From the NCBI GenBank assembly GCA_049513095.1, contig JBEKWL010000001.1, positions 3,008 to 67,007 on the forward strand: a stretch of DNA of 64,000 bases. The letters run 5' to 3'. The position numbers were made by a program, and so were the translations under genes. This document shows positions 1 to 64,000 of the stretch, one piece after another; position 1 is the stretch's first letter, and each line of letters starts with the position of its first letter. This stretch comes from Terriglobales bacterium. GTDB lineage: Bacteria > Acidobacteriota > Terriglobia > Terriglobales > Acidobacteriaceae. The notes below the pieces were generated by a model, which was not told the DNA's origin, searched no databases, and worked only from the letters and a program-made list of their open reading frames with translations.

Positions 1-3000
1 GCCGGCGACGGCGACCGGCACGGTGACGTTCGCGGACGGAGCCACGACGCTGGGAACGGGTACGCTCAGCAGCGGAACCGCGACTTACAGCACATCTGCG
101 CTTGCGGCCGGATCAAATTCGATCACGGCATCCTACGGCGGCGACACAAACGACAGCAGCAGCACCTCGACGACCCTGACGCAGACGGTAAACAAAGGAA
201 ACACGACGGTCACGCTAATTTCGTCTGCGAACCCGTCGGCATATGGTTCATCGGTGACTTTCACGGCCACGGTGACACCGGCGACGGCGACCGGGACGGT
301 GACGTTCGAAGATGGAAGCACCGCGCTGGGAACGGGCACGATCAGCGGCGGGGCGGCGACTTACAGCACCTCTGCGCTGGCGGTGGGCTCGCACTCGATC
401 ACGGCTTCCTACGGCGGGGACACAAACGACAGCAGCGGCACGTCCTCGGTGCTAACGCAAACGATGAACCCAACCCCGCAAGTAGTTACCACGTCACTGT
501 CTGCCGGAACGTTAGGTACATCTTACTCGGCCACGTTGGCGGCCACTGGAGGTACCACGCCTTACTCCTGGTCGATAAGCTCCGGCAGTTTGCCCGCCGG
601 GCTATCGCTGAACGCCAGTACGGGTGCGATTACCGGCGCACCCACGGTAGAAAGCACGAGTGACTTCACGGTGCAGGTGACAGACGCAAATAACATAACC
701 GCAACGCAGCCGCTGAGCATCGTCGTAACACCCACTCTGACGTACTCTGCCAGAACGGACAATTGCGTCAACGGCACCCAGTCAGGATGCATTTCCGGCA
801 AAACCAAGGGCGAAGCGGGCGCGACCTTGCTTTTTCAGGAAGGTGTAAGCGACCCGATCCCGACCGGATTTACGCCCACGACTATTTCTTCCGGCTCGTG
901 CCCTTCCGGCTGGACGCCTTCGAGCTATCCCGCATACTGTCCGACTCCGATGAACTCGACCGCGACGGATCCAGATTTCGGCGCGTATCTGGTGATGGTG
1001 ACAGACGACAACACCAACGCGCATAATTCAGCCACGCCATATACAACAGCGTGGAACGTGGGTTCTGATGGCAATTGGGATGCCTTCTCCTGGGACGAGA
1101 CGTTGTATCTGGCAAGGAATTCCGGGGATGGGGCGACGATCCTCAACATTAACCCGGCAGCAATCCATGCGCAAACGTGTGCCACCGTGCCGGGATGCGT
1201 GAATTCAAGTGGAATCTACACCGCACCCAGCGGCGCAGGAGACTCGACGCACCTAGCTCACGGAGGCTCTTGGTCATTCAGCCGCGCGGCTTCCGAACCC
1301 AATGTCCTATACGAAATGTCGAACGTGCCAACTCAAGTGAATCAGCTGGTAATTACCAGCTCAATTACAAGCCCAGGCACCGGGAGTCTTAGCCGAAGCA
1401 TCTATGTCGATTTCACATCCGACACACCCGTGCCTTGCAGTGTGATGGAAAGCGCCGCGCCGGGTAACCCCACTACCTATGCAGCGTCTTGGACTGGGAG
1501 CTTCCAGGTTGCGGATGATGGTACGGTGTCTTACGGGATGACCGGAGGCTATAACTGGGCGGCATCATGGGCGGTGACACCGATCGACACTTTCATCCTG
1601 CCCACCTCTGGCAACGCGGGCAGATACGGATTCCAAGCTACGGCCATTAGCGGCACGGGTATAACCGGCACGTCGGAACCTACCTGGTGCCAGACTGCGG
1701 GTTGCACAGTGACCGATGGCGGCGTGATCTGGACAAACATCGGCAAGCTGGACGAGCAAAGTCAGGGATTCGACATGGTGATCTATCGCCCAGCGGGTAC
1801 GTCGGCGCCGGGTTGCACGCGGATCAACACCCGGCTGGGGAAGATTTATCGCGGCACGGGAAACTCCGCACCCGCCGGGTACATGACCACCAATGACGAA
1901 GTGGTCTGCACGCGAGCGGGAACCTGGCCGACAGCCCCCTGCAACCTGCCCGACCGATTCACCTTGCACGAAGTGGAGCAGGGCGAAAATGGTCAATATG
2001 TGGAATTCTCTCCGACCGGCGGTGAAGCGGCAAATCCTCCGGGGAGCTGGAACTCCGGAACGCTCAGCTGCCAAGCGTCCAACACCAGTTGGCAGGGAGC
2101 GTATTCGTCGGCCAACGCTTACGTCGCTAAGAACATCGTCAGTTACGCGGGTTTGTACTACACGGCCCTCACCACCGTCCCCGCGGGCAGCGGGCACGCC
2201 CCCTCCGGCACAACGTCTTCCAACACTTATTGGAGCAACACGGAATCCTACTGCAACAGCTACTTCTTCGACACCACGAGCACCCTGGTGGCTCCGCTTA
2301 CGGATTGGGTGCATGGCTCGGGACATTCCGCCGCCGGCTACCTGCACAAGTATTGGGGGCATTTCTATCAGTCAATGTTGTATTCGCTGCCGGTGATCGA
2401 CGGAGTCCTCAATCCTAACACTGCAATGCTACTCGCCGCCCTGCCCTGTGCCGATCACGGCACCTACCAGAACTCCGGAACCAGCGATCTCACGCCTATT
2501 TTCACGGCCACGGCCGACGTTCCGGCGTGGCCGACTCGCTACGACGTCGCGAATGGCGCGTGCTACGACGAAATTTGCGCGTTCAACTCGGACGGGAGCG
2601 GGCTGACCTACCGCTTCGGCCATACCTACAACACCGGCTCGAGCTCCTACTTCTCGATTCAGAACAACATCGGCGTGAACTCGCCGCTCGGTGACTTGAT
2701 CGCCTTTGGCACGGACATGATGGGGGTGCGCGGCTCGAACGCTAAGGCGAACACGGCCTGCAACAACCTGCGCGGCCAGTATCAGCCCTCGCCGAGCGGC
2801 ACTGTCACCTATCAGGACTACGTGTACCCGATCACGGACAACAGCGGCGCCTATATTTTCCAGGCGACCGGCTGCGGAACAGACACCACCGGAGCAACCT
2901 GCACCGAAGGCAAAACTCTGCCGAATTGGGATAGCGCCTGCGGCACCTTGAACTCGACCTGCACGGACGGCGGCGTGACCTGGACAAATGAAGGGCCGAA

Positions 3001-3058
3001 CACTTGCCGGGGCGACATTGTGATCCTAGATGCGCTCTCGGCACACGCGGCACCGTAA
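1..3058 (+). CDS. Large secreted Ig-like repeat protein, 5' end truncated by the window edge
   Basis: ORF 23..3058. The frame stays open back to nt 2, and nt 2-40 encode PATATGTVTFADG, the same motif that opens the next repeat (PATATGTVTFEDG), so the true start lies upstream of the window. Two visible Ig-like repeats end in ITASYGGDTNDSS. One unit, TPYSWSISSGSLPAGLSLNASTGAITG, is typical of 'putative Ig' (He_PIG-like) domains. A long Cys-rich C-terminal region has unknown function. Confidence 0.75.
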   Translation, partial: PATATGTVTFADGATTLGTGTLSSGTATYSTSALAAGSNSITASYGGDTNDSSSTSTTLTQTVNKGNTTVTLISSANPSAYGSSVTFTATVTPATATGTVTFEDGSTALGTGTISGGAATYSTSALAVGSHSITASYGGDTNDSSGTSSVLTQTMNPTPQVVTTSLSAGTLGTSYSATLAATGGTTPYSWSISSGSLPAGLSLNASTGAITGAPTVESTSDFTVQVTDANNITATQPLSIVVTPTLTYSARTDNCVNGTQSGCISGKTKGEAGATLLFQEGVSDPIPTGFTPTTISSGSCPSGWTPSSYPAYCPTPMNSTATDPDFGAYLVMVTDDNTNAHNSATPYTTAWNVGSDGNWDAFSWDETLYLARNSGDGATILNINPAAIHAQTCATVPGCVNSSGIYTAPSGAGDSTHLAHGGSWSFSRAASEPNVLYEMSNVPTQVNQLVITSSITSPGTGSLSRSIYVDFTSDTPVPCSVMESAAPGNPTTYAASWTGSFQVADDGTVSYGMTGGYNWAASWAVTPIDTFILPTSGNAGRYGFQATAISGTGITGTSEPTWCQTAGCTVTDGGVIWTNIGKLDEQSQGFDMVIYRPAGTSAPGCTRINTRLGKIYRGTGNSAPAGYMTTNDEVVCTRAGTWPTAPCNLPDRFTLHEVEQGENGQYVEFSPTGGEAANPPGSWNSGTLSCQASNTSWQGAYSSANAYVAKNIVSYAGLYYTALTTVPAGSGHAPSGTTSSNTYWSNTESYCNSYFFDTTSTLVAPLTDWVHGSGHSAAGYLHKYWGHFYQSMLYSLPVIDGVLNPNTAMLLAALPCADHGTYQNSGTSDLTPIFTATADVPAWPTRYDVANGACYDEICAFNSDGSGLTYRFGHTYNTGSSSYFSIQNNIGVNSPLGDLIAFGTDMMGVRGSNAKANTACNNLRGQYQPSPSGTVTYQDYVYPITDNSGAYIFQATGCGTDTTGATCTEGKTLPNWDSACGTLNSTCTDGGVTWTNEGPNTCRGDIVILDALSAHAAP

Positions 3059-3361
3059 GAACTTCTAACAAAACCCCGTTTCAATCCACGAAGTGGCCGA
3101 CTCACATTGCTGGCCAAGTGCTAGGATGCTCAGCCTATGAGCAGCCCTTTGCTTCCGTAGCTTCTCGATTACCGTTGGACATCCCCTCGTCCGCAACCGG
3201 GCCGCGTCGTCTTGACCCTTCGTGATCTGCCCAAAACCGTGTGCCAGCCGAAGAATAACTGTATGCACCACGCCTGTGCGGGATCTTCTTCTCGCAGGAC
3301 GCGGTGCAGGTGCTCCATATCCCCCGCCGTGCCTCCCGAAGCACGGGACAGGAGAACCAAA

Positions 3362-5272
3362 GTGAAGCGTCAGGATTCCCCATGGACGTGCGTGGGTTGC
3401 GGATTGGTTCTATTGAATGTCTTTCTGTTCGCAGCAACTGCCACCGGACAACTGGCCACCAATCCTTCTACCGTGAGCTTCGGTAGCGTTCAGACCGGTA
3501 ATAGCGTGTCGCAATCGGTCGTTCTGAACAATACTGGAAGCGGCACTCTGACAATTTCCCGAGCGACAGTATCAGGGGCCGGATTCAGCATCAGTGGGCT
3601 CAGCCTGCCGGTGATGCTAACCCCGGGCCAGCGCGTGAGCTTCACCACGACTTTTGCGCCGCAGTCCAGCGGCAGCATCAGTGGGAGCGTCTTCTTCTTA
3701 TATTTCAGTTCTCAAAGAAGATCTTTTGAATTCTGGATCACAGCGACGGTTCCCCTCACCGGTACGGGCACAACTCCCGGTCAACTCACCGCCAATCCCA
3801 GCTGCGTGAATTTTGCAAACGTCCAAGTGGGAAGCAGCCAGACGCAATCTGCGACCCTAACTAACTCGGGAAACTCCAGTCTAACGGTCTCTCAGGCCAC
3901 TCTCACCGGCACCAGTTTCAGACTGGGCGGTTTAGCCTTACCCCTGACGCTGGGAGTGGGCCAAAGTGCCACTTTCTCGGTAACTTTTGCCCCTCAGTCG
4001 ATGGGCAGTTCAAGCGGTAGCGCAAGCCTCACTTCCACGGCCCCAGATTCGAACTTTAGCATTCCGCTTTCTGGTACCGGCGTGGCCCAAGGCACCCTGA
4101 CTGCGAATCCCACCAACCTTGCCCTCGGTAACGTTCAGGTCGGCAGCAACACGAGCTTGTCGGAGACGCTGACCAACACGGGCGCAACGAGCCTCACGAT
4201 CTCGTCTGCCACTGCCAGTGGCACAGGATTCAGTTTGAGCGGACTGGCTTTTCCTTTGACATTAACCGCCGGCCAGAGCACATCGTTCACGGTGCTTTTT
4301 TCACCGACCGCGAGCGGGGTCGCCAGCGGCAGCGTGAGCATCGCTTCCAACGGTTCGAATCCCAACTTGAACATTTCACTCTCTGGAACTGGCGTGACGC
4401 AGGGCACGCTGACTGCGAATCCCACCAACCTTGCCCTCGGCAACGCTCAGGTCGGCAGCAGCACGAGCTTGTCGGAGACGCTGACCAACACCGGTGGATC
4501 GACGGTCGCCATTTCGCAAGCTAATTTGAGCGGGGCGGGCTTCTCCATCACTGGATTGAACGGCTTCCCTATCAGTCTCACTGCGAACCAAAGCGTGACG
4601 TTTACCGCGACCTTTACGCCGACCAGTGCCGGTGCCGTGAGTGGAAGCATGTCAATAGTGTCGAACGCATCGAACTCGCCGCTCAACCTTGCGCTCTCTG
4701 GGACCGGGACGGCCGCTGGGACGTTGGCAGTTTCTCCAACCAGTCTAAGTCTTGGCAACGTGGTCGTCGGGTCGAGTTCATCGCTGAACGGCACTCTGAC
4801 TGCCACCGGCGCATCGGTCACGGTTCAGCCAGCGAGTGATACCAACAGTGAGTTTGTGCTCTCCGGAATTTCCCTGCCGACAACCATTCCCGCCGGACAA
4901 TCCGCGACTTTCACGGTCACGTTCACGCCGCAGTCAAGCGGGGCCACTTCGGCGTCTCTGTCGTTCCCGAGCAACGCATCGAACTCGCCCGCGGTGCAAA
5001 CGATGACCGGCACGGGAACGGCGCAAACTCAGCACACTCTGGATCTGACCTGGAACGCTTCGGCTGATGCCGTGGGCTACAACATATACCGCGGGACCGC
5101 TTCAGGTGGTCCATACACGATGATCAACACCTCGCTCGATAGCACGACGACATACACCGACAACACGGTCGTCTCCGGCCAGACTTACTACTACGTAGCC
5201 ACGGCAGTGACTGGCGACTCGCAGGAGAGCGGGTACTCGAATCAAGCGACGGCGATCGTTCCGAATCCATAA
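3362..5272 (+). CDS. Secreted repeat protein: five choice-of-anchor-D-like repeats of about 104 aa plus a C-terminal fibronectin type III domain
   Basis: ORF 3212..5272. The likely start is the GTG at 3362 (VKRQDSPW...), preceded by GGAGA and followed by a hydrophobic signal-like segment (LVLLNVFLFAATATGQ). Repeats follow the pattern L(T/A)xNPxxxxxGxVQVGSxxxxxxTLTNTGxxxLTISxAxxSGxGFSxxGLxxPxTLxxGQSxxFTVxFxP. The C-terminus LDLTWNASADAVGYNIYRGT...YYYVATAV is FN3-like. Confidence 0.75.
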   Translation: MKRQDSPWTCVGCGLVLLNVFLFAATATGQLATNPSTVSFGSVQTGNSVSQSVVLNNTGSGTLTISRATVSGAGFSISGLSLPVMLTPGQRVSFTTTFAPQSSGSISGSVFFLYFSSQRRSFEFWITATVPLTGTGTTPGQLTANPSCVNFANVQVGSSQTQSATLTNSGNSSLTVSQATLTGTSFRLGGLALPLTLGVGQSATFSVTFAPQSMGSSSGSASLTSTAPDSNFSIPLSGTGVAQGTLTANPTNLALGNVQVGSNTSLSETLTNTGATSLTISSATASGTGFSLSGLAFPLTLTAGQSTSFTVLFSPTASGVASGSVSIASNGSNPNLNISLSGTGVTQGTLTANPTNLALGNAQVGSSTSLSETLTNTGGSTVAISQANLSGAGFSITGLNGFPISLTANQSVTFTATFTPTSAGAVSGSMSIVSNASNSPLNLALSGTGTAAGTLAVSPTSLSLGNVVVGSSSSLNGTLTATGASVTVQPASDTNSEFVLSGISLPTTIPAGQSATFTVTFTPQSSGATSASLSFPSNASNSPAVQTMTGTGTAQTQHTLDLTWNASADAVGYNIYRGTASGGPYTMINTSLDSTTTYTDNTVVSGQTYYYVATAVTGDSQESGYSNQATAIVPNP

Positions 5273-5503
5273 GCGTCGCGCTCAACATGGCGCCTAACTT
5301 GTGGCCAGGTAACCTTTGACCGCTAATTCTGCCCCCGCCGACTCAGGGAATAGCGGCTCGCACTTCCGCGGAGCTTCGTATCGTTTGATTGCCTACCCAA
5401 ATATGCGCACGAGCCTGTCTTGTGATCGCTGAGGTCTGAAGTCATTTGACGAGCTTCTGGCGAGGCGGTTCCAGGAATCGAGAAGGAAAGGCCTAACTAC
5501 CTG

Positions 5504-5971
5504 ATGTCCATCCACGAGCGCCTGCCGCCGCAGGCGCGGAAGGGTCTGAAGAAAGTGGGATGGACGAAGGGGCTGGAGCTGGCGAAGCTCGCACGCCGGG
5601 ACGGTCAGGGTTTCGATTGTGCAACCTGGTTGCACAAAGCTCGAAAGCTGCCAAAGGAGGACTTCAGACGGGCATTGGAGAAGGACTTGACGGGAGGGGA
5701 AGAGGAGCCGTCAGAGCTGATCTACTTCAAGGTCCACAAGGGCAGATCCCCGTCGTCGAGCAGGCGATCGAGACGGCAGCGCGGATGTGGATCGGCTAAA
5801 TCGCTCGGGTACCGCCTGGAGATGGTCGCTGATCGGTCAGCCATAACGCGCCCACGAACCTCAGGGGGACACGATTCCATTCCCACACGGGAGGCTAGAA
5901 CGGAGCCGCATCGCAGGTCCCAACTACCTGGTCCGCTGGTAGTCCTACGTGGCCCCTTTTTTTGCGGCTAG
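5504..5971 (+). pseudogene. Possible decayed remnant of a small conserved hypothetical gene (two compensating frame disruptions)
   Basis: Frame of 5504 reads MSIHERLPPQARKGLKKVGWTKGLELAKLARRDGQGFDCATWLHKARKLPKEDF...ELIYFKVHKG, then turns into Arg/Ser-rich junk. A protein-like continuation, QIPVVEQAIETAARM, sits in the -1 frame (ORF 5560..5799). The original frame becomes protein-like again at SAKSLGYRLEMVAD. No homology search was possible. Confidence 0.25.
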
Positions 5972-6222
5972 TTTCCGGGCAAAGGCCGGGCTCGGAGTTC
6001 CGAGGCTATGCAAATCAAGAAGCACATTACACTGACCTCCAACAGATTCCGCTTTGTTAGATTCACCGCCAAGAACAGCGCCCTTGCGGTGCTAAGATGC
6101 GACAAGCCTCCACATATCAACGCGATCCAACCGACGTAGTAGGTAACCCTTCCAATCAGCTGCAGACGAATGACGTGTCCCATGGTGAAACCCTCCTTGG
6201 ATGCACAGAGTAACAGAAACAA
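5968..6222 (-). CDS. Small hypothetical membrane protein (about 70-84 aa, two hydrophobic segments)
   Basis: ORF with hydrophobic stretches YYVGWIALICGGL and EVSVMCFLICIA. It is the last ORF of the minus-strand array. Its C-terminal coding part is duplicated at 7642..7720 with mostly conservative amino-acid changes. Confidence 0.4.
   Translation of the reverse strand: MFLLLCASKEGFTMGHVIRLQLIGRVTYYVGWIALICGGLSHLSTARALFLAVNLTKRNLLEVSVMCFLICIASELRARPLPGN
6001..6079. repeat. Copy 1 of a 79-bp imperfect direct repeat (partner at 7642..7720)
   Basis: cgaggctatgcaaatcaagaagcaca(t/c)t(a/g)cactgacctc(c/a)aacag(a/c)ttccgc... aligns by eye with 7642..7720 without gaps and with about 10 mismatches. Confidence 0.8.
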
Positions 6223-6430
6223 GCCATACTGTTTGCCTAGATTGCGACCACTTGCTGTAGCGCTTGCCGTGCCAGTCTTTTGGCAAAGTGCTCGAGCGGT
6301 TTTCTATTGTGCCGTTGGGCTGCCGGTCAATGCCCCGGAGACTTGACTGACCGGTATCGTCGGCGATCCGGGCGCATGCATCCCCGCCCGGCAAGGGGAG
6401 GTACCACCCGTGGCTCTCGAGTTACGCTCG

Positions 6431-7588
6431 TCAGTCTGGCCGCAAAGCGGGCCTCCCCCAGCAAATAACAGAATCCATTCCTCGGAGAATTATCCGAACT
6501 AAATTCGACTGCACGAGCACGGCTCCCAAAACCGTACCTAGCGTATTCGTGATGATATCGGTCATACCGGAAGTTCGTCCCGGGATATAGGCTTGGAGTA
6601 CCTCGATCACGAAACTCAGTATTCCTCCCGCTATAATCGCGTAGAGAATTGCATTGCGTCGGCTTTGCGTCACCCCCAAATAGGCACAAATCAGGAAACC
6701 CACTGGGACAAACCCTGCGATATTCAGCAACAGGTCGTTCAGGTATCTCCAATTTGCTCGAAATTCCTTGCCCGGAGACTTCAACAGCGTGTTGTACGGA
6801 ACCCTGAAGCTTCTTGGTATCTCCAAATCAGGTCCAGAAGCCACCGCGTTGTGAATCTCATGACCCGTCCCCTCGGTGAAGGCATAGCGAGCAATCGTTG
6901 CCTCGGCGTCCAAGGGTTCGCCGCCGCCGGCTGCCCAGTTCGCATAGTGCCGGAATACCTCTTCAGGAGTCAGCTCTTTTGAGTAAATAGCCAGGCCGCG
7001 GATTTCTCCGGGCCACGGCTCATAATCTACTGCCGACGTTCCCATAACGATCTGCCCTGATAGGTTACTTTTCGAGATCATGAATTTTGGAAAAACCTGC
7101 GCCTGGCGGCCATTCAGGTAGACAACGGTTCCATTCGGCCCCGACGCAATTGTCAACGACAGCAATTTTCCCCGCTGGAAGGCATGCGCGACATCAAGTT
7201 TCTCAGTTTTCACTTTGTTCCCGGCGTCCAAAACATTGCGCGAAACCAGCAGGCCGTCCGTCCACTGTCTCACCAGAAATTGTCCTGGATTGTCCGGGAC
7301 ATAGAAGTCCAAAATCGTGTATACCCCTTTAATTTGAGCAGGCCGAAGTAAAAGCTCCAAGCTGCAAGATTTTCTGGTATCGGCTGCTGCGGCAATCAAG
7401 GGAGCCTTGCTTATAACAACACCCTGATTACCGAACCGAATTCCATTCACTTCTGGCACCCAACTAACTCGGTTCGAAGGAAAAGGGTTGAACGGCCACA
7501 ATGTACATATCAGAACGCCAAAGATGACAATTCCGCAGAGGATTCCGAGACAGTTCTTTTCCCGCATTGTATTCCGTCCTTCGTTCAC
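6431..7588 (-). CDS. VanZ-family membrane protein with a LamG/concanavalin-A-like lectin domain
   Basis: N-terminal TM segment. Central LamG-like region (GKLLSLTIASGPNGTVVYLNGRQ...WPGEIRGLAIYSKELTPEEV). C-terminal VanZ-like TM bundle (LNIAGFVPVGFLICAYLG...FVIEVLQAYIPGRTSGMTDIITNTLGTVLGAVL). Confidence 0.8.
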   Translation of the reverse strand: MNEGRNTMREKNCLGILCGIVIFGVLICTLWPFNPFPSNRVSWVPEVNGIRFGNQGVVISKAPLIAAAADTRKSCSLELLLRPAQIKGVYTILDFYVPDNPGQFLVRQWTDGLLVSRNVLDAGNKVKTEKLDVAHAFQRGKLLSLTIASGPNGTVVYLNGRQAQVFPKFMISKSNLSGQIVMGTSAVDYEPWPGEIRGLAIYSKELTPEEVFRHYANWAAGGGEPLDAEATIARYAFTEGTGHEIHNAVASGPDLEIPRSFRVPYNTLLKSPGKEFRANWRYLNDLLLNIAGFVPVGFLICAYLGVTQSRRNAILYAIIAGGILSFVIEVLQAYIPGRTSGMTDIITNTLGTVLGAVLVQSNLVRIILRGMDSVICWGRPALRPD

Positions 7589-7641
7589 CGGCCAAGCCTG
7601 ATCGAGAACCGTCGCTTCACCCGATCTAACAGAGCTTTACC

Positions 7642-7720
7642 CGAGGCTATGCAAATCAAGAAGCACACTGCACTGACCTCAAACAGCTTCCGCGTCTTTA
7701 GACTCACCGCCAAGAGCAGC
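7642..7720. repeat. Copy 2 of the 79-bp direct repeat; start-less fragment paralogous to the C-terminal half of the 5968..6222 gene
   Basis: The minus-strand translation LLLAVSLKTRKLFEVSAVCFLICIASG compares with LFLAVNLTKRNLLEVSVMCFLICIASE in copy 1. An in-frame TAA lies upstream and there is no ATG in between, so it reads as a gene fragment. Confidence 0.75.
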
Positions 7721-7773
7721 TTGGTTGCAAGGAAGAAAACCAGCTTCGTGGTGGGGAGCGACGCAGACGGAAA

Positions 7774-8559
7774 TTAGAACGTGCATGTCTGAGTAGAGAT
7801 TTCCACACGAGAAAAAGCGCCCTCGACGGCCGCCGTCGCGCGGTAGCTATCGCCGACGCTCAGGTCTGCGAGAAACCACTGTTTGCGAGCCTCGGTGTTT
7901 CCTCGGATCTCTTCAAGCTCAGGATCGAGATCGGGGTGTGTGGTGACGGAAAAATCCGCCAGTGGAAAAGAGAGACCGTCACCAGTGGCCTTCAGGAAGG
8001 ACTCCTTGCGCGTCCAGCAGGCAAAGAAGCCCGGCACTCGGAGGTGATCCGGCAATGCCCGCAGGCCGGCGCGTTCGCGAAGGGAGAAGAATCGCTCGGA
8101 AAGTGCACCAGTGTCGACGTCGCTGCGGATTCTTTCGATATCGACGCCTAACCGGTGCTCACTGCCAACCGCAATCAGCGCGATGCCCGCCGAGTGGGAT
8201 AGGTTGAACTGCAGCGCGCGTGGATTCTGCTCGGGTGCGAGCTGGGGTTTGCCGCTGCTCAGATACTCGAAGCGAATTTCGTTCGCAGGAATTGCAAGGT
8301 AGCCAGCAAGCAGACCCCGAAGTGCCGACCGACATCGGGTGAAGTGAATCCGGTCTCTCTCGAAATGAAACCGGCCGGCGCGGACGAGTTCATCCGCAGA
8401 CAGGACGCTGGCCTCGGAGCTTGCTTTTGCCGGTTCGTCAAGACGCACCCTCCAGAGGTCAACTCGTCCCGACGGAAACACCGGCTGCGAGGGAGTTTGC
8501 GACCACAAACCATCGTGGCCTTGTTTCCTGCCGCCGGCGAGCGCGTTGACATCCTTCAT
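7774..8559 (-). CDS. 4'-phosphopantetheinyl transferase, Sfp-type
   Basis: Motifs: LSADELVRAGRFHFERDR, GKPQL, FNLSHSAGIALIAV, GVDIERIR and W(T)RKESFLKATGDGL. It lies immediately downstream of the NRPS-PKS on the same strand. Confidence 0.85.
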   Translation of the reverse strand: MKDVNALAGGRKQGHDGLWSQTPSQPVFPSGRVDLWRVRLDEPAKASSEASVLSADELVRAGRFHFERDRIHFTRCRSALRGLLAGYLAIPANEIRFEYLSSGKPQLAPEQNPRALQFNLSHSAGIALIAVGSEHRLGVDIERIRSDVDTGALSERFFSLRERAGLRALPDHLRVPGFFACWTRKESFLKATGDGLSFPLADFSVTTHPDLDPELEEIRGNTEARKQWFLADLSVGDSYRATAAVEGAFSRVEISTQTCTF

Positions 8560-8635
8560 CTTGGCCGGTCCTGGTCATTTCTCGGGCCATGATTGTAGTC
8601 CATAACAGTAGCGTCTTCTATAGCGTCCCTGCGAT

Positions 8636-11600
8636 CTAAATCCCCAGGTCTGGTCCAGAGGTTGCGCTTTCCACGCCAGTTTCTCCGGATTCTACCAGCC
8701 CATTGCCTATCCAGGCGACATGAGTGCCAACAAGTTCCAAACGTTCGTGCACGACAATTTTTGAATTCTCTATCGCCCGGTCAAGGCAACCGCGCAAGAG
8801 GGCAGCAAGTTGCCCAACATAGGGCTCGACGAGGCTGCCGCGGGGACTGATTGGAAGCGAGAAGAGCCGAACGCCACCTTGCGCAACCTCTCCCCAGCCA
8901 CCCAAATGAGCGTTATAACCCGCCAGATGACGCTCCGCCAGAAAGAGAGTCAATTCCCCGGGATAAGGCCTGACGTCGTATTGAGCAAGCGCCTCTTCGT
9001 AGATATCCGCAAGTTTGACTTGAGGCGTGGCCGCATTGGCATTAAGCAGAAGACGATTCCGAAGACGGGCCCAACCAAGACGAGCGGATGCTTTGATTCG
9101 GGTAATCTCGACGCGCACTTTTTCCATGAAAAAGGCGAGTTTGCCTGCACCCTCCGCTGCCATGAGATTCTGGAGGTGAAAATAGGGGTTGAGGATAAAA
9201 CGATTGATAAACCTCTGGTGCAACGGGAGCGGCCAGCGCAGGGCGCGGAAATTGTAAATCTCAATGAGGGCTACGAGGCCCACGGTCTCGCCCGATTCGA
9301 TGAGTTGCCGTGCCATTTCCAGGGCCAGCGTGCCACCCAGGCAGTACCCGCCAAGCATGTAGGGACCGTGCGGTTGTACTTGGCGGATTTCGTGGATGTA
9401 CTGGCGTGCCACATGTTCGAACCGGCCATCGACCGGAGAACGCCCATCGAGATCGGCGGATTGCAAACCGAAGACGGGCTGATCAGCGCCGAGATGGGCC
9501 GCTAGGGAACGATAGAGCAAGACGTTGCCTTCCGCGGCGTGCGCGAGAAAAAGCGGAGGCCGGTTGCCGGATCGATTGATCGCCACGAGCGATTGCCAAT
9601 CTTCTGCTCTGCTGCCCCGGCTCAGAACACTCGCCAGCATCCGCGGGGTAGAGGCGTCGTAGAGGGCCGAGAGCGGCGCGGTGCACCCCAACACGAGTTG
9701 GATCAGGTCAAACAACTGCGCCGCAGCGATGGAGTGGCCACCCAAGGCAAAGAAATCATCATCCGGCCCAATTTCGCGGACATCCAATACCCGCTGCCAA
9801 AGAGGCAGCAGCGCGCGGAGCAATGCGGGCTCCGCCATCGTGTTAAATCTCGTGGAGCTTGCCGGTGAATCTGAGAATTGTCGTGGCAGCTCTGGAGCCG
9901 AAGTCGAAACGGCCGAAAGGAATTCGTGAGCAGCTTCCCGGTTTGAGGCATGAGTGTAAACAATTTCAGTTGCAGGAGAAGCATCGGCACGCTTGAGCCG
10001 GGCAAGATCCAGAACTTGCCGCGACGGATCTGCCGCAAGGTCCTGAAAGATGGAACCAAGCGTTGTGAGCCATTCTCGTATGGTGAGGTCCTCAAAAAGC
10101 TTGATGTCGTAGTGGCAGCGAACCTCCAGGTTCTCTTCCATCTCTACCGCATTCAAATACAACTCGAACGATTCGTAACCTTTGGGGTTGGCATCGTAGT
10201 CGGCGGCAAATCCGGATTGCGGCAATTCGTTTGGCTTGAACTTCTTGACGTTGGTGAGGCCAGTCGAGATCGGGGAAATGCCGAGCGCAGGCCCGACTGG
10301 ACGCAGGTCCTCCAGTAAACTGACCATCGTGAAGTTGGCATGGTCTAGCGCAGCAAGAAGCTCGCCCTGTACTCTCTCGAGAAAAGCGCTGACGGCTTCG
10401 CCTTCGCGTAACTCCACAACGAAGGGGAGAAGATTTACACAGTGTCCGACCAGACCGGGCTGGCCGATGACCGGTTGTTCCGCAGTGGGCAGAGCAATAA
10501 CAAAACGACGTTGCTGTGAAATGCGGGCGAGAAGGATGGCCAAAGAACTGAGAAGGACAGCGAAGAAGCTGCAGCCCTCGTTTGCTCCTACCTCTCTAAG
10601 GTTTTCGACCACCGGGGCCGGAATGGGGTGATCGAGACGGCGCGCGCTGAATTCACGCCGCGCGCTCCGCGGGTGATCGGTCGGAAGCACGAGCACGGGA
10701 AAACCATCTTTGAATTTCGCATGCCAATAGCTGCCCGCTTCCTTGAATTCTTCAGAGCGGTAGCGCTCGGTTACGCTCTGTACGTAATCGACGTAACTCT
10801 TCGCGGGCTCCAGGGATGCGGGTGCGCCCGAGATTTCTTCTGAATAGAAGGCGCAAAGATCGTGGATCAGTACATCCAATGACCAACCATCGCAGATGAT
10901 GTGGTGCGCCGTGAAGATAACCGCCGCGTGATCGGGGCCGAGCAAAACCATTTGGCAACGGAACAACGGACCCGCAGGCAGGGGGAACGGTAAGGCGGTC
11001 TCGTCGGCAATCAGTTTGCGGAGACGCTCCTCTTGCCGGGTTAGATCGTTGATAGAAGAGAGATCGGTTACCGGCATCGCGATTTTCTGCGCCGCGGCGA
11101 TCTTCATCACCAGACCGGCCTCATCGAAGCTGGCGCGAAGGGCATCATGCCGCCCCACCAATCGTTCCATGGAGCGCGCCATTTTCTCGATCGCGATGTT
11201 GCCGGTAAATCGCACCGTCATGGATTCGTTATACGAGGCCGACAAACGTTCGGAAAGACGCGAGGAGGCATAGATGCCCCGCTGCGGAACAGTAGATTCA
11301 ACCTCCAGGAGGCCGGAAGCCGCCGGAGCGGGTGCCTGCGAGTTGTCTTTCGGCAGTGTGGTAACCAAGGGTGTTCCGGCAGCGGCAGGGGCGGCCGAAG
11401 TTGGATCATTCATGCCGGCCTTTTCGAGAAGGGTAACCAAGCGGGCGATGGTGCGTGCTTGATCGGCAACGACTTCCTCGAGCGTGCTGCTGTTCTTCCG
11501 TACGTTCGGTCGGGATTCTACGGCAGCAGGCGCAGCGGGCGGGGCAGGAACAGGCGGAGAGGCCGGGGTGGCAGCCGTTTCCGCAAGAATGTCGGCAGGC

Positions 11601-14600
11601 AGGGTGGCGTCGAGATGCGCCGCAAGCAGGTCAACGTTGGGCCACTGATTCATGAGCTGACTGAAGCTGACCTTGGCGGAAAACTCCTTGCGGATGGCAA
11701 AAGCGACCTGCGTCAAGGATAAGGAATCGAATCCCTGCTCCATGAACGTGGCGGAGGTGCTGATCTGTGAGCGTTCGTGTCCGGAGACTGGTACGAGGAG
11801 GTCAACCAGACGCGCAGCGATGCGGTCTCCTCGTGAAGATGGGCGTGAAGCTAATGAACTTCCCGAGGTAACGCTCGCTAGCGTCGCGGAGGAAGCCAAT
11901 GGCTCAACGAATTGCCCGACGGGGGGACGAATGGCTGAATCGGAACTCGCGGCCTGGAGGTTTGGTGCAGCGGTTGCCACTGGGGCAGGGTCTACCCAGA
12001 AGCGCTGCCGCTCAAAGGGATAAGTTGGCAAAGGTATGCGCCGGCGGTCTTCGTTGGCATAGAAGGCATCCCAATCAATGGACACGCCGTTCTGCCAGAG
12101 AGACCCCAGGGCGAAAAGCACGGTCGCCCACTCGGTGTTGTTCTCAGGCGTATCGGCAAACGTGGGAATGGCCGTGCAGGGATGGTCGGGCGTGAACTGC
12201 TGGCGGGCCAACGAACACAGTGTGGAACGCGGTCCACATTCCAGGAAGAGGTCGTATCCCTGGTCTTTGAGACACTGGATTGCTTTCGAAAACTCCACCG
12301 TTGACCGGGCATGATTGGCCCAATAAGCGGGATCGGTGGTTTCCGCGGCGGTGATGAGGCGTCCCGTGACCGTCGAGACAAAGGGCCTCACCGGCGCGCG
12401 CAACTGGATTTTGGCGACGGCCGCGCGCAACGGTTCAACCATGGGATCCATCATCGCGGAGTGGAAGGCATGCGAGGTATGCAGGTGGCGGCAGACGATG
12501 CTTTCCGCTTCGAGTTGCTTCTGGAATTGGCCGACATCCGCTTCCGGCCCCGACACGACACATAGAGCCGGAGCATTATTGGAAGCGATCTGAAGCGTAG
12601 CCGGAAGAATTTTCGCGATCGAATCTGCGCTGCCGCTCACCGCCATCATGGAACCACGCGGGAGGTTCTGCATCAAGCGGCCCCGCAGAGCGATGATGCC
12701 GAGAGCGTCCTCAAGTTCCCACACGCCAGCGAGCGTGGCGGCGACAAATTCTCCGATGCTGTGTCCGGCCATCATGGCAGGCTCGATGCCCAGGCTCTGC
12801 CAGAAACGCGCCAGCGCGTATTCGATGACGAAAATGGATGGCTGGGTGAAAAACGTGTCCTGCAGGGAGATCTGGGCCGTCTTCTCATCTCCACTTTGAG
12901 GATAAAGAAGTTCACGTAAATCTCTGCCGAGATGAGGCTTGAGATGTTCGCAACAATCGTCCACGACGGCGCGGAAAAGAGGCTCGTCTCGATAGAGGTT
13001 CAGGCCCATGTTGACATACTGGGTGCCCTGCCCGCCGAAAAGGAAGACGACGGGAGGATCCCGGCGTTGACAGCGTTTACTGCTGCCGCGCAAAGGATTG
13101 GGTTGCAGGAGAATTCTGGCGGCTTCGCTGGAATCGGCGGCGACCACGAAACGCCGGTGGGTCATCTGCTTGCGCCCGGTTTGAAACGTGTAGGCCGCAT
13201 CCGCGAAAGATTCCGGTGCGGCGTTCGCGAGATGCTCCGCCAACGCCTGGCTGTACGCCGCGAGCGCCGCCGGACTCTTGGCCGAGAAAGGCAAAAGCTG
13301 CAGCGGACGCGAAGCGCGCGCGTCCTTCGGCACGGGTGCTTCTTCCAAAATGACGTGGACGTTGGTCCCGCCAAAGCCAAACGAACTGACCGCTGTGCGG
13401 CGCGCTTCCTCTCCTCGAGGGAAGGGGATGAGCTTATCGGCCATGATGAAAGGGCTGCTGGCAAAATCGATCTTGGGATTGGGCGTCTTGAAATGGAGGG
13501 TCGGAGGAATTTGTTCGTGATGGAGAACGAGCGCCGCTTTGATCAGCCCCGCAACTCCCGCGGCATTGGTCGGATGCCCAATGTTTCCTTTGATGGAGCC
13601 GATATAGCAGAACTGTTTCTTGCCGGTCTTGCTTTCAAAAACTTTCCGCAGCGCTTCGAATTCAATGGGGTCGCCGACCGGAGTGCCCGTGCCGTGCGCC
13701 TCGATGTAGCGAATGGTCTCGACGGGAACGTTGGCATTAGACTGGGCCAGGGCAATGGCATCCGCCTGGCCGTCCACGCTCGGGGCCAGGAAAGAGGCAG
13801 GGCGTGCGCCGTTGTTGTTTTTGCCGGTGCCGCGAATAACGGCATAAATGGTATCGCCATCGGTCAGAGCATCGGCGAGCCGTTTGAGCATGACTACGCC
13901 GGCGCCGTCACAAAACATGGTTCCGGTGGCGTCCGCATCAAAAGGACGGCAGTGACCATCCTTGGCAAACGTGCCTCCCTCTTGATAGAGGAACCCGCTC
14001 TTTTGCGGGACCGTGATGTCAACGCCGCCGGAGAGAGCGATGTCGCACTCATAGTCGAGCAGCGAGCGATAGGCCTGGTCCACCGTTAAGAGCGTGGTCG
14101 AGCAGGCGGTATTGACGCTGATCGCGGGCCCGCGGAGATCCAGTAGATAGGCGGTCCGAAGCGCGATGTAGTCCTTCTGGTTGCCATACTCAACGGCGAG
14201 CTTGCCGGCCATGGCCAACAGATCGGGCTGGGTCAGGAGGTTAGTTGTGTAGTAGTGGTTGTCGCCGATGCCCGCAAATACGCCAATGCGCCCTTTGTAG
14301 CGCTCCGGGTCGTATCCTGCGTTCTCGAGCGCCTGCTGGGCGAGTTCGAGAAAGACGCGCTGTTGCGGATCCATCACCCTGGCTTCGAGCGGGTTGATAC
14401 CAAAGAAGGCGGCATCGAAGAGATCCGCGCCCTCGATCAAACCTCGGGCGCGTATGTAGTCCGGATCGTTGCGGAGATGTTCGTCAATGCCGGGGCCCAG
14501 CTCTTCGGGAGCAAAAAAGGAAATTGATTCGACGGAGTTGCAGAGGTTGCGCCACAGTTGATCGAGATTGGCCGCGCCCGGGAAGCGCCCGGTCATGCCG

Positions 14601-16522
14601 ATCACCGCGACGGCATCGCGCGCGCGCTCGTTCCCGTCTTGCGATTTGGGCTGAGAATCGTGCTGCGAATTGCGCTGATGCCGCGCCCGGGTTTCGGCTT
14701 CGGCAAGAAAGTCGGACTTCGTGCCGCTCTCTTCCTCTTTCAGAAATTCCGCGAGCTTTGCGATCGTGGGATATTGAAAGACTTTGACTGGAGGAATCTC
14801 ACGTCCGAAGCGCGTGTGGTACTGGCTCACCATGCGCACCGCTGCCAGTGAATTGCCGCCGAGATCGAAGAAGCTGTCGTCGATGCCAACTTCTTCCAGT
14901 TGCAGCAAGTCGCACCAGAGATTTGCCAATTGCTTTTCTGTCGCTGTCCGCGGGGCGATAAAGTCCTGGGCAAGAAGTGGCCGCTTGCCCTCTGGCCGGG
15001 GCAGAGCCTTGCGATCGAGCTTGGCGTTCGGGGTCAGGGGAAATTTTTCCAACCGCAGGAAGACGGAGGGAATCATGTAGCCCGGCAGCGTGGCTTTGAG
15101 GGCCTGGACTAAAGAGGTAGAACTCAAGTCTTCACGGCCCGTGTAGTAGGCGGCCAGGCGTTTATCGCCGGGACGATCCTCGCGAAGAACGACGACGGCC
15201 TGTCCGATTCCCTCGATTTTCGAAAGCACGCTCTCGATTTCGCCCAGTTCGATGCGAAAACCGTGGAGTTTCACCTGCTGGTCGAGACGCCCCAGAAATT
15301 CAAGAGTGCCATCGCGGCGGTGGCGGACCTCGTCGCCAGTACGGTAGAGACGTGCATCAGGACCCTCGCTGGTGGGATCGGTAACGAACCTCTCAGCAGT
15401 CAGCTCAGGACGCTTGAAATACCCGCGAGCCAAGCCCGTGCCGCCAATCCAGAGCTCGCCGGGCGTGCCCAGAGAAACCGGCTTGTGGTTCTCATCCAGA
15501 ACATGGAATTGCGTATTCGCAATGGGTGGACCGAGCGAGATGTGGTCAGCAGAGGTAAGGCGTTCGGTGGAGGACCAGATCGTGGTTTCGGTCGGCCCAT
15601 ACATGTTCCAAAGTTCGCGGCAACGAGGGAGCAATTGACGAGCGAGGTCAGCCGTCAGAGCCTCGCCTCCGCAAAAGATCCTCAGGTCGCTCTTCCCTTC
15701 CCAGCCGTTTTCGAGCAGCATGCGCCAAGTCGTTGGCGTTGCCTGCATCACCGTGACTGCGTGTTGCCGAAGCAATCGTTGCAGCTCGCGAGCGTCCGAA
15801 GATTGTTCCGCGGTGGCAATAACGATCTGGGCGCCGCACACCAGGGGGAGAAGGAATTCCAGGATCGAGATGTCAAAAGAAGTTGTCGTAACCGCCAGGA
15901 GTGTATCGGACGCAGGCATTCCAGGCGTTTCCGCCATGGACAAGAGAAAATTGACCAGCGCGCGCCGCGGGATCATAACTCCCTTGGGCTTTCCCGTCGA
16001 GCCCGAAGTGTAAATCAGGTAGGCGAGATGTTCAGGGTTGCTGCTAAAGGGGAGGTTCGTCTCTGGGGCCTTGGAAAGCGACTCTTTTTCTCGGTCGAGC
16101 AGAACAACTCGGGCGGTCGTTTCCGGCAGACTTTCCCGCTGGGAAGAATGGGATAGGAGGAGAGAGACTTCGGAGTCCGCCAGCATGAATGCCAGACGGT
16201 CTTTTGGAAACTTCGGATCCAGCGGCAGGTAGGTCCCACCGGATTTGAGAGTGGCGAGGAGGCTCACCACCGAATCAAACGAACGATCAAGACACACACC
16301 AACCAGGCTCTCGGGACCGACACCTTGCTCCCGAAGGAAATGTGCCAGGCGGTTCGAGCGGGAATTCAGCTCCCGGTAGGTAATCTGCTCCGGTCCCAGG
16401 GTCAGGACGGGGGCGTCAGGTGTGCGCTCGACTTGGTCTTCAATGAACTCGTGCGGGCCTCGCCTCAGGGGGTAGTCCCGCCGGGCATCGTAGTGAGGGC
16501 CGATCACACCTGTTCCCATCAT
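8636..16522 (-). CDS. Hybrid NRPS-PKS megasynthase, 2628 aa: A-PCP-KS-AT-ACP-C-PCP-TE-like
   Basis: Domains with approximate nt spans. A domain (14993-16450): LAYLIYTSGSTGKPKGV, NMYGPTETT, YRTGDEV, GRLDQQVKLHGFRIELGEIE, PNAKLDRKAL. PCP1 (14738-14950): FFDLGGNSL. KS (13337-14617): NTACSTTL, EAHGTGTPVGDP, GNIGHPTNAAG. AT (12173-13054): GHSIGE plus HAFHS, a malonyl-type signature. ACP (11603-11827): GFDSLS. Ala/Pro-rich linker. C domain (10028-11290): HHIICDGWS. PCP2 (9623-9829): FFALGGHSI. Alpha/beta-hydrolase TE-like domain (8783-9565): GGYCLGG. No KR, DH or ER domain was seen. Confidence 0.95.
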   Translation of the reverse strand: MMGTGVIGPHYDARRDYPLRRGPHEFIEDQVERTPDAPVLTLGPEQITYRELNSRSNRLAHFLREQGVGPESLVGVCLDRSFDSVVSLLATLKSGGTYLPLDPKFPKDRLAFMLADSEVSLLLSHSSQRESLPETTARVVLLDREKESLSKAPETNLPFSSNPEHLAYLIYTSGSTGKPKGVMIPRRALVNFLLSMAETPGMPASDTLLAVTTTSFDISILEFLLPLVCGAQIVIATAEQSSDARELQRLLRQHAVTVMQATPTTWRMLLENGWEGKSDLRIFCGGEALTADLARQLLPRCRELWNMYGPTETTIWSSTERLTSADHISLGPPIANTQFHVLDENHKPVSLGTPGELWIGGTGLARGYFKRPELTAERFVTDPTSEGPDARLYRTGDEVRHRRDGTLEFLGRLDQQVKLHGFRIELGEIESVLSKIEGIGQAVVVLREDRPGDKRLAAYYTGREDLSSTSLVQALKATLPGYMIPSVFLRLEKFPLTPNAKLDRKALPRPEGKRPLLAQDFIAPRTATEKQLANLWCDLLQLEEVGIDDSFFDLGGNSLAAVRMVSQYHTRFGREIPPVKVFQYPTIAKLAEFLKEEESGTKSDFLAEAETRARHQRNSQHDSQPKSQDGNERARDAVAVIGMTGRFPGAANLDQLWRNLCNSVESISFFAPEELGPGIDEHLRNDPDYIRARGLIEGADLFDAAFFGINPLEARVMDPQQRVFLELAQQALENAGYDPERYKGRIGVFAGIGDNHYYTTNLLTQPDLLAMAGKLAVEYGNQKDYIALRTAYLLDLRGPAISVNTACSTTLLTVDQAYRSLLDYECDIALSGGVDITVPQKSGFLYQEGGTFAKDGHCRPFDADATGTMFCDGAGVVMLKRLADALTDGDTIYAVIRGTGKNNNGARPASFLAPSVDGQADAIALAQSNANVPVETIRYIEAHGTGTPVGDPIEFEALRKVFESKTGKKQFCYIGSIKGNIGHPTNAAGVAGLIKAALVLHHEQIPPTLHFKTPNPKIDFASSPFIMADKLIPFPRGEEARRTAVSSFGFGGTNVHVILEEAPVPKDARASRPLQLLPFSAKSPAALAAYSQALAEHLANAAPESFADAAYTFQTGRKQMTHRRFVVAADSSEAARILLQPNPLRGSSKRCQRRDPPVVFLFGGQGTQYVNMGLNLYRDEPLFRAVVDDCCEHLKPHLGRDLRELLYPQSGDEKTAQISLQDTFFTQPSIFVIEYALARFWQSLGIEPAMMAGHSIGEFVAATLAGVWELEDALGIIALRGRLMQNLPRGSMMAVSGSADSIAKILPATLQIASNNAPALCVVSGPEADVGQFQKQLEAESIVCRHLHTSHAFHSAMMDPMVEPLRAAVAKIQLRAPVRPFVSTVTGRLITAAETTDPAYWANHARSTVEFSKAIQCLKDQGYDLFLECGPRSTLCSLARQQFTPDHPCTAIPTFADTPENNTEWATVLFALGSLWQNGVSIDWDAFYANEDRRRIPLPTYPFERQRFWVDPAPVATAAPNLQAASSDSAIRPPVGQFVEPLASSATLASVTSGSSLASRPSSRGDRIAARLVDLLVPVSGHERSQISTSATFMEQGFDSLSLTQVAFAIRKEFSAKVSFSQLMNQWPNVDLLAAHLDATLPADILAETAATPASPPVPAPPAAPAAVESRPNVRKNSSTLEEVVADQARTIARLVTLLEKAGMNDPTSAAPAAAGTPLVTTLPKDNSQAPAPAASGLLEVESTVPQRGIYASSRLSERLSASYNESMTVRFTGNIAIEKMARSMERLVGRHDALRASFDEAGLVMKIAAAQKIAMPVTDLSSINDLTRQEERLRKLIADETALPFPLPAGPLFRCQMVLLGPDHAAVIFTAHHIICDGWSLDVLIHDLCAFYSEEISGAPASLEPAKSYVDYVQSVTERYRSEEFKEAGSYWHAKFKDGFPVLVLPTDHPRSARREFSARRLDHPIPAPVVENLREVGANEGCSFFAVLLSSLAILLARISQQRRFVIALPTAEQPVIGQPGLVGHCVNLLPFVVELREGEAVSAFLERVQGELLAALDHANFTMVSLLEDLRPVGPALGISPISTGLTNVKKFKPNELPQSGFAADYDANPKGYESFELYLNAVEMEENLEVRCHYDIKLFEDLTIREWLTTLGSIFQDLAADPSRQVLDLARLKRADASPATEIVYTHASNREAAHEFLSAVSTSAPELPRQFSDSPASSTRFNTMAEPALLRALLPLWQRVLDVREIGPDDDFFALGGHSIAAAQLFDLIQLVLGCTAPLSALYDASTPRMLASVLSRGSRAEDWQSLVAINRSGNRPPLFLAHAAEGNVLLYRSLAAHLGADQPVFGLQSADLDGRSPVDGRFEHVARQYIHEIRQVQPHGPYMLGGYCLGGTLALEMARQLIESGETVGLVALIEIYNFRALRWPLPLHQRFINRFILNPYFHLQNLMAAEGAGKLAFFMEKVRVEITRIKASARLGWARLRNRLLLNANAATPQVKLADIYEEALAQYDVRPYPGELTLFLAERHLAGYNAHLGGWGEVAQGGVRLFSLPISPRGSLVEPYVGQLAALLRGCLDRAIENSKIVVHERLELVGTHVAWIGNGLVESGETGVESATSGPDLGI

Positions 16523-16969
16523 GAGACCTATTTAACGAGCACCACCAATAACTGGTGCCATTTCGGGTTTCGGTCGCCATGAAGGTCTTTAGTCCTAATA
16601 GGTTACGAGAGTAGCCAGTAGGTTTGTGACGTCGGTCACAGCAACACCGCAGCGGCAACACGTTCACAATTCCCGCTTTGGCAGGCGGAAGTTGAGAAGT
16701 TTTCCCGTCGCGTCCCTAGGTGTATATTGCTTTAGCGATACCTGTAATTCAAAGTTACCTAGGTACTCCCACCCCTTGGTGGCCAACGCGCGGGTACCGC
16801 GCTGGATTGCATTGGTGAGCTTCGGTTGTGGGATGGGCTGTTCACTTTTCCGCCCCACGACTCCGACCGGGTTGTGGGGCGTTGCTTTTGAAGTGATCAC
16901 GGAGGGGGTTCTACATTCGCGACAGCGACCAAGGCGCCGGCACCCGTCTTGGCCGTAAAGCCAACCACG

Positions 16970-18337
16970 CTAAAACGCGCGGGTCCTGTCACATTCCTGC
17001 GCAGAGCCAATTGAATAGACGAGTCGATCGACCTGCAAGGTAGCGAAAGCGACGCGTGCTCTCTCACTGCCCTCGCCCTCGACTGACCAGTTTTCGCCCT
17101 TACGGGTCAGAACCATGCGGTCCCGCTGTCTCCACCAGCGGCTCACGTCTCTTGGAAGCGCCACCCACACACCATGCTTTTCACGCAACCTTGCGAGCGA
17201 ACTCAGCAAGCTCTTATAGGTGCTTTGAGCGCGCTCTCCCAGGACGTAATCTGGATGAACTATGAAGTTCATGAGACCATGTTGTTTCAGGATAAGCTCG
17301 GCCTGCCGCTTCCACAGGGTCGTGGTGTAGTCGTCCAGAACATTGAAGAGCGAATGATCCTGAGTTGTAGTGACAGGTAGTTCAACCAGTTCCCCAACAA
17401 AGTAGGGCATCATCGTACAACAACCGCCGCGCTGGGGGTCTAAATGGCCGACGTTCGGAACCGACATGTCGTACTCGAACTCCAGGAGGTCAAACCACTC
17501 CGGGTTTCTGTACAGAACCGCTGAGCGGAAGCCCGCCGCCTGATATTCCCTGCCGTAGTTGTTGATCTTCTTCACGCGGCGCTCAAATTCGGCTTTGTCC
17601 TGGAACAGATTGCCATCATGGTTGAGATCATGAATGTTGACTTCGAATCCTCTGCGCCTTATCTCCTCGAGAAACTCTGGCTCGACCGAGTAACGCTTCT
17701 CCGGCACGATCTGAAAAGATGCAGGAATACCGAAAGAGCTATCCAGATCCATCAGTTGCGAGCAGAATCGTTTTCCCGGAGCAGCCTCGACGTCGTGAGT
17801 CATGATGGCGCAAGCGTTCGCACCATCCGGCCAGAACCAGATGAATGGGATGCTCTCCAATCCCGTCGACTTGAATGCGAGTATTACCAACTCTTCGAAA
17901 AGGCAGTCGACCGTTCGATCAACCGGCCATTTCGGAAACGGCATATGTTCCCAGCCACGCAGGTAGATTCGTTGAAGATACTTGCGCACCGCTACAGGCA
18001 GCAAAGGGCGAACCAGGTAATAGGCATCACGAATCAGGCCGCGGCTGCTTGCATATTGGGCGCAATGGGCGGCGTAGCGTTCACTCCTGAGATTCTCGAT
18101 GATCTCTTCCGGATCGAACGGAAGCACAACCTTTCCGTTATCCAATCGAACATGATCGGACACGTCATTGAGCTGTTGATCGGGTCTATCTGCCAAAGGT
18201 CCCTTCGAGCACCTGCCGTAGCAAATTGCATCTGTCCCGAAACGAAAGAACCCTGGGGCTGCCGACAGTTGACCATCCACGGTGAAATCAAGAAGCGGAT
18301 TGGAGTATCGAAAATACCGGCTAAGCGACTGGATCAT
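16970..18337 (-). CDS. Hypothetical protein, putative divergent polysaccharide deacetylase (CE4/NodB-like)
   Basis: 455-aa ORF. AIMTHDVEAAPG resembles NodB motif 1 (TFDDG-like D-x-E variant) and VNIHDLNHDG resembles the HxxxH metal motif. The assignment is tentative. Confidence 0.5.
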   Translation of the reverse strand: MIQSLSRYFRYSNPLLDFTVDGQLSAAPGFFRFGTDAICYGRCSKGPLADRPDQQLNDVSDHVRLDNGKVVLPFDPEEIIENLRSERYAAHCAQYASSRGLIRDAYYLVRPLLPVAVRKYLQRIYLRGWEHMPFPKWPVDRTVDCLFEELVILAFKSTGLESIPFIWFWPDGANACAIMTHDVEAAPGKRFCSQLMDLDSSFGIPASFQIVPEKRYSVEPEFLEEIRRRGFEVNIHDLNHDGNLFQDKAEFERRVKKINNYGREYQAAGFRSAVLYRNPEWFDLLEFEYDMSVPNVGHLDPQRGGCCTMMPYFVGELVELPVTTTQDHSLFNVLDDYTTTLWKRQAELILKQHGLMNFIVHPDYVLGERAQSTYKSLLSSLARLREKHGVWVALPRDVSRWWRQRDRMVLTRKGENWSVEGEGSERARVAFATLQVDRLVYSIGSAQECDRTRAF

Positions 18338-18525
18338 GGTCTAAACCCAAACCAGAGATTTCCTGAACCTACAGGTACGGTATGCGAACAACATGGCGTT
18401 GTTGAGTAACATGTGTTAGTAATCTATATTTCTCATACGATCGACGGCAGCCGCGTTTTTGCAGATTGCGGCTTGCATATTGGAAGGCGCGTCGCGCCAG
18501 TCCTCACAACAATCGCTCCGGACTG

Positions 18526-19584
18526 CTAGTCAGCAAGTACGGCGGCGATTCGTTCGCCCGCGTGACCATCCCAAAGAGGAGGGATGGTTCCCTTCTTTGC
18601 GTGGCCGGCGAGCACTTGGGAAAGTTCGGAGCGCAGTTTGTCGGGATCGCGTCCGACGAGAACGTTGGTTCCGAGAGTGACTGTGACTGGACGCTCGGTG
18701 TTCTCGCGCAGGGTCAGGCAGGGCACACCCAGATAGGTAGTCTCTTCCTGAATGCCCCCGGAATCGGTAATCACCACGGTGGCGCGCGATTGCAGGCCAA
18801 GAAAGTCCACATAAGACAGCGGATCGAGCATGCGCAATTGCTCGGCATTCAAACCAAAATCAGAAATTCTCTGCCGTGTTCGGGGGTGAGCAGGAAAGAT
18901 GACAGTTAGATCACGATTCACTTCGAGTAGCGACTGCAGGAGGCGCTTCAGCGTGGCGCCATCGTCGACGTTGGCTGGCCGATGCAGCGTGACCAGCGCA
19001 TAGCGTTCGGGAAGGCCGTTCTTGCTTTGCCGCTGCGCTACTGGCAGAAGCTTCACGAGAGAATCGATCATCACATTGCCGACGCGGAAGATCCTTTCGA
19101 CGGGAATTCCCTCTTTCTGAAGATTGACATCTCCGTCCTCGGAAGGCGTAAACAGCAGATCTGCGAGCTGATCGGTAACCAGCCGGTTGATTTCCTCCGG
19201 CATAGTGCGGTCGAAGGAGCGCAGTCCAGCCTCGACGTGGCCGACGCGAATTCCGAGCTTTGCGCAGACCAGAGCGGCCGCGACCGTCGAATTGACATCA
19301 CCATAGACGAGGACGATGTCGGGCTTGCGTTCGAGCACCACCGGCTCGAAGCGCGTCATGATTTCGGCCGTCTGCCGGGCATGTGAGCCGGAACCGACGG
19401 CAAGGTTTACGTCCGGAGCCGGGATGCCAAGCTGCTCAAAAAACACGTCCGACATATTCACGTCGTAGTGCTGGCCCGTATGGACCAGAGTCTGAACCAC
19501 GTGCTTCTGCGATTTGAGGGCGTTCAGCACGGGCGCTACCTTCATGAAATTCGGACGCGCGCCCACGATATGGAATACCTTCAC
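18526..19584 (-). CDS. wecB: UDP-N-acetylglucosamine 2-epimerase (non-hydrolysing)
   Basis: MKVFHIVGARPNFMKVAPV, HTGQHYD, GSGSHARQTA, YGDVNST and HVEAGLRSFDRTMPEEINR are classic WecB/MnaA signatures. 352 aa. Confidence 0.9.
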   Translation of the reverse strand: MKVFHIVGARPNFMKVAPVLNALKSQKHVVQTLVHTGQHYDVNMSDVFFEQLGIPAPDVNLAVGSGSHARQTAEIMTRFEPVVLERKPDIVLVYGDVNSTVAAALVCAKLGIRVGHVEAGLRSFDRTMPEEINRLVTDQLADLLFTPSEDGDVNLQKEGIPVERIFRVGNVMIDSLVKLLPVAQRQSKNGLPERYALVTLHRPANVDDGATLKRLLQSLLEVNRDLTVIFPAHPRTRQRISDFGLNAEQLRMLDPLSYVDFLGLQSRATVVITDSGGIQEETTYLGVPCLTLRENTERPVTVTLGTNVLVGRDPDKLRSELSQVLAGHAKKGTIPPLWDGHAGERIAAVLAD

Positions 19585-19734
19585 AATCTCTCCGATAGGA
19601 CAACTGCGCAGACTAGATTACCTGACCACAAGCGCACAGGCGCTGGTAACCCTTTCGTCGGTTTCTTCCCGGTAAGTCTGCGCCAGCAGCTCCTGCGCCG
19701 GGACGACTGGAGGTGTCAATCATGTGTCGCAATG

Positions 19735-20457
19735 TCAAATCTTAAGGTGCATCACATGGAGTTCCACCGCCATTCGGGCGGGCAAAAACGTATGATAGAA
19801 AATCCAGAATTTGTAGTACGCGTAGCCTGCTAAGTTGCGGACCACCAGCCAGGTTCCGCTCCGTGAAACAAACCAATACTTCGGATCGAAACGGGCTTCG
19901 GGTCCTGCGATGATTCCGACCCGATAACTGTCGCCGAACGCGCATCGTGAGAGGATCCAACTCCTTCTGGCGTGCACTCCCGTAGTAAAAATGTCCACAC
20001 AACAAACGTTGATCCCCGAACGCTCGATCCAACGCTTAACATATGCGGCCCCTGTGAGGGTGCGCTCGGATGAAACAGGCGGTACGTTGATCTTGATCAG
20101 CTTCTTAGTATCAAATCCGAGTTGTTCGAGTCTGCTCGCGGCCAGGTCGGCGTATGTTGTGGGAGGACCGGATACGCTACCAGTTCCTTGGATCGGGCCT
20201 CCCACGACAACAAGGTACTGATAGCTTCCGGAATTGAAGACGTGTACGGATTCCGCCAGCGTATTCGCGGGGATCCAGCCTTCTACGACGAGAATTCCCT
20301 CACCCAGCGGATGATTGGCCGCAAGAAATCCGTAAATGGATGTCACGAGAAAGACCAGGAGTGCGCAGCTTCCTGCGGTCACCCAGAGCAGGGGCTTTGG
20401 GGAGAGTAAACACCCGCACCTGTTTCCCCCAATGCCCAACTTAGGTGGATGATTCAA
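19735..20457 (-). CDS. DUF218 (YdcF/ElyC/SanA-like) domain protein
   Basis: N-terminal TM segment, then LVVVGGPIQG...TYADLAASRLEQLGF...TGAAYVKRWIE...IFTTGVHARRSW, typical of DUF218 envelope-biogenesis proteins. Confidence 0.6.
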   Translation of the reverse strand: MNHPPKLGIGGNRCGCLLSPKPLLWVTAGSCALLVFLVTSIYGFLAANHPLGEGILVVEGWIPANTLAESVHVFNSGSYQYLVVVGGPIQGTGSVSGPPTTYADLAASRLEQLGFDTKKLIKINVPPVSSERTLTGAAYVKRWIERSGINVCCVDIFTTGVHARRSWILSRCAFGDSYRVGIIAGPEARFDPKYWFVSRSGTWLVVRNLAGYAYYKFWIFYHTFLPARMAVELHVMHLKI

Positions 20458-20554
20458 GTCTTTTCAGTCCCATGACCCGAGCTCACGGCTAATGATGGTT
20501 AAGACTGTTTCTCGTTGCCGACTGCTGCCCGATCACGTCCGCAATTGACGCGCT

Positions 20555-21499
20555 CTATTTCGAAGCCATAAACGATCCGTGTTCGGATAAGACAATCGCC
20601 TGGGTGGGCTTTCGCAAGCGGCTCAAAACCTTCTTCCACACCGCGGCCAGTCCCATTGGGGCGGTCCCCCGGAGCAGTCGAAGCGCTAGTTTCCAGCGCC
20701 TTCCCCGCAAACAATGGCTGACGGCCCACGACAAAGCGACTGCGCCGATGCATGCGTATCGATCCCGGCGGCGCTTGCTCCCTCCAGGATATTGGCCCTG
20801 ATGTTCCGAGCGCGCCAGCACGAGAATTCCGTCCGCTATCGGTTCCAAACTCCGGATGGCGTTTGTTTCGTGGTGGCGATATGCAACTGTGCAGGGTTGT
20901 TGGACGACAACGCATGGCCCGTAAGTCGCGACTTTCAAGATAAGATTGAGGCTGTCGAGGTGGAAAGTTGCTGCCGTGGTGCTGCGAAGACCTCCCACCT
21001 CGTCGAATACCGACTTCCGAAGTACAATCCGGCTACTGGAAAGGCGGAGTGTCACATCCTTCGACAGATAGTCGTGATATTTTAGAACCTTTATTGGGAG
21101 CGATTCCTGCGAGCCGGCGGGGATGGATTGCCCGTCTTGAAAATCGGTCATTCCTCCAATGATCAGCGGCGGTGAATCAAAGGCCCGGATAACTCGATCA
21201 TAGGTCGCTAGGGCGCAGGGCAGGAGAAGATCGTCACTGTCCAGCAGAACCAAGTACTCTCCTCGGGCCAAGGCAGCCGCCTTGTTTCGGGCAACCTCTG
21301 GGCCTTGATTGGCTTGTCGCAATACGTTGATGCGTGTTCCGTAGGATTGCAGCACCTGCAGCGTCTTGTCCGTGGAACCGTCATCAATCACGAACAGCTC
21401 ATAATCTTTGAAGGCTTGCGACAAAACCGAATCGATCGCCTGACCGACATATTTTTCCCGGTTGTAAGCCGGCATCAGAACACTGAATCGGAGCTTCAT
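20555..21499 (-). CDS. Family 2 glycosyltransferase
   Basis: MKLRFSVLMPAYNREKYVGQAIDSVLSQAFKDYELFVIDDGSTDKT and LLDSDD. The ATG at 21499 was chosen because it avoids overlap with the upstream gene; the longest ORF reaches 21583. Confidence 0.85.
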   Translation of the reverse strand: MKLRFSVLMPAYNREKYVGQAIDSVLSQAFKDYELFVIDDGSTDKTLQVLQSYGTRINVLRQANQGPEVARNKAAALARGEYLVLLDSDDLLLPCALATYDRVIRAFDSPPLIIGGMTDFQDGQSIPAGSQESLPIKVLKYHDYLSKDVTLRLSSSRIVLRKSVFDEVGGLRSTTAATFHLDSLNLILKVATYGPCVVVQQPCTVAYRHHETNAIRSLEPIADGILVLARSEHQGQYPGGSKRRRDRYACIGAVALSWAVSHCLRGRRWKLALRLLRGTAPMGLAAVWKKVLSRLRKPTQAIVLSEHGSFMASK

Positions 21500-21540
21500 A
21501 GTCGCAAAATGTCCCAGCGTAACTTCACTAACAATGCGGC

Positions 21541-22515
21541 CTAACGGGTGAAACCAACGCTGCATCCGCCCGCACTGAACCACTTCGCCTGCGTTGAGCG
21601 CAGATCACCGCGGGACCTAGCCGATAGAGCACACCAACCGCCAGCCCTGAACCGAGCACAAGCGCGCTCGGGATCTGTTGTGGCGAGAAAATTTGGCGGG
21701 TAGTCTGGTGGCAAGAAAGTCCGGCAAGGTGGCGCTTCAGGTGGCAGAAGCAGAGGCCGCCACATGGAGCCTGTCACGCGGAAAATCTGGTACCCGTGCC
21801 CAAGAAGTACCTTGTGCGAGCGCGCCGGGTAGGCCTCATGCTCTTCGAAGAGAATGTCGCGAACCAACTTTCGATCTAGCAATTTCTCAGCGCCAATAAA
21901 GACAGCCGCCTCATGACCTTCGACATCCACTTTCATGATTCCGATGCGGTTGACCTCGTCGAGGGCGTCCAACCGGCGAACGCTGACAGGAACGCCGGTT
22001 GCCCCCAGTTCCAGACTAGCGAGACCTTTGTTGCTGGCATAGTCATCTGGAAAGCGAAGAACGCCCTCACCATTCCGGTCTGAAAGCGCAATTGTCTCGA
22101 TCTGAATAGGCGCGACTCGAAGGGAGCTCCAGTTGTGGACATTCCTGCGTAGTACTGGGAGAAGATCCGGATTCGGCTCAAAGCAACACACGCGCCCTTC
22201 CGGTCCGGCTGACCGCGCAAGCACCAGAGTCACGTAGCCGATGTTCGCCCCCACGTCGACCGCGGAGTCCCCGGCATCTGTCAGCCTCATGACGGCTTCC
22301 GTGAGAGGTAAGTCGTAAACGCCGTATTTGGCAATAAAGCGACCGATGAGTTCCGCAGAACAGGCGTTGATGGTGCAGTGCCATGGCAGGGACAAGGGCT
22401 TGATTTCTACGGACCGTCGGAACGAAAGAAGGCGCAAAACTTGACTTGGTCTCCAGAGGTACTCCGGTTTCAACAGGTGCCGATGCATCACTCTAATCAT
22501 CTTTCTAATCATCAT
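21541..22515 (-). CDS. FkbM-family SAM-dependent methyltransferase (stand-alone)
   Basis: AVDVGANIGYVTLVLARSAGPEGRVCCFEPNP and IGIMKVDVEGHEAAVF are FkbM (Methyltransf_21) signatures. The start is uncertain: 22563, 22515 and 22512 are all candidates. Confidence 0.85.
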   Translation of the reverse strand: MMIRKMIRVMHRHLLKPEYLWRPSQVLRLLSFRRSVEIKPLSLPWHCTINACSAELIGRFIAKYGVYDLPLTEAVMRLTDAGDSAVDVGANIGYVTLVLARSAGPEGRVCCFEPNPDLLPVLRRNVHNWSSLRVAPIQIETIALSDRNGEGVLRFPDDYASNKGLASLELGATGVPVSVRRLDALDEVNRIGIMKVDVEGHEAAVFIGAEKLLDRKLVRDILFEEHEAYPARSHKVLLGHGYQIFRVTGSMWRPLLLPPEAPPCRTFLPPDYPPNFLATTDPERACARFRAGGWCALSARSRGDLRSTQAKWFSAGGCSVGFTR

Positions 22516-22546
22516 TGCTCCACGGAAACCGCAGATTCGTTTCTCA

Positions 22547-25500
22547 TCAGACCTTAGCTCCATGTCGTTGCTGAGCGGCTTTCAGACGGCCGTCGAGTGC
22601 GGGAGCAAGGCCTCTCACGTTAGGCTCCAGCATGAGATTCTGCTGATACCCAGGCACTTCACAAAGCTCGAAGTTGCCATGGAGAATGCGACGCCAACCC
22701 AGCCATTCATCGGCCATTAAACCCTCTAACTGTTTGCTGGCGCGAAATACGAGGGTATCGCCGCCGTACGGCCGCGGCACATATGTTGCCATCGCCTTTT
22801 TGTGTTCAATCCCCAGAGCCTCGAAAATGTACAGCCGCGACAGGCGTGACCGATCCGCAGGACGGTTGCCCCTGATGTTATCGATAGCGATCGCCCTCCT
22901 CGCGAGAGATCGATCCCACAATTCGCGGCACCTGCGCAAAAAGTAGGTCTTGCCTCCGTAGGATAGGTTGTCCACTTCCAGACTGATCCGTTTCTTGGTT
23001 CGGTACCACCAGCGCTGGAGTAGAGAGGCAGACGGCCGGAAGCGCCTGGCATCAGGGGGCATGGATTGGATCATGACGACCAGCCCCACCTCTTGCCCCT
23101 CCGCATTTAGCTGTTGTGCAGCTTCCAAGGCAAGCAGCCCACCCAGGCAGAACCCGCCGAGGAAATACGGCCCTTCCGGTTGAAATTGTCTCAGTTCCTT
23201 CACAAACGCTCTGGCCATTTCCTCCACGGATGTATTCTCTACCAGCTCGCCGTTTAAGCCTCTGGCCTGAAAGGCGTAAACCGGCTGATCCTTCTCCATA
23301 TGCTGCACCAACGCGTGGTATTCGAGAACATTGCCGCCATGCGCATGGAAAAGAAAAAGAGGCGGCCTTGTTCCCTGTTGCCGCATGGGAACCAAAAGGG
23401 ACCAGGAGGGAACCCATTGCTTGTCGCCAAGTATTTTTGCCAGGGAAGCAATCGTCGGAGCTTCCATCAAAGTCGCAAGGGGAAGTTCCACTCCAAATGC
23501 CTCCCGAATTTGTGACACCGCGCGGACAGCCATCAATGAGTGAGCACCTAAATCAAAAACATCCTCCTGGACACCAATATGCTCAATCTTCAGCAGGTCC
23601 GTCCAAATCGCCGCCAGTGTCTTCTCGATCTCAGTGCGAGGGCTCACAAAATCTTGGGAGCGCTGTGTGGTCTCGTGGACAAAGGTCGGAAGCGCTTTGC
23701 GGTCAATTTTCCCGTTCGCCGTCAACGGAAATTTTTCCATCAGGACAAACGCCGCCGGAACCATGTACTGCGGCAGCCGTTCTTTCAAATTCCTGCGCAA
23801 TGCCGCAGGCGCCAGGATTTCCTCGCCCGGGGAAGGCAGTGACCGCAGGTGCGCATCGGCTGTTTGCTGCCGCGCGAGGCGGGACCCCGCCGCAGGCCGA
23901 ATGGCGTACACGTATGACGGCTGGGCTTCGCTGAGCGATGAGCTGTGCTCGGCAAGAACCTCATAGCGCTGCCGTTCCAGCAGGGTAGTAATTGACTCCA
24001 GGTTCTCCGGATGATCCACTCGGACGACCAACTGGCGAATTTTGGACCAATCGTCAGGGCTGAGTTCTCGCAGTATATCCAACTCCCTTTCCTCGACATT
24101 AATCCTGAGCAGGTCAATGCGTTCAATCCCTTCGGCTGCGATAACGCTCGACAAAGTTGGCGGTTGAGCGGACTTGGACCCGGCATCTAGCGCGACATCA
24201 TTCGATTCACCGATCTCCTCGGCAAATCGCTCATCGCGTGACTCACTCTGCTCGTTGGACGCATGGTTCCCAGCCGCCTCGCGTTCCGCCGCCACATCAT
24301 CGTACGACCCGGATGAGCCCGACAATGCCTCAAAGAATGACGCCTCCGCTGACTTACTTTCGCGAGCGAGACCATACGGCAGACATTGCACTGCCGTGCC
24401 CCACGCTTCAGCATTCGCGCTCAGACACGCATATGCCGCAGGGTCGGGCTCAAAGCAAAGAATCCTCAGATTCCGCTCTAGGCGGCTGGCGAACACCGTA
24501 AACAAACCAATGTTTGCGCCGACGTCTACAATGCAGTCACCGTCGAGGATTGCGATCCCGTGCCGGAGATAAGCTTGCCGCACGAAGATTTCGTTGTACA
24601 TGGAATCGGTTTCGTTCTTGTTCAGATGTGCCACCGGCGAGCCATCGGGCAACCAAGAAAGCGTCTTGTTCCCCCAAAGCGGCTGACTCGCGCGTTTCGG
24701 AACCACATAAGCGATCAACTGCTTGGTGCCTGACCCATCTTCACTTGCCATCACCAGCGCGTCTCTTACGCCGCGCTGCTCGCGCAAGACTCCAGCGATT
24801 TCACCGAGCTCGATGCGGTAGCCGTGGATTTTGACCTGATCGTCAATGCGACCGCAAAACTCGATGTTTCCGTCCGGCAAGTAGCGCGCCAGGTCGCCGG
24901 TGCGATACATTCGCCCATCAGGATCTGGACTGAAATGATCGGGCACGAATTTCTCAGCCGTCAAATCAGGGCGATTGAGATATCCCCGGGTTACGCCAGA
25001 GCCGGCGATGTGAAGCTCGCCTTCAACGCCGACGGGCACGGGCTGCCCACTCTCATCGAGAATATAAATGCGGCTATTGGGCAGAGGCCTGCCTAAGGGA
25101 AGCGTGCCAGACCGCGTACTCGGCAGTTGCGGTCCGACATGATAGGTCAGCACGCCTACCGTGGTTTCTGTGGGACCATAGTGGTTGTAGATCTCGCAGC
25201 CCGGGGACAATACTCGCAGTCGATCGATCCAATCCAAGCGCGAGGCCTCGCCACCTAGGATCAGGCGGCTTCTGGGCATCACTCGCTCCGGATTTCTTCC
25301 ACTCTGCAATGCCGCCAAATGGGAGGGCACGATCTTGAGAACGTCGATCCTCTCGCGCTCGAAGTAATCCGACAGCATGGCCTGACTCTCAGCCCGCTCA
25401 TGCGAGATAACATGCAGGCAGCCACCCGTAGTCAGCGCGGGAAAAATCACCGTATTGCCGAGGTCGGCGGCAATTGTCGATACCGTCGCGTGCTTCATGC

Positions 25501-26197
25501 CCGGCTGGAGCTGCAGTCGCTCGGAAACGCCCAGTACGTAGTTGACAATGTTTCTGTGCTCGATCCCCACACCCTTGGGACGGCCGGTTGAGCCGCTCGT
25601 ATAAATCACATAAGCGAGGTTTGCGGAGTTGTACGGAGGAGCGTTTTGCGAGACGCTTTGCAGATCATCCCACGCGAGTGAATCCAGGCAGACGGCCTGC
25701 GCAACACCCGGTGTCAGGCTTCCCAAGAGGCTGGTTTGCGTGACAACTAACTGGGCCTTGGCATCACCGAGCATGAATGCGACCCTCTCTTGAGGATAGG
25801 CAGCATCAATCGGCAAGTAAGCGGCTCCGGCCTTCAGGATGCCCAACATTCCGATCACCATTTCCAGCGATCGCTCGACGAAAAGCCCTACAGGAACATC
25901 GGGCCCCGCCCCCAGGCTTCTCAGGTGAAGTGCCAGTTGGCTGGCGCGACGGTTGAGATCGTCGTAGGTCAACCTCTGCTGCTCGAACACCAAGGCCACC
26001 TGATTGGGGGTTCGCCGTACCTGTTCCTCGATCAACTGGTGCAAGGAGAGGTTCTTTTCGGGATATGCCACGGCTGTGTTGTTCCAATCCACGAGCAACT
26101 GCTGACGGTCGGCAGCGGCGACCGCCGGCAACGTGGAAGTGCCCTGGTCCGGACCGAGGGCAATCGCTCGACCGTCGATTAGGTCATCCATTGACAT
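22547..26197 (-). CDS. NRPS, 1216 aa: adenylation domain interrupted by an FkbM-type methyltransferase, then PCP and a TE-like domain
   Basis: A-domain motifs: LAYVIYTSGSTGRPKGV, NHYGPTETT, YRTGDLA, GRIDDQVKIHGYRIELGEI. An FkbM-like insert follows (about nt 23888-24685): IVDVGANIGLFTVFAS...CFEPDP...IDLLRINVEERE. The A9/A10 motifs resume after it (LPQYMVPAAFVLMEKFPLTANGKIDRKAL). PCP: FDLGAHSL. TE-like domain (about 22598-23365): PLFLFHAHGGN and GGFCLGG. Confidence 0.9.
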   Translation of the reverse strand: MSMDDLIDGRAIALGPDQGTSTLPAVAAADRQQLLVDWNNTAVAYPEKNLSLHQLIEEQVRRTPNQVALVFEQQRLTYDDLNRRASQLALHLRSLGAGPDVPVGLFVERSLEMVIGMLGILKAGAAYLPIDAAYPQERVAFMLGDAKAQLVVTQTSLLGSLTPGVAQAVCLDSLAWDDLQSVSQNAPPYNSANLAYVIYTSGSTGRPKGVGIEHRNIVNYVLGVSERLQLQPGMKHATVSTIAADLGNTVIFPALTTGGCLHVISHERAESQAMLSDYFERERIDVLKIVPSHLAALQSGRNPERVMPRSRLILGGEASRLDWIDRLRVLSPGCEIYNHYGPTETTVGVLTYHVGPQLPSTRSGTLPLGRPLPNSRIYILDESGQPVPVGVEGELHIAGSGVTRGYLNRPDLTAEKFVPDHFSPDPDGRMYRTGDLARYLPDGNIEFCGRIDDQVKIHGYRIELGEIAGVLREQRGVRDALVMASEDGSGTKQLIAYVVPKRASQPLWGNKTLSWLPDGSPVAHLNKNETDSMYNEIFVRQAYLRHGIAILDGDCIVDVGANIGLFTVFASRLERNLRILCFEPDPAAYACLSANAEAWGTAVQCLPYGLARESKSAEASFFEALSGSSGSYDDVAAEREAAGNHASNEQSESRDERFAEEIGESNDVALDAGSKSAQPPTLSSVIAAEGIERIDLLRINVEERELDILRELSPDDWSKIRQLVVRVDHPENLESITTLLERQRYEVLAEHSSSLSEAQPSYVYAIRPAAGSRLARQQTADAHLRSLPSPGEEILAPAALRRNLKERLPQYMVPAAFVLMEKFPLTANGKIDRKALPTFVHETTQRSQDFVSPRTEIEKTLAAIWTDLLKIEHIGVQEDVFDLGAHSLMAVRAVSQIREAFGVELPLATLMEAPTIASLAKILGDKQWVPSWSLLVPMRQQGTRPPLFLFHAHGGNVLEYHALVQHMEKDQPVYAFQARGLNGELVENTSVEEMARAFVKELRQFQPEGPYFLGGFCLGGLLALEAAQQLNAEGQEVGLVVMIQSMPPDARRFRPSASLLQRWWYRTKKRISLEVDNLSYGGKTYFLRRCRELWDRSLARRAIAIDNIRGNRPADRSRLSRLYIFEALGIEHKKAMATYVPRPYGGDTLVFRASKQLEGLMADEWLGWRRILHGNFELCEVPGYQQNLMLEPNVRGLAPALDGRLKAAQQRHGAKV

Positions 26198-26257
26198 GTG
26201 TATTCTTCAGCTCCCTTCGATACCGCGTCACCAGGCCCGCTGTGCCCGTGACTCCAT

Positions 26258-27406
26258 TCACAACGACCAGCCAATCAGCTCCTTCATGATTTCGTTCGTG
26301 CCGGCGTAAATGCGCTGCACGCGGCTGTCGGTCCACATGCGCGCAATCGGATACTCGATCATGTAGCCGTAGCCGCCATGCAATTGAAGGCACTCGTCGA
26401 TGACGCGGCACTGGCATTCGGTGAGCCAATACTTGGCCATCGCTGCCGTGACCGCATCCAGCTGGCCGGCGATGAAACGCTCGATGCAATTGTCGAGAAA
26501 AACGCGGCCAACATGGACTTCGGTCTTGCATTGCGCCAACTTGAAGCGCGTGTTCTGAAAATCGATCAGCGACTTGCCGAACGCTTTGCGATCTTTCACA
26601 TACTTGGTGGTAATGGCGACTGCTTGTTCCGCCATGGCGACCGCGCCAACGCCAATCGTGAGGCGCTCGTAGGGCAATTGCTGCACCATCTGGTTGAATC
26701 CCTTGCCCTCGGAACCAAGGAGATTCGAGACCGGAACCCGCACGTCATCAAAGAACATTTCACAGGTGTCCAACCCGTTCATGCCGACTTTATCGAGCGG
26801 GCGGCCTACGCGGTACCCCGGAAGATTCTTCGGTTCGACAACAACGAGCGAGATGCCCTTCAAACCGGCTGCTTTAGGGTCGGTCTTCAGCGCGACGCAT
26901 ACCAGGCTGGCGTGCCAACCGTTGGTAATGAAAGTCTTCGAACCGTTGATGACATAATGATCGCCCTCGCGCCGCGCGGTGGTTTTAACGCCCGCCAGAT
27001 CAGAGCCGGCCGAGGGCTCGGTCATCGCGATTGCGGCCACCAACTCGCCACGCCCCATGCGCGGGAGCCAGTTGCGCTTCTGTTCGTCCGTGCCATACGA
27101 AAGGATGTAATGACCGACAATACTCTGAATGCTGGAACCGAAGTGAACTCCCACCCGCGCGAGTTCCTCGTTTACTACGGATTCATGGGCGAACGTCCCT
27201 CCGCCACCGCCGTATTCTTGAGGAAAGTCGGGGAGCAGGATGCCTGCCTTACCTATTGCAGTCCAAGCTTCGTCGTCAGGGCGGTGCTGCTCGCGCCAGC
27301 GGGCTTGATGCGGCAGGAATTCCTCTTCTATGAATCGGCGAACCGTTTTTCGGAACATCCGCAGTTCGTCATTCAGCCACGGGGATTGGTACACAACGGT
27401 AGACAT
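26258..27406 (-). CDS. Acyl-CoA dehydrogenase family protein
   Basis: 382 aa with AMTEPSAGSD, FITNG and YAGTNEIMKELI, the typical ACAD pattern. Confidence 0.9.
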   Translation of the reverse strand: MSTVVYQSPWLNDELRMFRKTVRRFIEEEFLPHQARWREQHRPDDEAWTAIGKAGILLPDFPQEYGGGGGTFAHESVVNEELARVGVHFGSSIQSIVGHYILSYGTDEQKRNWLPRMGRGELVAAIAMTEPSAGSDLAGVKTTARREGDHYVINGSKTFITNGWHASLVCVALKTDPKAAGLKGISLVVVEPKNLPGYRVGRPLDKVGMNGLDTCEMFFDDVRVPVSNLLGSEGKGFNQMVQQLPYERLTIGVGAVAMAEQAVAITTKYVKDRKAFGKSLIDFQNTRFKLAQCKTEVHVGRVFLDNCIERFIAGQLDAVTAAMAKYWLTECQCRVIDECLQLHGGYGYMIEYPIARMWTDSRVQRIYAGTNEIMKELIGWSL

Positions 27407-27508
27407 TTAGATCCTTTCGACGGACGGCCGCGGGCCTGGAATAAGCCCATTACTTCGAACCTAACTACCTCTCAGTCTCAACGGGTCAACATACGACCCG
27501 CTGAAAGG

Positions 27509-28465
27509 CTACGATTGTAATTCTTTGCCCCCCGAGGCTTCGAGTCCGAGTGGGTACCCATACTTGATCAGCAAGGGCCAGGTCGCAGCAGTCACAAGCA
27601 TTCTGTCGCGCCTTTTCATTTCGTTTTTCCAAGCGTGATTTTCTCGAAGCTCGACGTTACCCGTCACAAAGCGGCTCGGGTTTCCAGACACGGTGTGCTG
27701 AGCCTCGAGGTTCAGGCTGTGCTCCTCCTGAAGCGGAAGAGATGAACGAGTCTCATCTACGAAGTTCAGAATGCGCTGGAGAGATCGTCGTGGATTGGCT
27801 ACAAAGTCTTCATAGCGAAGATGCAAAGGGCGGTGCCGGAATCGTTTGCTCAGAACCTCAATGACGCTGTTTTGGAAGTTCCACTTGAGGGAAGCATTGA
27901 GCGGGTTTATGTCCCTCGTCCAGACGAGGCGCCCGTCCTTAACCCGTTTGCGGAGAAAGGAATATGCGGCGGCGCGTGGATCGCGGGTCAGATGAAGGAT
28001 ATAGGGGTCGATCCCGTCTGCTAACTGCAGGATGCAAGCGTACATGGAGCGCTTGGAAGAATCAACGATGACCTCGCAATTGAAAACCCTTTGAATTGCG
28101 CGATAAACTCTCTCGAGTTCGGCCAAGGGCTTAGCCAGGCGTCGCTGGAGGGTTACTCCTCTTGAGGTCATGGCCCTTAGGCAAGCGCGGTCGCGAGCCT
28201 CCAAATTACGAAACTCAAGCATCTGCGCAATAAGGGACTCGTCCCGACCGCCGTAAGCTTCCCTCAGCACATCGTTCCACATCTTGCAGGCAACGACCGG
28301 CACTCCGCAACCACAAGGAACCTGTCCAGACGCGAGAATACCCCAGAATTCAAGGAACTCCCCCACGTGGGTGAAACCCTCAACCTGACCAAGGGTGTTC
28401 CCGAGGATGGTGCTCCCGCTGCGCCCCAGTCCGGCGATGTAGAGCACCTTGACCTTATTGGGCAT
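27509..28465 (-). CDS. Sulfotransferase family protein
   Basis: 5'-PSB loop KVLYIAGLGRSGSTILGN and 3'-PB-like LHLTRDPRAAAYS. The ATG at 28465 is preceded by GGGGAGAGAAG. Confidence 0.8.
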   Translation of the reverse strand: MPNKVKVLYIAGLGRSGSTILGNTLGQVEGFTHVGEFLEFWGILASGQVPCGCGVPVVACKMWNDVLREAYGGRDESLIAQMLEFRNLEARDRACLRAMTSRGVTLQRRLAKPLAELERVYRAIQRVFNCEVIVDSSKRSMYACILQLADGIDPYILHLTRDPRAAAYSFLRKRVKDGRLVWTRDINPLNASLKWNFQNSVIEVLSKRFRHRPLHLRYEDFVANPRRSLQRILNFVDETRSSLPLQEEHSLNLEAQHTVSGNPSRFVTGNVELRENHAWKNEMKRRDRMLVTAATWPLLIKYGYPLGLEASGGKELQS

Positions 28466-28583
28466 TCTAGCTTCTCTCCCCAAACTGTGATGAATTCGAG
28501 ACTTCCAGCAATCACTGAACCGAAACTGCTTCTGATGAAATAGGGCGTTTCCGTGCGTTTAGTCGTGCCGGAATCGCTTAGCC

Positions 28584-29612
28584 TTAGCTGTCGTTCTGAG
28601 CAACGGCTCGGTGGCAACTGGATTCTTGCGGCCTCAATTCACGAGTTTGCACCTGACGCCGTCCCCTGAGCATGAGAATTGACCTGCGAATAATCGTGGC
28701 TAGGATCATTGGCCCCCCACGGGCCGCCAACCGGAGGGCGTCCGTGAATAAGCCAGCGCACAATAATTTATTAGCGCAAAAGAAGATCACGCCGCCGTGC
28801 CGAGCGTATCTTTCGAATTGTCTATGCGGGCCTCCAGGATACAGGCCAGCTCGCTCTCGATCCATAATTAGGTGACCCGCTTGTATGTACGACCGGACGG
28901 ACCGGATGGAGTTTGCAGCGTGCATGCGGTATAACATCGTGTAGGGCGACAAAACCAGAATGGCGTTACCGGAGTATGCCAGTTTTGCGTACAGATCCTG
29001 GGTATCTAGATGCCAGATCCCGGGAGACCAGCCACCCACATCCTGAAAGGCCAGCCGATTAATCACGAACGCCCCTGTATACATGCCACTAACTCGGTCC
29101 TTCGCCATCAAGGATTCGTACTCCACGAATTCCAGTCTCTCCGGCGCGTCATCTGGTGGAAACACCGGCACCAGGCCCTCAAACCGGCGCACCCCGGAGA
29201 CTATCGTGGCGGGCTTTCGCTCTGCTACAAGCCGCTCATAGACCTCCAAAGCCCATGGCGTGAAGAGATCGTCTCCATCCAGAAAAATCAGGTACTCTCC
29301 CCTGGCAATGGCCGCACCTCGATTGCGAGCCTCACTCACTCCGCAGTTGGTCGGAAGTACTAGCAAGTCGACAGAGCTCTCATACTGTTTTAGTACCTCT
29401 AATGAGCCGTCCCGCGATCCATCATCGACCACAATCACTTCCTTAGGAGCGTGCCTCTGCAACAGGGCCGACTCCACGGCATCCTTTATGAACTCTTGCT
29501 GGTTGTAGCAAGTGATAACGATACTGTATCGGACCCCTGACACGGATCGGCGAGTCTCCTCTCTGCCGGAATTATCGGTGGACCTACAAGCTCCACATCG
29601 TGGAGCGAACAT
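28584..29612 (-). CDS. Family 2 glycosyltransferase
   Basis: YSIVITCYNQQEFIKDAVESALLQRHAPKEVIVVDDGSRDGS and FLDGDD. An alternative GTG start lies at 29543. Confidence 0.85.
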   Translation of the reverse strand: MFAPRCGACRSTDNSGREETRRSVSGVRYSIVITCYNQQEFIKDAVESALLQRHAPKEVIVVDDGSRDGSLEVLKQYESSVDLLVLPTNCGVSEARNRGAAIARGEYLIFLDGDDLFTPWALEVYERLVAERKPATIVSGVRRFEGLVPVFPPDDAPERLEFVEYESLMAKDRVSGMYTGAFVINRLAFQDVGGWSPGIWHLDTQDLYAKLAYSGNAILVLSPYTMLYRMHAANSIRSVRSYIQAGHLIMDRERAGLYPGGPHRQFERYARHGGVIFFCANKLLCAGLFTDALRLAARGGPMILATIIRRSILMLRGRRQVQTRELRPQESSCHRAVAQNDS

Positions 29613-29802
29613 CTACTGAAGAACCTAAGGACGACAAGCGCCGACTGAGGTCGCTCGCAGTTTTTATCGAAGGAACAACTCACGCCTCGGCGCTGCCCGG
29701 GGATCTTGATACGTTCTTTTCCGGGGAGCAATGGGAAATCAGAGCAATTCCGCCGAATCGCGCCTGCATGGTACGAAGGTCTAGATCGATCTGGTCCGGA
29801 GA

Positions 29803-31365
29803 TCAGGCCTTCTCACTTGAGCCCCGCTTCACCTCAAGTTCCTCGTTCAAGACACAGCAGAAATCCCATAGCGTCCTTGCAAACAGCACCCGACGGAACG
29901 GAAGCAATGCGCTGATGAGGACATTGGTGAGCTTCTTCACCTTCGACTGGGGCGCCGCACAGTAGGCGCCCCGCCACAGGACGACCGTGGGGGTTCGGAA
30001 ACGAAAGAACTCGCGCCAGATGATGCCAACCCATCCTCTCCACCTTCCGAGCACGAGTTCAGGCCTCAACTTGTCATTCCCGCCTTCCTCGACCTGCCAA
30101 GCCATATCCTCTGGCACGTAGACGTGGAAATCGGCGTTCGGAAAGGCCGCCACTACGGATTCGCTGTCTGTTTCCCACTTTCTCAAGCTCCCAGAGGGCA
30201 ATGCCATCACCGTCATACGGCGACACTTCGTCCTGTCTGTCAGCAGGGCCCGCATCCCGGACTGAAGCGCCATAAGACCGGCACACTCTCGAGAGAGTTG
30301 CGACTCGGGCGGTAGGCGCACCTCCCCTTCCAGGCAGTGATAGGCTTCCGCGAGTTTTCCCGCAGCGCCCCCTTCGCGCTCGGCAAGTCCGCGAATCACA
30401 GGTTCCATGGAAGAGACTTTGAACTGCGAAGCGTAGACCGAGACCGCAAGCAGCTTCTCTTCGAAGACATCAGTGATGTCTTCAGTAGCGCGGACCAAGC
30501 GGGTGCCAACGCCGCCAAGAGCGGCACGGATTTGGGCGGCGTGGCCGAGTGTGGAAGCGTAGGGTATATCCTCGTACATGGAGACCGGAACACTCGAGAA
30601 CCGGTTGCTAGCCTCGGCCAGCATCAGAAGGCATGCGCTCCGGGTGGTCCGATGATCGGAGTGATTGCCCAATCCCATGGGAATCCACAGCTCGTCGGGC
30701 GCAAGAACGTTCAGGTGTTGCGCAAGCTGCTCGGCAAGCAGTGATACATCCCTCGGACTCGGCACCAGGTTCGTGAAAATCTGCGGGGCGTGTCGGAACC
30801 TTTCGGCAGTTGCGATGGACCACCGCTCGGCCGGCCAGAAGCGAAGCGATGCGTCGGTCCAGTCCAAGCAATGGTGCTCCGCGCCAAAAAGTTTCGCCGC
30901 AAGCTCTGACTCCTGTTGCCTCAAGTAGGTGATTTCCCGAACATTCAGGAAGTCCCGCCCCAGCGTCAAGTAGGAAGTGAAGTTACTCCACTTCACCACC
31001 GACAGGATTGTGGTACGGCCAAGGCCCCGCCGGTGGAGGAGACGACCTCCAACACTGAGCGCCGCGTCGTCCATGTGCGGTTCGATTACCACGAGGTGCG
31101 GACGGGCAGGCGGCGAGATCGGAGGGATCAGCTCGACCACCGCAGCTTCGCGCCACCTTAACAGTCGACCAAGAGCACCAGGGTGCATCTCCTCCAGTTC
31201 GGCTGCGGTCTTACGCCCGTCGATACTGTCATAGAGAAGGACTTCCTCATTGGACAGCTCCAGCAGGGGCTTTCTCGAGATCATGAAGAAAAGCTTCCGG
31301 TCGCGGCGCTGGTTGTGCGGCCGGACTTGCGGCACATGGGCGCTGATGTCGTCACTTAATCTCAT
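29803..31365 (-). CDS. PIG-L/LmbE-family deacetylase with a short PqqD-like N-terminal segment and an uncharacterised C-terminal extension
   Basis: HLVVIEPHMDDAALSVGG is the PIG-L PHxDD motif, and HSDH lies downstream. The N-terminal EEVLLYDSIDGRKTAAELEE is PqqD/RRE-like. The start is uncertain: TTG at 31515, ATG at 31365, ATG at 31284. Confidence 0.7.
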   Translation of the reverse strand: MRLSDDISAHVPQVRPHNQRRDRKLFFMISRKPLLELSNEEVLLYDSIDGRKTAAELEEMHPGALGRLLRWREAAVVELIPPISPPARPHLVVIEPHMDDAALSVGGRLLHRRGLGRTTILSVVKWSNFTSYLTLGRDFLNVREITYLRQQESELAAKLFGAEHHCLDWTDASLRFWPAERWSIATAERFRHAPQIFTNLVPSPRDVSLLAEQLAQHLNVLAPDELWIPMGLGNHSDHRTTRSACLLMLAEASNRFSSVPVSMYEDIPYASTLGHAAQIRAALGGVGTRLVRATEDITDVFEEKLLAVSVYASQFKVSSMEPVIRGLAEREGGAAGKLAEAYHCLEGEVRLPPESQLSRECAGLMALQSGMRALLTDRTKCRRMTVMALPSGSLRKWETDSESVVAAFPNADFHVYVPEDMAWQVEEGGNDKLRPELVLGRWRGWVGIIWREFFRFRTPTVVLWRGAYCAAPQSKVKKLTNVLISALLPFRRVLFARTLWDFCCVLNEELEVKRGSSEKA

Positions 31366-31524
31366 CAAATTGCTCGGTGCCCATAACGAGTCAGCTCCTG
31401 GGTACAACAGTGAAGTGGCTGCGTTCCAAACAACGACTGGGACTGACTGCAAACAGGTTACCCTTGCCGCATTTTGCCCACGAGGTCTCAGGCAAGATAA
31501 ATCAGTCCTTGGCAAATAACTCCC

Positions 31525-32679
31525 TTAAAGATACTTATAGAGTCGATCGCCTAACCAGGCGGTTGCAGTGAGCGGCAACCGACGCCAGACGGTCTTTTTT
31601 AGCAATTCCAGGTAGCCTCCAAATTCGACGGAACCGTTCTCCAAGTCCGTGTAGGCCGGATAATAGTACCGATATAGACGCAGTGGCTCGCTGCCCCATT
31701 TGCTCTTGAACCTCGCCAGGTCGTCGTGTCCTTCCGGCACTTCACCAAAATCGAAAAACCGAAAGCCGCTTCTACATGCCTCGTTGATCGCTTGCCATTG
31801 GATGACGTCATTGGGCCGCAAAGAGAGATCTCCGCGTCGGGAACCGCCGAAAGCATAGGAGACAGTCCGACCGAACCTCAGGAAGATGGAGCCCGCGATT
31901 ATCCTTTGCGACCTCACCGTTTGTCGCTCGGCCAGCAGCAGTTGCATCATTCCCCGGGGCTTCAACAACTCCCAAAGCGCGACAAAAAACCTGTAAGGCC
32001 TGGGCGGGACTGCGTGGTATTGCATCGTTTCAAGGTAGAGCCCATACCACGCGCTAAGCTCAGCTTCTGTTTCCGCTGGACGGGTGTACACGCCAAGCCT
32101 TGTGGCTTTGTTGATGGCCCGTTTGACGCTGGCTCGGCTATCCCGGTTGCTAATGCGAAAAGGTCCCTCCGAACTTACCGGTAGGTGTAATAAGTAGGAA
32201 AGCCGCCATGGTGTGCAAACAATCCCGTCGACCAATCCATCGAGCTCACGCCCCTGCGTTTTGATCTGAAGCTGAACCCCGGGATTCCGGGAGACCTGCT
32301 GGACTGCCTCTTGGAGCACGGCAACTGTGGCTTGCGAGTCCCTGGAAAGCGGGCCCGCCACAGGTGTGCGCGGAAGAGACGAAAAACGGCGGCCAATCAA
32401 TGGCCTCAACCGCCGCCCCAAGTTGAACGGGAGTCCTCGAGTGTATACCATCGGAAGGATAGCGAGAACCTGGCCGGTGGCATCCTCACAGACAAAATAA
32501 ACACCCTTCTGCCCGTACTCTCGTTCCAGAGCCCCCAGCCATGCCGGGTGATGATAGATCGACCCATTTGGATGCTCAACCACGAAAGACTCCCAACGAG
32601 GGTCCGTTTGAGGATTTGTCTCGACGACCCTGAGGTCCTGGGAACTTGTCTTCACCGTAGTCAGCAGTTCAGTGTGCAA
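31525..32679 (-). CDS. FemAB-family / GNAT-fold acyl(aminoacyl)transferase, as found in PEP-CTERM EPS loci
   Basis: DPRWESFVVEHPNGSIYHHPAWLGALEREYG, AILPMVYTR, VKRAINKATRLGV and DDLARFKSKWG match the FemAB/CelD-like organisation. TTG start. Confidence 0.7.
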   Translation of the reverse strand: MHTELLTTVKTSSQDLRVVETNPQTDPRWESFVVEHPNGSIYHHPAWLGALEREYGQKGVYFVCEDATGQVLAILPMVYTRGLPFNLGRRLRPLIGRRFSSLPRTPVAGPLSRDSQATVAVLQEAVQQVSRNPGVQLQIKTQGRELDGLVDGIVCTPWRLSYLLHLPVSSEGPFRISNRDSRASVKRAINKATRLGVYTRPAETEAELSAWYGLYLETMQYHAVPPRPYRFFVALWELLKPRGMMQLLLAERQTVRSQRIIAGSIFLRFGRTVSYAFGGSRRGDLSLRPNDVIQWQAINEACRSGFRFFDFGEVPEGHDDLARFKSKWGSEPLRLYRYYYPAYTDLENGSVEFGGYLELLKKTVWRRLPLTATAWLGDRLYKYL

Positions 32680-32698
32680 AGAATTCTCAGATTCCGCT

Positions 32699-33814
32699 TT
32701 AGCCGATGTGTCTGTAGAAGAGCCGGCCAGCGGTTTTCAGGGCAAACTGTGGTGTGAGTGAAACTAGTCGCTGAAGGACGGCCTTCTGCAGCGTACTTAT
32801 GGTGGTTGTAGGCCGCTGCGGGTACGTCCAATAACTGAGCTCGGTGCCGACAGCCCCCCAGTGGCCTTTAAACGCCATGAGCCCAACATTGTCAGTATCA
32901 GAACGTCCCATGTCAAACTCCTCACATCCTAAGTCCTTCGCTTCCCGGATGGCATTCCAAAACAAAAAAACCATTCCCCCAAATCTGTGAAAACGCTCAT
33001 CGCTGCAACCATATTTGTACACCATGGACTTCTTGTGGACGAGCGTAAGTATGCTCGCAACCGGCAGATCATCCTTGGTCGCAATTCGAATCTTCAGGTC
33101 TCCGCCAAATGCTGCAACCAGTCCGCGAAACCAGGAGAGCGGTTGTGGCGGCAAACCCTGCCGTCGACGGGTAAGTACTTGCAAATCATAAAACTTCTGA
33201 AGCAGAATCTCCGAGGTCCCTTCCTCGTACTGCAATTTCTCCCGTTCTGCTCGTCGAATCTTTCTTTGAATGCAATCCTTGTGAAAGTTGTGAAATAACT
33301 CCTGCGTGCTTTTGCGTAGGTCCAGACAATGAAAACTGTAAGTAACGTTCCTGCCGAGTCCGGTCTGGTTCCCCAGGTGGCTGGAGGTAGGCCTGATCTC
33401 TATGTACTTCCATCTGCCGGCATCCACGTACCGCTTCATATGCAGAAGCAAGTCGTCCAGTTCGTTTGAGTTGTGCACCAACAGTTCGCAATGATCGGAG
33501 AAAGGCAAGGATACCAATCGCCGGCCGGTTACCCAGCTATTGACCCGGCAAAAGACAAGACCATTGGTAAGATCGGCGTCCGGGGGACAAGTTGTGACAA
33601 CAAGGGGATCGTATTTGTATGTTGTCTGCAACGCTTTGAGCCAGTTTGTACTATGGAACACCGAACTTCGAGGGTGGCTCTTGATGAAGGTTTCCCACCG
33701 CGAATCAGACAGCGGGTTGATCTCATAGACGTTCGCCGCGGAAGAATTGACTCCTGCCGGACGGAGAAGATCTGCGGTACGCACTCCCGCGATGACTTCG
33801 CTCCCTGAACTCAT
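32699..33814 (-). CDS. FemAB-family / GNAT-fold acyl(aminoacyl)transferase, paralog 2
   Basis: DSRWETFIKSHPRSSVFHSTNWLKALQTTYKY, RRLVSLPFSDHCE, IQRKIRRAEREKL and LMAFKGHWG. Same architecture as the neighbouring gene. Confidence 0.7.
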   Translation of the reverse strand: MSSGSEVIAGVRTADLLRPAGVNSSAANVYEINPLSDSRWETFIKSHPRSSVFHSTNWLKALQTTYKYDPLVVTTCPPDADLTNGLVFCRVNSWVTGRRLVSLPFSDHCELLVHNSNELDDLLLHMKRYVDAGRWKYIEIRPTSSHLGNQTGLGRNVTYSFHCLDLRKSTQELFHNFHKDCIQRKIRRAEREKLQYEEGTSEILLQKFYDLQVLTRRRQGLPPQPLSWFRGLVAAFGGDLKIRIATKDDLPVASILTLVHKKSMVYKYGCSDERFHRFGGMVFLFWNAIREAKDLGCEEFDMGRSDTDNVGLMAFKGHWGAVGTELSYWTYPQRPTTTISTLQKAVLQRLVSLTPQFALKTAGRLFYRHIG

Positions 33815-33919
33815 TCTGTGGGGTTCCCAATCATCGTCTTCTTTCGCGTAACGCCAACAAAGCGCCGCAGCCTGCGCTCGCGACCGCTGAGATACGGACC
33901 GCCTCTCCTCACACCAGCT

Positions 33920-35548
33920 TCAGGTCGTCGCAGTTTTCGCCTCGGCAGCAGTCACAGCGACCGACGGAGTGTTCCTTGAATACTTGCGCCAGGGCAGCAT
34001 CTCGAGAAGCAGTCCCCAGAGCTGCAAAATCGGCGTGACCCCGCCGTGCAGGACGGCAACCGCAGTCAAATATAACGCTGCAAACAAAACAGAGTCCGTC
34101 ACCATGCGGGTAAAGGCCCCAACTGGGCCCGGTACTCCCACAAAAACAGGCACGCCTCTAAGAATCATGGCCGATGCGCCACCCGCAAGCAAGGCTGCCA
34201 GGATGTATTTCCAGACTTCGGCAACCACGGGACCAATGCCGAAGCCGATCGGCTTCCCGGCATACCAGAATGCGGGAATGGTGAGAATCCAAAACGACAG
34301 CGTCCAGGCGGCAGCGATGCCCTCAGGGCCCCAATGCAGTCCCGCCAGGAACAGCGAGGCGGTAACGGCAAACTCCACCACCACCCAGCGAAACCAGCGG
34401 TGCGCAGTTCCGATCGAGAGGTGAAGCCAGCCGTGCGTGTTGTAGATAAGCATGATGCCCACGCCCGGCCCGAAGAACATGAAGATCCGGCCGGCGGTCG
34501 CCCACGCCGGTCCCAATACCAGAAGAATCACGTCTTTCCCGATGAGGGTGAGGTCCGCACCTATGCCCATTCCCACAAATGCCATCACCGCTAGGCTCCG
34601 GAGAAAGTAGCGCCGGTACTGCTCGGAGTCGCTGTTCAAGCGGCTTAGGGCAGACACGGCGACGGATGTCAAGGGCGCGGAAAGTTGGCAGGCGGAAAGC
34701 AGGAATAAGTCATACGCCTTCTTGTAAAAGCCCAGGGCGCTCGAACCAAATCGCCATCCCACCAGAAGATTGTCCGTATTTCTCGCGAAGTAGTTAAAAC
34801 TGAATCGTCCATAGATGTTGAACGCATACCGCACCATCGCTCCGGTTCCCGGCTCGCGCCGGGGAAAACCTGGAATCCAACGGCACTGTATCCACGCTCC
34901 GATTGCCACCATCAGTGGAAGCGTCAACGCTCCCGCTACCAACGCCCAGTATCCAAAGCCGGCCCAACCGAGCCCGATCATAACCAGCATAGAAACGGCA
35001 CTGGCCACGATATTGTTGAACGACACAGTTGAGAAACGCATCGCCCGCTTGAGAAGTGCGAGGTGCTGAACGGAGACACTGCTGAGGAAAATCACCGGCG
35101 ACAATGCGATGGCGACATGGGCTACTCTAGCGTCCCCATAAAACCTCGCCAGCAGCGACCCCGCGGCCGCTAACCCGACAGTCAGGAATCCGCCCACGCC
35201 CATGTTGATCCAAAACAGGTTACTCACGAGCCGACTGTTGATTTCTTGTCGCTGCTGGATTGCCTCTGTAAATCCATTCAGCCCGAAATTGCCGAGCAAA
35301 AGGCTGAAGGTGGTTACCATTGCCACCAGTCCGAAATCGGATGGCGTCAACAGACGAGCCAGCACCACTGTCGAGATGAGCTGGACGCCAAAACCAAGGC
35401 CCCCGGAAAGCAGGGTGAAACCCGCTCCCCTCACTGCAAGTTGTCGTGTCTCGCCTCGGGCAACACCCGCACGGAAACTGCCGCTTGCATCAAACGGTCT
35501 CAAACTCGCTGGCGCGAACACTCTGTCTTTTCTCTCTTGACTCGGCAA
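33920..35548 (-). CDS. Wzx-type oligosaccharide flippase (MOP/polysaccharide biosynthesis protein family)
   Basis: 542 aa with about 12-14 hydrophobic segments and an N-terminal basic cytoplasmic tail. The pattern (LARLLTPSDFGLVAMV...) is typical of Polysacc_synt flippases. Confidence 0.8.
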   Translation of the reverse strand: MPSQERKDRVFAPASLRPFDASGSFRAGVARGETRQLAVRGAGFTLLSGGLGFGVQLISTVVLARLLTPSDFGLVAMVTTFSLLLGNFGLNGFTEAIQQRQEINSRLVSNLFWINMGVGGFLTVGLAAAGSLLARFYGDARVAHVAIALSPVIFLSSVSVQHLALLKRAMRFSTVSFNNIVASAVSMLVMIGLGWAGFGYWALVAGALTLPLMVAIGAWIQCRWIPGFPRREPGTGAMVRYAFNIYGRFSFNYFARNTDNLLVGWRFGSSALGFYKKAYDLFLLSACQLSAPLTSVAVSALSRLNSDSEQYRRYFLRSLAVMAFVGMGIGADLTLIGKDVILLVLGPAWATAGRIFMFFGPGVGIMLIYNTHGWLHLSIGTAHRWFRWVVVEFAVTASLFLAGLHWGPEGIAAAWTLSFWILTIPAFWYAGKPIGFGIGPVVAEVWKYILAALLAGGASAMILRGVPVFVGVPGPVGAFTRMVTDSVLFAALYLTAVAVLHGGVTPILQLWGLLLEMLPWRKYSRNTPSVAVTAAEAKTATT

Positions 35549-35671
35549 AGAAGATCGGAACCTTAGGCTGAGTGGCCCTTCAGAAAGACCGTACTATCGT
35601 CTAGCAGCCCGTGGTGCATGTTATGGTTCGTATCTGGGCAAGGACTTCAGGCGTGCCGTAAGTGCTGCGTT

Positions 35672-35699
35672 ATGAAAGCGCCTTCGCGCGCTGAAGGCG
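35672..35699 (-). terminator. Weak intrinsic-terminator-like hairpin between the beta-helix gene and wzx
   Basis: Minus-strand RNA: CGCCUUC-agcgcgc-GAAGGCG (7-bp GC-rich stem, 35679-35699) followed by CUUUCAU. The U-tract is short. Confidence 0.25.
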
Positions 35700-35771
35700 G
35701 AGATTGGAGTTTCGCCACGGGCTAGCGACAATGTTCGAGTTCAGCATCCAGCGCGCAGGTGCGCAGAACAA

Positions 35772-37856
35772 TTACTGGACGGTGGCTTTGAGGTTCGTTG
35801 GAGGAGATGGAGGAGATGGAGGAGACACTTGGCCCCCCGCGTAGCAGGTACTGGCGTCGAATGCCAGGGGGTTACCGGTCCCGCTGGCAACTCCCCCCAT
35901 CGCGTTGTAGTAGCAGTCCATCGCCGGGTTGCTGTAGGCCAAGCCGCCGCCGACAGCGGCAAATGTGCCGCCACCCGCAGAGCATTGAGAACTGGATGTC
36001 GCTTCGGACTTGGCATAAGTCCCGCCCGAGCACTGGCCTACGTTTCCGCCGGTCACGTCCGGCCCGATCAGAGGCCAAGCCTTGCCCGAAGGCCACCAAG
36101 ACGGCTGCGATGAGTAAATAAAGGACGGTGGCAAAGTCTCCGAGGACGGCACCGCGTTCGCGTAGGAACTCAGTCCGCTTGGGACCTCCGAAGTGCTCGA
36201 ACAGGTCGTGCTCCATCCAGTATTTGACGAGTTTCCACACCAGCGCACGGCGTTCGTTACGTTATCCCAGTTGCCCCAGAACATCGAGGTTGAGTTACTG
36301 AGCGGATCGGTAGGAGAACCACCGGCATTAGCGCCAGCGCCGATTACAGAAGTGTGCCAGTTAGTTAAGGACCCCGGAACGGATTTGTAGGTATTGTGGT
36401 ACCCCGGCGTTCCTAGTACGTTGCCAATCGCATTTTCATAGCGTGTTCCAGAGCAATAGTCCAATGCAACCGTGTTATTGGTATTTGCCGCGCCGTTATT
36501 CGGCTCATTGCCATCCCAGCGATTGCGAAAGAAAGTGGAGAGATCGTGCGTGCCGTGAATGCAATCCGCTTCGAGACCGCCGCCGATGTTGCCTTCCTCA
36601 AGCCCGTACAGCATGATTCCGTGATACCACTGACTCGGGCTGAAGACACTCATGCTGGTCACGGGATTCAGTTGGAAGTTGTAGTCAACGACACAGCCCT
36701 CACAGTCCGAGTCAAAGACGATTCCAGCCGGTCGCTGAACAATGTTGTTCTCGATCAGCAAATCGCTGGCGATCTGGACAGAAAAGTTATAGGAATCACC
36801 AACGTAACCATAGACATAAGAGTCCCGCACGGTGCAATGATTGCACATATTAAAGCCAACGTGATACCAATCGGTTCCCGTAGTAGCTCCCATAATATCG
36901 GCGATGCCCTTGACCCAGCAGTTATAACAGTTGAAGAACACAGTCCCAGTACCACCACTGCTGGTATGGTTTAGCGAGATATTCTCGACAGCATCGCCTT
37001 GCGCCGGAGAAGTGGCCCACCATGCTCCGGGAGAGTTGCCTGTAGCCCAATTCGCCGCATAGATGCCGGGGCTGATTCCCACCGTGTAGGGTCCGCTGCC
37101 GGAGATGCTGGTTACTTCTACGATCTGCTGCTGCCCACGAATTGTAGAAAGCGTTGTGCCGCGCTGAAATCCATTCGGATCGGTACCGGAGGAGCAGGTC
37201 GAGGAATTATCGTAAATCTCACAGCCAACGTAGAGCGCCCCGTTGTCACGTTGAGTGTCGATCTGGTCGAGAATAATAGGATTGCCAACGGCGAGATTCG
37301 TCTTACTGCTCAAGAGAATCGAGGTCGCACCCTGAGTGTAAGTTCCACTGGTGCCATTGGTTCCGCTCCAAGTAGCGGTGTTTGTCGGACCAGCGGCGTA
37401 GTTAACGTCGCCGCTGCTGATGCAGACATCGTGCCCGTTGCAGACGTTTCCCGTGCCCGTTCCAGTGAAAACGAGAAAGGTGCTGTTTGAGCCTGATCCG
37501 CGCAGGGTGATGTTGGAGCACGAGGACGTACAGGAGCTGCTAGGACTTCCCCCTGCCGGAAAGACGATGCCCGCGGACATGGTGAAGGTGCCAGCGGGAA
37601 CCAGGACGTAGGTATTTGCCGGAGCCGACGCCAAGGCCGAATTGATGGAGGCCGCTGTCACGGTCCCGCTGGATACGGTGTTGCAGGCCGAGGTCACGCA
37701 CTGCGTTCGAGTGGTGGAGATGGTCGCTCCGGCGTTGGACCAATTGACAGCGCGGGAGGAATCAATGATACCGGACCATAGTTGTGCATGACCCGGAATG
37801 GACACGCCTAGCACGATGATGAAGGTGGCAAAAAGTGGGGAACTTTTTGTTCGCAT
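35772..37856 (-). CDS. Secreted right-handed parallel beta-helix (pectate-lyase-fold) protein; candidate EPS glycanase, lyase or epimerase
   Basis: Signal peptide MRTKSSPLFATFIIVLGVSIPGHAQ. Repetitive N/G/C-rich turns (CNHCTVRDSYVYG, LLIENNIVQ, CEGCVVDYN). It ends in the PPSPPSPP linker followed by TNLKATVQ-stop. Confidence 0.65.
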   Translation of the reverse strand: MRTKSSPLFATFIIVLGVSIPGHAQLWSGIIDSSRAVNWSNAGATISTTRTQCVTSACNTVSSGTVTAASINSALASAPANTYVLVPAGTFTMSAGIVFPAGGSPSSSCTSSCSNITLRGSGSNSTFLVFTGTGTGNVCNGHDVCISSGDVNYAAGPTNTATWSGTNGTSGTYTQGATSILLSSKTNLAVGNPIILDQIDTQRDNGALYVGCEIYDNSSTCSSGTDPNGFQRGTTLSTIRGQQQIVEVTSISGSGPYTVGISPGIYAANWATGNSPGAWWATSPAQGDAVENISLNHTSSGGTGTVFFNCYNCWVKGIADIMGATTGTDWYHVGFNMCNHCTVRDSYVYGYVGDSYNFSVQIASDLLIENNIVQRPAGIVFDSDCEGCVVDYNFQLNPVTSMSVFSPSQWYHGIMLYGLEEGNIGGGLEADCIHGTHDLSTFFRNRWDGNEPNNGAANTNNTVALDYCSGTRYENAIGNVLGTPGYHNTYKSVPGSLTNWHTSVIGAGANAGGSPTDPLSNSTSMFWGNWDNVTNAVRWCGNSSNTGWSTTCSSTSEVPSGLSSYANAVPSSETLPPSFIYSSQPSWWPSGKAWPLIGPDVTGGNVGQCSGGTYAKSEATSSSQCSAGGGTFAAVGGGLAYSNPAMDCYYNAMGGVASGTGNPLAFDASTCYAGGQVSPPSPPSPPTNLKATVQ

Positions 37857-37991
37857 TTTGTGTTTGCCTCGATTTAAAGATCGGCTCGATAGTCCTTAAC
37901 ATCGGAGTCGCACCAACCGTACCTTCCATTCAGTCTAATCTTGCGGAAACCGCAGTCAAGACACGGAAGTGCAGCCAGCACCCTTGCCGAA

Positions 37992-38951
37992 TCACGCGGA
38001 CCGGTCATGACCGACCGGGCGGCCAAAAGCCGCCATCCCACCTCGCGGGTCACCTCCATCCTTCTGCAAAATCATGGCGTCCACTCTTTGTATCAAATCG
38101 AGACGGTCATCAGAAAACTTCCTGGCAAACAGCGCTTCTCCACTGCCAAACACATCGTCAAGGAACACTTTCTGTTGGGACTCGAAAAGCGCAATGTGGT
38201 GTTCATCAATCATTTCCGGATGGCCGCCGCGGGCAAACCAGTCTTCATAGAGCAAATTCCTCCGCGTTCGAGAGTGGAACGCTGAATTGCCCAGAATGGT
38301 GTGAAAGAACGCTTCCTCAGGCGCAAATACGCTTTGGAAATATTCCTCCACGTGACGATTCCGCTCCACGAACTCCGATAAATATTGGCACGCATCTCGC
38401 GTCAGAGCCCACCAGGTGCTGCCCGCATAGGGCTCCAAACTTCCCAGGTATTTCCTATAATCGCGTTGCGCCAAACCAAGCTTTGCCAACGCTCGCACCG
38501 CGAATCGGCGAACCGGTTTATGGGATTGAATCCGCAGCGTGTTAATCCGGGAAATGGGCTTGCCCGCTGCCTCATTGGGCATCTTCACCGTGCTTATGAA
38601 TTCCCCGCCGCGATTCGCTTCCAGGAAGGCATGAATATATTCGCGGCCTCGTAACGGGTACTCGCTGCCGCTAAGAAGAACCAGGTAATCGCAGTTCTGA
38701 GACCTTTCCAATGCCTGCCTAAGCAAGAGCAGGATCGCCTGCACACCAGAGAATTCGCCCCAATACACAGGTAACCGCTTCTCGCTAAAAAAAACGTTCC
38801 TTCCCTCAATCCCGGAGAACTCTTTTATGTCGCTTTTTTGGTCGATATGAATGAAGAATTCGCAATCCTCACCTGAAAGCGCTTCTATCGCTCTCTGGAG
38901 AAGCTGTGGATTCTTATAGGCAAATACTAGATAAGCGATTTTCACTTTCAT
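37992..38951 (-). CDS. GT14-family (Core-2/I-branching-type) glycosyltransferase
   Basis: MKVKIAYLVFAYKNPQLLQRAIEAL, FFIHIDQKSD, VYWGEFSGVQA and DYLVLLSGSEYP. The ATG at 38951 avoids overlap with wzy. Confidence 0.75.
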   Translation of the reverse strand: MKVKIAYLVFAYKNPQLLQRAIEALSGEDCEFFIHIDQKSDIKEFSGIEGRNVFFSEKRLPVYWGEFSGVQAILLLLRQALERSQNCDYLVLLSGSEYPLRGREYIHAFLEANRGGEFISTVKMPNEAAGKPISRINTLRIQSHKPVRRFAVRALAKLGLAQRDYRKYLGSLEPYAGSTWWALTRDACQYLSEFVERNRHVEEYFQSVFAPEEAFFHTILGNSAFHSRTRRNLLYEDWFARGGHPEMIDEHHIALFESQQKVFLDDVFGSGEALFARKFSDDRLDLIQRVDAMILQKDGGDPRGGMAAFGRPVGHDRSA

Positions 38952-38991
38952 CACCTTGACACGCCTCCGAGGCAAGCTGACAGCAAGCAGG

Positions 38992-40404
38992 TTAGACTTG
39001 CTCCAGGCAGTGCACACCACCGGGAGGGGCAAGCGCGGTGACCGCCGCCACCGCTTTCCGGGGCTTCGTCTTAATCCACCCTCCCGGAACGTAGATGGTC
39101 GCTAGCAGAAAGGATATCCATATCAGGCTCATGGTTCCGAACGATGACTCAGCAAAGTTGTAAACGACTGCGACGGAAAAGTATGCCAGCCGCAGTTTCC
39201 CCTCATCCGCGTTCCGCCGGAATGCGCGCACGACCGTCCGGTAACCCGTAACCAGCACGATGCCTAACATTACAATTCCCAGCCACCCCAAATTCAGAAA
39301 GACTTCGATGTACCCGTCGTGCGCCTCCCGAGGATGCCACCAGTACATGCTCCACATCCTCTCCAGACGCTTCCCCAGCCAAAAGCTTTCGAAACCAGTC
39401 CCGACCACCGGATTCCCAGACATGCCGAGCACGAGTTTCCAGATGTCGGTGCGGCCGGTCAGTGTCGGATCCCGGCCAATGGAGTGCAGAATGCCGGATC
39501 CCATGTCGAGAAAGAGGGTACTAACGGACACGGAAAACATCGCGAGCACCATCAAGTGCACAACCCAGGGCCTGCGGGCAACCAAGCGAAGGCTGGTCGT
39601 CAACATGAGAGCGCTGGCCAGCAAAAAGCAGGACAGGGATGTCATCGAATGGGCCATCCAGAGCAGCCACGATACCATCGTGAGACAGGCGCCGAAGGCG
39701 AGAAGTTGCTTGTTCCTGGCCGCGCCCTGCGCGCTGCGCCAGGCGGTTAGCAAGCGCCAAACAAAAACCAGTCCCAGGACCAGACAAAGGCGCCCGAGTT
39801 CGTTCTTGTTGGTCGTGACGCCGGTGTAGTAGGGCGTCCAGAACCATGGGTTATAACCCCGGCCCAGATTGGGGTAAAACTTGATGAACAGTACAGAAGT
39901 CGGGATCAGCAAAAACCCTGTCCACGCCAACACGCGCTTGATGGCCGCATAGCGATCGCGATCCGTCAGGATGATCAGGACCATGACGAAATCGCCCAGC
40001 GACTTTACCCAACGCTTGAACGCGACGTCGGGGTAGTCGGACCAGCTGATACTCACGGCACAGTAAAGAGAAAATGCGACCAGCGGCCAATTTGCCTTCA
40101 AGATTCCCAGAACTCTTTCTCTTCTTCTCACCAGCACCATCAGCCCTGCCAAGAGCAATCCGCTGTACACCGCGCGGTCCAGCGGACTGCCTTCGGTGTA
40201 CATCGAGGCGACCGATGTCGTATCGGTAATGGAGACGCCATGCATCGTGCCGATCCATTGGCCGACGCTGCGCGACCCAGCGATCGACAACCAGAGAACC
40301 GCGATCCATAGTGCCTTGGACGTGCGGGACCTCGGGTCCCGATCAAGAAAAAATAGTCCCAGGATCCCCGCAACAAACAGCAGGGTTGCGATTCCGGCGG
40401 CCAT
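38992..40404 (-). CDS. Wzy-type polymerase / O-antigen-ligase-family membrane protein
   Basis: 470 aa with at least 10 TM segments and a periplasmic-loop motif WWHPREAHDGYIEVFLNLGWLG (Wzy_C-like). Confidence 0.75.
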   Translation of the reverse strand: MAAGIATLLFVAGILGLFFLDRDPRSRTSKALWIAVLWLSIAGSRSVGQWIGTMHGVSITDTTSVASMYTEGSPLDRAVYSGLLLAGLMVLVRRRERVLGILKANWPLVAFSLYCAVSISWSDYPDVAFKRWVKSLGDFVMVLIILTDRDRYAAIKRVLAWTGFLLIPTSVLFIKFYPNLGRGYNPWFWTPYYTGVTTNKNELGRLCLVLGLVFVWRLLTAWRSAQGAARNKQLLAFGACLTMVSWLLWMAHSMTSLSCFLLASALMLTTSLRLVARRPWVVHLMVLAMFSVSVSTLFLDMGSGILHSIGRDPTLTGRTDIWKLVLGMSGNPVVGTGFESFWLGKRLERMWSMYWWHPREAHDGYIEVFLNLGWLGIVMLGIVLVTGYRTVVRAFRRNADEGKLRLAYFSVAVVYNFAESSFGTMSLIWISFLLATIYVPGGWIKTKPRKAVAAVTALAPPGGVHCLEQV

Positions 40405-40460
40405 TTACCGTCTCCCCCGGGTCTGTTCTAGAAGAACTTGTTTTGCGCGGAGGCTGCCGA

Positions 40461-42293
40461 TCATTTCGAGTCCAGGAAGAGCCGGTGAATCAGTTCCAGG
40501 GTCAGCAACCTATGGATCGCACTGGTGTGGTTGCGATTTCCTTTGAGGTGGCCGGCCACAATTTGCTCGACGCCCTTTCGCTCCAGATAGGGCCGGGATA
40601 ATGTTCGGGAATCGAGCAACATCTCGCGCACATAGTTTGCCAGTGCATCGCGGTACCAGACCCGAAAATGGTAGAACTTGTGCCTGCCGAGGAAGAGGCG
40701 CTCCAGGTGAAGCGGTGAAAAAGCGTGGTCGATTCGAGCCACCCACTGCGGCATCCCGTAATCGTAGGCATATTCAGCTTTGAACGTGAACTCAAGGTAC
40801 TCGTGCAACAAGCGGCCTGCGAGCGTGTCCTGGTTCGCAACGAGACCTCGATCCGTGCGCAGTTGACCCAGATCCTTGTTGCCCTCCGCGATCAGCCTCA
40901 GACAAACGTCGGTGTTCGCCGGACGCCGCGCAAGCTCAGGCTTCGGTGCGCGAAACACGGTGCGCACAAGATCGCTGTCGAGAAATGGACTGCGAACCGT
41001 CAACTGGGTCTGTTCCAGTCCCAGCAAGCCGTAATGATGCCAGGGGGCTTGGCGAAACACGGCGAACGAAACCGGATGTCCGGTCGCCACCGTAGCATAG
41101 GTATCGCGCGCGGCGCGAATATGCGGCAGGAAATCCTCGCTAAACAGTCCTGCCACGGGCTTTCCGGGCTTGAAGGCCGGAACCCATCGCAGCACTTCGC
41201 TGCCGTAATTGCCGGTCATCCGCACGGGAGCGATCTCGCGCGCACGCTCGTTGACGAACAAATCCGAGGCGCGACTGACGTCGACGGTGCCGTCCGTCAA
41301 ATACACGGACCGCTCTGCGTAATGGCCAAAGCGCGCCAGGAAATCCTGGCCGAGCGGAATCACTTCGTGCGATTGCCCACACATCGAGGCCACCCGTCGT
41401 GCCAGGATGACATCCTCACAATCACGGTAGGGACCACCAAACGAGTAGCAAGGCGTCGAGCCTGGCGTTAATTTCCGCCAAGCCATAATCATTCTGGAAT
41501 CGAGTCCCCCGGTGAGGGACACTCCAATTCTCTGTGGGCCGTTGAAGTAACGCCCAAGGTTGCGAGCGAACACGGTGCGTAACTGGACGTAGAAGTCGTC
41601 CGGACTCAAACGCTCCTGCGCTTCCCATTCTTTCGCCTCGAAGTAGTGACGGCGCTCCACGTCGCCGTGTCGGAAGCACCATGCCGAGGCCACGGGCAGT
41701 ACTTCGATACCTTCAAATAAGGTGCGGTTTTCGAGCACGCAGCCTAAGGAAACAGACTCACCACAACTGCGTAGATTGAGCTTCTTTAGTTCCGGACAGA
41801 CCGCCAGGATGGACTTCGCTTCGGGGGCAAAATAGAAGGCGTCGCTCGCTTGGTGGTAATACACACGGTTCATCGAGAAGCGGTCGTTGAACAGCACGGC
41901 CGTGCCGCGCCGGCGATCATGGACGAATCCATGGAACCGCCCATTCAGCGTGGACGGAAAGTCGGATCGTTCTTCGTACAGGTGAACCAGATAGTCCGGT
42001 CCATGATCCGTTACCATATGCCCGCGTTCTCTTAGTTCCCTCTTTGCGTCCGGGTCCGGGTATTCCTCTCCCGCGAAGAACAGGGAGACGTCGCCGGTCT
42101 CGTTCTGCAATGGCATCGAGTCGCAGAAAGAACTCCTGTGCGCCGCCCATCCGATATAGCTTCCGGAGTTTTCGTCGACCCAAGTCCCCGTCACATAGGA
42201 AGCATCATGACGCAATAATGCCACCATCTGCTGAAGTTTGGACTCGGCCCAGGCGCGGGGCTTCGCCGTTATGATTCCTACGATTCCTGGCAT
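40461..42293 (-). CDS. Asparagine-synthetase-B-family amidotransferase-like protein lacking the N-terminal Cys nucleophile
   Basis: 610 aa. PP-loop motif SLTGGLDSRMI. The N-terminus reads MPGIVGII instead of the canonical MCGI. Confidence 0.85.
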   Translation of the reverse strand: MPGIVGIITAKPRAWAESKLQQMVALLRHDASYVTGTWVDENSGSYIGWAAHRSSFCDSMPLQNETGDVSLFFAGEEYPDPDAKRELRERGHMVTDHGPDYLVHLYEERSDFPSTLNGRFHGFVHDRRRGTAVLFNDRFSMNRVYYHQASDAFYFAPEAKSILAVCPELKKLNLRSCGESVSLGCVLENRTLFEGIEVLPVASAWCFRHGDVERRHYFEAKEWEAQERLSPDDFYVQLRTVFARNLGRYFNGPQRIGVSLTGGLDSRMIMAWRKLTPGSTPCYSFGGPYRDCEDVILARRVASMCGQSHEVIPLGQDFLARFGHYAERSVYLTDGTVDVSRASDLFVNERAREIAPVRMTGNYGSEVLRWVPAFKPGKPVAGLFSEDFLPHIRAARDTYATVATGHPVSFAVFRQAPWHHYGLLGLEQTQLTVRSPFLDSDLVRTVFRAPKPELARRPANTDVCLRLIAEGNKDLGQLRTDRGLVANQDTLAGRLLHEYLEFTFKAEYAYDYGMPQWVARIDHAFSPLHLERLFLGRHKFYHFRVWYRDALANYVREMLLDSRTLSRPYLERKGVEQIVAGHLKGNRNHTSAIHRLLTLELIHRLFLDSK

Positions 42294-42351
42294 GTCGGAT
42301 CAGTCAAGGAGAATTTCGGAGGGAAGGTTAAGCAGACAGAAAACAGCATAA

Positions 42352-43413
42352 CTAGAGACTGGAGCCGGCGGGAGGATTTGAACACCCCATCTGCCGATCA
42401 CGATTCGGCCGCTCTAACATTGAGCTACACCGGCTCATCCACTGCTTCAAGGTATACCATCGCGCTCGCGCGCTCAGTCCAGCTGTAATCACGTTTTGCG
42501 GCAATATTCCGATCAAGCCACGATGCGCCTTCAATTTGAAGCAGAGTTTGCCCCAGAGATTCAAGGGCAGATAAAAACGTGGTACCACAACCTCCTGAAA
42601 TCCATTGCGGATCTTAAACTCGCGGAGCGGATTATCCCCCTTGTTGCCGTAATTAAACAGGCCATAGGTCAGGTAGTGCACACCCTTCGCTTCACAGAGC
42701 TCGACCGCCTTCGCAATCAGAGCGTTGCCCGGCCGCTTGTCATAGTGACTATGCTTGGTCGTCAGGCTCAGGATCGACGCCACCTCGCCCCGATACACGA
42801 GTTTCAGGAAGCCGATCGTTTCTTCACCCACGCTGGTGACGATGAAGTCACTACGGTCCACAAACGACGAGTAATCCTTGCGCACCCGCTCCAGACTTTT
42901 TCCATAGTGCACGTTGCGAACCCGCTGTCGGATCGGCGAGTCGTTGTTGACATCGCTGATGCCTTTGATCAGGTTGTCGTCAAACGGCTTGACGGAGACA
43001 GTAACGCCCCGCCTCTGAGACCTTCGCACATTCTTGCGAGTTTCCTGGGGAAGTTTCTCCCACCACTCCTTGAAGCTCGTCAGTTCCACCGCAGCCACGC
43101 TCTCCCACTCCATCGGATACTCGTACTTAGGAGTCTTGTTGGGCAGTTTTTGAGCGAAGGTGAAGATGTCTGCGCGAACGCCTCCCCTCTTCTGATTCTT
43201 GAGGGTGGCAGCGCACAGTTCCGGTTGGCTCGTTTCCGCAACCAGCCATTCCTCATCGTGCACGGATGCGATCTTCAACCATCGTCCGTGAGTGACCAAG
43301 GGTTGTCCGTTCACTTCAACCACGGGAACGTATACCCACTCACCCCTGGCGATTACTTCAATCGAATTTCCTGTCATTCCTGTCGCTTCCTTCGTGCCCG
43401 CAGGCATCCGCAT
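42352..43413 (-). CDS. FemAB-like / GNAT-fold transferase, paralog 3 (the last 25 codons overlap the tRNA-like gene)
   Basis: TRKNVRRSQRRGVTV, IGFLKLVYRGEVASILSL, NALIAKAVELCEAKGVHYLTYG and PLREFKIRNGF. No in-frame stop occurs before the tRNA-like sequence. Confidence 0.6.
   Translation of the reverse strand: MRMPAGTKEATGMTGNSIEVIARGEWVYVPVVEVNGQPLVTHGRWLKIASVHDEEWLVAETSQPELCAATLKNQKRGGVRADIFTFAQKLPNKTPKYEYPMEWESVAAVELTSFKEWWEKLPQETRKNVRRSQRRGVTVSVKPFDDNLIKGISDVNNDSPIRQRVRNVHYGKSLERVRKDYSSFVDRSDFIVTSVGEETIGFLKLVYRGEVASILSLTTKHSHYDKRPGNALIAKAVELCEAKGVHYLTYGLFNYGNKGDNPLREFKIRNGFQEVVVPRFYLPLNLWGKLCFKLKAHRGLIGILPQNVITAGLSARARWYTLKQWMSRCSSMLERPNRDRQMGCSNPPAGSSL
42360..42434 (-). tRNA. tRNA-Thr(CGU)-like gene, 75 nt with encoded CCA and non-canonical features
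   Basis: Hand-folded reverse complement: GCCGGUG-UA-GCUC-AAUGUUA-GAGC-G-GCCGA-AUCGUGA-UCGGC-AGAUG-GGGUG-UUCAAAU-CCUCC-CGCCGGC-U-CCA. The acceptor stem has 7 bp (one G:U) and the anticodon stem 5 bp, with U33 and anticodon CGU. Deviations: the 7-nt D-loop has no GG, position 37 is G, the T-stem has a U52:C62 mismatch and a G51:U63 pair, and position 32 is A. Confidence 0.7.
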
Positions 43414-43426
43414 TGGTCCGCGTCGA

Positions 43427-44344
43427 TCATCTCGTTATGTATTGCTCGCGAATCGGATTGATTCCGAGCAACGTAAGCAACTTGCCCAGATGATCGCAGA
43501 GCTTTACCAACAGGGTCATGAAGTGGTGATGTCCGAGGATCATCGCGAACGGCAACAGCAGAGTGTAGACCGGAACCGCGACCATCGACTTCAAAATATT
43601 GGCAGCCCCGAGCGTCGGTTGCAGCGCGGCGCTCGACCCACGTAGCAGCGCCTTCCTCAGCATGAAGGTACGCTTCCAGCGTACCGGAGGAATTACTTCA
43701 TCGGTCATCGCCTCACTGCACCAGATGAAGTGGCACCCTTTGTCGATCGCTCTCCGGAAAAAATCCTGGTCCTCTCCATGGCGAAATTCCGGGCGAAAGG
43801 ACGGCTCGCCCGGCGTGAAAACGGTCTTCCTCAGCAGCACATTGCCGGTGCGCCCCACGCTCCACCGGACCGGTAATCCGGTGGGACGAATCGGGCGTTT
43901 ATAAAACTCGCCTTTTACGATCCACTTTGGCGGCGTCTCGTCGAACTGCCGTCGTACCCCTCCGAGCACGCCGTCCACCTGGTATTGCTCGCAAGCACGA
44001 AAAAGAGTGAGGAGCCAGTCTGCCGCCGGGAATTCGTCGTCGTCGAGGAAGGCGATGAAATCTCCTTCGGCGTTCTCGACGGCCTTATTCCGCGCCAGCG
44101 CAATATTCTGTCGAGGTTCCACGCAGTATCGAACGGGAACCAGATGCGAAACGGATTGCGATTTTCTAAACTCCTCAACCACGGCTTTGCCCGATTGCAA
44201 CTCGTCGTTGTCGGCCACCACGATCGAGTACGTGAACAACCCGTCCGTCCTCTGCCCGCCCAGTGCCTTCAGTTCGCGCGCCAGAAACTCCGGACGTTGG
44301 TAGGTGCACACACAGACGCTGATGTGTTTGGTTTCGGTATTCAT
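43427..44344 (-). CDS. Family 2 glycosyltransferase
   Basis: MNTETKHISVCVCTYQRPEFLARELKALGGQ, VVADND and FLDDDE. The ATG at 44344 sits just after the upstream stop. Confidence 0.85.
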   Translation of the reverse strand: MNTETKHISVCVCTYQRPEFLARELKALGGQRTDGLFTYSIVVADNDELQSGKAVVEEFRKSQSVSHLVPVRYCVEPRQNIALARNKAVENAEGDFIAFLDDDEFPAADWLLTLFRACEQYQVDGVLGGVRRQFDETPPKWIVKGEFYKRPIRPTGLPVRWSVGRTGNVLLRKTVFTPGEPSFRPEFRHGEDQDFFRRAIDKGCHFIWCSEAMTDEVIPPVRWKRTFMLRKALLRGSSAALQPTLGAANILKSMVAVPVYTLLLPFAMILGHHHFMTLLVKLCDHLGKLLTLLGINPIREQYITR

Positions 44345-44348
44345 GCTG

Positions 44349-45248
44349 CTAACGGGAAGTTGCCAACCCTGCATGAGGTGCGGCGAAATGCGCGGCGAAA
44401 TTCGGGGAGATTGCCAGATCGCCCAACTGATGCAGCATCTCACCCGAGGTAAGGAACCGGTGCTCCTCCGGATTGATGGGATGGGTCTCCACTTCCACGA
44501 CCGAATTGCGGGCGCTGGAAAATATGCGCTGCAGCCGGTCTTTAGATTGAAGCGGCGCCAGATTGTACAAAAAGTCGACCACGCGGTGCCGGCGCGCCAG
44601 CCGGCGGTCCACCGCTTTGCGATACAGACGGTTCACCAGGCTCTTCTCTCCCGGCAGAAAGGAGAAGTTTCGCCGGACGAGCGTGCCCGCGGGCAACAGC
44701 CGTGCCCGCTGCACGTTGGCACAAAGGTGCAAGTGGTGATGTCCATCAATGCGTTCTGGGTTGCCCCCGTAGAGACGGCAAAATTCGTCAAACTCCGATG
44801 CCACAACATATTCGAACGAACGAGCCAGCCCGGGATAATAAAGCACACGGCTCAGCGGATGCCGGAGCAGGCACGACGCAATTTTGCCGAGATGCTCTTT
44901 CAGCAAAGTCGGACATGCGGGTGAGGTAAACTGCGTTGACAAATTGAGGTGAAGGCCGGCGTCGACACCCAATTGCAGTGCCGTTTCCGCAGCCCGTGCC
45001 GAGTCGTCCATGAAAACCATCGCACTCACCGCGGAGATAGTCCCGCGCTGCACACAATCAATGATCCGGTCAGTGGTCTCTTGGTTGACTCCCCAATCGT
45101 CAGCGTTGATGATCAGACAACCCGTGTGTGCCTCCGTGTCCTGCCTTCCCTGATCTTGTTCCGCAACACGGCCCGGTGCAGGAGCCGCCGAGGAATTCAG
45201 AGGCAGCGCTTCGTTCGGCAACAAATCAGTTACGCGGTTAGGTATCAC
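44349..45248 (-). CDS. ChbG/HpnK (YdjC-like) carbohydrate deacetylase
   Basis: LIINADDWGVNQETTDRIIDCVQRGTISAVSAMV and DGHHHLH. The longest ORF (to 45374, TTG) would run into the repeated intergenic element. The GTG at 45248 lies just downstream of that element and is preferred, but the start remains uncertain. Confidence 0.75.
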   Translation of the reverse strand: MIPNRVTDLLPNEALPLNSSAAPAPGRVAEQDQGRQDTEAHTGCLIINADDWGVNQETTDRIIDCVQRGTISAVSAMVFMDDSARAAETALQLGVDAGLHLNLSTQFTSPACPTLLKEHLGKIASCLLRHPLSRVLYYPGLARSFEYVVASEFDEFCRLYGGNPERIDGHHHLHLCANVQRARLLPAGTLVRRNFSFLPGEKSLVNRLYRKAVDRRLARRHRVVDFLYNLAPLQSKDRLQRIFSSARNSVVEVETHPINPEEHRFLTSGEMLHQLGDLAISPNFAAHFAAPHAGLATSR

Positions 45249-45276
45249 GTTGTCTCTGTCTTGCCAGTCCCAGTAA

Positions 45277-45465
45277 GAATCCACCGGCAGAGCCGGAGGC
45301 TTTTCGGTTGCTGGCTCCTCAAAGAGGCCTGATCGCAACTCATCAACGTCAAAACCACAAGTCCCGCGCCGCAATGTAGATGGCCGAGGCCGTTGGAGTA
45401 AGAAGGCGCAATGCCGGATTGTCGAACTTCTACTGCCTCCCCGGCACAGCCGGCGGTCGCACTAG
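45277..45465. repeat. Copy 1 of an intergenic repeat of about 189 bp (partner at 52051..52238)
   Basis: By-eye alignment gives roughly 80-85% identity with a few 1-2 nt indels. Shared blocks: agccggaggcttttcggttgctgg, gtcaaaaccaca, ccgcaatg.agatggccg, aaggcgca and gtcgaacttctactg. Confidence 0.8.
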
Positions 45466-46493
45466 GCGTTGACCGCAAACTCAACCGTCTGGTCCTTGCG
45501 GGACAACAGCTTCCGCTGTGCACTCTCAAACGTAGCCACCGCTATTTCTTTTTTCCGTAAGAATCCGAGAAAAGCATCCACTGTCTCCGGATCCGTCAGG
45601 TCCTTCGTGTGGCCAATCGCCACGATGGGTCGATAGATTTCCGGTTGTTTGCGATCAGCGCACAGGATGCTCTCCATCATCGCAGTCAACTCGGCAAGTG
45701 TCATGCGGCAGAAGTCCAGCTTGAGCGGATAGCGAAAGCGCAGCAGATCGCGGATGCGATTCAGTCTTCGCCCGGCACTTTGCCCGGCGCTACCGGCGCC
45801 GCCGCTGAATTTCATGCGCTTCGACGTCGCCATACGCCAGGCAGGTACCATTTCCGTGTAGATGGGCACTTCGATCCACCGACCCATTGGGTCCGCCACA
45901 TTGGCATCGCCGCTGAACCGCCAGTAATAGCCATTCTTCAACGCTCTCCGGTAATCGAGTCTGTGGGCATGCTGCACCCCACCCTTGAAAACCGAAGAGT
46001 CAATCTTAATGCCATGCTCTGCCAAGACGTCTGCGACAGTTTCAGTGGGCTGAAACAGCCAGTTGCCGGCGCGAAATGATAACGGGGTAAAATCGTCGCG
46101 GTCCACCAGACGCCGCAAGTAGATGAGCGAACGGTCAACAATCTCCCTAATCCTCGCCCGCGACAGCGTAGCGAGATTGTATTCGCTGGCGTCGAGCAGC
46201 CATTTTCCGTCCTCATAGCGCGCATTGCACCACTGCGGATGAAGGTGCAGGCCGATTTCAAAACCGCTCTGATGGAATTCCCTGATCTGCCGCTTAACCC
46301 GATCAATGGCCCGATCCGCGCCATATTGCTCGATTTGTTCAAACTCGGCAACTTCCACAAAATTGACGAACCGCGCGTTCCACTTCTGGAAGATGTCCCG
46401 AAGCCGCTCGGCGGGCTCATACACCAACTCCTGCAACGAACCCGTGCCGTTGCCGTAGATTTCATAGTCCAGTGTAAAAATGCACTCGATCAT
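45462..46493 (-). CDS. Hypothetical protein, putative divergent polysaccharide deacetylase (CE4-like)
   Basis: MIECIFTLDYEIYGNG (D-x-E motif-1 variant) and FEIGLHLHPQW (His motif). The assignment is tentative. Confidence 0.5.
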   Translation of the reverse strand: MIECIFTLDYEIYGNGTGSLQELVYEPAERLRDIFQKWNARFVNFVEVAEFEQIEQYGADRAIDRVKRQIREFHQSGFEIGLHLHPQWCNARYEDGKWLLDASEYNLATLSRARIREIVDRSLIYLRRLVDRDDFTPLSFRAGNWLFQPTETVADVLAEHGIKIDSSVFKGGVQHAHRLDYRRALKNGYYWRFSGDANVADPMGRWIEVPIYTEMVPAWRMATSKRMKFSGGAGSAGQSAGRRLNRIRDLLRFRYPLKLDFCRMTLAELTAMMESILCADRKQPEIYRPIVAIGHTKDLTDPETVDAFLGFLRKKEIAVATFESAQRKLLSRKDQTVEFAVNA

Positions 46494-46510
46494 GTGAACG
46501 TCACTTCGTC

Positions 46511-47341
46511 TTATACCTTATTCCTGACAAAGTTCTTCACGTCATTAAGCAGGTGCTGGGTACCCCGGGGCAATTTCTTGTAGGCTGCACGCAAACCGCG
46601 ACGCACCCCGCGCAGGACCTTCCCCCGATAATAGGACCTCTCGAGAATTGTCTTCAGCCATGAATCGAAGTCTGTGTTGTCACCGTTACGATATTCGATG
46701 CCCGTTACCAGGTTCCTGCATGCGAAGGTGCCGTCCGTCAGGCAATGAACGATGCTCTCGGCGCTAATCCGGCTGGGTCTGGGAAGCGAAATCAGATTGG
46801 CCACCTTGAGGCGGGCGCTGTGCAAATCGCAACCAAAGAAGTATTGATATCGATTGCGCCATTCTCGAGTTCTGACTAATTCCAGGAATCTCAGGGGTGG
46901 TATGGAGCCCCCGTCCGCTTGTTGGTTCCATAGTTCGATCGCATTGATATGGTATCTCTCCAGATGCTGAACGATCTTCTCAAACGGATACTTCGAGGGA
47001 TGCGCCACTACTTTGAACAGTGGAGGTGTGCTATCGGTTCCCTCCTTTGCCAGGCGGGCAATGGGCTCGTATTCGTGCACCGGAAAGATGATCGTGTCCA
47101 CGCCCGACAGGTGTACCTCGATTCCCGGAATGAAAATGAATCCGCTGTCTTTGGTGACATCATTCGCCTCGCGGATGTAGCGAGCGAATTTGGCCGCATC
47201 AAAGTCTTCGAAATGCTCCGTCATCACACAAAAGGAGATTCCGCGCTTTTCCAGAGAAGCAGCGATTTCGGCGAGCGTATTCCGCCCGTCGTGCGAATAC
47301 GTGGAATGAAAATGGAACGTTCCTTGAATCGTTTCGGGCAT
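46511..47341 (-). CDS. PHP-domain metal-dependent phosphoesterase
   Basis: FHFHSTYSHDG (PHP motif I), CVMTEH and further conserved His/Asp residues. Confidence 0.75.
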   Translation of the reverse strand: MPETIQGTFHFHSTYSHDGRNTLAEIAASLEKRGISFCVMTEHFEDFDAAKFARYIREANDVTKDSGFIFIPGIEVHLSGVDTIIFPVHEYEPIARLAKEGTDSTPPLFKVVAHPSKYPFEKIVQHLERYHINAIELWNQQADGGSIPPLRFLELVRTREWRNRYQYFFGCDLHSARLKVANLISLPRPSRISAESIVHCLTDGTFACRNLVTGIEYRNGDNTDFDSWLKTILERSYYRGKVLRGVRRGLRAAYKKLPRGTQHLLNDVKNFVRNKV

Positions 47342-47374
47342 TAGGGAGTCACTGCGAGCTTGGACAAAGGACCC

Positions 47375-48640
47375 TTAGGAATTCGGCTGCACGAGTCTGC
47401 CGACGAACGGCAGGGGATCGCGAGCCGTACAAATCAGCTCGTGAGTTCGGTGGTCGAAGAAGGATCCGAAGTACGACTTACTGGCGCTCCAGCGCGTGGC
47501 GATTTCACCTGGCCAGCGCTTTGGCTTGCCTTTCAGGCAAAGCAGTAAGTGCTTGGTATCGCCGATCACGGACCGGCCTCTGACCCCGATGCGGTAGTGT
47601 TTTTCCTCAGGCGAAATTGCACGCCCATTCACCATCTTCCAATACAAATACGGCAGATCAAGACCCGCGACAGAAGCCACCAGAACTGACCCCCAGAATC
47701 GGCCGTTGATCTCCATTAGATACGGACAGTTGGTGCGGCGGTCAATTCGGTATTCGACCATCGCCGGCCCGGTAAATTTGATCGCGTTCACAAGTGCCGC
47801 AGTCGCATCGAGCAGGCCAGGATCAATGGCGATGGTTTCCGCCAGCGCGCTTGGGCCTCCGCAGGGATCGCTCTCCCGGATTCTGCGATGCCCGATGAGT
47901 GCAACGGCGCGTCCCTCCGCAAACAATCCAGAAACGCCCACACCGTAGCCATCGATGAATTCCTGCACCAGCACGGACTGTCCTTTGGCCAAACGAGCTT
48001 CGCATTCACTCTTGAGATCTCGCGCGCTAAAGGCGTAGGCCGTCTTTCTGCTCGTTTGGGTTTTCGCTAACCCCAACGATGCGCTGCTTTCGGACTTGAT
48101 GACGACCGGAAAATTGAGGTGGGGTTCGTCAAGCGCTCGCGGATTGTTCCCGCTGAGAACGACTGTCTTCGGCACCGCAATGCCGACCGACTGCGCAATC
48201 TGCAAAGTGTTTGCTTTGCTGAAGACAATCTCGATCTCATGTTCCTTAGGAATAAGTGGGACCGCAAGCAATCTGCTGCGATGCTTGCTGCAGGCCATGA
48301 TTGCAGCTTCCGAAGTGGGAAAGATACAATCAGCGCCAAATTTGGCACTGTAATGGTTGATGTCCTCTATGAACTTCAGTAAGTCTTGCTTCGGACTGGT
48401 ATAGACAAAGTGCTCCCTGGCATAACGAGAGAACAGGCTCATGTCCCAACGCGATTCGCCGCCAACCGCGAAGGCCACGCCTTGATTTCCCCAGGAGCGA
48501 ACGCAGGCCAGCGTTCGAGTCGAGTACCCGTCGAGCAACAGCACTTTGGAGAACTGCCGCCCAAAAGGCAGATACGAGGCCGCCGGAGCAGAACCTTGGC
48601 TAACAATCGGCCCTTCAGACTTTTGTAAAATAGCCGGCAT
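47375..48640 (-). CDS. ATP-grasp carboxylate-amine ligase family protein
   Basis: FPVVIKSESS, VLVQEFIDGYGVGVSGLF, GGPSALAETI and YLMEINGRFWGS. The ATG at 48640 avoids overlap with the upstream GT2. Confidence 0.8.
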   Translation of the reverse strand: MPAILQKSEGPIVSQGSAPAASYLPFGRQFSKVLLLDGYSTRTLACVRSWGNQGVAFAVGGESRWDMSLFSRYAREHFVYTSPKQDLLKFIEDINHYSAKFGADCIFPTSEAAIMACSKHRSRLLAVPLIPKEHEIEIVFSKANTLQIAQSVGIAVPKTVVLSGNNPRALDEPHLNFPVVIKSESSASLGLAKTQTSRKTAYAFSARDLKSECEARLAKGQSVLVQEFIDGYGVGVSGLFAEGRAVALIGHRRIRESDPCGGPSALAETIAIDPGLLDATAALVNAIKFTGPAMVEYRIDRRTNCPYLMEINGRFWGSVLVASVAGLDLPYLYWKMVNGRAISPEEKHYRIGVRGRSVIGDTKHLLLCLKGKPKRWPGEIATRWSASKSYFGSFFDHRTHELICTARDPLPFVGRLVQPNS

Positions 48641-48659
48641 AGAGGAGAGTCCTTGGAGG

Positions 48660-49571
48660 CTAGAGGGCCTGATGCTCGCGTTCACCGAGCCTGGAAACAA
48701 ACGGCAGTACATGCTGCAAAATACTCTTCAATCTTTGCATTTGATCGCGCTGGCGAAGGATGATGAGCTGCGCGGGCATAGTGCGTTTCACACCTCGAAT
48801 CCACTGCCAGAGATAGCCGAACAACATCAAGATCCCACCGATCACAAGCGGCTTGTTTGTCATCTGGTACAAGCTGCGAAACACTTCCCAGGCCGGATGA
48901 CTGCCGAGCAGATAGTCCATGCGGCCTCTGTGCCATCTTTCGGAAAATCCGGTGTGCTGGGCGCTTCCCATTTTTCGATGATGTTGACAGACTTTTTCAG
49001 TATATGTTCTGGTCTGCCAGCCCGCCGCTCGGGCACTAAACACTGAAACCAGATCAATCCCTCCCGAACTGATGGAAGGATAACCGCCGATCGTCTCGAA
49101 ACATTCCCGCCGGAACATCTGACAAGCGCCAGAAACATGATTGAGGTCGATAAGCCGACCCCGGGTTCTGCCCTCCTCCTCATAAGGCGTGCCGCCAACC
49201 CCCAACTTTGGATTCTCCGCAAATCTGCTCATTAGAAAAGCAAAGTAGTCTTCGTCGAACGAAATGTCGGCGTCAAGATTACCAATAATTTGATAATCGA
49301 GGTCCACCAGTCGGGAATAGCCAGCGTTGAAGGCCGCCGCCTTGCCTGCAAAATTCCTGTCGGCGCGCTCCGGTTGACGCAACAGTTGAATCCAGTCATG
49401 CTGGGCCGCATACTTGTTGACGATGTCATCCGTACCGTCCGTAGAACCGTCGCTGACAATCACCCACCGGAGCGGCCTGACGGTCTGCGCCACCACCGAC
49501 TTGAGGGTCAGTTCAATGAACTGGGCCTCGTTCCGCGCTGGCGTGATTAGAACGTAAACCGGAAGCGTCAA
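48660..49571 (-). CDS. Family 2 glycosyltransferase
   Basis: VYVLITPARNEAQFIELTLKSVVAQTVRPLRWVIVSDGSTDGT and NLDADI. The TTG start overlaps the upstream TGA (TTGA), suggesting translational coupling. Confidence 0.85.
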   Translation of the reverse strand: MTLPVYVLITPARNEAQFIELTLKSVVAQTVRPLRWVIVSDGSTDGTDDIVNKYAAQHDWIQLLRQPERADRNFAGKAAAFNAGYSRLVDLDYQIIGNLDADISFDEDYFAFLMSRFAENPKLGVGGTPYEEEGRTRGRLIDLNHVSGACQMFRRECFETIGGYPSISSGGIDLVSVFSARAAGWQTRTYTEKVCQHHRKMGSAQHTGFSERWHRGRMDYLLGSHPAWEVFRSLYQMTNKPLVIGGILMLFGYLWQWIRGVKRTMPAQLIILRQRDQMQRLKSILQHVLPFVSRLGEREHQAL

Positions 49572-50848
49572 CAGGACCTCACGAATTCGGCAAAATCTTG
49601 AGTCTCCAGCTGTCTCTCTTTAGTGTTCGAAGCAACGAGGAGAGTAGAAAGCGCCAGGAGCATCCATGCCTGCGACCATCTCATGTATGACGTCCGGATA
49701 GTGCATGAGCGGAGCACACGATAGTAAAAAAAACCCCGCGTGTCCCACATGTTAGCCATGGCCCACCGGAAGACGGAGTGCGCCAATGCCACGCTGTCCG
49801 CCCCTAAATCCCGGAACTCAGCCAGCGTGATGATGCTCTGCGCCAGACAGTGAATGTCGATCGGGTAGGTTCGGTTATGGAAGTACCGGGCTGCGCCGTC
49901 TCCGCGGAGGAAATGGGTGCGATAGAAGTCAAATCCGGCGCGGATATTCGCTTCAAACTCGTTAGTGTCCGCGTAGCTTTGAATCTGCCTTAGCGCGCCC
50001 AAGTTGTATCCGGTGTGAAAGTTGTCGATCCAACGCTGCGAACGATGCTCGCCGTAAAACCACGATCCATCACCCCGTTGCTTCGCTACGGCTTGGCGCG
50101 CTACGCGCAAAGCGGGCTCTAGGAACTTCTTTTCGCCCGTTTGCTTGTACACCCGGCAGAACAAGGCCGCTGCCAGCAGGTTGGCGTTGTGGGTTTCGCC
50201 GCGCAGTCGGGGCATCGGATAACTGAAGCCGGCCTTGGCACCTTCAGTCCAGTACAGGTCGTTCAGTATGTATTCGGCCGCACCCACTGCCATCGTCAAA
50301 CAAAGTTGCTCGTGCCGTTGCTCATACGCATCGAGCAGTGCGCCAGCAACAAAGGTTGTGCAGATCAGATTCGGCGCGCCGGCAGGCACCAGAATGCTGC
50401 GTCCCTGCCACGGAAAGCTGTAGCCCCACGACCAGTAAGAAACCCCCGATGAGCGTAGCGCCACCAGGCGGTCGATCATGTAGCGGATGAGATCTTCGCG
50501 GCTGTCCGCAACCGTGTTCGGAAGCTTGAGTAGCGCCGCTAGAAACAGTGCCATCGCTTTTGGGTTCTGGGTTTTCGGAACCAGCGCCAGGCTACGAACA
50601 TTGATCGGACTGCGCTTCAACACCTGAGTGAGGGCGAGACGAGGAAGTCTGGAATCCAGAAACGGCAGCGCCTTGAACAGTCTGCTATTCAAAGCATCGT
50701 AGGGGTCGTAGCCCGCCCAATCATTTGCCCGGCAGTATGCCAGAAGCTTCCGCGCGGTCGCTTCAATCTCCTCGTTCCTGGGGCACCGAGAGTCTGCTAA
50801 TCTTGTCGCGGCCGCCGCCTGCTGTAAGGTCATGGTTGAACCCGTCAA
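49568..50848 (-). CDS. Hypothetical protein (helix-rich; possibly an alpha/alpha-toroid glycan-active fold)
   Basis: 426-aa ORF in operon context (WAGYDPYDALNS...). No family was recognised with confidence. Confidence 0.45.
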   Translation of the reverse strand: MTGSTMTLQQAAAATRLADSRCPRNEEIEATARKLLAYCRANDWAGYDPYDALNSRLFKALPFLDSRLPRLALTQVLKRSPINVRSLALVPKTQNPKAMALFLAALLKLPNTVADSREDLIRYMIDRLVALRSSGVSYWSWGYSFPWQGRSILVPAGAPNLICTTFVAGALLDAYEQRHEQLCLTMAVGAAEYILNDLYWTEGAKAGFSYPMPRLRGETHNANLLAAALFCRVYKQTGEKKFLEPALRVARQAVAKQRGDGSWFYGEHRSQRWIDNFHTGYNLGALRQIQSYADTNEFEANIRAGFDFYRTHFLRGDGAARYFHNRTYPIDIHCLAQSIITLAEFRDLGADSVALAHSVFRWAMANMWDTRGFFYYRVLRSCTIRTSYMRWSQAWMLLALSTLLVASNTKERQLETQDFAEFVRSC

Positions 50849-52017
50849 TTTGTCGACTGGGTGGTGCGAACACCCCTAGCAAGAGCCATTTCGATGTATT
50901 GAATGATCGTCTCGAGTGCGGGCACGTGCGGCTGGCCCGGCCCTTCGGCCGATTTCTGCCTGCGTTCAGCGACTATCTTACTTCTAACGTCTTCGACACT
51001 CGTTAGCAGCACCAGGCGACCATTGTCCGCGAGGTACTGATCGACGGCTCCGATCTTTCCCCGAAAGATGCTGTAGACCGGAACTCGCAGCGCCGCCGCC
51101 TCGCGGTTCATGGTGCCGCCACCACTAATGACAAGGTCCGAGTTCCAGATCAGATTCATTCCGTCTTCCACATGATCAGGGATCAGGATCTTATTCGACG
51201 CAATTGCCTCCCGCCACTCCGCGCTCAATTCGTCATTCTGGTGCTTGTTTCTCGGCAAAAGAATGATCTTCGTCTCCGGGTTGGCTACAAATCGGTTGAG
51301 CGCCGCTTTCAGCAGAACTTCCGCCTCGGGATTGTGATAATGTGCTTCCGTAGCCGGAGGACGAATCGTAACTACCAATGATCCTCGAGGAATTCCCAGT
51401 CGGCTCTTCAATTTCGGGTCGGGTTTGAAATTGGCCAGATATACATCTTCCTTGATGCCAGGGTACTTTAAGATTTCGGGACCGCCTTCCCTTGAACCCT
51501 TGTCTGGAATAATGCTCGGCATGACCATCCAAGTCGCTCTCACGGAGGGCACGCCGGTTGAGAACTCGTAGTCACCCAGCACAAAGCTCGGTATCTTTAA
51601 CAACTTGGACGTGATCAAGAGCCCGCGCGAACCGTGACAAACCGAGAGGTCCGGCTTTTCCTTTCGAACCAAGGCGATCAAAACGACGGCTCGCCAGCAG
51701 GTCCCCAGCGCTTTCAGGATTTTGTGCTTGCCGTAATGACGTCCGACGATCTTTCCGTCTATCCCGTAATATTCCATGAGTTCGCGAACTTGGTACGCGT
51801 CCCGGGCCGTGACGAACAAGTCATAACCTCTTGCCTTAAGCTCGTCGATGATGGGACGAAAGAAAGGCACATGCGGGGAATTGTCCAGGTCGATCCAAAT
51901 CTTCCTATGGACCGTTGGCGGAAGTATTTTCGGAGCTTCGGGGATGGCCACGCTAGTGTTGGACATCATCTTTTCCTCATTGCTCGGATCCTCATGGCGG
52001 AGAGCGCTGACTGGCAC
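50845..52017 (-). CDS. DUF354 protein (predicted GT-B-like glycosyltransferase or epimerase fold)
   Basis: KIWIDLDNSPHVPFFRPIIDELKARGYDLFVTARD is the characteristic DUF354 N-terminus. GTG start at 52017; alternative ATGs at 51969 and 51966. Confidence 0.7.
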   Translation of the reverse strand: MPVSALRHEDPSNEEKMMSNTSVAIPEAPKILPPTVHRKIWIDLDNSPHVPFFRPIIDELKARGYDLFVTARDAYQVRELMEYYGIDGKIVGRHYGKHKILKALGTCWRAVVLIALVRKEKPDLSVCHGSRGLLITSKLLKIPSFVLGDYEFSTGVPSVRATWMVMPSIIPDKGSREGGPEILKYPGIKEDVYLANFKPDPKLKSRLGIPRGSLVVTIRPPATEAHYHNPEAEVLLKAALNRFVANPETKIILLPRNKHQNDELSAEWREAIASNKILIPDHVEDGMNLIWNSDLVISGGGTMNREAAALRVPVYSIFRGKIGAVDQYLADNGRLVLLTSVEDVRSKIVAERRQKSAEGPGQPHVPALETIIQYIEMALARGVRTTQSTN

Positions 52018-52050
52018 AGCACGGCCTGAAGCGGCAGCGCTTGGCGGTGA

Positions 52051-52238
52051 GAATCCTCCGGCGGAGCCGGAGGCTTTTCGGTTGCTGGCCCCTCAAGGGG
52101 CCTGAGCGCACCCGATCAAAGTCAAAACCACATGCCCCGCACCGCAATGCAGATGGCCGGGACCGTTTGCAGTGAAAAGGCGCACTGCTGGATTTGTCGA
52201 ACTTCTACTGGTTCCCCGGTGGCGGCCGGTCGTACTAG
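52051..52238. repeat. Copy 2 of the ~189-bp intergenic repeat (partner at 45277..45465)
   Basis: Same alignment as copy 1. It contains a perfect 6-bp hairpin, GGCCCC-tcaa-GGGGCC, at the position where copy 1 has a weaker one. Confidence 0.8.
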
Positions 52239-52302
52239 AGCCATACGGCGGAAACTGCGGGAAGGACTTTCTAGTTCTTCCGATCCAGATCTGCCTCAAC
52301 GT

Positions 52303-53511
52303 TTACTTGCTGGCGGCCAAGGCGGTCTGCAGGAAGCGCGAGACTTCATTCGCCACCCGCCCCTGTTGCTCGGCGCTGAGATTCGGAAACATGGGTAGAG
52401 AGACAATCTGGCTCGCCACTTTCTCGGTCACCGGGAAGTCTCCCACTTTGTATCCCAGGGATTCATAAGCCCGCTGACGGTGCAGCGGAATCGGATAGTG
52501 AATACCGGTGCCGATGCCGGCCTTACCCAGATGCGCCATCATGCCTTCGCGATCCTCGGTCCGCACGACATACAGGTGATAGACGGCATGGGACCAGGAG
52601 GGTTCATAAGGCGTCTGGACTCCTCCTTCGGAAGCCGCAAACAGACGGTTGTACTCCGCCGCCTTTTCCCGCCGTTTCGCGTTCCACCCCGCCAAGTGTT
52701 TCAATTTCACGCTCAGGATTCCGGTCTGGATCGCATCGAGACGTCCGTTGTATCCCTCGATATCGTGGTAGTATTTTTTCGCTTGGCCATGATCCCGGAT
52801 CATTTTGCAGCCATCCGCCAGCCGCGCGTCATTGGTGGTGATTGCGCCACCTTCGCCGCAAGCTCCCAGGTTTTTCCCGGGATAAAAGCTGAAGGCGCCC
52901 GCGCGTCCCATCGAACCCGCCTGAAACCACCGGTTCTGTTTGCGCGAGAAATATTCGGCCCCGTGCGCCTGGCACGCGTCTTCCACCACCAGCAGCCGAT
53001 ACTGCTCCGCCAGTTCCAGGATCGCATCCATGTCCGCCATCTGCCCATAAAGGTGAACGGGAACAATGGCCGTTACCGGCCGCTTGCTCCTTTTGCTGAT
53101 GAGCTTGCCTTCCTCGGACATCGTGCACTGCGACTCCAGATGCTCGCGCAGCTTCGTCGAATCCATGTTGTAGGTGCGCACGTCGATGTCGACGAACTCC
53201 GGCAGTGCCCCCGCCTGCGAGATGGCTTCGGTCGTCGCAATAAACGTGTTCGGAACCGTTACCACCACGTCGCCCGCTTTCACGCCGGCCGCCATCAGTG
53301 CGAATCGGAGCGCGTCCGTACCGCTGTTGACTGCGACCGCGCGTTCGGTGTGGCAGTACGCGGCAAACTCTTTTTCAAAATTCTCCACCATCGGCCCGCC
53401 GACGAAGGCGGCGCTGCGGATTACCTGTTGAAAAACCGCGGTCAGCTCCGGCTCGAGTTCGACATGCGGCGTGACCAGATCAAGAAAAGGAATATTTTGC
53501 GAATGATTCAC
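52303..53511 (-). CDS. DegT/DnrJ/EryC1/StrS-family sugar aminotransferase (WbpE-like)
   Basis: 402 aa with a PLP aminotransferase pattern (NSGTDALRFAL, VVEDACQAHGA, SFYPGKNLGA). Confidence 0.9.
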   Translation of the reverse strand: MNHSQNIPFLDLVTPHVELEPELTAVFQQVIRSAAFVGGPMVENFEKEFAAYCHTERAVAVNSGTDALRFALMAAGVKAGDVVVTVPNTFIATTEAISQAGALPEFVDIDVRTYNMDSTKLREHLESQCTMSEEGKLISKRSKRPVTAIVPVHLYGQMADMDAILELAEQYRLLVVEDACQAHGAEYFSRKQNRWFQAGSMGRAGAFSFYPGKNLGACGEGGAITTNDARLADGCKMIRDHGQAKKYYHDIEGYNGRLDAIQTGILSVKLKHLAGWNAKRREKAAEYNRLFAASEGGVQTPYEPSWSHAVYHLYVVRTEDREGMMAHLGKAGIGTGIHYPIPLHRQRAYESLGYKVGDFPVTEKVASQIVSLPMFPNLSAEQQGRVANEVSRFLQTALAASK

Positions 53512-53999
53512 TGAGCTACCCCCGTTTCAATTTGGCGCAGAATTCTTGCTGGATTGCCGGCCACAATCGTGTTGGCTGGAACATCTTTGGTGACCACGGC
53601 GCCTGCTCCCACAATGGCGTTCTCTCCGATGCAAAGGTTCGCCAGGATGGTGGCGCCGGATCCGATCGAGGCGCCTTTCTTGATTACCGTTTTCTCGACC
53701 TTCCAGTCGGCTTCGGTCTGCAGACTTCCGCCCCCGGCCGTGGCACGCGGGTAGGAATCGTTGATGAACATAACGCCGTGACCAATGAAAACGTTGTCTT
53801 CAATGGTCACGCCTTCGCAAATGAAGGTGTGGCTGGAGATCTTACAACGTTTTCCAACCGAAGCGTTCTTCTGGATCTCTACAAACGCGCCGATCTTGGT
53901 CTCATCGCCGATTTCGCAGCCGTAGAGGTTGATGAACTTGGAAAATTTGACGTCTCGACCGAGTTTCACACTGGGGGCAATGCTGAGGAATTCATCCAT
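53508..53999 (-). CDS. Left-handed beta-helix (hexapeptide) N-acetyltransferase (WbpD-like)
   Basis: Hexapeptide repeats (IGDETKIGAFVEIQKNASVGKRCKISSHTFICEGVTIEDNVFIGHGV...). The ATG at 53999 avoids the upstream gene. A 4-nt overlap with the downstream aminotransferase suggests coupling. Confidence 0.8.
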   Translation of the reverse strand: MDEFLSIAPSVKLGRDVKFSKFINLYGCEIGDETKIGAFVEIQKNASVGKRCKISSHTFICEGVTIEDNVFIGHGVMFINDSYPRATAGGGSLQTEADWKVEKTVIKKGASIGSGATILANLCIGENAIVGAGAVVTKDVPANTIVAGNPARILRQIETGVAQ

Positions 54000-54070
54000 A
54001 GAAGTTGTCTCGCAATCCGCGGAATGCATGTGCTGGGTGGCCGCGGAGACTGCCGGCAGCCGGGGCAGAG

Positions 54071-55072
54071 TTACACGTACACGAGCTCGCCGCGCTTGGC
54101 CAGCGATTTGTCCGCGGCTTCCAGCATGCGGACGACCTTCAGTCCCGCGCGGCCGTCGTTGAACGGTACTTCGCTCTTCGTGATACATTCCACGAAGTAT
54201 CCCAGCTCCAACTTAAGTGCTTCCACCTGTTCGACCTGTGGCGCCCACATGTCGCCTGAACGGTAGCTGACCAGCAGGTTGTACACACCTTCCTGGCTCT
54301 TCACGTCCACACCCTTGTCGTAGATCTTCAGCTTCTCATCGGCTTCAAGATCGTTCCACACCAGCATTTTCTTCTCGCCGCCGATCAGCGTGGTTCGAAC
54401 TTTGACCGGCGAGATCCAGTTCACGTTGATGTGCGCGATCATCTTGTCCGGAAAATATGCGGTGATGAATGCGATGTCTTCATGCCCGTTGAGGTGCGCT
54501 TGCCCGGTGGCCGAGATGGCCTCCACGTCTTTCTGCAGCAGGTGGTTCATGATCGAGAGGTCGTGCGGCGCAAGATCCCAAATCACGTTGCAGTCGTGCT
54601 GAAAGAGGCCCAGGTTCACTCGGGTCGAATCGTAGTAGTAGAGATTGCCGAGCATCCCATCCGCGAGCAGCTTCTGTATTTTGCGAACCGCCCCGGTAAA
54701 CAAGAACGTGTGGTCCACCATGATCTGGAGGTGTTTCCGCTCCGCGAGGTTAATCAGTTCTTCCGCTTGTGCGGCGTTGCTGGTGAACGGCTTTTCCACG
54801 AACACATGTTTGCCGTTTTCCAGCGCGGCTTTGGTCAGTTCATGGTGCGCCCACACCGGAGTGATCACGGCGATGGCATCCACTTCGGGCGACTTTATCA
54901 GTTCTTTGGAGTCGCTATGGACCGGGATCCCGGGATGCGCCGCCTGTATGCGTTTGCGGGCTGCCGGAGTCTGATCGCAAATGCCGACGACTTGGCAACC
55001 TTCCAGTGCGCGCAGATTGCGCACGATATTCGGCCCCCAATAGCCATAGCCGACAACGCCAAACCTAAGCAT
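54071..55072 (-). CDS. Gfo/Idh/MocA-family NAD-dependent sugar oxidoreductase (WbpB-like)
   Basis: MLRFGVVGYGYWGPNIVRNL Rossmann N-terminus and EKPF motif. GAGGTG Shine-Dalgarno sequence upstream. Confidence 0.9.
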   Translation of the reverse strand: MLRFGVVGYGYWGPNIVRNLRALEGCQVVGICDQTPAARKRIQAAHPGIPVHSDSKELIKSPEVDAIAVITPVWAHHELTKAALENGKHVFVEKPFTSNAAQAEELINLAERKHLQIMVDHTFLFTGAVRKIQKLLADGMLGNLYYYDSTRVNLGLFQHDCNVIWDLAPHDLSIMNHLLQKDVEAISATGQAHLNGHEDIAFITAYFPDKMIAHINVNWISPVKVRTTLIGGEKKMLVWNDLEADEKLKIYDKGVDVKSQEGVYNLLVSYRSGDMWAPQVEQVEALKLELGYFVECITKSEVPFNDGRAGLKVVRMLEAADKSLAKRGELVYV

Positions 55073-55099
55073 AGGAGTTCACCTCATGAGAACAACTGT

Positions 55100-55136
55100 G
55101 TTGCTGCGCGAAGAACAATTCGGGCCGCGCAGCAAC
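55100..55136 (-). promoter_or_regulatory. Strong intergenic hairpin (11-bp perfect GC-rich stem) between the priming transferase and the WbpB-like gene
   Basis: gttgctgcgcg-N15-cgcgcagcaac. On the minus-strand RNA it is followed by ACAGUUGUUCUCAU. It could be an attenuator/terminator or an RNA stability element. Confidence 0.4.
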
Positions 55137-55186
55137 CCTGCAGGACATTGGGGGAGAAGAAACGGGAGAAGATATCGGGGAGGAAA

Positions 55187-56335
55187 CTAGCAGGCACCGT
55201 CTCCGCCGATGACTGCTTTCGGAGTTTGCAGAAGAATTTTCATATCGAGCCAGGGAGAGCAATTCCGCGCATAGCGCAAATCCAGCCGCACCATGTCGTT
55301 GAATTCCACGCGGCTGCGGCCATGCACCTGCCACAGTCCGGTGATTCCCGGCTTCGCCTCCAGCAGACGGCGGAGATGCCACGTGGCATAGGCCTCCACT
55401 TCATAGGGCACGGGCGGACGAGGCCCCACCAACGACATTTCGCCGCGCAGCACGTTGATCAACTGCGGCAGTTCGTCCAGACTTGAGCGCCGCAGAATCC
55501 TGCCCACCGGCGTAATCCGTGGATCGTCCGTCAGCTTGAAAACACCCAATCCGTTTCCGTTGGCAGACTTCTTTTCCGCCTGACCGGCGATCAACTGACG
55601 AACGTATTCCTTGTGCTCGCTGGCATCATTATTTATGTGCATCGAGCGGAATTTCAGAAACGTGAACGGCGTTCCATGCTCGCCGATGCGTTTCTGCCGA
55701 AACAGAACCGGTCCGCGGGAAGTCAGCTTGATCGCCGCCGCGATGACAAGAAACACGGGCGACAACATCACCAGCAAGGACAGGCTTCCGAGGACGTCGA
55801 TCAGCCGTTTCGTGGCCAGGCGAAGCCGGTTCGTCTCTTGGCGCTCTTCGAGATCCGGGTAGAGGGTCAAGTTGCTGGGACGGTCCGGATCCTGCGCATC
55901 CCAGTCATCGGGAAAGACATGAAAGGAAAACTTGATCCGGCTGAACTGATCGGTGTCGAGCCGGTCGCGCAGTGCCGCGCCGATCCGGGAAAGGATCGTA
56001 CTGAGGACTGCGTTGTTCTCCAGAATGATCTCGGTGAACATGATTCCCACCACCGAGTTTGTCGTATACCAGCCCGTAACGTCGGTTTCACGGGTCGCTC
56101 CCTGGAGCGCGGAAAGCACGTCCAGCAAGTCGCGGCCTTGCTTGTCGCCCGGCTGATTACGCCCGGTTTCGATGAGCAAAAGCACGAACGGCCGCTCCGA
56201 ACGCTCGCTACGCTTGCGCTCCAGCGAGAGCATCCGACGGAAAGCTTCTTCCGAGAGGATTTCTTGGGAGTCGAGCAAGTTCTGCGGTTGAGACTTCCGA
56301 TCAACGGATTGCGGGTTTTCCGATGTTGACGCCAC
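55187..56335 (-). CDS. Polyprenyl-phosphate glycosyl-1-phosphate (priming) transferase with an N-terminal degenerate GGDEF-like domain
   Basis: C-terminal Bac_transf core: KRLIDVLGSLSLLVMLSPVFLVIAAAIKLTSRGPVLFRQKRIG, FKFRSM, DELPQLINVLRGEMSLVGPRP, KPGITGLWQV. The N-terminal ~145 aa align with a GGDEF fold (RPFVLLLIE...; RETD-VTGWY-TTNSV compared with RxxD-xxxRY-GGDEF). Confidence 0.85.
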   Translation of the reverse strand: MASTSENPQSVDRKSQPQNLLDSQEILSEEAFRRMLSLERKRSERSERPFVLLLIETGRNQPGDKQGRDLLDVLSALQGATRETDVTGWYTTNSVVGIMFTEIILENNAVLSTILSRIGAALRDRLDTDQFSRIKFSFHVFPDDWDAQDPDRPSNLTLYPDLEERQETNRLRLATKRLIDVLGSLSLLVMLSPVFLVIAAAIKLTSRGPVLFRQKRIGEHGTPFTFLKFRSMHINNDASEHKEYVRQLIAGQAEKKSANGNGLGVFKLTDDPRITPVGRILRRSSLDELPQLINVLRGEMSLVGPRPPVPYEVEAYATWHLRRLLEAKPGITGLWQVHGRSRVEFNDMVRLDLRYARNCSPWLDMKILLQTPKAVIGGDGAC

Positions 56336-56440
56336 GGATCTATCTCCTCGCGCGCTACGGATAGCAACAAGTGCATCGTAGTTTCGCGGATACGTTTGAG
56401 TTTCTAACGAGGGAGTTTGAGTCTAATGGGAAAGATAAAA

Positions 56441-57367
56441 CTAACTATCGGCTTTCGGCTGAGGGAGATTCTCACCTTCCGCCGCTGCCGGGCTATACCG
56501 TGAGTAATAATACTTGGTGTCATTCCTGCTACAGCTGTTTACGACCACGCCAAGGATCGTGGAATTGTCGAGGGCTGCCACAGCCCGCGCGAGCTGCTTC
56601 TTTTCGCATACCCCCTCGCGGGTCACAAGCAACACTCCATCCGCCAGTTTCATCCAGAGTGGTGTATCCGCCAGAGGAAGAACCGGAGGGGTGTCGATAA
56701 TAATCCAATGGAAAAATGTTCCGAGTTCTTCGAGCAACTGCTGCAGCCGGCCCGACTGCATAAGCTCAATTGGATTCTCGGGGGTCACGCCTGCGGGAAT
56801 GAACCAGAGGCCGGAGCCCTCGATCTTGTACACGACTTCAGACAGCTGACGCTCTCCACGGAGAACCTCGCTGAGACCAGCCAGGCTGCGATGAAAGCCG
56901 AAACGGCGCCCTAACTCGGGTCGCCTCAAATCGCCATCGATCAGCACCGCCTTGAGAATTTTGCTCCGCGATTGATTAAGCGCAAGGTTTGCTGCGATCA
57001 TACTCTTCCCTTCTTCAGGGATGCTGCTGGTGATCACGATCCGTTTGAGCTTGCGCTGTTCGCGCAGGTGTCGCAGCTTCAACCCCAGCACGCGAAACTT
57101 CTCCGCTGCCAAGCCGCCCTGGTCCGTCAAACACACCAGTCGGGAATCTGCCGTCATTGCTGGCAAGAGCACTTTCGCGGAGGTAAACGTCTCTGCCCCT
57201 GGAGACTCTGGTGTCGCTGCCGCCGGCAATTCGGGAAGAGATTGCTTGCGCTCGATTTCCTGGTCGACCCCTTGCAGCAGATCCGCGACTGAGTCGGCAT
57301 TTTTCGGCAGGCTTCCGCCCGACCGCTCGGTCTCCGCTCGTTGCAACGCTTCAAATATATAGCTCAT
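56441..57367 (-). CDS. BY-kinase (CpsD/CapB-type tyrosine autokinase)
   Basis: Walker A ITSSIPEEGKSMIAANLA, Walker A'/B-like IIDTPP and the C-terminal Tyr cluster KYYYSRY. The start at 57367 (MSYIFEALQRAE) matches the family N-terminus. Confidence 0.85.
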   Translation of the reverse strand: MSYIFEALQRAETERSGGSLPKNADSVADLLQGVDQEIERKQSLPELPAAATPESPGAETFTSAKVLLPAMTADSRLVCLTDQGGLAAEKFRVLGLKLRHLREQRKLKRIVITSSIPEEGKSMIAANLALNQSRSKILKAVLIDGDLRRPELGRRFGFHRSLAGLSEVLRGERQLSEVVYKIEGSGLWFIPAGVTPENPIELMQSGRLQQLLEELGTFFHWIIIDTPPVLPLADTPLWMKLADGVLLVTREGVCEKKQLARAVAALDNSTILGVVVNSCSRNDTKYYYSRYSPAAAEGENLPQPKADS

Positions 57368-57383
57368 GTAGAAGACACCTTGC

Positions 57384-58337
57384 CTATTGCAGTCGGCCCT
57401 TCGTCCCGGATCCCTGCTGCATGCGCTCACGCACTTCGAGCAGCGTCTTCACCGCCAGCAGGAGCTCGCGCTGTTCCGGTTCTTCCGCCAGCCGAGTTCC
57501 AGCATGGTTCGGTTCCAAGGCCACCACCCCGAGCCGTAAATCCCGCGCGACGCCGTCTATGAGTTCGGAGGTAATCGTGGCCGCATGTTTGGCGTAGCCC
57601 GCGAGCAGCGCGTTCTCGCAGATAGTGTTGATCAGCCGCGGAATTCCCCGAGAGTGGCGGAACACAGCCTCGATCGCTGGCGCGGAAAAAATCTCGACCG
57701 CGGCTGGCGCCCCTGCAATCCGAAGACGGCGGTTCATGTATTCCCTGGTTTCGTTCGCACTGAGCGGTTCGAGATGGCAACGCAGCGCGATCCGCTGTTT
57801 TAGCTGCCGGAGTTCATGGGAATCGAGTTTCTGATCGAGTTCCGGCTGCCCCGCCAGCACGATCTGCAGCAACTTTTGCTGCGATGTTTCCAGGTTGGTC
57901 AAAAGCCGGATCTCTTCCAGTATTTCCGGCGACAGGTGGTGAGCTTCGTCCACCACCAGAATCGTCGTCAATCCCTTTTGATGTCTCTGCAGCAGGAAGC
58001 CATTCAGCACGTGGATCAGCTCGTCTTTGGCCTTGCCCGTGACTTGCAACCCAAAATCGCCCGCGATATAGCGCATGAATTCCAGTGGCGAAAGCGATGG
58101 ATTGAAAATCAGGGCAAAGGCCACATCGCGGCGCTGCAGCAACCCCAGCAACGAGCGCAGCATGAGCGTCTTCCCCGTACCCACCTCGCCCGTCAAAACT
58201 ACAAATCCCCGGTGCGCCGTCACCCCGTAATACAACGAAGCGAGCGCTTCGTTGTGCCGCGTCGTGGGAAACAAAAACGACGGGTCCGGCGTGATCTCGA
58301 ACGGGTTTCGCTGCAGATTGTATAGGCTCTTATACAT
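57384..58337 (-). CDS. ExeA-like AAA ATPase of PEP-CTERM-type EPS loci
   Basis: NPFEITPDPSFLF, Walker A LTGEVGTGKT and Walker B LVVDEAH. Confidence 0.8.
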   Translation of the reverse strand: MYKSLYNLQRNPFEITPDPSFLFPTTRHNEALASLYYGVTAHRGFVVLTGEVGTGKTLMLRSLLGLLQRRDVAFALIFNPSLSPLEFMRYIAGDFGLQVTGKAKDELIHVLNGFLLQRHQKGLTTILVVDEAHHLSPEILEEIRLLTNLETSQQKLLQIVLAGQPELDQKLDSHELRQLKQRIALRCHLEPLSANETREYMNRRLRIAGAPAAVEIFSAPAIEAVFRHSRGIPRLINTICENALLAGYAKHAATITSELIDGVARDLRLGVVALEPNHAGTRLAEEPEQRELLLAVKTLLEVRERMQQGSGTKGRLQ

Positions 58338-58342
58338 AATCT

Positions 58343-59935
58343 CTAGCCGTACAAATAGGTTACAGCCGATCCTAACAGTATGAAACCCACGATCACCACT
58401 GCCGCCGCACCCGCGATCCAGACACCACGCCGATGGGACGACTGTTCCTCCAAGCTCTCGATCGGCGGAATTTCCGCGATCACATCGAAGGGAACCATTT
58501 TCTTGATGTCGCGCTCACTATAGATCTTGCCGCTCAGCTTTTCCTGGCCGAAGGCGAAGGCCCCGCCGAGAACAAGGCCCACCGCTAATCCCGCGAAGCA
58601 CAACAGCAGACGGTTTGGCTTGTAGGGTTTTACCGGAAGATTCGGCGGATCCAACATGCGAAAATGTTCGCCCTGTTGCGTTTTCTCCAGGTCGGTCGAC
58701 ATTTCCGACTCGTTCTTCTTTTTCAGCAGGGATTCGTAATCGGCCTTCGACTGATCATAGTCGCGCGTGATGTCGGCGAACTGCTGCTCCATTACCGGGG
58801 CCATATTCAGCCGTCCCTGGTATTGCATGATCTTGTTTTGCTCGTCTTTGATTTCCGCCTCCCGGTTCGCGATTTCGAGGCGATTGGCCTTCAGCTGGCT
58901 TTCCAGTTCCAGCAGTGGCGCGCTTTTCGGATCGAGCGATGTGGTGGCGGCCGGTTCCGGACTGGGGTTACTCGCTGGACTATTCATGTCAGCGACGATC
59001 CGCGCGCGCATCTGCTCGGTCCGGGCAATCTGCTGTTTGGTCTTGCGGACGTCGGGATGCTTGTCGGTGTAGTGGGAAGTCAAGTCCGCCAACTGCGCCT
59101 TCAGTAGATCCAGCTCTTTGTCAACCTCGGCCAGCCCAACCGGGCCGCCCTCGCCCGGCTTCGAACCACGATCCATGGCGCGATACTGATTGATCAGCGA
59201 TTCCAGATAAGTGTTTTGCTGCTTGGCACGGTTCAGCGAATCCTGGTTCACTTGCACCTGACTCTGAAGGCCGGCCAGGATCTGCAGATTGCTCTGGGTC
59301 TGGGTGGGCAACTCGCCCAGGTGCTGATCTTTGAACACGCGCACTCTGGCTTCTTGTTCTGCGAGTTTTGCGCGCGCCTGCTCGACCTGACTTTCGAGGA
59401 AGTTGGTCGTGTTCTCGGAACGCTCCTGCCGCTGCTCCAGATTTTCCGCGATGAAGAGGTTCGCGAGCTCGGCCGTGGCCGCCTGCGCCATCTTCGGATC
59501 GCGACTCTCGTAATAGATATTGAACGCCGAGAGCCGTTTATCGTCGCCGCGCGAGAGCTCGATTTCGATGTCCTTGCTCATCTTCTCCACCAGATCGTCC
59601 GCTCTCTTGTGTTTCCGTTCCTGGGCGTAGAGACCGAGTTTTTCAATGATGCGGACAAGGCGCGTGCGGCTCAGGATTTGCTGCGTAATGCTGTCCAGCT
59701 GTTGTTGGATGTCGCTGTTGATATTCGAGACCACATATTTTTCAGGAACGGATGGCTGCTCCACCAGAATGAGCGTGCCCGACCGATATGTCGAAGGAAT
59801 CAGCCAGCTCGCTCCCCACACCAGCGCCCAGCCGCAAAAAAAGGGCACTAGAAATTGCCACCGCCGACGGCGGACGATTCCCTTGATCTCGATAAAATCC
59901 GGTAGCTCGTTTGATTCTTGCAGTTCTTCTTCCAT
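58343..59935 (-). CDS. Polysaccharide chain-length determinant (GumC/Wzz-family, long coiled-coil periplasmic domain)
   Basis: N-terminal TM (WQFLVPFFCGWALVWGASW), a long coiled-coil and a C-terminal TM. The ATG at 59935 lies 2 nt after the upstream stop; a GTG at 59962 is the alternative. Confidence 0.85.
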   Translation of the reverse strand: MEEELQESNELPDFIEIKGIVRRRRWQFLVPFFCGWALVWGASWLIPSTYRSGTLILVEQPSVPEKYVVSNINSDIQQQLDSITQQILSRTRLVRIIEKLGLYAQERKHKRADDLVEKMSKDIEIELSRGDDKRLSAFNIYYESRDPKMAQAATAELANLFIAENLEQRQERSENTTNFLESQVEQARAKLAEQEARVRVFKDQHLGELPTQTQSNLQILAGLQSQVQVNQDSLNRAKQQNTYLESLINQYRAMDRGSKPGEGGPVGLAEVDKELDLLKAQLADLTSHYTDKHPDVRKTKQQIARTEQMRARIVADMNSPASNPSPEPAATTSLDPKSAPLLELESQLKANRLEIANREAEIKDEQNKIMQYQGRLNMAPVMEQQFADITRDYDQSKADYESLLKKKNESEMSTDLEKTQQGEHFRMLDPPNLPVKPYKPNRLLLCFAGLAVGLVLGGAFAFGQEKLSGKIYSERDIKKMVPFDVIAEIPPIESLEEQSSHRRGVWIAGAAAVVIVGFILLGSAVTYLYG

Positions 59936-59937
59936 GC

Positions 59938-61377
59938 CTACATTCCTAAGGGTTTGGCCCACTGGTACGAAAAGGTGACAAAAATCCGATTTCGACTCGT
60001 ATCCTGCGTCAGGGCTGGGGGTGTCGCCGCAAAATACCGCTCTTGAAAGTCGTGCGTGTAGCCCATTCGGATCCCGATACTCTTCCCAATGTCACGCTCC
60101 AGCGAGACGCCTACCGAAGTCATATTGATTGAACTAGCGCTGCCTGCCAAGGGGAAGGTAAGCAACTGGTTCGTTCCGTAGCTCGCCGCAAGAGCAGCCG
60201 TCCACCCCGGAACCAGTGCGCGGCGGAACGTGCCATTAACGGTCTGCAAACGGACGGCGCCCATAACGCCGCCGCCGTCGCTGATGTTTCGGGAGAATCC
60301 GGCAGACACGCCAGTACGCTGGTTCGCCCAGCCGCCCTGCATTCCGCCCGCGACGGACCAATTATTGGATGGAGCAACCGGCAGCGCGCCCGGGGCCAAA
60401 CCCTGGTTCTCCAAATACTGAGGGCCGAGGAAGCCAGTCAGTGTGAATTGTTTCGAAAGGCTCAGTGTGTCCACCGCAAAGAAGCTATTGACCCGGGTCT
60501 CGCCGCTGGGACTGAAGGTGATGCGCTGGAAACCGTAGCTTGCGCCGCCCCAGTCTCCCCGCAAGATCCGGTGCAGCCAGAAGGCAGTCCCTGAAGCGGT
60601 TTGCGAATCCGTCAGCTGAGTCCCCGCGGGAACGTTGGTGAAGTGTATATCATAGAACGACCCGCTCGCCCCAATCAGATCGTTCAAGGCAAAGTGATAA
60701 TTCGTCTCGACCGTCGTCATACTGGATCTTTGTGTGGACAATGGAGCAATCAGACTGGCGTTCGGTCCGCCTGATCCGGCGACGACTCCGGTGCCATTGC
60801 CCGCGTCAAAGAATCCCGTGGTCATGGAAAAGCTTTCTGCCACCCGCAGGTTCACGTGCGGGCTCAACCGGTACTGCGAATCGAAATTCAGGTTTTGCGA
60901 CCCCCAGTTCTGATCTGTGATGTTCTGATTCACAGTCAGGCCGCCAGCGTATCCAAGCATCCAGCGCACTCGCGACGACGACTCCTCAATTCTTATGTTG
61001 GGGAAGAACGACTCGCTCGTACCGCTTTCCGTCCCGCTTGAAAGCAGCAACGGGTTGGAATCATAGACCGCGCCCACATTCACCCCGCCTCGCAGATAGT
61101 TCGATCGTTCTAACTCGGAGATGAAGGCCGAAGATATTCCAGCTCCCCCAAGCATTGCCGGTATATTAGGTAGATCGTTGTTCGTGTCCTCTGCGTCGCC
61201 CTCACCCTGCATTCCCGCTATGGCCGAGAGTGCGGCTACCGGAGCCGTTCTCGTGCTATCGGCGCTGGAATCCTGCGCCGGTTGGTTCTGCGGAGGCGGG
61301 TTCTGCCCCGCCGAGAGAACCTGCAACCCCGCCGCCATCCACCCGAGAATCAACCAGCGTCGAATACTCATAATCAC
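59938..61377 (-). CDS. Outer-membrane beta-barrel protein of EPS loci (uncharacterised)
   Basis: Signal peptide MIMSIRRWLILGWMAAGLQVLSAG, alternating beta-strand pattern and C-terminal FVTFSYQW. Confidence 0.6.
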   Translation of the reverse strand: MIMSIRRWLILGWMAAGLQVLSAGQNPPPQNQPAQDSSADSTRTAPVAALSAIAGMQGEGDAEDTNNDLPNIPAMLGGAGISSAFISELERSNYLRGGVNVGAVYDSNPLLLSSGTESGTSESFFPNIRIEESSSRVRWMLGYAGGLTVNQNITDQNWGSQNLNFDSQYRLSPHVNLRVAESFSMTTGFFDAGNGTGVVAGSGGPNASLIAPLSTQRSSMTTVETNYHFALNDLIGASGSFYDIHFTNVPAGTQLTDSQTASGTAFWLHRILRGDWGGASYGFQRITFSPSGETRVNSFFAVDTLSLSKQFTLTGFLGPQYLENQGLAPGALPVAPSNNWSVAGGMQGGWANQRTGVSAGFSRNISDGGGVMGAVRLQTVNGTFRRALVPGWTAALAASYGTNQLLTFPLAGSASSINMTSVGVSLERDIGKSIGIRMGYTHDFQERYFAATPPALTQDTSRNRIFVTFSYQWAKPLGM

Positions 61378-61379
61378 AA

Positions 61380-62051
61380 CTACGGAACCACCACCGTATC
61401 GCCAGCCTGCAGGCGGACGTTTTCCGCCGGATTCTTGCCTTTGATGACATCTTTATAGTTGAACGGGATTCGTTGCTGCGTACCGTCCGGAGCTGGTCGA
61501 AGAACATAGATTGACTTCTGCTTGGCGAAGTCTTTGAAGCCCCCGGCCATAGCAATCGCATCGAGCACGGTGGTCGAACTCGTCAACAGATAGGCGCCCG
61601 GTCGGGTCACCATACCCATGATGTTCACCTTCTGACTCTTGCTATCGGTAACAATGACCGTCACTTCAGGCTCGGAGATATAGCTCTTCAGGCGTATGGT
61701 GATCTCTTGTTCCAGTTGCCGCGGCGTCTGGCCACCCGCCTGCAATTCCCCGACTAACGGCAAAGAAATCTTTCCATCAGAACGAACGGGAACGGAACGC
61801 GAGATGTCCGGTTCCTTCCACACATTGATTGCCAGCACATCGTTGGCGCCAATCACGTAGGAACTGTCCGAATGTGCGGCCCGCGAGCCTTCCGCTTTCG
61901 TCTCGCTGGCTTGCTTATCGGCTTGAGCGACGCTGGGCGCCGGTGGTTGCGATGCGGACCCGGTTTGCGCGAACGCTCCCATGGACACCACTACCAGAAG
62001 CGTCAGGACCGCCGTGATGCGATGGGCCGTCATGGGTTCCGTCATAAGCAT
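61380..62051 (-). CDS. Wza-like polysaccharide export protein (Poly_export plus SLBB)
   Basis: YVIGANDVLAINVW, RSDGKISLPLVGELQAGGQTPRQLEQEI, GAYLL and AGDTVVVP. Confidence 0.85.
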   Translation of the reverse strand: MLMTEPMTAHRITAVLTLLVVVSMGAFAQTGSASQPPAPSVAQADKQASETKAEGSRAAHSDSSYVIGANDVLAINVWKEPDISRSVPVRSDGKISLPLVGELQAGGQTPRQLEQEITIRLKSYISEPEVTVIVTDSKSQKVNIMGMVTRPGAYLLTSSTTVLDAIAMAGGFKDFAKQKSIYVLRPAPDGTQQRIPFNYKDVIKGKNPAENVRLQAGDTVVVP

Positions 62052-62069
62052 GCCTCTCAGCCATTCCCC

Positions 62070-62113
62070 GGCTCAACCGTAGATGGCTCAACCGTGGGGT
62101 TCAATCGTAGCTG
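62070..62113. repeat. Tandem motif of about 15 bp in the 5' leader of the export operon
   Basis: ggctcaaccgtagat / ggctcaaccgtgggg / ttcaatcgtagctg, with a fourth degenerate copy, ttaatcgtcg, at 62130-62139. The array begins 19 nt upstream of the wza-like start codon. Confidence 0.5.
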
Positions 62114-62155
62114 TTCAGTGCCACAGGGTTTAATCGTCGCTATTTCACGTCAGCG

Positions 62156-63241
62156 CTACTTCGCGTCCCGCGCACTGTCGGTACCAAGAAGTCGTGCAGA
62201 CTCTGCGCGCGGCGCTAAGTGGTACTCCTGGATTTTGTAAAGCAGCGCACGATAGCTGATATTCAGTAAACGAGCTGCCGCTTTCCGGTTCCAGTGTGTC
62301 TGTTCGAGCGCTTCGGCAATCGCGCCGCGCTCGGTTTCCCCTTTTGCGTTTCTTACCAGCAACTTCAGAGACGATTTTTCTTCCGACGTGTGCAGGCTCG
62401 AAGGCGGACCGCTGCTTTTCGCGTGCCCGTTTCCGTTCCCACCCTTACTTGCGGACCCGTAATCGGGACGCGAAAGCAATTCCTGCAACGCCGCGCCCTC
62501 ATCGCCGTGCGCCAGGAAGCGTTTGGCAAAGTTCTCCAGTTCGTGCAGATTGCCGGGCCACGCACACTGCTGGCACGCATCCAGCAACTCGCTTGCGAAG
62601 CGCGGGGCCGGCACGCCATAGCGCCGGGCCAGCCGGTTCATCAGGTGCCCCAACAGCAGCGGGATTTCCTCGTGCCTCTCCCGCAGGGGTGGCACGCGCA
62701 ATTCGAAAGCGCTCAAGCGGTAGAACAACTCTTCCTGAATTCTCTTCTCTGCCGCTGCCAACTCCAGGTCCTCGCATGTGGCGGCAATGATGCGCACATC
62801 GGCCTGGATCGGGCTCTGGCCGCCGCACCGGACAAACTCTCCCGTTTCCAGCAGTCTTAGAAGCCGCCGTTGCACTGCGTCCGGCAAGGCATCGAATTCA
62901 TCCAGCAAGATCGTTCCCTTGGCACACTGCTCGAACTTGCCTACCGTCGATTCCGGTCGCCCGTTGGCGGAAGCGTGTTCGTAACCGAACAGTTCGTTCT
63001 CCAGCAGGTCGGAGGTGAGCACCGCACAACCGACTCGCTTGAACGGGAAGCTGGAACGAATCGAAAGCGAATGGATAAGCCGGGCAGCGGTCGTCTTCCC
63101 GCTTCCCGCTTCTCCGGTAACCAGCACCGGCACGTCTGTCTGCGAGAGTAACTCCGCTTGCGTACGCAGCCGGCGTGTGGCCGGGCTGGCCGCAATGAAA
63201 TACAACTCTTCGCTGATTCGCTCGATTTCTGGCTGATACAT
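62156..63241 (-). CDS. bEBP-like AAA+ transcription regulator without a receiver/sensor domain and without the GAFTGA loop
   Basis: Walker A VLVTGEAGSGKT, Walker B LLDEFDAL, RLLRLLETGEFVRCGG, DVRIIAAT, PPLRERHEEI and a C-terminal Fis-type HTH (NRKAAARLLNISYRALLYKIQEY). The GAFTGA position reads EHASANGR. Confidence 0.85.
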   Translation of the reverse strand: MYQPEIERISEELYFIAASPATRRLRTQAELLSQTDVPVLVTGEAGSGKTTAARLIHSLSIRSSFPFKRVGCAVLTSDLLENELFGYEHASANGRPESTVGKFEQCAKGTILLDEFDALPDAVQRRLLRLLETGEFVRCGGQSPIQADVRIIAATCEDLELAAAEKRIQEELFYRLSAFELRVPPLRERHEEIPLLLGHLMNRLARRYGVPAPRFASELLDACQQCAWPGNLHELENFAKRFLAHGDEGAALQELLSRPDYGSASKGGNGNGHAKSSGPPSSLHTSEEKSSLKLLVRNAKGETERGAIAEALEQTHWNRKAAARLLNISYRALLYKIQEYHLAPRAESARLLGTDSARDAK

Positions 63242-63375
63242 GTTTAAGAGTGCCTGACTGAGGGTTGTAAGAAAATCCCGGATCGCTTACCAGGGAACTG
63301 CTTGATTGGCGGATGACAACAATTTCTTCCGACGATGGTTTGCCTTCCCGAGACCTGGAACCTGAGACATGATCT

Positions 63376-63978
63376 TCAGATCGGCTCTACGTCATAACCA
63401 TCGATTCGCACGGCCATCGACCGCTGAATCGCATCGACCGAAATGATCAGGCTGTGGTCGCCATTCTCCGCCACAAACACGCCTTCCACTCCGTCCATCG
63501 CCCCACCGCGTACCCGGACCCGCTGCCCCACCTTGAGAAAGGGGTACGATCGCCAGGGCGCCGTCTGCGCCAGAACGTTCTGGATGCTTTCGATCTGCTC
63601 ATCGGGAATCGGCTGGCTCGCGCCGTGAACGCCCACAAAACCGTGAACGCTCTCCACCTGGTACACACGCGACCGGTCGGCCGCGCTCAAAGCGCAGCGG
63701 ATGAACACATAGCAACTGAAAAGTGGCACTTCGACTTTCTTCTGGCGATCGCTCCAGCGATGCACTTCCACCGCCGTCGGCAGGAAGGTTTCCATGCCTT
63801 GATCTCGCAATCGTCGCTCGACCGCTTTTTCGTGGCGCGCTCTGGTGTGCAGCGCGTACCAACGCAGCTCTTCCTGCGATACCCATTGGCTTATCCCGCT
63901 GCCCGCTTCATAGTTCTGGTTGGGACTACTCACAGCTTCGCCCTCTGGGTCCCATTGCACTGGGTCCGCTTGGTCCAC
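63376..63978 (-). CDS. NusG-paralog transcription antiterminator (UpxY/LoaP/RfaH-like)
   Basis: NGN-domain start WYALHTRARHEKAVERRL and KOW motif KVGQRVRVRGGAMDGVEGVF. GTG start at 63978; the true start is uncertain. Confidence 0.8.
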   Translation of the reverse strand: MDQADPVQWDPEGEAVSSPNQNYEAGSGISQWVSQEELRWYALHTRARHEKAVERRLRDQGMETFLPTAVEVHRWSDRQKKVEVPLFSCYVFIRCALSAADRSRVYQVESVHGFVGVHGASQPIPDEQIESIQNVLAQTAPWRSYPFLKVGQRVRVRGGAMDGVEGVFVAENGDHSLIISVDAIQRSMAVRIDGYDVEPI

Positions 63979-64000
63979 ATGCTGGATCGCATGGCAGACC

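Follow-up and report, generated by a model that had tools for sequence, protein, structure and literature searches.

Why do NRPS and NRPS-PKS genes lie within an EPS locus, and what might they make there? The question is raised by a 64,000-nucleotide stretch of DNA (the window) from a Terriglobales bacterium, an uncultured acidobacterium of soil or peat, in which an EPS array of ~57 kb runs from position 63978 to 6431. Its roughly 40 ORFs are all on the minus strand; an earlier, sequence-only reading had described a shared strand for the genes at 7774-27406. The first gene encodes a UpxY-family NusG-like transcription antiterminator (63376-63978; NF033644, 130 bits against a cut-off of 100; Pfam NusG). 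The export and polymerisation backbone follows (55187-63241) with genes for a sigma-54 EBP, Wza, a 479-aa ORF, an XrtA-type chain-length determinant, a PEP-CTERM-type ATPase, a tyrosine autokinase and a Bac_transf initiating transferase; its match to TIGR03007 (285.8) exceeds the cut-off of 278.85 and that to TIGR03015 (288.6) lies below the cut-off of 324.5. Sugar-precursor and repeat-unit genes occupy 33920-55072 (a GFO/hexapep/DegT trio, GT2 genes, ATP-grasp, YdjC, Asn-synthase-like, Wzy-like and Branch GT genes and a Wzx flippase), and a tRNA-Thr(CGU) gene on the operon strand is found inside the array at 42360-42434 (Rfam RF00005, 50.7 bits; ARAGORN). Next are two FemAB-like (Acetyltransf_6) genes (31525-33814), assigned by Pfam and synteny and scoring 104-119 bits against TIGR03019, below its cut-off of 260, and a group comprising a PIG-L-type de-N-acetylase (570 aa), a GT2 and a sulfotransferase (27509-31515). 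The last gene encodes a LamG-VanZ membrane protein (6431-7588). The array is thus of the proposed Wzx/Wzy EPS type, has UpxY at its head and includes chain-length determinant, ATPase and kinase genes of the XrtA type. Convergent to it, on the plus strand, is the gene for a 'choice-of-anchor D' Ig/fn3 surface protein (3212-5272; NF012200, 263 bits), whose C-terminus on inspection has no PEP-CTERM tail.

Every thiotemplate gene that the sequence-only reading had placed at 7774-27406 was confirmed there by Pfam, in the proposed domain order. The block does not lie in the middle of the array, as the description 'nested' would suggest, and instead forms its tail. The short or overlapping junctions reported for it hold in part: overlaps reach -118 bp, but the hybrid NRPS-PKS gene is immediately preceded by the widest gap, one of 447 bp (16523-16969). 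This gap contains a hairpin with a 13-bp stem (16851-16881) that is not followed by a U-run on the operon strand, and searches of it for a promoter or a known RNA motif found none. Antitermination of the UpxY type could carry transcription over such gaps into the tail genes.

The tail resolves into two units, all on the minus strand. Unit 1 consists of an acyl-CoA dehydrogenase (ACAD), an A-PCP-TE protein with an Asp-type code and an embedded FkbM methyltransferase (MT), a separate FkbM protein and a GT2, together with WecB, CE4-like and FemAB-like genes. The ACAD (26258-27406; Pfam) is LCAD-like, with best matches to PDB 2PG0 (385 bits) and human LCAD (341 bits), as against 164 bits for prolyl-ACP dehydrogenase; it adjoins the A(MT)-PCP gene in every inspected locus of types i, ii and iii and is an obligate partner. 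The 1216-aa NRPS (22547-26197; Pfam and motifs) carries its FkbM-type MT between A8 and A10 (MT motif I at 24506-24529), a PCP Ser motif at 23534-23551 and a TE Cys nucleophile at 23138-23158. Its A-domain code, DLTKIGHVGK, is one position off the published DLTKVGHVGK (Asp/Asn, mostly Asp); none of the code residues varies among 21 orthologues. The stand-alone FkbM-family MT (21541-22563), a distant relative of the embedded one, is optional in the cassette, and the orthologue of the GT2 gene (GT2a; 20555-21583; Pfam) comes directly after the NRPS/FkbM genes in type-i loci. The 240-aa ORF at 19735-20457, formerly called DUF218, has no Pfam or NCBIfam match at E<=1; one homologue lies beside a hybrid in L165. 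The WecB-family non-hydrolysing UDP-GlcNAc 2-epimerase (18526-19584) is secure (TIGR00236, 330.9 bits, cut-off 210; Pfam, 1e-109), while the 455-aa putative polysaccharide de-N-acetylase (16970-18337) keeps its CE4-like label at profile level only (PDB 3RXZ, E=7e-6), with D182, H236 and H240 invariant.

Unit 2 is the hybrid with an Sfp-type PPTase. The hybrid is one conserved eight-domain protein of 2628 aa (8636-16522), ordered A(Gly-type code)-PCP-KS-AT(malonyl motif)-ACP-C-PCP-TE. Pfam recognises AMP-binding (7e-89), KS (6e-62), AT (6e-54), Condensation (3e-68) and Thioesterase (3e-21) domains and three PP-binding stretches, and finds no KR, DH or ER. Motifs were located for PCP1 (14846-14860), the KS Cys (14096-14110), AT (GHSIG, 12752-12766; HAFH, 12461-12472), ACP (11717-11731), C (HHIICDG, 10886-10906), PCP2 (9728-9742) and TE (GGYCLGG, 9332-9352). 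The code DILQFGMIWK differs at one position from the published DILQLGMIWK (Gly) and is kept in most of 58 full-length hybrids. Thus the specificity check that had been suggested returned an Asp/Asn-type code for the small NRPS and a Gly-type code for the hybrid. The loading module lacks an upstream C domain and module 2 lacks an A domain. Domain order and motifs predict the chemistry proposed earlier: an amino acid extended by one malonate with the beta-keto group kept and then joined to a second carrier-bound amine. The Sfp/HetI-type 4'-phosphopantetheinyl transferase gene (7774-8559; Pfam ACPS, 1e-18, and AASDHPPT_N) is found with the hybrid in 33 of the 83 loci and with unit 1 in L001, L003, L088 and L024.

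The two TEs form one clade (34% identity, E=1e-40). In both the nucleophile is Cys and the triad is degenerate, while the other catalytic motifs of the thiotemplate genes are intact; such an active site fits acyl transfer better than simple hydrolysis. In the hybrid family the canonical His is absent and Glu or Gln occupies the acid position. The small NRPS in the window has Tyr1184 (22646-22648) where its orthologues carry the presumed catalytic His, so to judge by this residue the window copy may be impaired. Among solved structures, AB3403 of A. baumannii comes closest to both TEs (E=1.5e-26 and 5e-47); it is from an operon that we take to end in a PPTase gene, A1S_0119. The TE of Pks13 is also a detectable homologue (about 1e-12).

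Is the association with glycan genes peculiar to this window? In many other genomes one or the other unit is again part of a glycan locus, and its neighbours come from the same families, in shuffled order; the units recur likewise in exosortase loci of many other uncultured bacteria. Unit 1 lies at most two genes from a glycosyltransferase in all ten type-i/ii loci inspected (eight distinct), usually with a FemAB-like gene and a CE4-like deacetylase nearby. The FemAB-like family is a conserved neighbour of this unit; synteny with GT, FemAB-like, CE4-like and PPTase genes extends over L001, L003, L004, L007, L090, L024 and L012, and in L088 the unit sits within a NusG-led EPS operon. The hybrid, with the same architecture, occurs in 83 loci besides the window. 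When glycan genes were counted with window-derived probes only, 35 of the 45 hybrid loci whose flanks extend for 8 kb or more had them, compared with ~1/40 ordinary cyanobacterial NRPS loci used as a control. The LamG-VanZ protein recurs beside the hybrid in 7 loci and homologues of the 'choice-of-anchor D' protein are present in 11; in the close relatives L091 and L094 (87-89% identity) gene order is shuffled and the same families still adjoin. The tie to glycan biosynthesis is thereby more than a single adjacency. Exposure of a sugar amine, another element of the sequence-only reading, gains from deacetylases being conserved neighbours: the CE4-like gene adjoins unit 1 in type-i loci and the hybrid in 28 of its 83 loci, and PIG-L is present in the window. 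Two expectations fared less well. The block is not one pathway, as the units are separable and never occur together elsewhere (0/83 and 0/32 loci), and the co-occurrence of NRPS and glycan genes, which holds for those 35 of 45 hybrid loci, breaks down for the unit 1 starter in L089, where ACAD-A(MT)-PCP feeds an ordinary NRPS with a MacB-type pump in a non-glycan setting.

The two units are best explained as independent, portable accessory modules of a Wzx/Wzy-type, XrtA-like EPS locus, which build small acyl units. Their recurrence in glycan and exosortase loci makes decoration of a surface glycan the most likely function, rather than an ordinary free secondary metabolite. We infer, with confidence evenly poised, that the acceptors are de-N-acetylated amino sugars of the glycan, to which aminoacyl and ketide-peptidyl units would pass from their carriers. 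How would such a system work? WecB and GT2 would place an amino sugar on the lipid-linked repeat unit, and its N-acetyl group would be removed by CE4-like or PIG-L enzymes. In unit 1, Asp (or Asn) would be loaded on the PCP, methylated, probably by O-methylation, and desaturated or oxidised. In unit 2, Gly and malonate would give 4-amino-3-oxobutanoyl-S-ACP, to be condensed to an aminoacyl group that reaches PCP2 either in trans or through the hybrid's own Gly A domain. The methylation site, the desaturation and the PCP2 loading are all partner chemistry that we infer. Each chain would then pass to the TE cysteine and on to a nucleophile other than water, most likely the free amine of the amino sugar, and FemAB-like enzymes may add further residues.

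The scheme has precedents. Dlt (DltA/DltC/DltB/DltD) carries out carrier-protein-dependent D-alanylation of teichoic acids and AlmEFG glycylation of Vibrio lipid A. In both, as proposed here, an amino acid (Gly for AlmEFG) is activated by an adenylating enzyme, bound to a phosphopantetheinyl carrier and delivered to a cell-surface glycoconjugate, a presumed destination in our case; both window A domains match DltA models, below cut-off. The window differs in its multidomain NRPS and NRPS-PKS with MT insertion, ACAD, single ketide extension, C domain and Cys-TEs, and no DltB (MBOAT) or AlmG-type transferase accompanies this machinery. The Nod pathway combines NodC (GT2), NodB (CE4 deacetylase), NodA, which transfers an N-acyl group from NodF/NodE acyl-ACP, the sulfotransferase NodH and the FkbM-type MT NoeI. 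A GT2, a CE4-type de-N-acetylase, a KS-made carrier-bound acyl donor, a sulfotransferase and an FkbM-family MT likewise co-occur in the window, where no NodA homologue was identified; here the donor is aminoacyl or ketide-peptidyl instead of a fatty acid, and a Wzx/Wzy repeat unit would replace the chito-oligosaccharide as acceptor. The Pks13 TE transfers acyl chains to a sugar, trehalose, and thus sets a precedent for a sugar-acylating TE, although it uses Ser where the window TEs use Cys. If glycan acylation does take place here, it would extend the logic of Dlt, AlmEFG and Nod factors.

Could the neighbourhood be fortuitous, a secondary-metabolite cluster that came by horizontal transfer to the tail of an EPS operon, with no functional tie to it? 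The G+C content of the hybrid gene (0.588, against 0.538 for its CE4-like and 0.515 for its VanZ neighbour), its GC skew opposite to that of the remaining array, the 447-bp gap and the separateness of the units elsewhere would all agree with this. The comparative data disfavour it, and we consider it very improbable: each unit independently adjoins the same glycan families in dozens of loci, in varied orders and several phyla, and the control NRPS loci lack such neighbours. Another proposal, which we regard as unlikely, is that the hybrid product serves exosortase sorting, its Gly-initiated chain acting as acceptor, handle or part of a lipid/peptide anchor for surface proteins, by analogy with the glycine bridge that Fem enzymes build and sortase uses. 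With no C domain upstream of the loading module, the amine of Gly would remain free; FemAB-like, 'choice-of-anchor D' and XrtA-type EPS genes are recurrent neighbours; and a co-directional exosortase gene, of an unclassified subtype, lies immediately downstream in 9 hybrid loci (hybrid-PPTase-exosortase or PPTase-hybrid-exosortase). That link is nevertheless confined to 9 of 83 loci, an exosortase was searched for in the window and not found, and no ORF in the window or in any of 170 loci has a PEP-CTERM-like tail. The window backbone does resemble XrtA/PEP-CTERM EPS systems, from which it differs in having no exosortase or PEP-CTERM protein, and these systems offer a precedent for adenylate-forming or acyl-carrier chemistry beside exosortase and EPS genes in the 'exosortase A system-associated acyl-CoA ligase' (TIGR03098). 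The window A domains are not members of that family (222-226 bits, cut-off 592), and the text of Haft 2006 on the described system does not mention a modular NRPS-PKS architecture.

The weightier rival, though still a doubtful one, is that the products of the units are small molecules, free or membrane-associated and with no covalent link to the glycan, and that the genes share location and regulation with EPS genes because both serve biofilm formation. The hybrid would then be a candidate source of either a tetramate-like lactam or a short Gly-ketide-aminoacyl compound, and unit 1 of a modified Asp. Several observations against glycan decoration lean this way or stand by themselves: a transferase specific for the acceptor was not identified; window-derived probes detected no glycan gene in 10 of the 45 well-flanked hybrid loci; in L089 the starter supplies a conventional NRPS that has an ABC exporter; the 447-bp gap implies that the hybrid may be a separate transcription unit; the small-NRPS TE has Tyr1184 for His; and the ACAD most resembles true fatty-acyl-CoA dehydrogenases, whereas an Asp-derived thioester is its proposed substrate. 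N-acyl amino acid synthase genes are reported in exosortase loci, beside PEP-CTERM/exosortase and EPS genes, in the account of Craig et al. 2011 given by PMC7293339. Other solved Cys TEs, the beta-lactam- and beta-lactone-forming SulM and ObiF, share this rare nucleophile with the window TEs and release cyclised free products (PMC11298585), but the window TEs lack the SulM-type Gln-Cys-Asn motif, and neither A domain is of the Dap- or beta-hydroxy-amino-acid-specific kind. In favour of glycan decoration, the inspected EPS-embedded versions have no exporter gene, in contrast to L089, a glycosyltransferase tightly adjoins unit 1 in all inspected type-i/ii loci, the CE4-like gene closely adjoins the hybrid in 28 loci, and Pks13 provides a related TE. 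AB3403 (PDB 4ZXH/4ZXI; operon A1S_0112-0119) has the same rare Cys (PMC11298585) and was crystallised with Gly (PMC10510592). Its biofilm-induced operon encodes an acyl-CoA synthetase, an ACAD, an ACP, the NRPS and an RND exporter; the exporter hints that the product is released, and deletion of the ACP lowers biofilm formation (PMC3758355). AB3403 differs from the window proteins in being a C-A-PCP-TE protein with its own A domain and canonical Asp and His in the TE, and glycan genes are not described around it. An AB3403-like front end of ACAD and a stand-alone adenylating enzyme is found in the L145 variant, where orthologues of the PIG-L, GT2b and FemB genes of the window are linked too.

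The thiotemplate genes embedded in this exopolysaccharide (EPS) locus are two separable, portable modules, each homing to glycan loci. A sequence-only reading had treated them as one NRPS-PKS assembly. Its thiotemplate genes were borne out in position and domain order (Pfam E-values 1e-16 to 1e-109), as were an acyl-CoA dehydrogenase (ACAD, 26258-27406), a stand-alone FkbM methyltransferase, a GT2 glycosyltransferase (GT2a, 20555-21583), a WecB-family epimerase and an Sfp/HetI-type phosphopantetheinyl transferase (PPTase, 7774-8559). The label DUF218 for the 240-aa ORF at 19735-20457 had to be dropped, as no family matched at E<=1. The short or overlapping junctions are real in part: intergenic distances in the array run from overlaps of -118 bp up to +447 bp, the latter a gap just upstream of the hybrid. 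The idea of a single assembly did not survive comparison with other genomes and metagenomes, as the 2628-aa NRPS-PKS hybrid (8636-16522) is absent from all 32 loci with the 1216-aa small NRPS (22547-26197) or one of its variant forms, and the small NRPS is found in 0/83 hybrid loci.

The host array is a Wzx/Wzy-type EPS locus of XrtA-like kind. It comprises about 40 co-directional ORFs on the minus strand, from a UpxY-family NusG-like antiterminator at the head (63376-63978, minus; NF033644 130 bits, cut-off 100) to a LamG-VanZ membrane protein at the end (6431-7588, minus). A sigma-54 enhancer-binding protein, Wza, a chain-length determinant, an ATPase, a tyrosine autokinase and a Bac_transf initiating transferase make up the head. 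The middle contributes a GFO/hexapeptide-acetyltransferase/DegT trio, several GT2 enzymes, an ATP-grasp protein, YdjC and an Asn-synthase-like amidotransferase, together with a Wzy-like protein, a Branch-family glycosyltransferase and a Wzx flippase. Matches to Bac_transf (4e-66), Polysacc_synt_3 (5e-66), Poly_export (2.5e-26) and GNVR plus tyrosine kinase place the locus in the Wzx/Wzy-dependent class; the Wzy_C match is weak (26 bits against a cut-off of 31.7). Among XrtA markers, the chain-length determinant passes TIGR03007 (285.8, cut-off 278.85), the PEP-CTERM-type ATPase falls just under TIGR03015 (288.6, cut-off 324.5), and the remaining ones lie below theirs: TIGR03018 (tyrosine kinase) at 126.5 (230.65), TIGR03019 (FemAB protein) at 104-119 (260) and TIGR03108 (amidotransferase) at 96 (817). 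The window appears to differ from the XrtA system proper, with most markers subthreshold and neither exosortase nor PEP-CTERM protein present: tblastn with 10 exosortase ORFs had no match in these 64 kb, and a regular expression for PEP-CTERM tails had 0 matches in the window and in all comparison loci. As the 64 kb are a part of the genome only, both components could be encoded elsewhere in it. Co-transcription of the array is plausible because a UpxY antiterminator is present. The sigma-54 consensus matched 35 times against 33 expected and so gives no signal, sigma-70 promoter and terminator scans stayed at or under shuffle expectation, and Rfam found no regulatory RNA; the 447-bp gap contains a hairpin lacking a U-tract on the operon strand. 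Two large Ig-like surface-protein genes, 3212-5272 and 23-3058 (both plus), converge on the array end, the second truncated by the window start. The first product matches 'choice-of-anchor D' (NF012200, 263 bits), its C-terminus is fn3-like, and homologues of it stand beside the hybrid in 11 loci; a C-terminal sorting signal was recognisable in neither product.

Prediction of A-domain specificity, which the sequence-only reading had left to be done, gave an Asp/Asn-type code for the small NRPS and a Gly-type code for the hybrid. The adenylation domain of the small NRPS (AMP-binding 2e-85; TIGR01733 432 bits, above the cut-off of 317) harbours an FkbM-family methyltransferase, inserted between A8 and A10, and is followed by a carrier domain (PP-binding 2e-16; phosphopantetheine Ser motif LGAHSL at aa 883) and a thioesterase (TE). 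Its code, taken in register with LgrA, is DLTKIGHVGK, including the Asp235 and Lys517 positions, and is invariant among 21 orthologues; DLTKVGHVGK is a published signature of Asp- and Asn-activating domains, mostly Asp (PMC12283262). The same motifs retrieve ordinary multimodular cyanobacterial NRPS modules, so the motif recurs in standard amino-acid-activating modules. FkbM-family enzymes of characterised pathways are nearly all O-methyltransferases, with one N-methylating exception (PMC9259500); the stand-alone and embedded enzymes of the window are similar only in the SAM-binding region. The ACAD is far closer to the LCAD type (2PG0 385 bits, human LCAD 341 bits) than to prolyl-ACP dehydrogenase (164 bits), and on this similarity and the Asp-type code a prolyl-PCP-dehydrogenase-like role in pyrrole formation was rejected.

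The hybrid is a cis-AT NRPS-PKS of the order A-PCP-KS-AT-ACP-C-PCP-TE, without KR, DH or ER domains. Its code, DILQFGMIWK, is one residue off the published Gly signature DILQLGMIWK. KS motifs TACST, HGTGT and GNIGH, an AT with GHSIG and malonyl-type HAFH, an ACP with FDSLS, a C domain with HHIICDG and the Ser motifs of both PCPs are all present, and the A-code, KS, AT and ACP motifs are kept in most of 58 full-length orthologues. No complete second NRPS module (C-A-PCP) exists in the hybrid, where C leads directly to PCP2 with no A domain; a second module with its own A domain (C-C-A-PCP-TE) occurs only in one variant locus, L170. Plus-strand GC skew is +0.02 to +0.10 over the hybrid gene (window interval 8001-16000) and negative over nearly all of the remaining array, and G+C is 0.588 in the hybrid against 0.538 in the gene for a CE4-like protein and 0.515 in that for VanZ; the small NRPS has no such deviation. 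The composition suggests that the hybrid-PPTase unit arose separately in evolution.

Orthologues of the small NRPS, at 55-93% identity, occur in many metagenomes and share a cassette of FemAB-like protein, ACAD, A(MT)-PCP-TE, optional FkbM, GT2a orthologue, optional PPTase, CE4-like protein (stand-alone or GT4-fused) and WecB, set in otherwise differing glycan loci (L001, L003, L004, L007, L090). A second form has the TE as a separate protein: L088 is a NusG-led EPS operon with Wza, GNVR, kinase, Wzy, GT4, PPTase, ACAD, A(MT)-PCP, TE and FemAB-like genes, and in L024 and L012 a GT4 lies directly 3' of the TE, with a FemAB-like gene also in L024. In a third form the ACAD-A(MT)-PCP starter is extended by C-A-PCP modules, sometimes near EPS genes (L010, L013, L017, L018). 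In L089 the surroundings of this third form are plainly not those of a glycan locus and include a MacB-type exporter. Several loci of Gemmatimonadota or Armatimonadota type have tRNA-His(GUG) and tRNA-Trp(CCA) genes directly flanking ACAD-A(MT)-PCP-C-A-PCP-TE units (L014 9806-9958; L016 16926-17000 and 22395-22469; L018 13463-13537; L089 8513-8587 and 16948-17023), perhaps a sign of an integration site or of synteny particular to the lineage. The patterns chosen in the reference-genome scan are essentially the Asp specificity code. About half of its 80 loci are therefore ordinary cyanobacterial NRPSs, and its total of 588 loci does not measure how often the cassette occurs; the ordinary loci (about 40) were reused as a rough negative control.

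With the C-terminal half of the hybrid as query, orthologues at 44-89% identity were found in Terriglobales, 'Ca. Sulfotelmatobacter' and 'Ca. Acidoferrum' MAGs and in peat and soil metagenomes, which makes an acidobacterium the probable source of the window. The eight-domain architecture is constant in 83 loci. The probes were limited to proteins of the window itself, and they detect at least one glycan-pathway gene in 35 of the 45 loci whose non-hybrid flank measures 8 kb or more; such matches occur in only about 1 of 40 loci of the rough cyanobacterial control. The observation is robust and widespread. PPTase accompanies the hybrid in 33/83 loci and the CE4-like gene in 28/83, usually directly downstream; a divergent Bac_transf/GFO/hexapep-DegT/GT2 block lies beside it in 8-12 loci, and VanZ, WecB, FemAB-like and Wza genes also recur. 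Neighbours that the window probes could not pick up include RmlABC, an exosortase and a homologue of the 'choice-of-anchor D' Ig/fn3 protein encoded by ORF 3212-5272. The close relatives L091 and L094 (87-89% identity) keep the same neighbour families in a changed gene order, and several hybrid loci carry an extra stand-alone PCP-TE protein. At L145 (5467-15593), orthologues of GT2a, ACAD, CE4-like protein, PPTase, VanZ, FemB, PIG-L and a second GT2 (GT2b) accompany a C-PCP-TE that is preceded not by A-PCP-KS-AT-ACP but by ACAD, a stand-alone AMP-binding enzyme, an Amidohydro_2 protein and a 217-aa ORF; a GGDEF diguanylate cyclase follows the PPTase, and the arrangement resembles the AB3403 operon of A. 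baumannii.

The TE domains form an odd clade. Both read GxCxG, with Cys in 21/21 small-NRPS and 9/11 hybrid orthologues; they share 34% identity (E=1e-40), and the nearest solved relative of both is A. baumannii AB3403, which with SulM and ObiF makes up the sole solved NRPS TEs with a Cys nucleophile (PMC11298585). Aligned to the AB3403 TE, the hybrid family (8636-9556 in the window) has Glu at the acid position and, in 10/11 sequences, 'LPISPRGS' without His at the canonical His site; one Ser-nucleophile outlier retains Asp and His. The small-NRPS family has Gln at the acid position and, in most members, 'PGHQQN' at the His site. The window protein reads 'PGYQQN' there, with Tyr1184 (TAT codon 22646-22648, minus) aligned with the catalytic 'GDH' of AB3403, and a 100% identical metagenomic protein (P0001) also has Tyr at aa 1184. 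The separate TE proteins of L088, L024, L012 and L089 carry GxCAG and 'GPDGCEGD' at the His site, again without His. A Ser-His-Asp triad (GxSxG) is not found in the small-NRPS TE. These alignment-based assignments argue against a standard hydrolytic TE in either family, and the small-NRPS TE of the window may be catalytically impaired. A sulfotransferase gene (27509-28483, minus) lies directly upstream of the ACAD, and because it adjoins the ACAD a SulM/ObiF-like beta-lactam or beta-lactone formation was a tempting reading. That type has Gln-Cys-Asn, a relocated Asp (position II), an Arg-rich pocket and a last A domain specific for Dap or a beta-OH amino acid. The reading was rejected on the motifs FCL/YCL in place of Gln-Cys-Asn, on Asp- and Gly-type rather than Dap codes, and on the absence of the sulfotransferase from all other cassette and hybrid loci examined. 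Because of that absence, the gene probably does not belong to the thiotemplate unit and serves to sulfate the EPS, as an addition peculiar to this locus.

The 455-aa ORF at 16970-18337 had been called CE4-like, and this holds at profile level only: a profile of 5 homologues matches the CE4 structure 3RXZ (E=7e-6), while Pfam reaches only E=0.11. D182, H236 and H240 are invariant and correspond to the CE4 Asp-His-His motifs; the AlphaFold single-sequence model (pLDDT 35) was unusable. The GFO/IDH/MocA oxidoreductase, hexapeptide acetyltransferase and DegT aminotransferase genes (52303-55072, minus) and the WecB-family epimerase gene (18526-19584, minus) form a set that we take to resemble the WbpB/WbpD/WbpE/WbpI route to 2,3-diacetamido-2,3-dideoxy-uronic acids, and in 8-12 other loci the trio lies beside the hybrid in divergent orientation. 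A second site for acylation could be provided by a 3-amino sugar.

What might two such modules do in a glycan pathway? Glycan tailoring is the most economical mechanism for both, with methylation site, ACAD reaction, PCP2 loading and acceptor as we infer them. WecB and the cassette glycosyltransferase would equip the lipid-linked repeat with an amino sugar whose amine would be freed by the CE4-like or PIG-L enzymes, and the carrier-bound unit would then pass via a TE-Cys acyl-enzyme to that amine. The small NRPS would supply a methylated, ACAD-modified Asp; the hybrid would join Gly to malonate, keep the beta-keto group and condense the product with an aminoacyl group carried by PCP2. Further residues could possibly be added by FemAB-like enzymes. 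Nearest in working principle are Dlt and AlmEFG, which aminoacylate surface glycoconjugates by way of carrier proteins, and the Nod-factor pathway, which combines a GT2 and a CE4 deacetylase with a carrier-bound acyl donor, a sulfotransferase and an FkbM-type methyltransferase. Neither a DltB MBOAT nor an AlmG (LpxL-like) transferase had a match among the 40 ORFs scanned. To our knowledge, carrier proteins take part in decorating surface glycoconjugates only in simple systems, namely Dlt, AlmEFG and ACP-dependent N-acylation. The portion of the literature covered yielded no account of modular NRPS or NRPS-PKS genes as conserved parts of EPS, capsule or exosortase loci, and the text of Haft 2006 has no carrier-protein genes in PEP-CTERM loci.

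The main rival to tailoring is a free, biofilm-associated small molecule, for which the nearest system in sequence is a precedent by analogy: the AB3403 operon is biofilm-induced, knock-out of its ACP reduces biofilm, and it includes an RND exporter (PMC3758355). N-acyl amino acid synthase genes located beside PEP-CTERM/exosortase and EPS genes are a further precedent (Craig et al. 2011, cited in PMC7293339). An operon of that type comprises ACAD, stand-alone acyl-CoA synthetase, stand-alone ACP, C-A-PCP-TE(Cys) and RND exporter; the window shares ACAD, Cys-TE and PPTase with it but has no stand-alone ligase, stand-alone ACP or RND pump. The glycan-embedded versions carry no exporter and are tightly adjacent to glycosyltransferase and CE4-like genes, and both observations favour tailoring without proving it. 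That the block was inserted by chance would fit the distinct G+C and GC skew of the hybrid, but is disfavoured by the recurrence of the units in glycan loci.

More speculatively, the hybrid could be tied to exosortase function. In nine metagenomic or MAG hybrid loci an exosortase gene is present, immediately downstream and co-directional in most, in the order hybrid-PPTase-exosortase or PPTase-hybrid-exosortase (L085 15101-15985, L108 14181-15122, L097 13068-13991; also L109, L133, L153, L103, L124 and L134). These proteins pass the generic TIGR04178 signature and fall under the cut-offs of XrtA, XrtC, XrtW and all other named subtypes, and no PEP-CTERM-tailed ORFs were found near them. Hybrid and PPTase might make a Gly-initiated ketide-peptide, passed by the TE-Cys to a glycan or lipid carrier, whose free Gly amine would be the exosortase acceptor for surface proteins. 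In Gram-negative bacteria the chain would then play the part that the glycine bridge built by Fem enzymes has for sortases; we consider this very improbable.

Should glycan tailoring be the function, modular NRPS and NRPS-PKS enzymes would be routinely plugged into polysaccharide pathways of abundant uncultured soil and peat bacteria, in Acidobacteriota as well as Burkholderiales, Gemmatimonadota and Syntrophales. Exopolysaccharides would gain amino-acid and ketide chemistry, and many genome-mined 'NRPS/PKS clusters' of these phyla would be glycan-tailoring modules, not sources of drug-like metabolites. The TEs would represent a clade with a Cys nucleophile and degenerate triad, probably an acyl-transfer station. 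The exosortase system is poorly understood, and the hybrid-PPTase-exosortase operons would be a concrete, testable candidate for a chemistry linked to it.

Two further observations concern amino-sugar and FemAB-like genes. In L042 (Smithellaceae chromosome OY820932.1) and L039, both Syntrophales, PPTase and C-A(Asp-type code)-PCP-TE genes are directly followed by DegT, WecB, GFO-hexapeptide and hexapeptide-transferase genes, a further pairing of thiotemplate and amino-sugar genes in a different phylum. The EPS array of the window also contains a tRNA-Thr(CGU) gene (42360-42434, minus), which has the same strand as the operon, is located upstream of the Asn-synthase-like gene and overlaps the 3' end of ORF 42352-43413, a weakly GNAT/FemAB/LPG-synthase-like sequence. 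It scores 50.7 bits against the Rfam consensus, with D-loop G19 changed to U and a one-base bulge in the T stem. Special tRNA-Gly species serve Fem enzymes in Staphylococcus; given three FemAB-like genes in the locus, this tRNA-Thr could be a dedicated donor for glycan aminoacylation.

Follow-up and report, generated by a model that had tools for sequence, protein, structure and literature searches.

What does a domain that no curated profile recognises do at the front of the enzyme that starts exopolysaccharide (EPS) synthesis? The question is raised by a 382-residue open reading frame in the window (the whole stretch of 64,000 nucleotides analysed here, from a soil acidobacterium), in which a small monotopic phosphoglycosyl transferase (PGT) is preceded by an N-terminal domain (N-domain). 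The first committed step of Wzx/Wzy-type synthesis draws on scarce undecaprenyl phosphate, and how it is throttled is poorly understood. Control by c-di-GMP is established only for synthase-dependent systems, and the post-translational control of Wzx/Wzy systems is incompletely understood (PMC12802240, 2025). A preliminary description, made by eye from the sequence, had proposed that the N-domain is a degenerate GGDEF-like domain that keeps the RxxD inhibitory site (I-site), through which c-di-GMP might gate the transferase. Its coordinates proved exact, with RETD at residues 82-85, TTNSV at residues 91-95 and ERPFVLLLIE at residues 47-56, and its span of 55901-56263 (residues 25-145) coincides with the structured core of our AlphaFold models (residues 24-146).

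The gene and the features of its transferase half are as follows.

55187..56335, minus strand: whole gene, predicted GGDEF-like domain plus small monotopic PGT, 382 aa (ORF list, sequence)
55850..55876, minus strand: linker motif S154-N-L-T-L-Y-P-D-L162, leading from the domain to the membrane helix (family consensus SNPTLYPDL, kept in standalone paralogs)
55724..55810, minus strand: predicted re-entrant membrane helix of the monotopic PGT (monoPGT), residues 176-204, with a Ser-Pro break at L-S-P-V 191-194 (sequence reading; aligns with the WbaP/PglC N-terminal helix)
55463..55480, minus strand: LDELPQ, residues 286-291, putative catalytic Asp-Glu dyad motif of monoPGTs (sequence reading; Bac_transf match)
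55412-55426, minus strand: GPRPP, residues 304-308, following LDELPQ (sequence reading)

Translation begins at a GTG codon, which a GAGGAG Shine-Dalgarno sequence precedes by about 8 nt, and the resulting MASTS... N-terminus is a common start point among homologues of the protein. Residues 176-376 match positions 1-178 of the 179 in the Bac_transf profile (Pfam PF02397; E 3.6e-66), and the NCBIfam models EPS_sugtrans, WbaP and WcaJ reach no further than the C-terminal half of the protein, aligning through their own C-terminal ~200 positions and below cut-off. Against the PDB, this half retrieved WbaP and PglC in a profile search and PglC at 33-34% identity with Foldseek. Judged by its sequence, the gene product is predicted to be a catalytically competent small monotopic PGT that commits undecaprenyl phosphate to a Wzx/Wzy-type EPS, with the re-entrant helix and the Asp-Glu dyad probably playing the roles that they have in PglC. 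Traits of the large monoPGTs of the WbaP/WcaJ type were absent, with no match to PF13727 and a soluble GGDEF-like N-terminus in place of the 4-TM bundle. The N-terminus of small monoPGTs lies in the cytoplasm, as work on PglC has established, and the N-domain is therefore accessible to a cytoplasmic nucleotide.

Scanning residues 1-165 against Pfam and NCBIfam at E<=10 returned no family match, GGDEF (PF00990) and PelD_GGDEF included, and the fold assignment therefore had to rest on structure prediction. Two AlphaFold (AF2) models built from different alignments gave the N-domain the same topology, with a mean pLDDT of 65-69 and a core (residues 24-146) at about 80-93. When these were compared with the PDB by Foldseek, the top 50 matches of the first model were GGDEF domains without exception (50/50), as were 47/50 for the second, the other three being PglC. 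The GGDEF matches had E-values of 2e-6 to 2e-3, TM-scores of about 0.5-0.67 (on target) and rmsd of 3-5 A, and the top lists contained neither another palm fold nor a ferredoxin fold. In both models, the domain ends after beta4, lacking the C-terminal alpha4-beta5 part, and roughly one third of the canonical GGDEF domain is missing. The second model, which spans the full length, rendered the PGT half poorly (pLDDT 30-60, pTM 0.43), too poorly for interdomain contacts to be read. From the models and the alignments described below, the N-domain is predicted to be a truncated GGDEF-fold core. The fold that had been assigned by eye is supported by structure prediction and is invisible to the Pfam and NCBIfam profiles. 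Its features are listed here.

56267..56335, minus strand: residues 1-23, low-complexity leader, predicted to be disordered, poorly conserved (pLDDT <50 in both models; variable alignment columns)
55898..56266, minus strand: residues 24-146, predicted truncated GGDEF-like domain, alpha0-beta1-alpha-beta2-beta3-alpha3-beta4 (AF2 core, Foldseek)
56201..56221, minus strand: E39-R-K-R-S-E-R45, Arg-rich end of helix alpha0 (PDB-profile and hhalign alignments)
56168..56188, minus strand: strand beta1, F50-VLLLIE56 (hhalign; HMM alignment to SiaD)
56081..56092, minus strand: R82-E-T-D85, RxxD in the register of the GGDEF I-site (three alignments; conservation)
56066..56074, minus strand: G88-W89-Y90 on strand beta2, at the canonical xRY position before GGDEF, near-invariant (conservation)
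56051..56065, minus strand: T91-T-N-S-V95, beta2-beta3 hairpin in the place of GG(D/E)EF, active site lost (PDB-profile and hhalign alignments)
55985..55987, minus strand: R117 on helix alpha3, candidate third I-site residue equivalent to PleD R390 / PelD R402 (conservation; alignments disagree)

Three computations agree in placing R82-E-T-D85 on the RxxD I-site. A family profile searched against PDB sequences found its best match in the GGDEF domain of SiaD (7e6g, E 0.018), aligning 'tRetDvtGWYkees' to 'LREYDLCGRWGGEE'. Comparison of the family with the PleD, WspR and Geobacter GGDEF domains by hhalign (E 2.4e-4, probability 44%) set R82xxD85 opposite PleD R359xxD362 and TTNSV opposite GGEEF. 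Reciprocally, a crude GGDEF HMM made from 4 sequences was run against 4,432 six-frame ORFs from the window and 86 loci, and the great majority of the matches listed belonged to this domain family, in the same register. The sequence scores are weak singly, but combined with the fold searches they put the GGDEF match well beyond what chance would be expected to give. Between the RxxD and the hairpin the distance is the canonical 5 residues, in agreement with the earlier reading.

The loss of GG(D/E)EF, also claimed from the letters, is borne out by the placement of TTNSV and by the five hairpin columns (residues 91-95), which vary freely across the family. The guanine-binding FK..ND segment is deleted, leaving a 6-residue gap opposite PleD FFKKIN in the hhalign alignment. 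Among the GTP- and metal-binding residues (DxDxFK..ND..GD and the C-terminal Lys/Arg), E56 is the sole acidic survivor; it stands opposite the first metal-binding Asp of DxDxFK and is D or E in 110/133 family representatives. The N-domain shares with the PleD and WspR cyclases, which have I-site feedback, its predicted fold, the RxxD 5 residues before the hairpin and the alpha0 arginines; unlike them, it lacks GG(D/E)EF, FK..ND and the phosphate-binding Lys/Arg of alpha4-beta5, and therefore cannot make c-di-GMP. At the end of alpha0, R42 lies opposite PleD R313 and R45 opposite WspR R198 (numbering checked against PDB sequences), which we take to be secondary I-site positions, used to cap c-di-GMP from an adjacent GGDEF domain; these roles are said to go back to Wassmann 2007 and De 2008. 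The candidate third residue, R117, falls opposite PleD R386 (hhalign), H394 (reciprocal HMM) or R390 (by eye), positions one helical turn apart, and it follows R82 by 35 residues, the same offset as that of PelD R402 from R367.

Conservation was counted on up to 138 diverse family representatives, with 84 close homologues as a separate set. Among the diverse representatives, R82 and D85 are each kept in 134/138, E39 in 125/126, R42 in 124/126 and R45 in 123/127, and position 117 is basic in 137/138 (R in 105/138, K in 32/138); in the close homologues, both R82 and D85 are invariant. The alignments point to strong purifying selection on the RxxD and the Arg-rich alpha0. Retention of both beside a freely varying hairpin is what one would expect of a domain whose functional surface is the I-site and not the A-site. 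The conserved block is broader than the RxxD, running T81-R-E-T-D...G-W-Y, with G88 in 136/138, W89 in 135/138 and Y90 in 122/138 of the diverse representatives.

The fusion belongs to a large acidobacterial family and is not a one-off: clustering at 50% identity divides the family into about 2,565 clusters, and its best 80 genome matches all come from Acidobacteriota (80/80). The domain is always accompanied by a PGT, whether fused to it (73/80 genome loci), fused as tandem copies, or encoded as a standalone paralog elsewhere in the PGT's own Wzx/Wzy-type EPS locus. Standalone proteins have their C-terminal end just past the SNPTLYPDL linker motif; in one arrangement, a standalone copy adjoins the BY-kinase gene and a fused copy lies some 3 kb further downstream. 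Tandem copies, fused to a PGT, occur in three proteins; two of the three keep ERKR and RE(T/S)D..GWY in both copies, whereas the third, P0172, has a partly degenerate first copy. This range of architectures suggests that the domain works in pairs. The fusion sits in a conserved Wzx/Wzy-type EPS operon and presumably acts on the EPS machinery; WbpB/D/E-like neighbours make UDP-GlcNAc and UDP-2,3-diacetamido sugars candidate substrates.

To our knowledge, the known degenerate GGDEF domains of EPS machines with an intact RxxD (PelD, BcsE) bind c-di-GMP. PelD does so via its RxxD (R367, D370) and the downstream R402, the ligand being dimeric (PMC8461298), and the N-domain resembles it in having a GGDEF fold without catalytic function, in belonging to an EPS machine, and in the RxxD kept and a basic residue at +35. 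PelD, however, stands as a protein of its own (4-TM/GAF/GGDEF) in a synthase-dependent pathway and acts on a processive glycosyltransferase, whereas the N-domain is fused to a Wzx/Wzy priming PGT, is shorter and has no GAF, and its c-di-GMP ligand is a prediction. BcsE, formerly a DUF and invisible to Pfam, was revealed by its structure to contain a degenerate GGDEF that binds c-di-GMP via a conserved I-site (PMC8461298). Its GIL domain, which serves cellulose secretion, presents the same 'cryptic GGDEF' situation, but BcsE is soluble, partners BcsQR and cellulose synthase, carries no enzyme fusion and belongs to a different sequence family.

That c-di-GMP binds the N-domain and gates the priming enzyme is the reading that we favour, with a confidence only slightly short of even. 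Since a c-di-GMP binding motif is kept in a dead GGDEF copy, the signal may switch the first sugar-chain step directly. The N-domain would be a c-di-GMP receptor of the PelD/BcsE type, in which R82 and D85, perhaps with R117, would bind an intercalated c-di-GMP dimer, to be capped by R42 and R45 of a second domain copy. That copy could be the other PGT subunit, the standalone paralog or a tandem repeat (as found in relatives). Cross-linking by c-di-GMP would alter how the PGT pairs or is oriented at the membrane, thereby setting the rate of repeat-unit initiation, with high c-di-GMP turning synthesis on, by analogy with other EPS systems. The proposal is plausible, and the arginines at the PleD R313/WspR R198 positions, the variable A-site hairpin and the paired architectures lend it circumstantial strength; PilZ genes inside two related loci also count in its favour. 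In a wider form, which we advance more tentatively, such domains would make up a new family of minimal c-di-GMP receptors with a GGDEF fold, invisible to Pfam and dedicated to PGTs, whose cross-linked pairs (fused-fused, fused-standalone or tandem) would switch the first membrane-committed Wzx/Wzy step.

Several observations count against c-di-GMP. The GGDEF sequence similarity is marginal, a third of the domain is missing and three alignments put the third I-site Arg in three registers. A motif scan found no GGDEF/EAL gene within +-6 kb of 85 related loci, canonical cyclases were absent from what the crude GGDEF HMM detected in the window and the loci, and PilZ genes lie inside only 2/86 related loci. 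Since small monoPGTs are reported as monomers (PMC12802240), there is no obvious need for a mechanism based on dimerisation. The conserved block, being wider than the RxxD, makes another ligand or a protein contact possible.

A GGDEF-like module for regulation or dimerisation could accordingly sense a ligand other than c-di-GMP (UMP, UDP, a UDP-sugar, GTP, pGpG or another cyclic nucleotide) or dock a partner protein via its RETD-GWY surface, a reading that we hold to be a serious possibility, though clearly below an even chance. It would account for the conservation of T81, E83, T84, G88, W89 and Y90 beyond the RxxD, W89 standing in the place of the canonical Arg, and it suits both the heavy remodelling of the domain (the 6-residue deletion and the lost C-terminal third) and the lack of c-di-GMP turnover genes linked to the locus. 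A uridine-sensing accessory domain of a PGT is also known: the PF13727 DUF of WbaP is non-catalytic, nucleotide-sensing (UMP IC50 4.1 uM) and dimerising, and modulates the committed step (PMC10312794). WbaP-type large monoPGTs are thus alike in carrying an N-terminal non-catalytic domain; the WbaP DUF, though, has a Rossmann-like fold after a 4-TM bundle and binds uridine nucleotides, whereas the small PglC-like PGT described here follows a soluble domain of GGDEF-like fold, for which c-di-GMP is the predicted ligand. The pattern of retention and loss speaks for c-di-GMP: the residues kept (the RxxD and the alpha0 arginines) are the c-di-GMP contacts of GGDEF I-sites, the segments deleted are the GTP-binding ones, and c-di-GMP is the ligand of the RxxD-intact PelD and BcsE.

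We consider it improbable that the N-domain serves mainly as a substrate or docking site of the upstream BY-kinase, with phosphorylated Y90 or Y159 activating the PGT, an arrangement that could coexist with nucleotide sensing. The BY-kinase gene directly precedes that of the PGT in 79/80 related loci, and the standalone paralog directly follows the kinase gene; Y90 is conserved as given above, as is Y159 of LYPDL in 72/84 close homologues; and S. aureus CapM is activated via CapB phosphorylation (cited in PMC12802240, PMC10312794). The adjacency of kinase and PGT, however, is the standard operon order of Wzx/Wzy systems and hence non-specific, Y90 lies in a core beta-strand at the canonical GGDEF aromatic position, and the invariant RxxD and the alpha0 arginines would be left unexplained. 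Phosphorylation is the signal, in place of a second messenger, in EpsW-EpsZ of Myxococcus xanthus and in the receiver-domain fusions to small monoPGTs reportedly noted by O'Toole et al. 2021, and their folds differ from that of the N-domain.

Least probable is that the GGDEF resemblance is a structure-prediction artefact on a shallow family, hiding another alpha/beta fold or a relic without regulatory role, for although the mean pLDDT, TM-scores and rmsd given above are modest and curated HMMs do not recognise the domain, its core is well predicted, two models from different alignments agree with GGDEF domains as their top structural matches, sequence-only methods reach GGDEF independently in the same register, and a family so large (2,565 clusters) and so strongly constrained argues against a relic.

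The GGDEF-like domain was previously unannotated; the known kinds behind the fusion are degenerate GGDEF receptors of the PelD/BcsE type and regulatory-domain PGT fusions. In the literature searched, we found no characterised c-di-GMP-binding PGT, in keeping with what the preliminary description had said; the O'Toole et al. 2021 PNAS census of monoPGT fusions lies outside that literature and may list these ~380-aa proteins as PGTs with an unannotated N-extension. Closest in pathway type is the Caulobacter holdfast, a Wzx/Wzy-type adhesin polysaccharide, where c-di-GMP reportedly activates the early glycosyltransferase HfsJ allosterically (attributed to Hug et al. 2017 Science); unlike the enzyme described here, HfsJ is not a priming PGT and has no GGDEF-like domain. 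Acidobacteriota are abundant, little-studied bacteria of soil and peat, whose EPS influences how soil aggregates and how it retains carbon. If c-di-GMP does gate this PGT, second-messenger control would extend to the commonest type of EPS and capsule pathway, and would for the first time be placed at the priming enzyme, in a form widespread in soil and peat Acidobacteriota. The catalogue of c-di-GMP effectors would gain a compact new receptor family, and matrix production in Acidobacteriota a handle. The c-di-GMP hypothesis is directly testable with a soluble domain of ~125 residues and two point mutants.

Three minor observations concern the searches and the locus. The PDB profile search also indicated a JAMM/Rpn11 similarity via the GWYH motif (E 0.17-0.3), which we attribute to chance, as no JAMM appeared in the fold searches. 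A frameshift after the membrane helix, considered as a systematic feature of short homologues, occurs in only 3/273 proteins and reflects scattered assembly error. The XrtA/PEP-CTERM EPS locus is characterised by a chain-length determinant, an ATPase, a Tyr autokinase, an export protein, a TIGR03013 transferase and an exosortase. The window ORFs that were scanned include no exosortase; of the XrtA/PEP-CTERM locus models, TIGR03007 scored above its cut-off (285.8 vs 278.85), TIGR03015, TIGR03018 and TIGR03027 gave best or near-best matches below theirs, and the PGT reached 161 against TIGR03013, for which the cut-off is 393.

The gene encoding the transferase opens with a GTG codon preceded by a GAGGAG ribosome-binding site ~8 nt upstream. 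Because close homologues share its MASTS... N-terminus, this start is right, and with it the numbering of R82 and D85 in the preliminary description, whose coordinates for the RETD and TTNSV motifs were exact when checked against the window sequence. The features concerned are as follows:

55187..56335, minus strand: ORF of 382 aa
56081-56092, minus strand: RETD, R82-E-T-D85
56051-56065, minus strand: TTNSV, T91-T-N-S-V95
Residues 191-194, LSPV: re-entrant helix with Ser-Pro break
Residues 286-291, LDELPQ: Asp-Glu dyad

In a Pfam scan of the protein, residues 176-376 came out as a complete Bac_transf domain (E 3.6e-66), and matches to the NCBIfam EPS, WbaP and WcaJ priming-transferase models were restricted to the C-terminal half. 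Since this complete domain keeps the Ser-Pro helix break, the Asp-Glu dyad and a GPRPP motif, the phosphoglycosyl transferase (PGT) half looks, from its residues, functional and of the small, PglC-like type.

For the N-terminal domain, a search with residues 1-173 retrieved 163 homologues, and a first AlphaFold model was built from an 84-sequence family alignment. Its core is well predicted (ten-residue blocks over residues 21-140 average pLDDT 59-88), with the topology alpha(29-46)-beta(50-57)-alpha(67-80)-beta(86-91)-beta(95-100)-alpha(109-125)-beta(134-141). All 50 listed Foldseek matches of this model in the PDB are GGDEF domains (E 2e-6 to 2e-3; target-normalised TM up to 0.65), including those of T. 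maritima DGCs, an Idiomarina phytochrome-DGC, GcbC, SiaD, WspR, DgcB, DosC and YfiN. A second model, this time of all 382 residues and from a different alignment, reproduced the same N-domain with higher confidence (blocks over residues 31-140 average pLDDT 65-93); GGDEF domains were its top 36 PDB matches in Foldseek, and its C-terminal half matched PglC. At the sequence level, the trimmed family profile searched against all PDB sequences found the SiaD GGDEF domain as its best match (E 0.018), with the GGDEF entries 6khu and 5euh also among the 13 matches, and hhalign of this profile with four canonical GGDEF domains, their sequences confirmed against PDB entries, gave E 2.4e-4 over 92 columns. 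Reciprocally, a crude HMM from these four domains, run over all 4,432 ORFs taken from the window and from 86 related loci, listed in the great majority members of the GGDEF-like PGT domain family. Each of these sequence scores is marginal, with chance Rpn11 matches at E 0.17-0.3 in the profile search of the PDB; because they converge with the predicted fold, we consider the GGDEF assignment secure, and a resemblance created by structure prediction itself is very improbable. The GGDEF fold claimed in the preliminary description is therefore borne out by the two models, Foldseek and the three sequence comparisons, the latter including the crude HMM, but not by the Pfam and NCBIfam libraries, which gave no match to residues 1-165 at E<=10.

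Three of three alignments place R82-E-T-D85 on the I-site, the inhibitory c-di-GMP site of GGDEF domains (RxxD; REYD in SiaD, R359-A-I-D362 in PleD), G88-W-Y on the xRY/GRW ahead of the GGDEF signature, and T91-T-N-S-V95 on GG(D/E)EF itself, in agreement with the earlier reading that the signature is lost while RxxD sits at the correct spacing. E56 stands opposite the initial metal-binding Asp in DxDxFK, the FFKKIN-type segment with the guanine-binding Asn is deleted after it (a 6-residue gap in hhalign), and in both models the domain ends after beta4, without the C-terminal helix and strand bearing the phosphate-binding Lys/Arg. With the GGDEF signature, the guanine-binding segment and the C-terminal Lys/Arg part all gone, the domain as aligned and modelled cannot be a cyclase. 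Absent from the preliminary description are two alpha0 arginines at secondary I-site positions: R42, which is invariant, falls on PleD R313 in a gapless alpha0-beta1 alignment (hhalign), and R45 occupies the position of WspR R198 (numbering confirmed on 3bre), which precedes the first Asp of DxD by 11 residues. We take PleD R313 and WspR R198 to be arginines of the 'secondary I-site', which clamp the c-di-GMP that an adjacent GGDEF domain has bound. A third primary I-site arginine is known in PelD (R402, the counterpart of PleD R390; PMC8461298). Residue 117 of our protein lies 35 residues after R82, a spacing equal to that of PelD R367-R402, and its partner differs by alignment (R386, R390 or H394, each one helical turn apart).

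Conservation was assessed on 138 diverse representatives, each standing for one 50%-identity cluster. Near-invariance was found at R82 (134/138), D85 (134/138), G88 (136/138) and W89 (135/138), and in alpha0 at E39 (125/126), R42 (124/126) and R45 (123/127); residue 117 is always basic (R or K in 137 of 138), while the five hairpin positions standing in for GGDEF vary freely across the set. Such a nearly invariant I-site face beside a variable former GGDEF hairpin is expected if the functional surface is the I-site and not the active site (A-site), with the caveat that the conserved block T-R-E-T-D-x-x-G-W-Y is broader than a canonical I-site. Taken with the models, these comparisons show an apparently competent small monotopic PGT (monoPGT) with a predicted cytoplasmic domain of GGDEF fold, dead and truncated, with strongly constrained I-site residues.

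In databases, the fusion named in the preliminary description turned up repeatedly. The peptide pattern TRETD[VLI]xGWY gave at least 599 matches in a species-representative genome collection; the best 80 of these are all from Acidobacteriota (labelled Terriglobales, Acidobacteriaceae or Terriglobia), mainly peat, bog and soil MAGs, and 73 of the 80 encode a 380-429-aa fusion with both PGT motifs. When 1.84 billion cluster representatives were searched with a profile, 2,565 clusters passed E<=1e-3, of which 1,650 also passed E<=1e-10 and 301 passed E<=1e-30. A word-indexed protein search (P0001-P0120) returned only proteins <300 aa, the usual fused length being ~380-430 aa, and many of its matches are contig-end fragments or carry frameshifted tails (e.g. 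P0001, P0009, P0025); a shared frameshift was rejected as biology, the same frameshift peptide occurring in only 3 of 273 proteins, and the frameshifted tails look like assembly errors.

The domain also occurs as standalone proteins of 171-178 aa annotated 'hypothetical', in tandem domain-domain-PGT proteins (P0136, P0153, P0172) and in a 905-aa AA_kinase-ACT-domain-PGT fusion with an aspartokinase-like enzyme (P0149). Both copies keep ERKR...R and RE(T/S)D..GWY in P0136 and P0153, and the first copy is partly degenerate in P0172. In two related EPS operons of the same kind, L081 and L083, a standalone gene (171-176 aa) lies directly 3' of the tyrosine-kinase gene, with a fused domain-PGT, which shares 54-58% identity with the protein of the window, ~3 kb downstream and ATP-grasp and aspartokinase-like (AA_kinase-ACT) genes in between:

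L081: standalone 8001-8531; fused domain-PGT 11452-12639
L083: standalone 8001-8516; fused domain-PGT 11388-12575

Among the architectures examined, none fuses the domain to a PGT-less partner. These recurrent two-copy arrangements, standalone plus fused or tandem, suggest that the domain acts in pairs.

The PGT gene lies within a long polysaccharide locus, all on the minus strand, headed by regulators (an UpxY-type antiterminator and a sigma54 activator) and comprising export and chain-length genes (OPX export protein, a 479-aa protein, PEP-CTERM-type chain-length determinant, ATPase, tyrosine autokinase), sugar-modifying genes (WbpB-like dehydrogenase, acetyltransferase, aminotransferase) and, further downstream, many glycosyltransferases, a Wzx flippase, a Wzy-like protein, an Asn-synthase homologue and others. 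By this content the pathway is of the Wzx/Wzy type; no exosortase was seen among the window ORFs scanned, so membership of the XrtA system proper is unproven. The order Export-OMP-PCP-ATPase-kinase-PGT-dehydrogenase is kept in 71-79 of 80 related loci. Canonical GGDEF or EAL genes were not found within +-6 kb in 85 related loci. Of 86 related EPS loci, two contain a PilZ gene, which lies upstream of the GGDEF-like PGT gene by a few kb; this is a hint, independent but weak and circumstantial, of c-di-GMP responsiveness in some of these loci:

L086, 5575-5928, plus strand: small PilZ protein (Pfam E 1.3e-9)
L071, 755-1204, plus strand: small PilZ protein (Pfam E 1.2e-7)

The c-di-GMP of PleD and WspR links two GGDEF domains, held at the primary site of the first and by alpha0 arginines of the second. 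Among degenerate GGDEF domains of EPS machines, PelD and BcsE have an intact RxxD and bind c-di-GMP as intercalated dimers (PMC8461298); our domain resembles such receptors in its dead A-site, conserved RxxD and EPS context, its c-di-GMP binding being putative. In the proposed mechanism, R82/D85 would bind c-di-GMP, R117 possibly contributing and W89 perhaps stacking on it, and R42/R45 of a second copy would cap the ligand, pairing PGT subunits or the PGT with its standalone paralog; pairing would then alter either the activity of the priming enzyme or how it is coupled to the PCP/kinase complex, with activation expected at high c-di-GMP by analogy with other EPS systems. We hold this whole chain, from binding through cross-copy capping to changed priming, tentatively, doubt slightly outweighing belief. 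Its main rival, in which the RETD-GWY surface binds a different nucleotide or docks a partner protein, has a precedent in the WbaP DUF, a PGT accessory domain that senses UMP, UDP or UTP and mediates dimerisation (PMC10312794); this is a real possibility, though we lean against it. That the N-domain is a substrate of the tyrosine kinase, for whose action CapM/CapB offers a precedent cited in PMC12802240, is possible but unsupported, and improbable.

The putative c-di-GMP receptor is not to be filed as a diguanylate cyclase, since it matches neither the family HMM nor the signature motif and lacks the GTP-binding features; it probably belongs to the GGDEF superfamily as a distant member and would work like one. 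Small monoPGTs fused to regulatory domains, such as receiver domains, have been noted (O'Toole 2021, as cited in PMC12802240), and full-text literature searches found neither a paper combining a monoPGT with GGDEF nor a characterised c-di-GMP-binding priming transferase. According to the EpsW/EpsZ paper (2025), c-di-GMP control is known for synthase-dependent pathways, and how Wzx/Wzy pathways are controlled post-translationally is understood only in part (PMC12802240). The observation in the preliminary description is confirmed and its structural reading supported by predicted fold, motif conservation and architecture: a familiar receptor principle meets a new, compact, unannotated domain family, widespread in one phylum, with the priming enzyme as the new target of a putative c-di-GMP input. 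Direct c-di-GMP control of a PGT, if true, would be notable to specialists.

Several other genes of the window merit mention. The sigma54 activator (62156-63241, minus strand; 361 aa) consists of AAA+ and HTH only, without a receiver domain, which is present in its syntenic counterparts of L081 and L083 (504-516 aa); FleQ-type AAA+ domains can bind c-di-GMP. The 479-aa protein (59938-61377, minus strand), flanked by the export protein and the chain-length determinant, keeps its position in 73 of 80 related loci, has no Pfam/NCBIfam match at E<=1e-5 and may be an outer-membrane component. The longest ORFs of the tyrosine kinase (56441-57430) and the PEP-CTERM-type ATPase (57384-58337), both on the minus strand, overlap by 47 nt; as kinase homology begins near residue 106, the kinase probably starts downstream of the first GTG. 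Inside the locus, a 1,216-aa NRPS-like adenylation/FkbM-methyltransferase/carrier/thioesterase protein (22547-26197, minus strand) is accompanied by an acyl-CoA dehydrogenase (26258-27406) and a sulfotransferase (27509-28483), with a phosphopantetheinyl transferase further off (7774-8559), which suggests that the polymer carries acylated and/or sulfated decoration. Downstream of the EPS locus lies a giant 2,628-aa ORF (8636-16522, minus strand).
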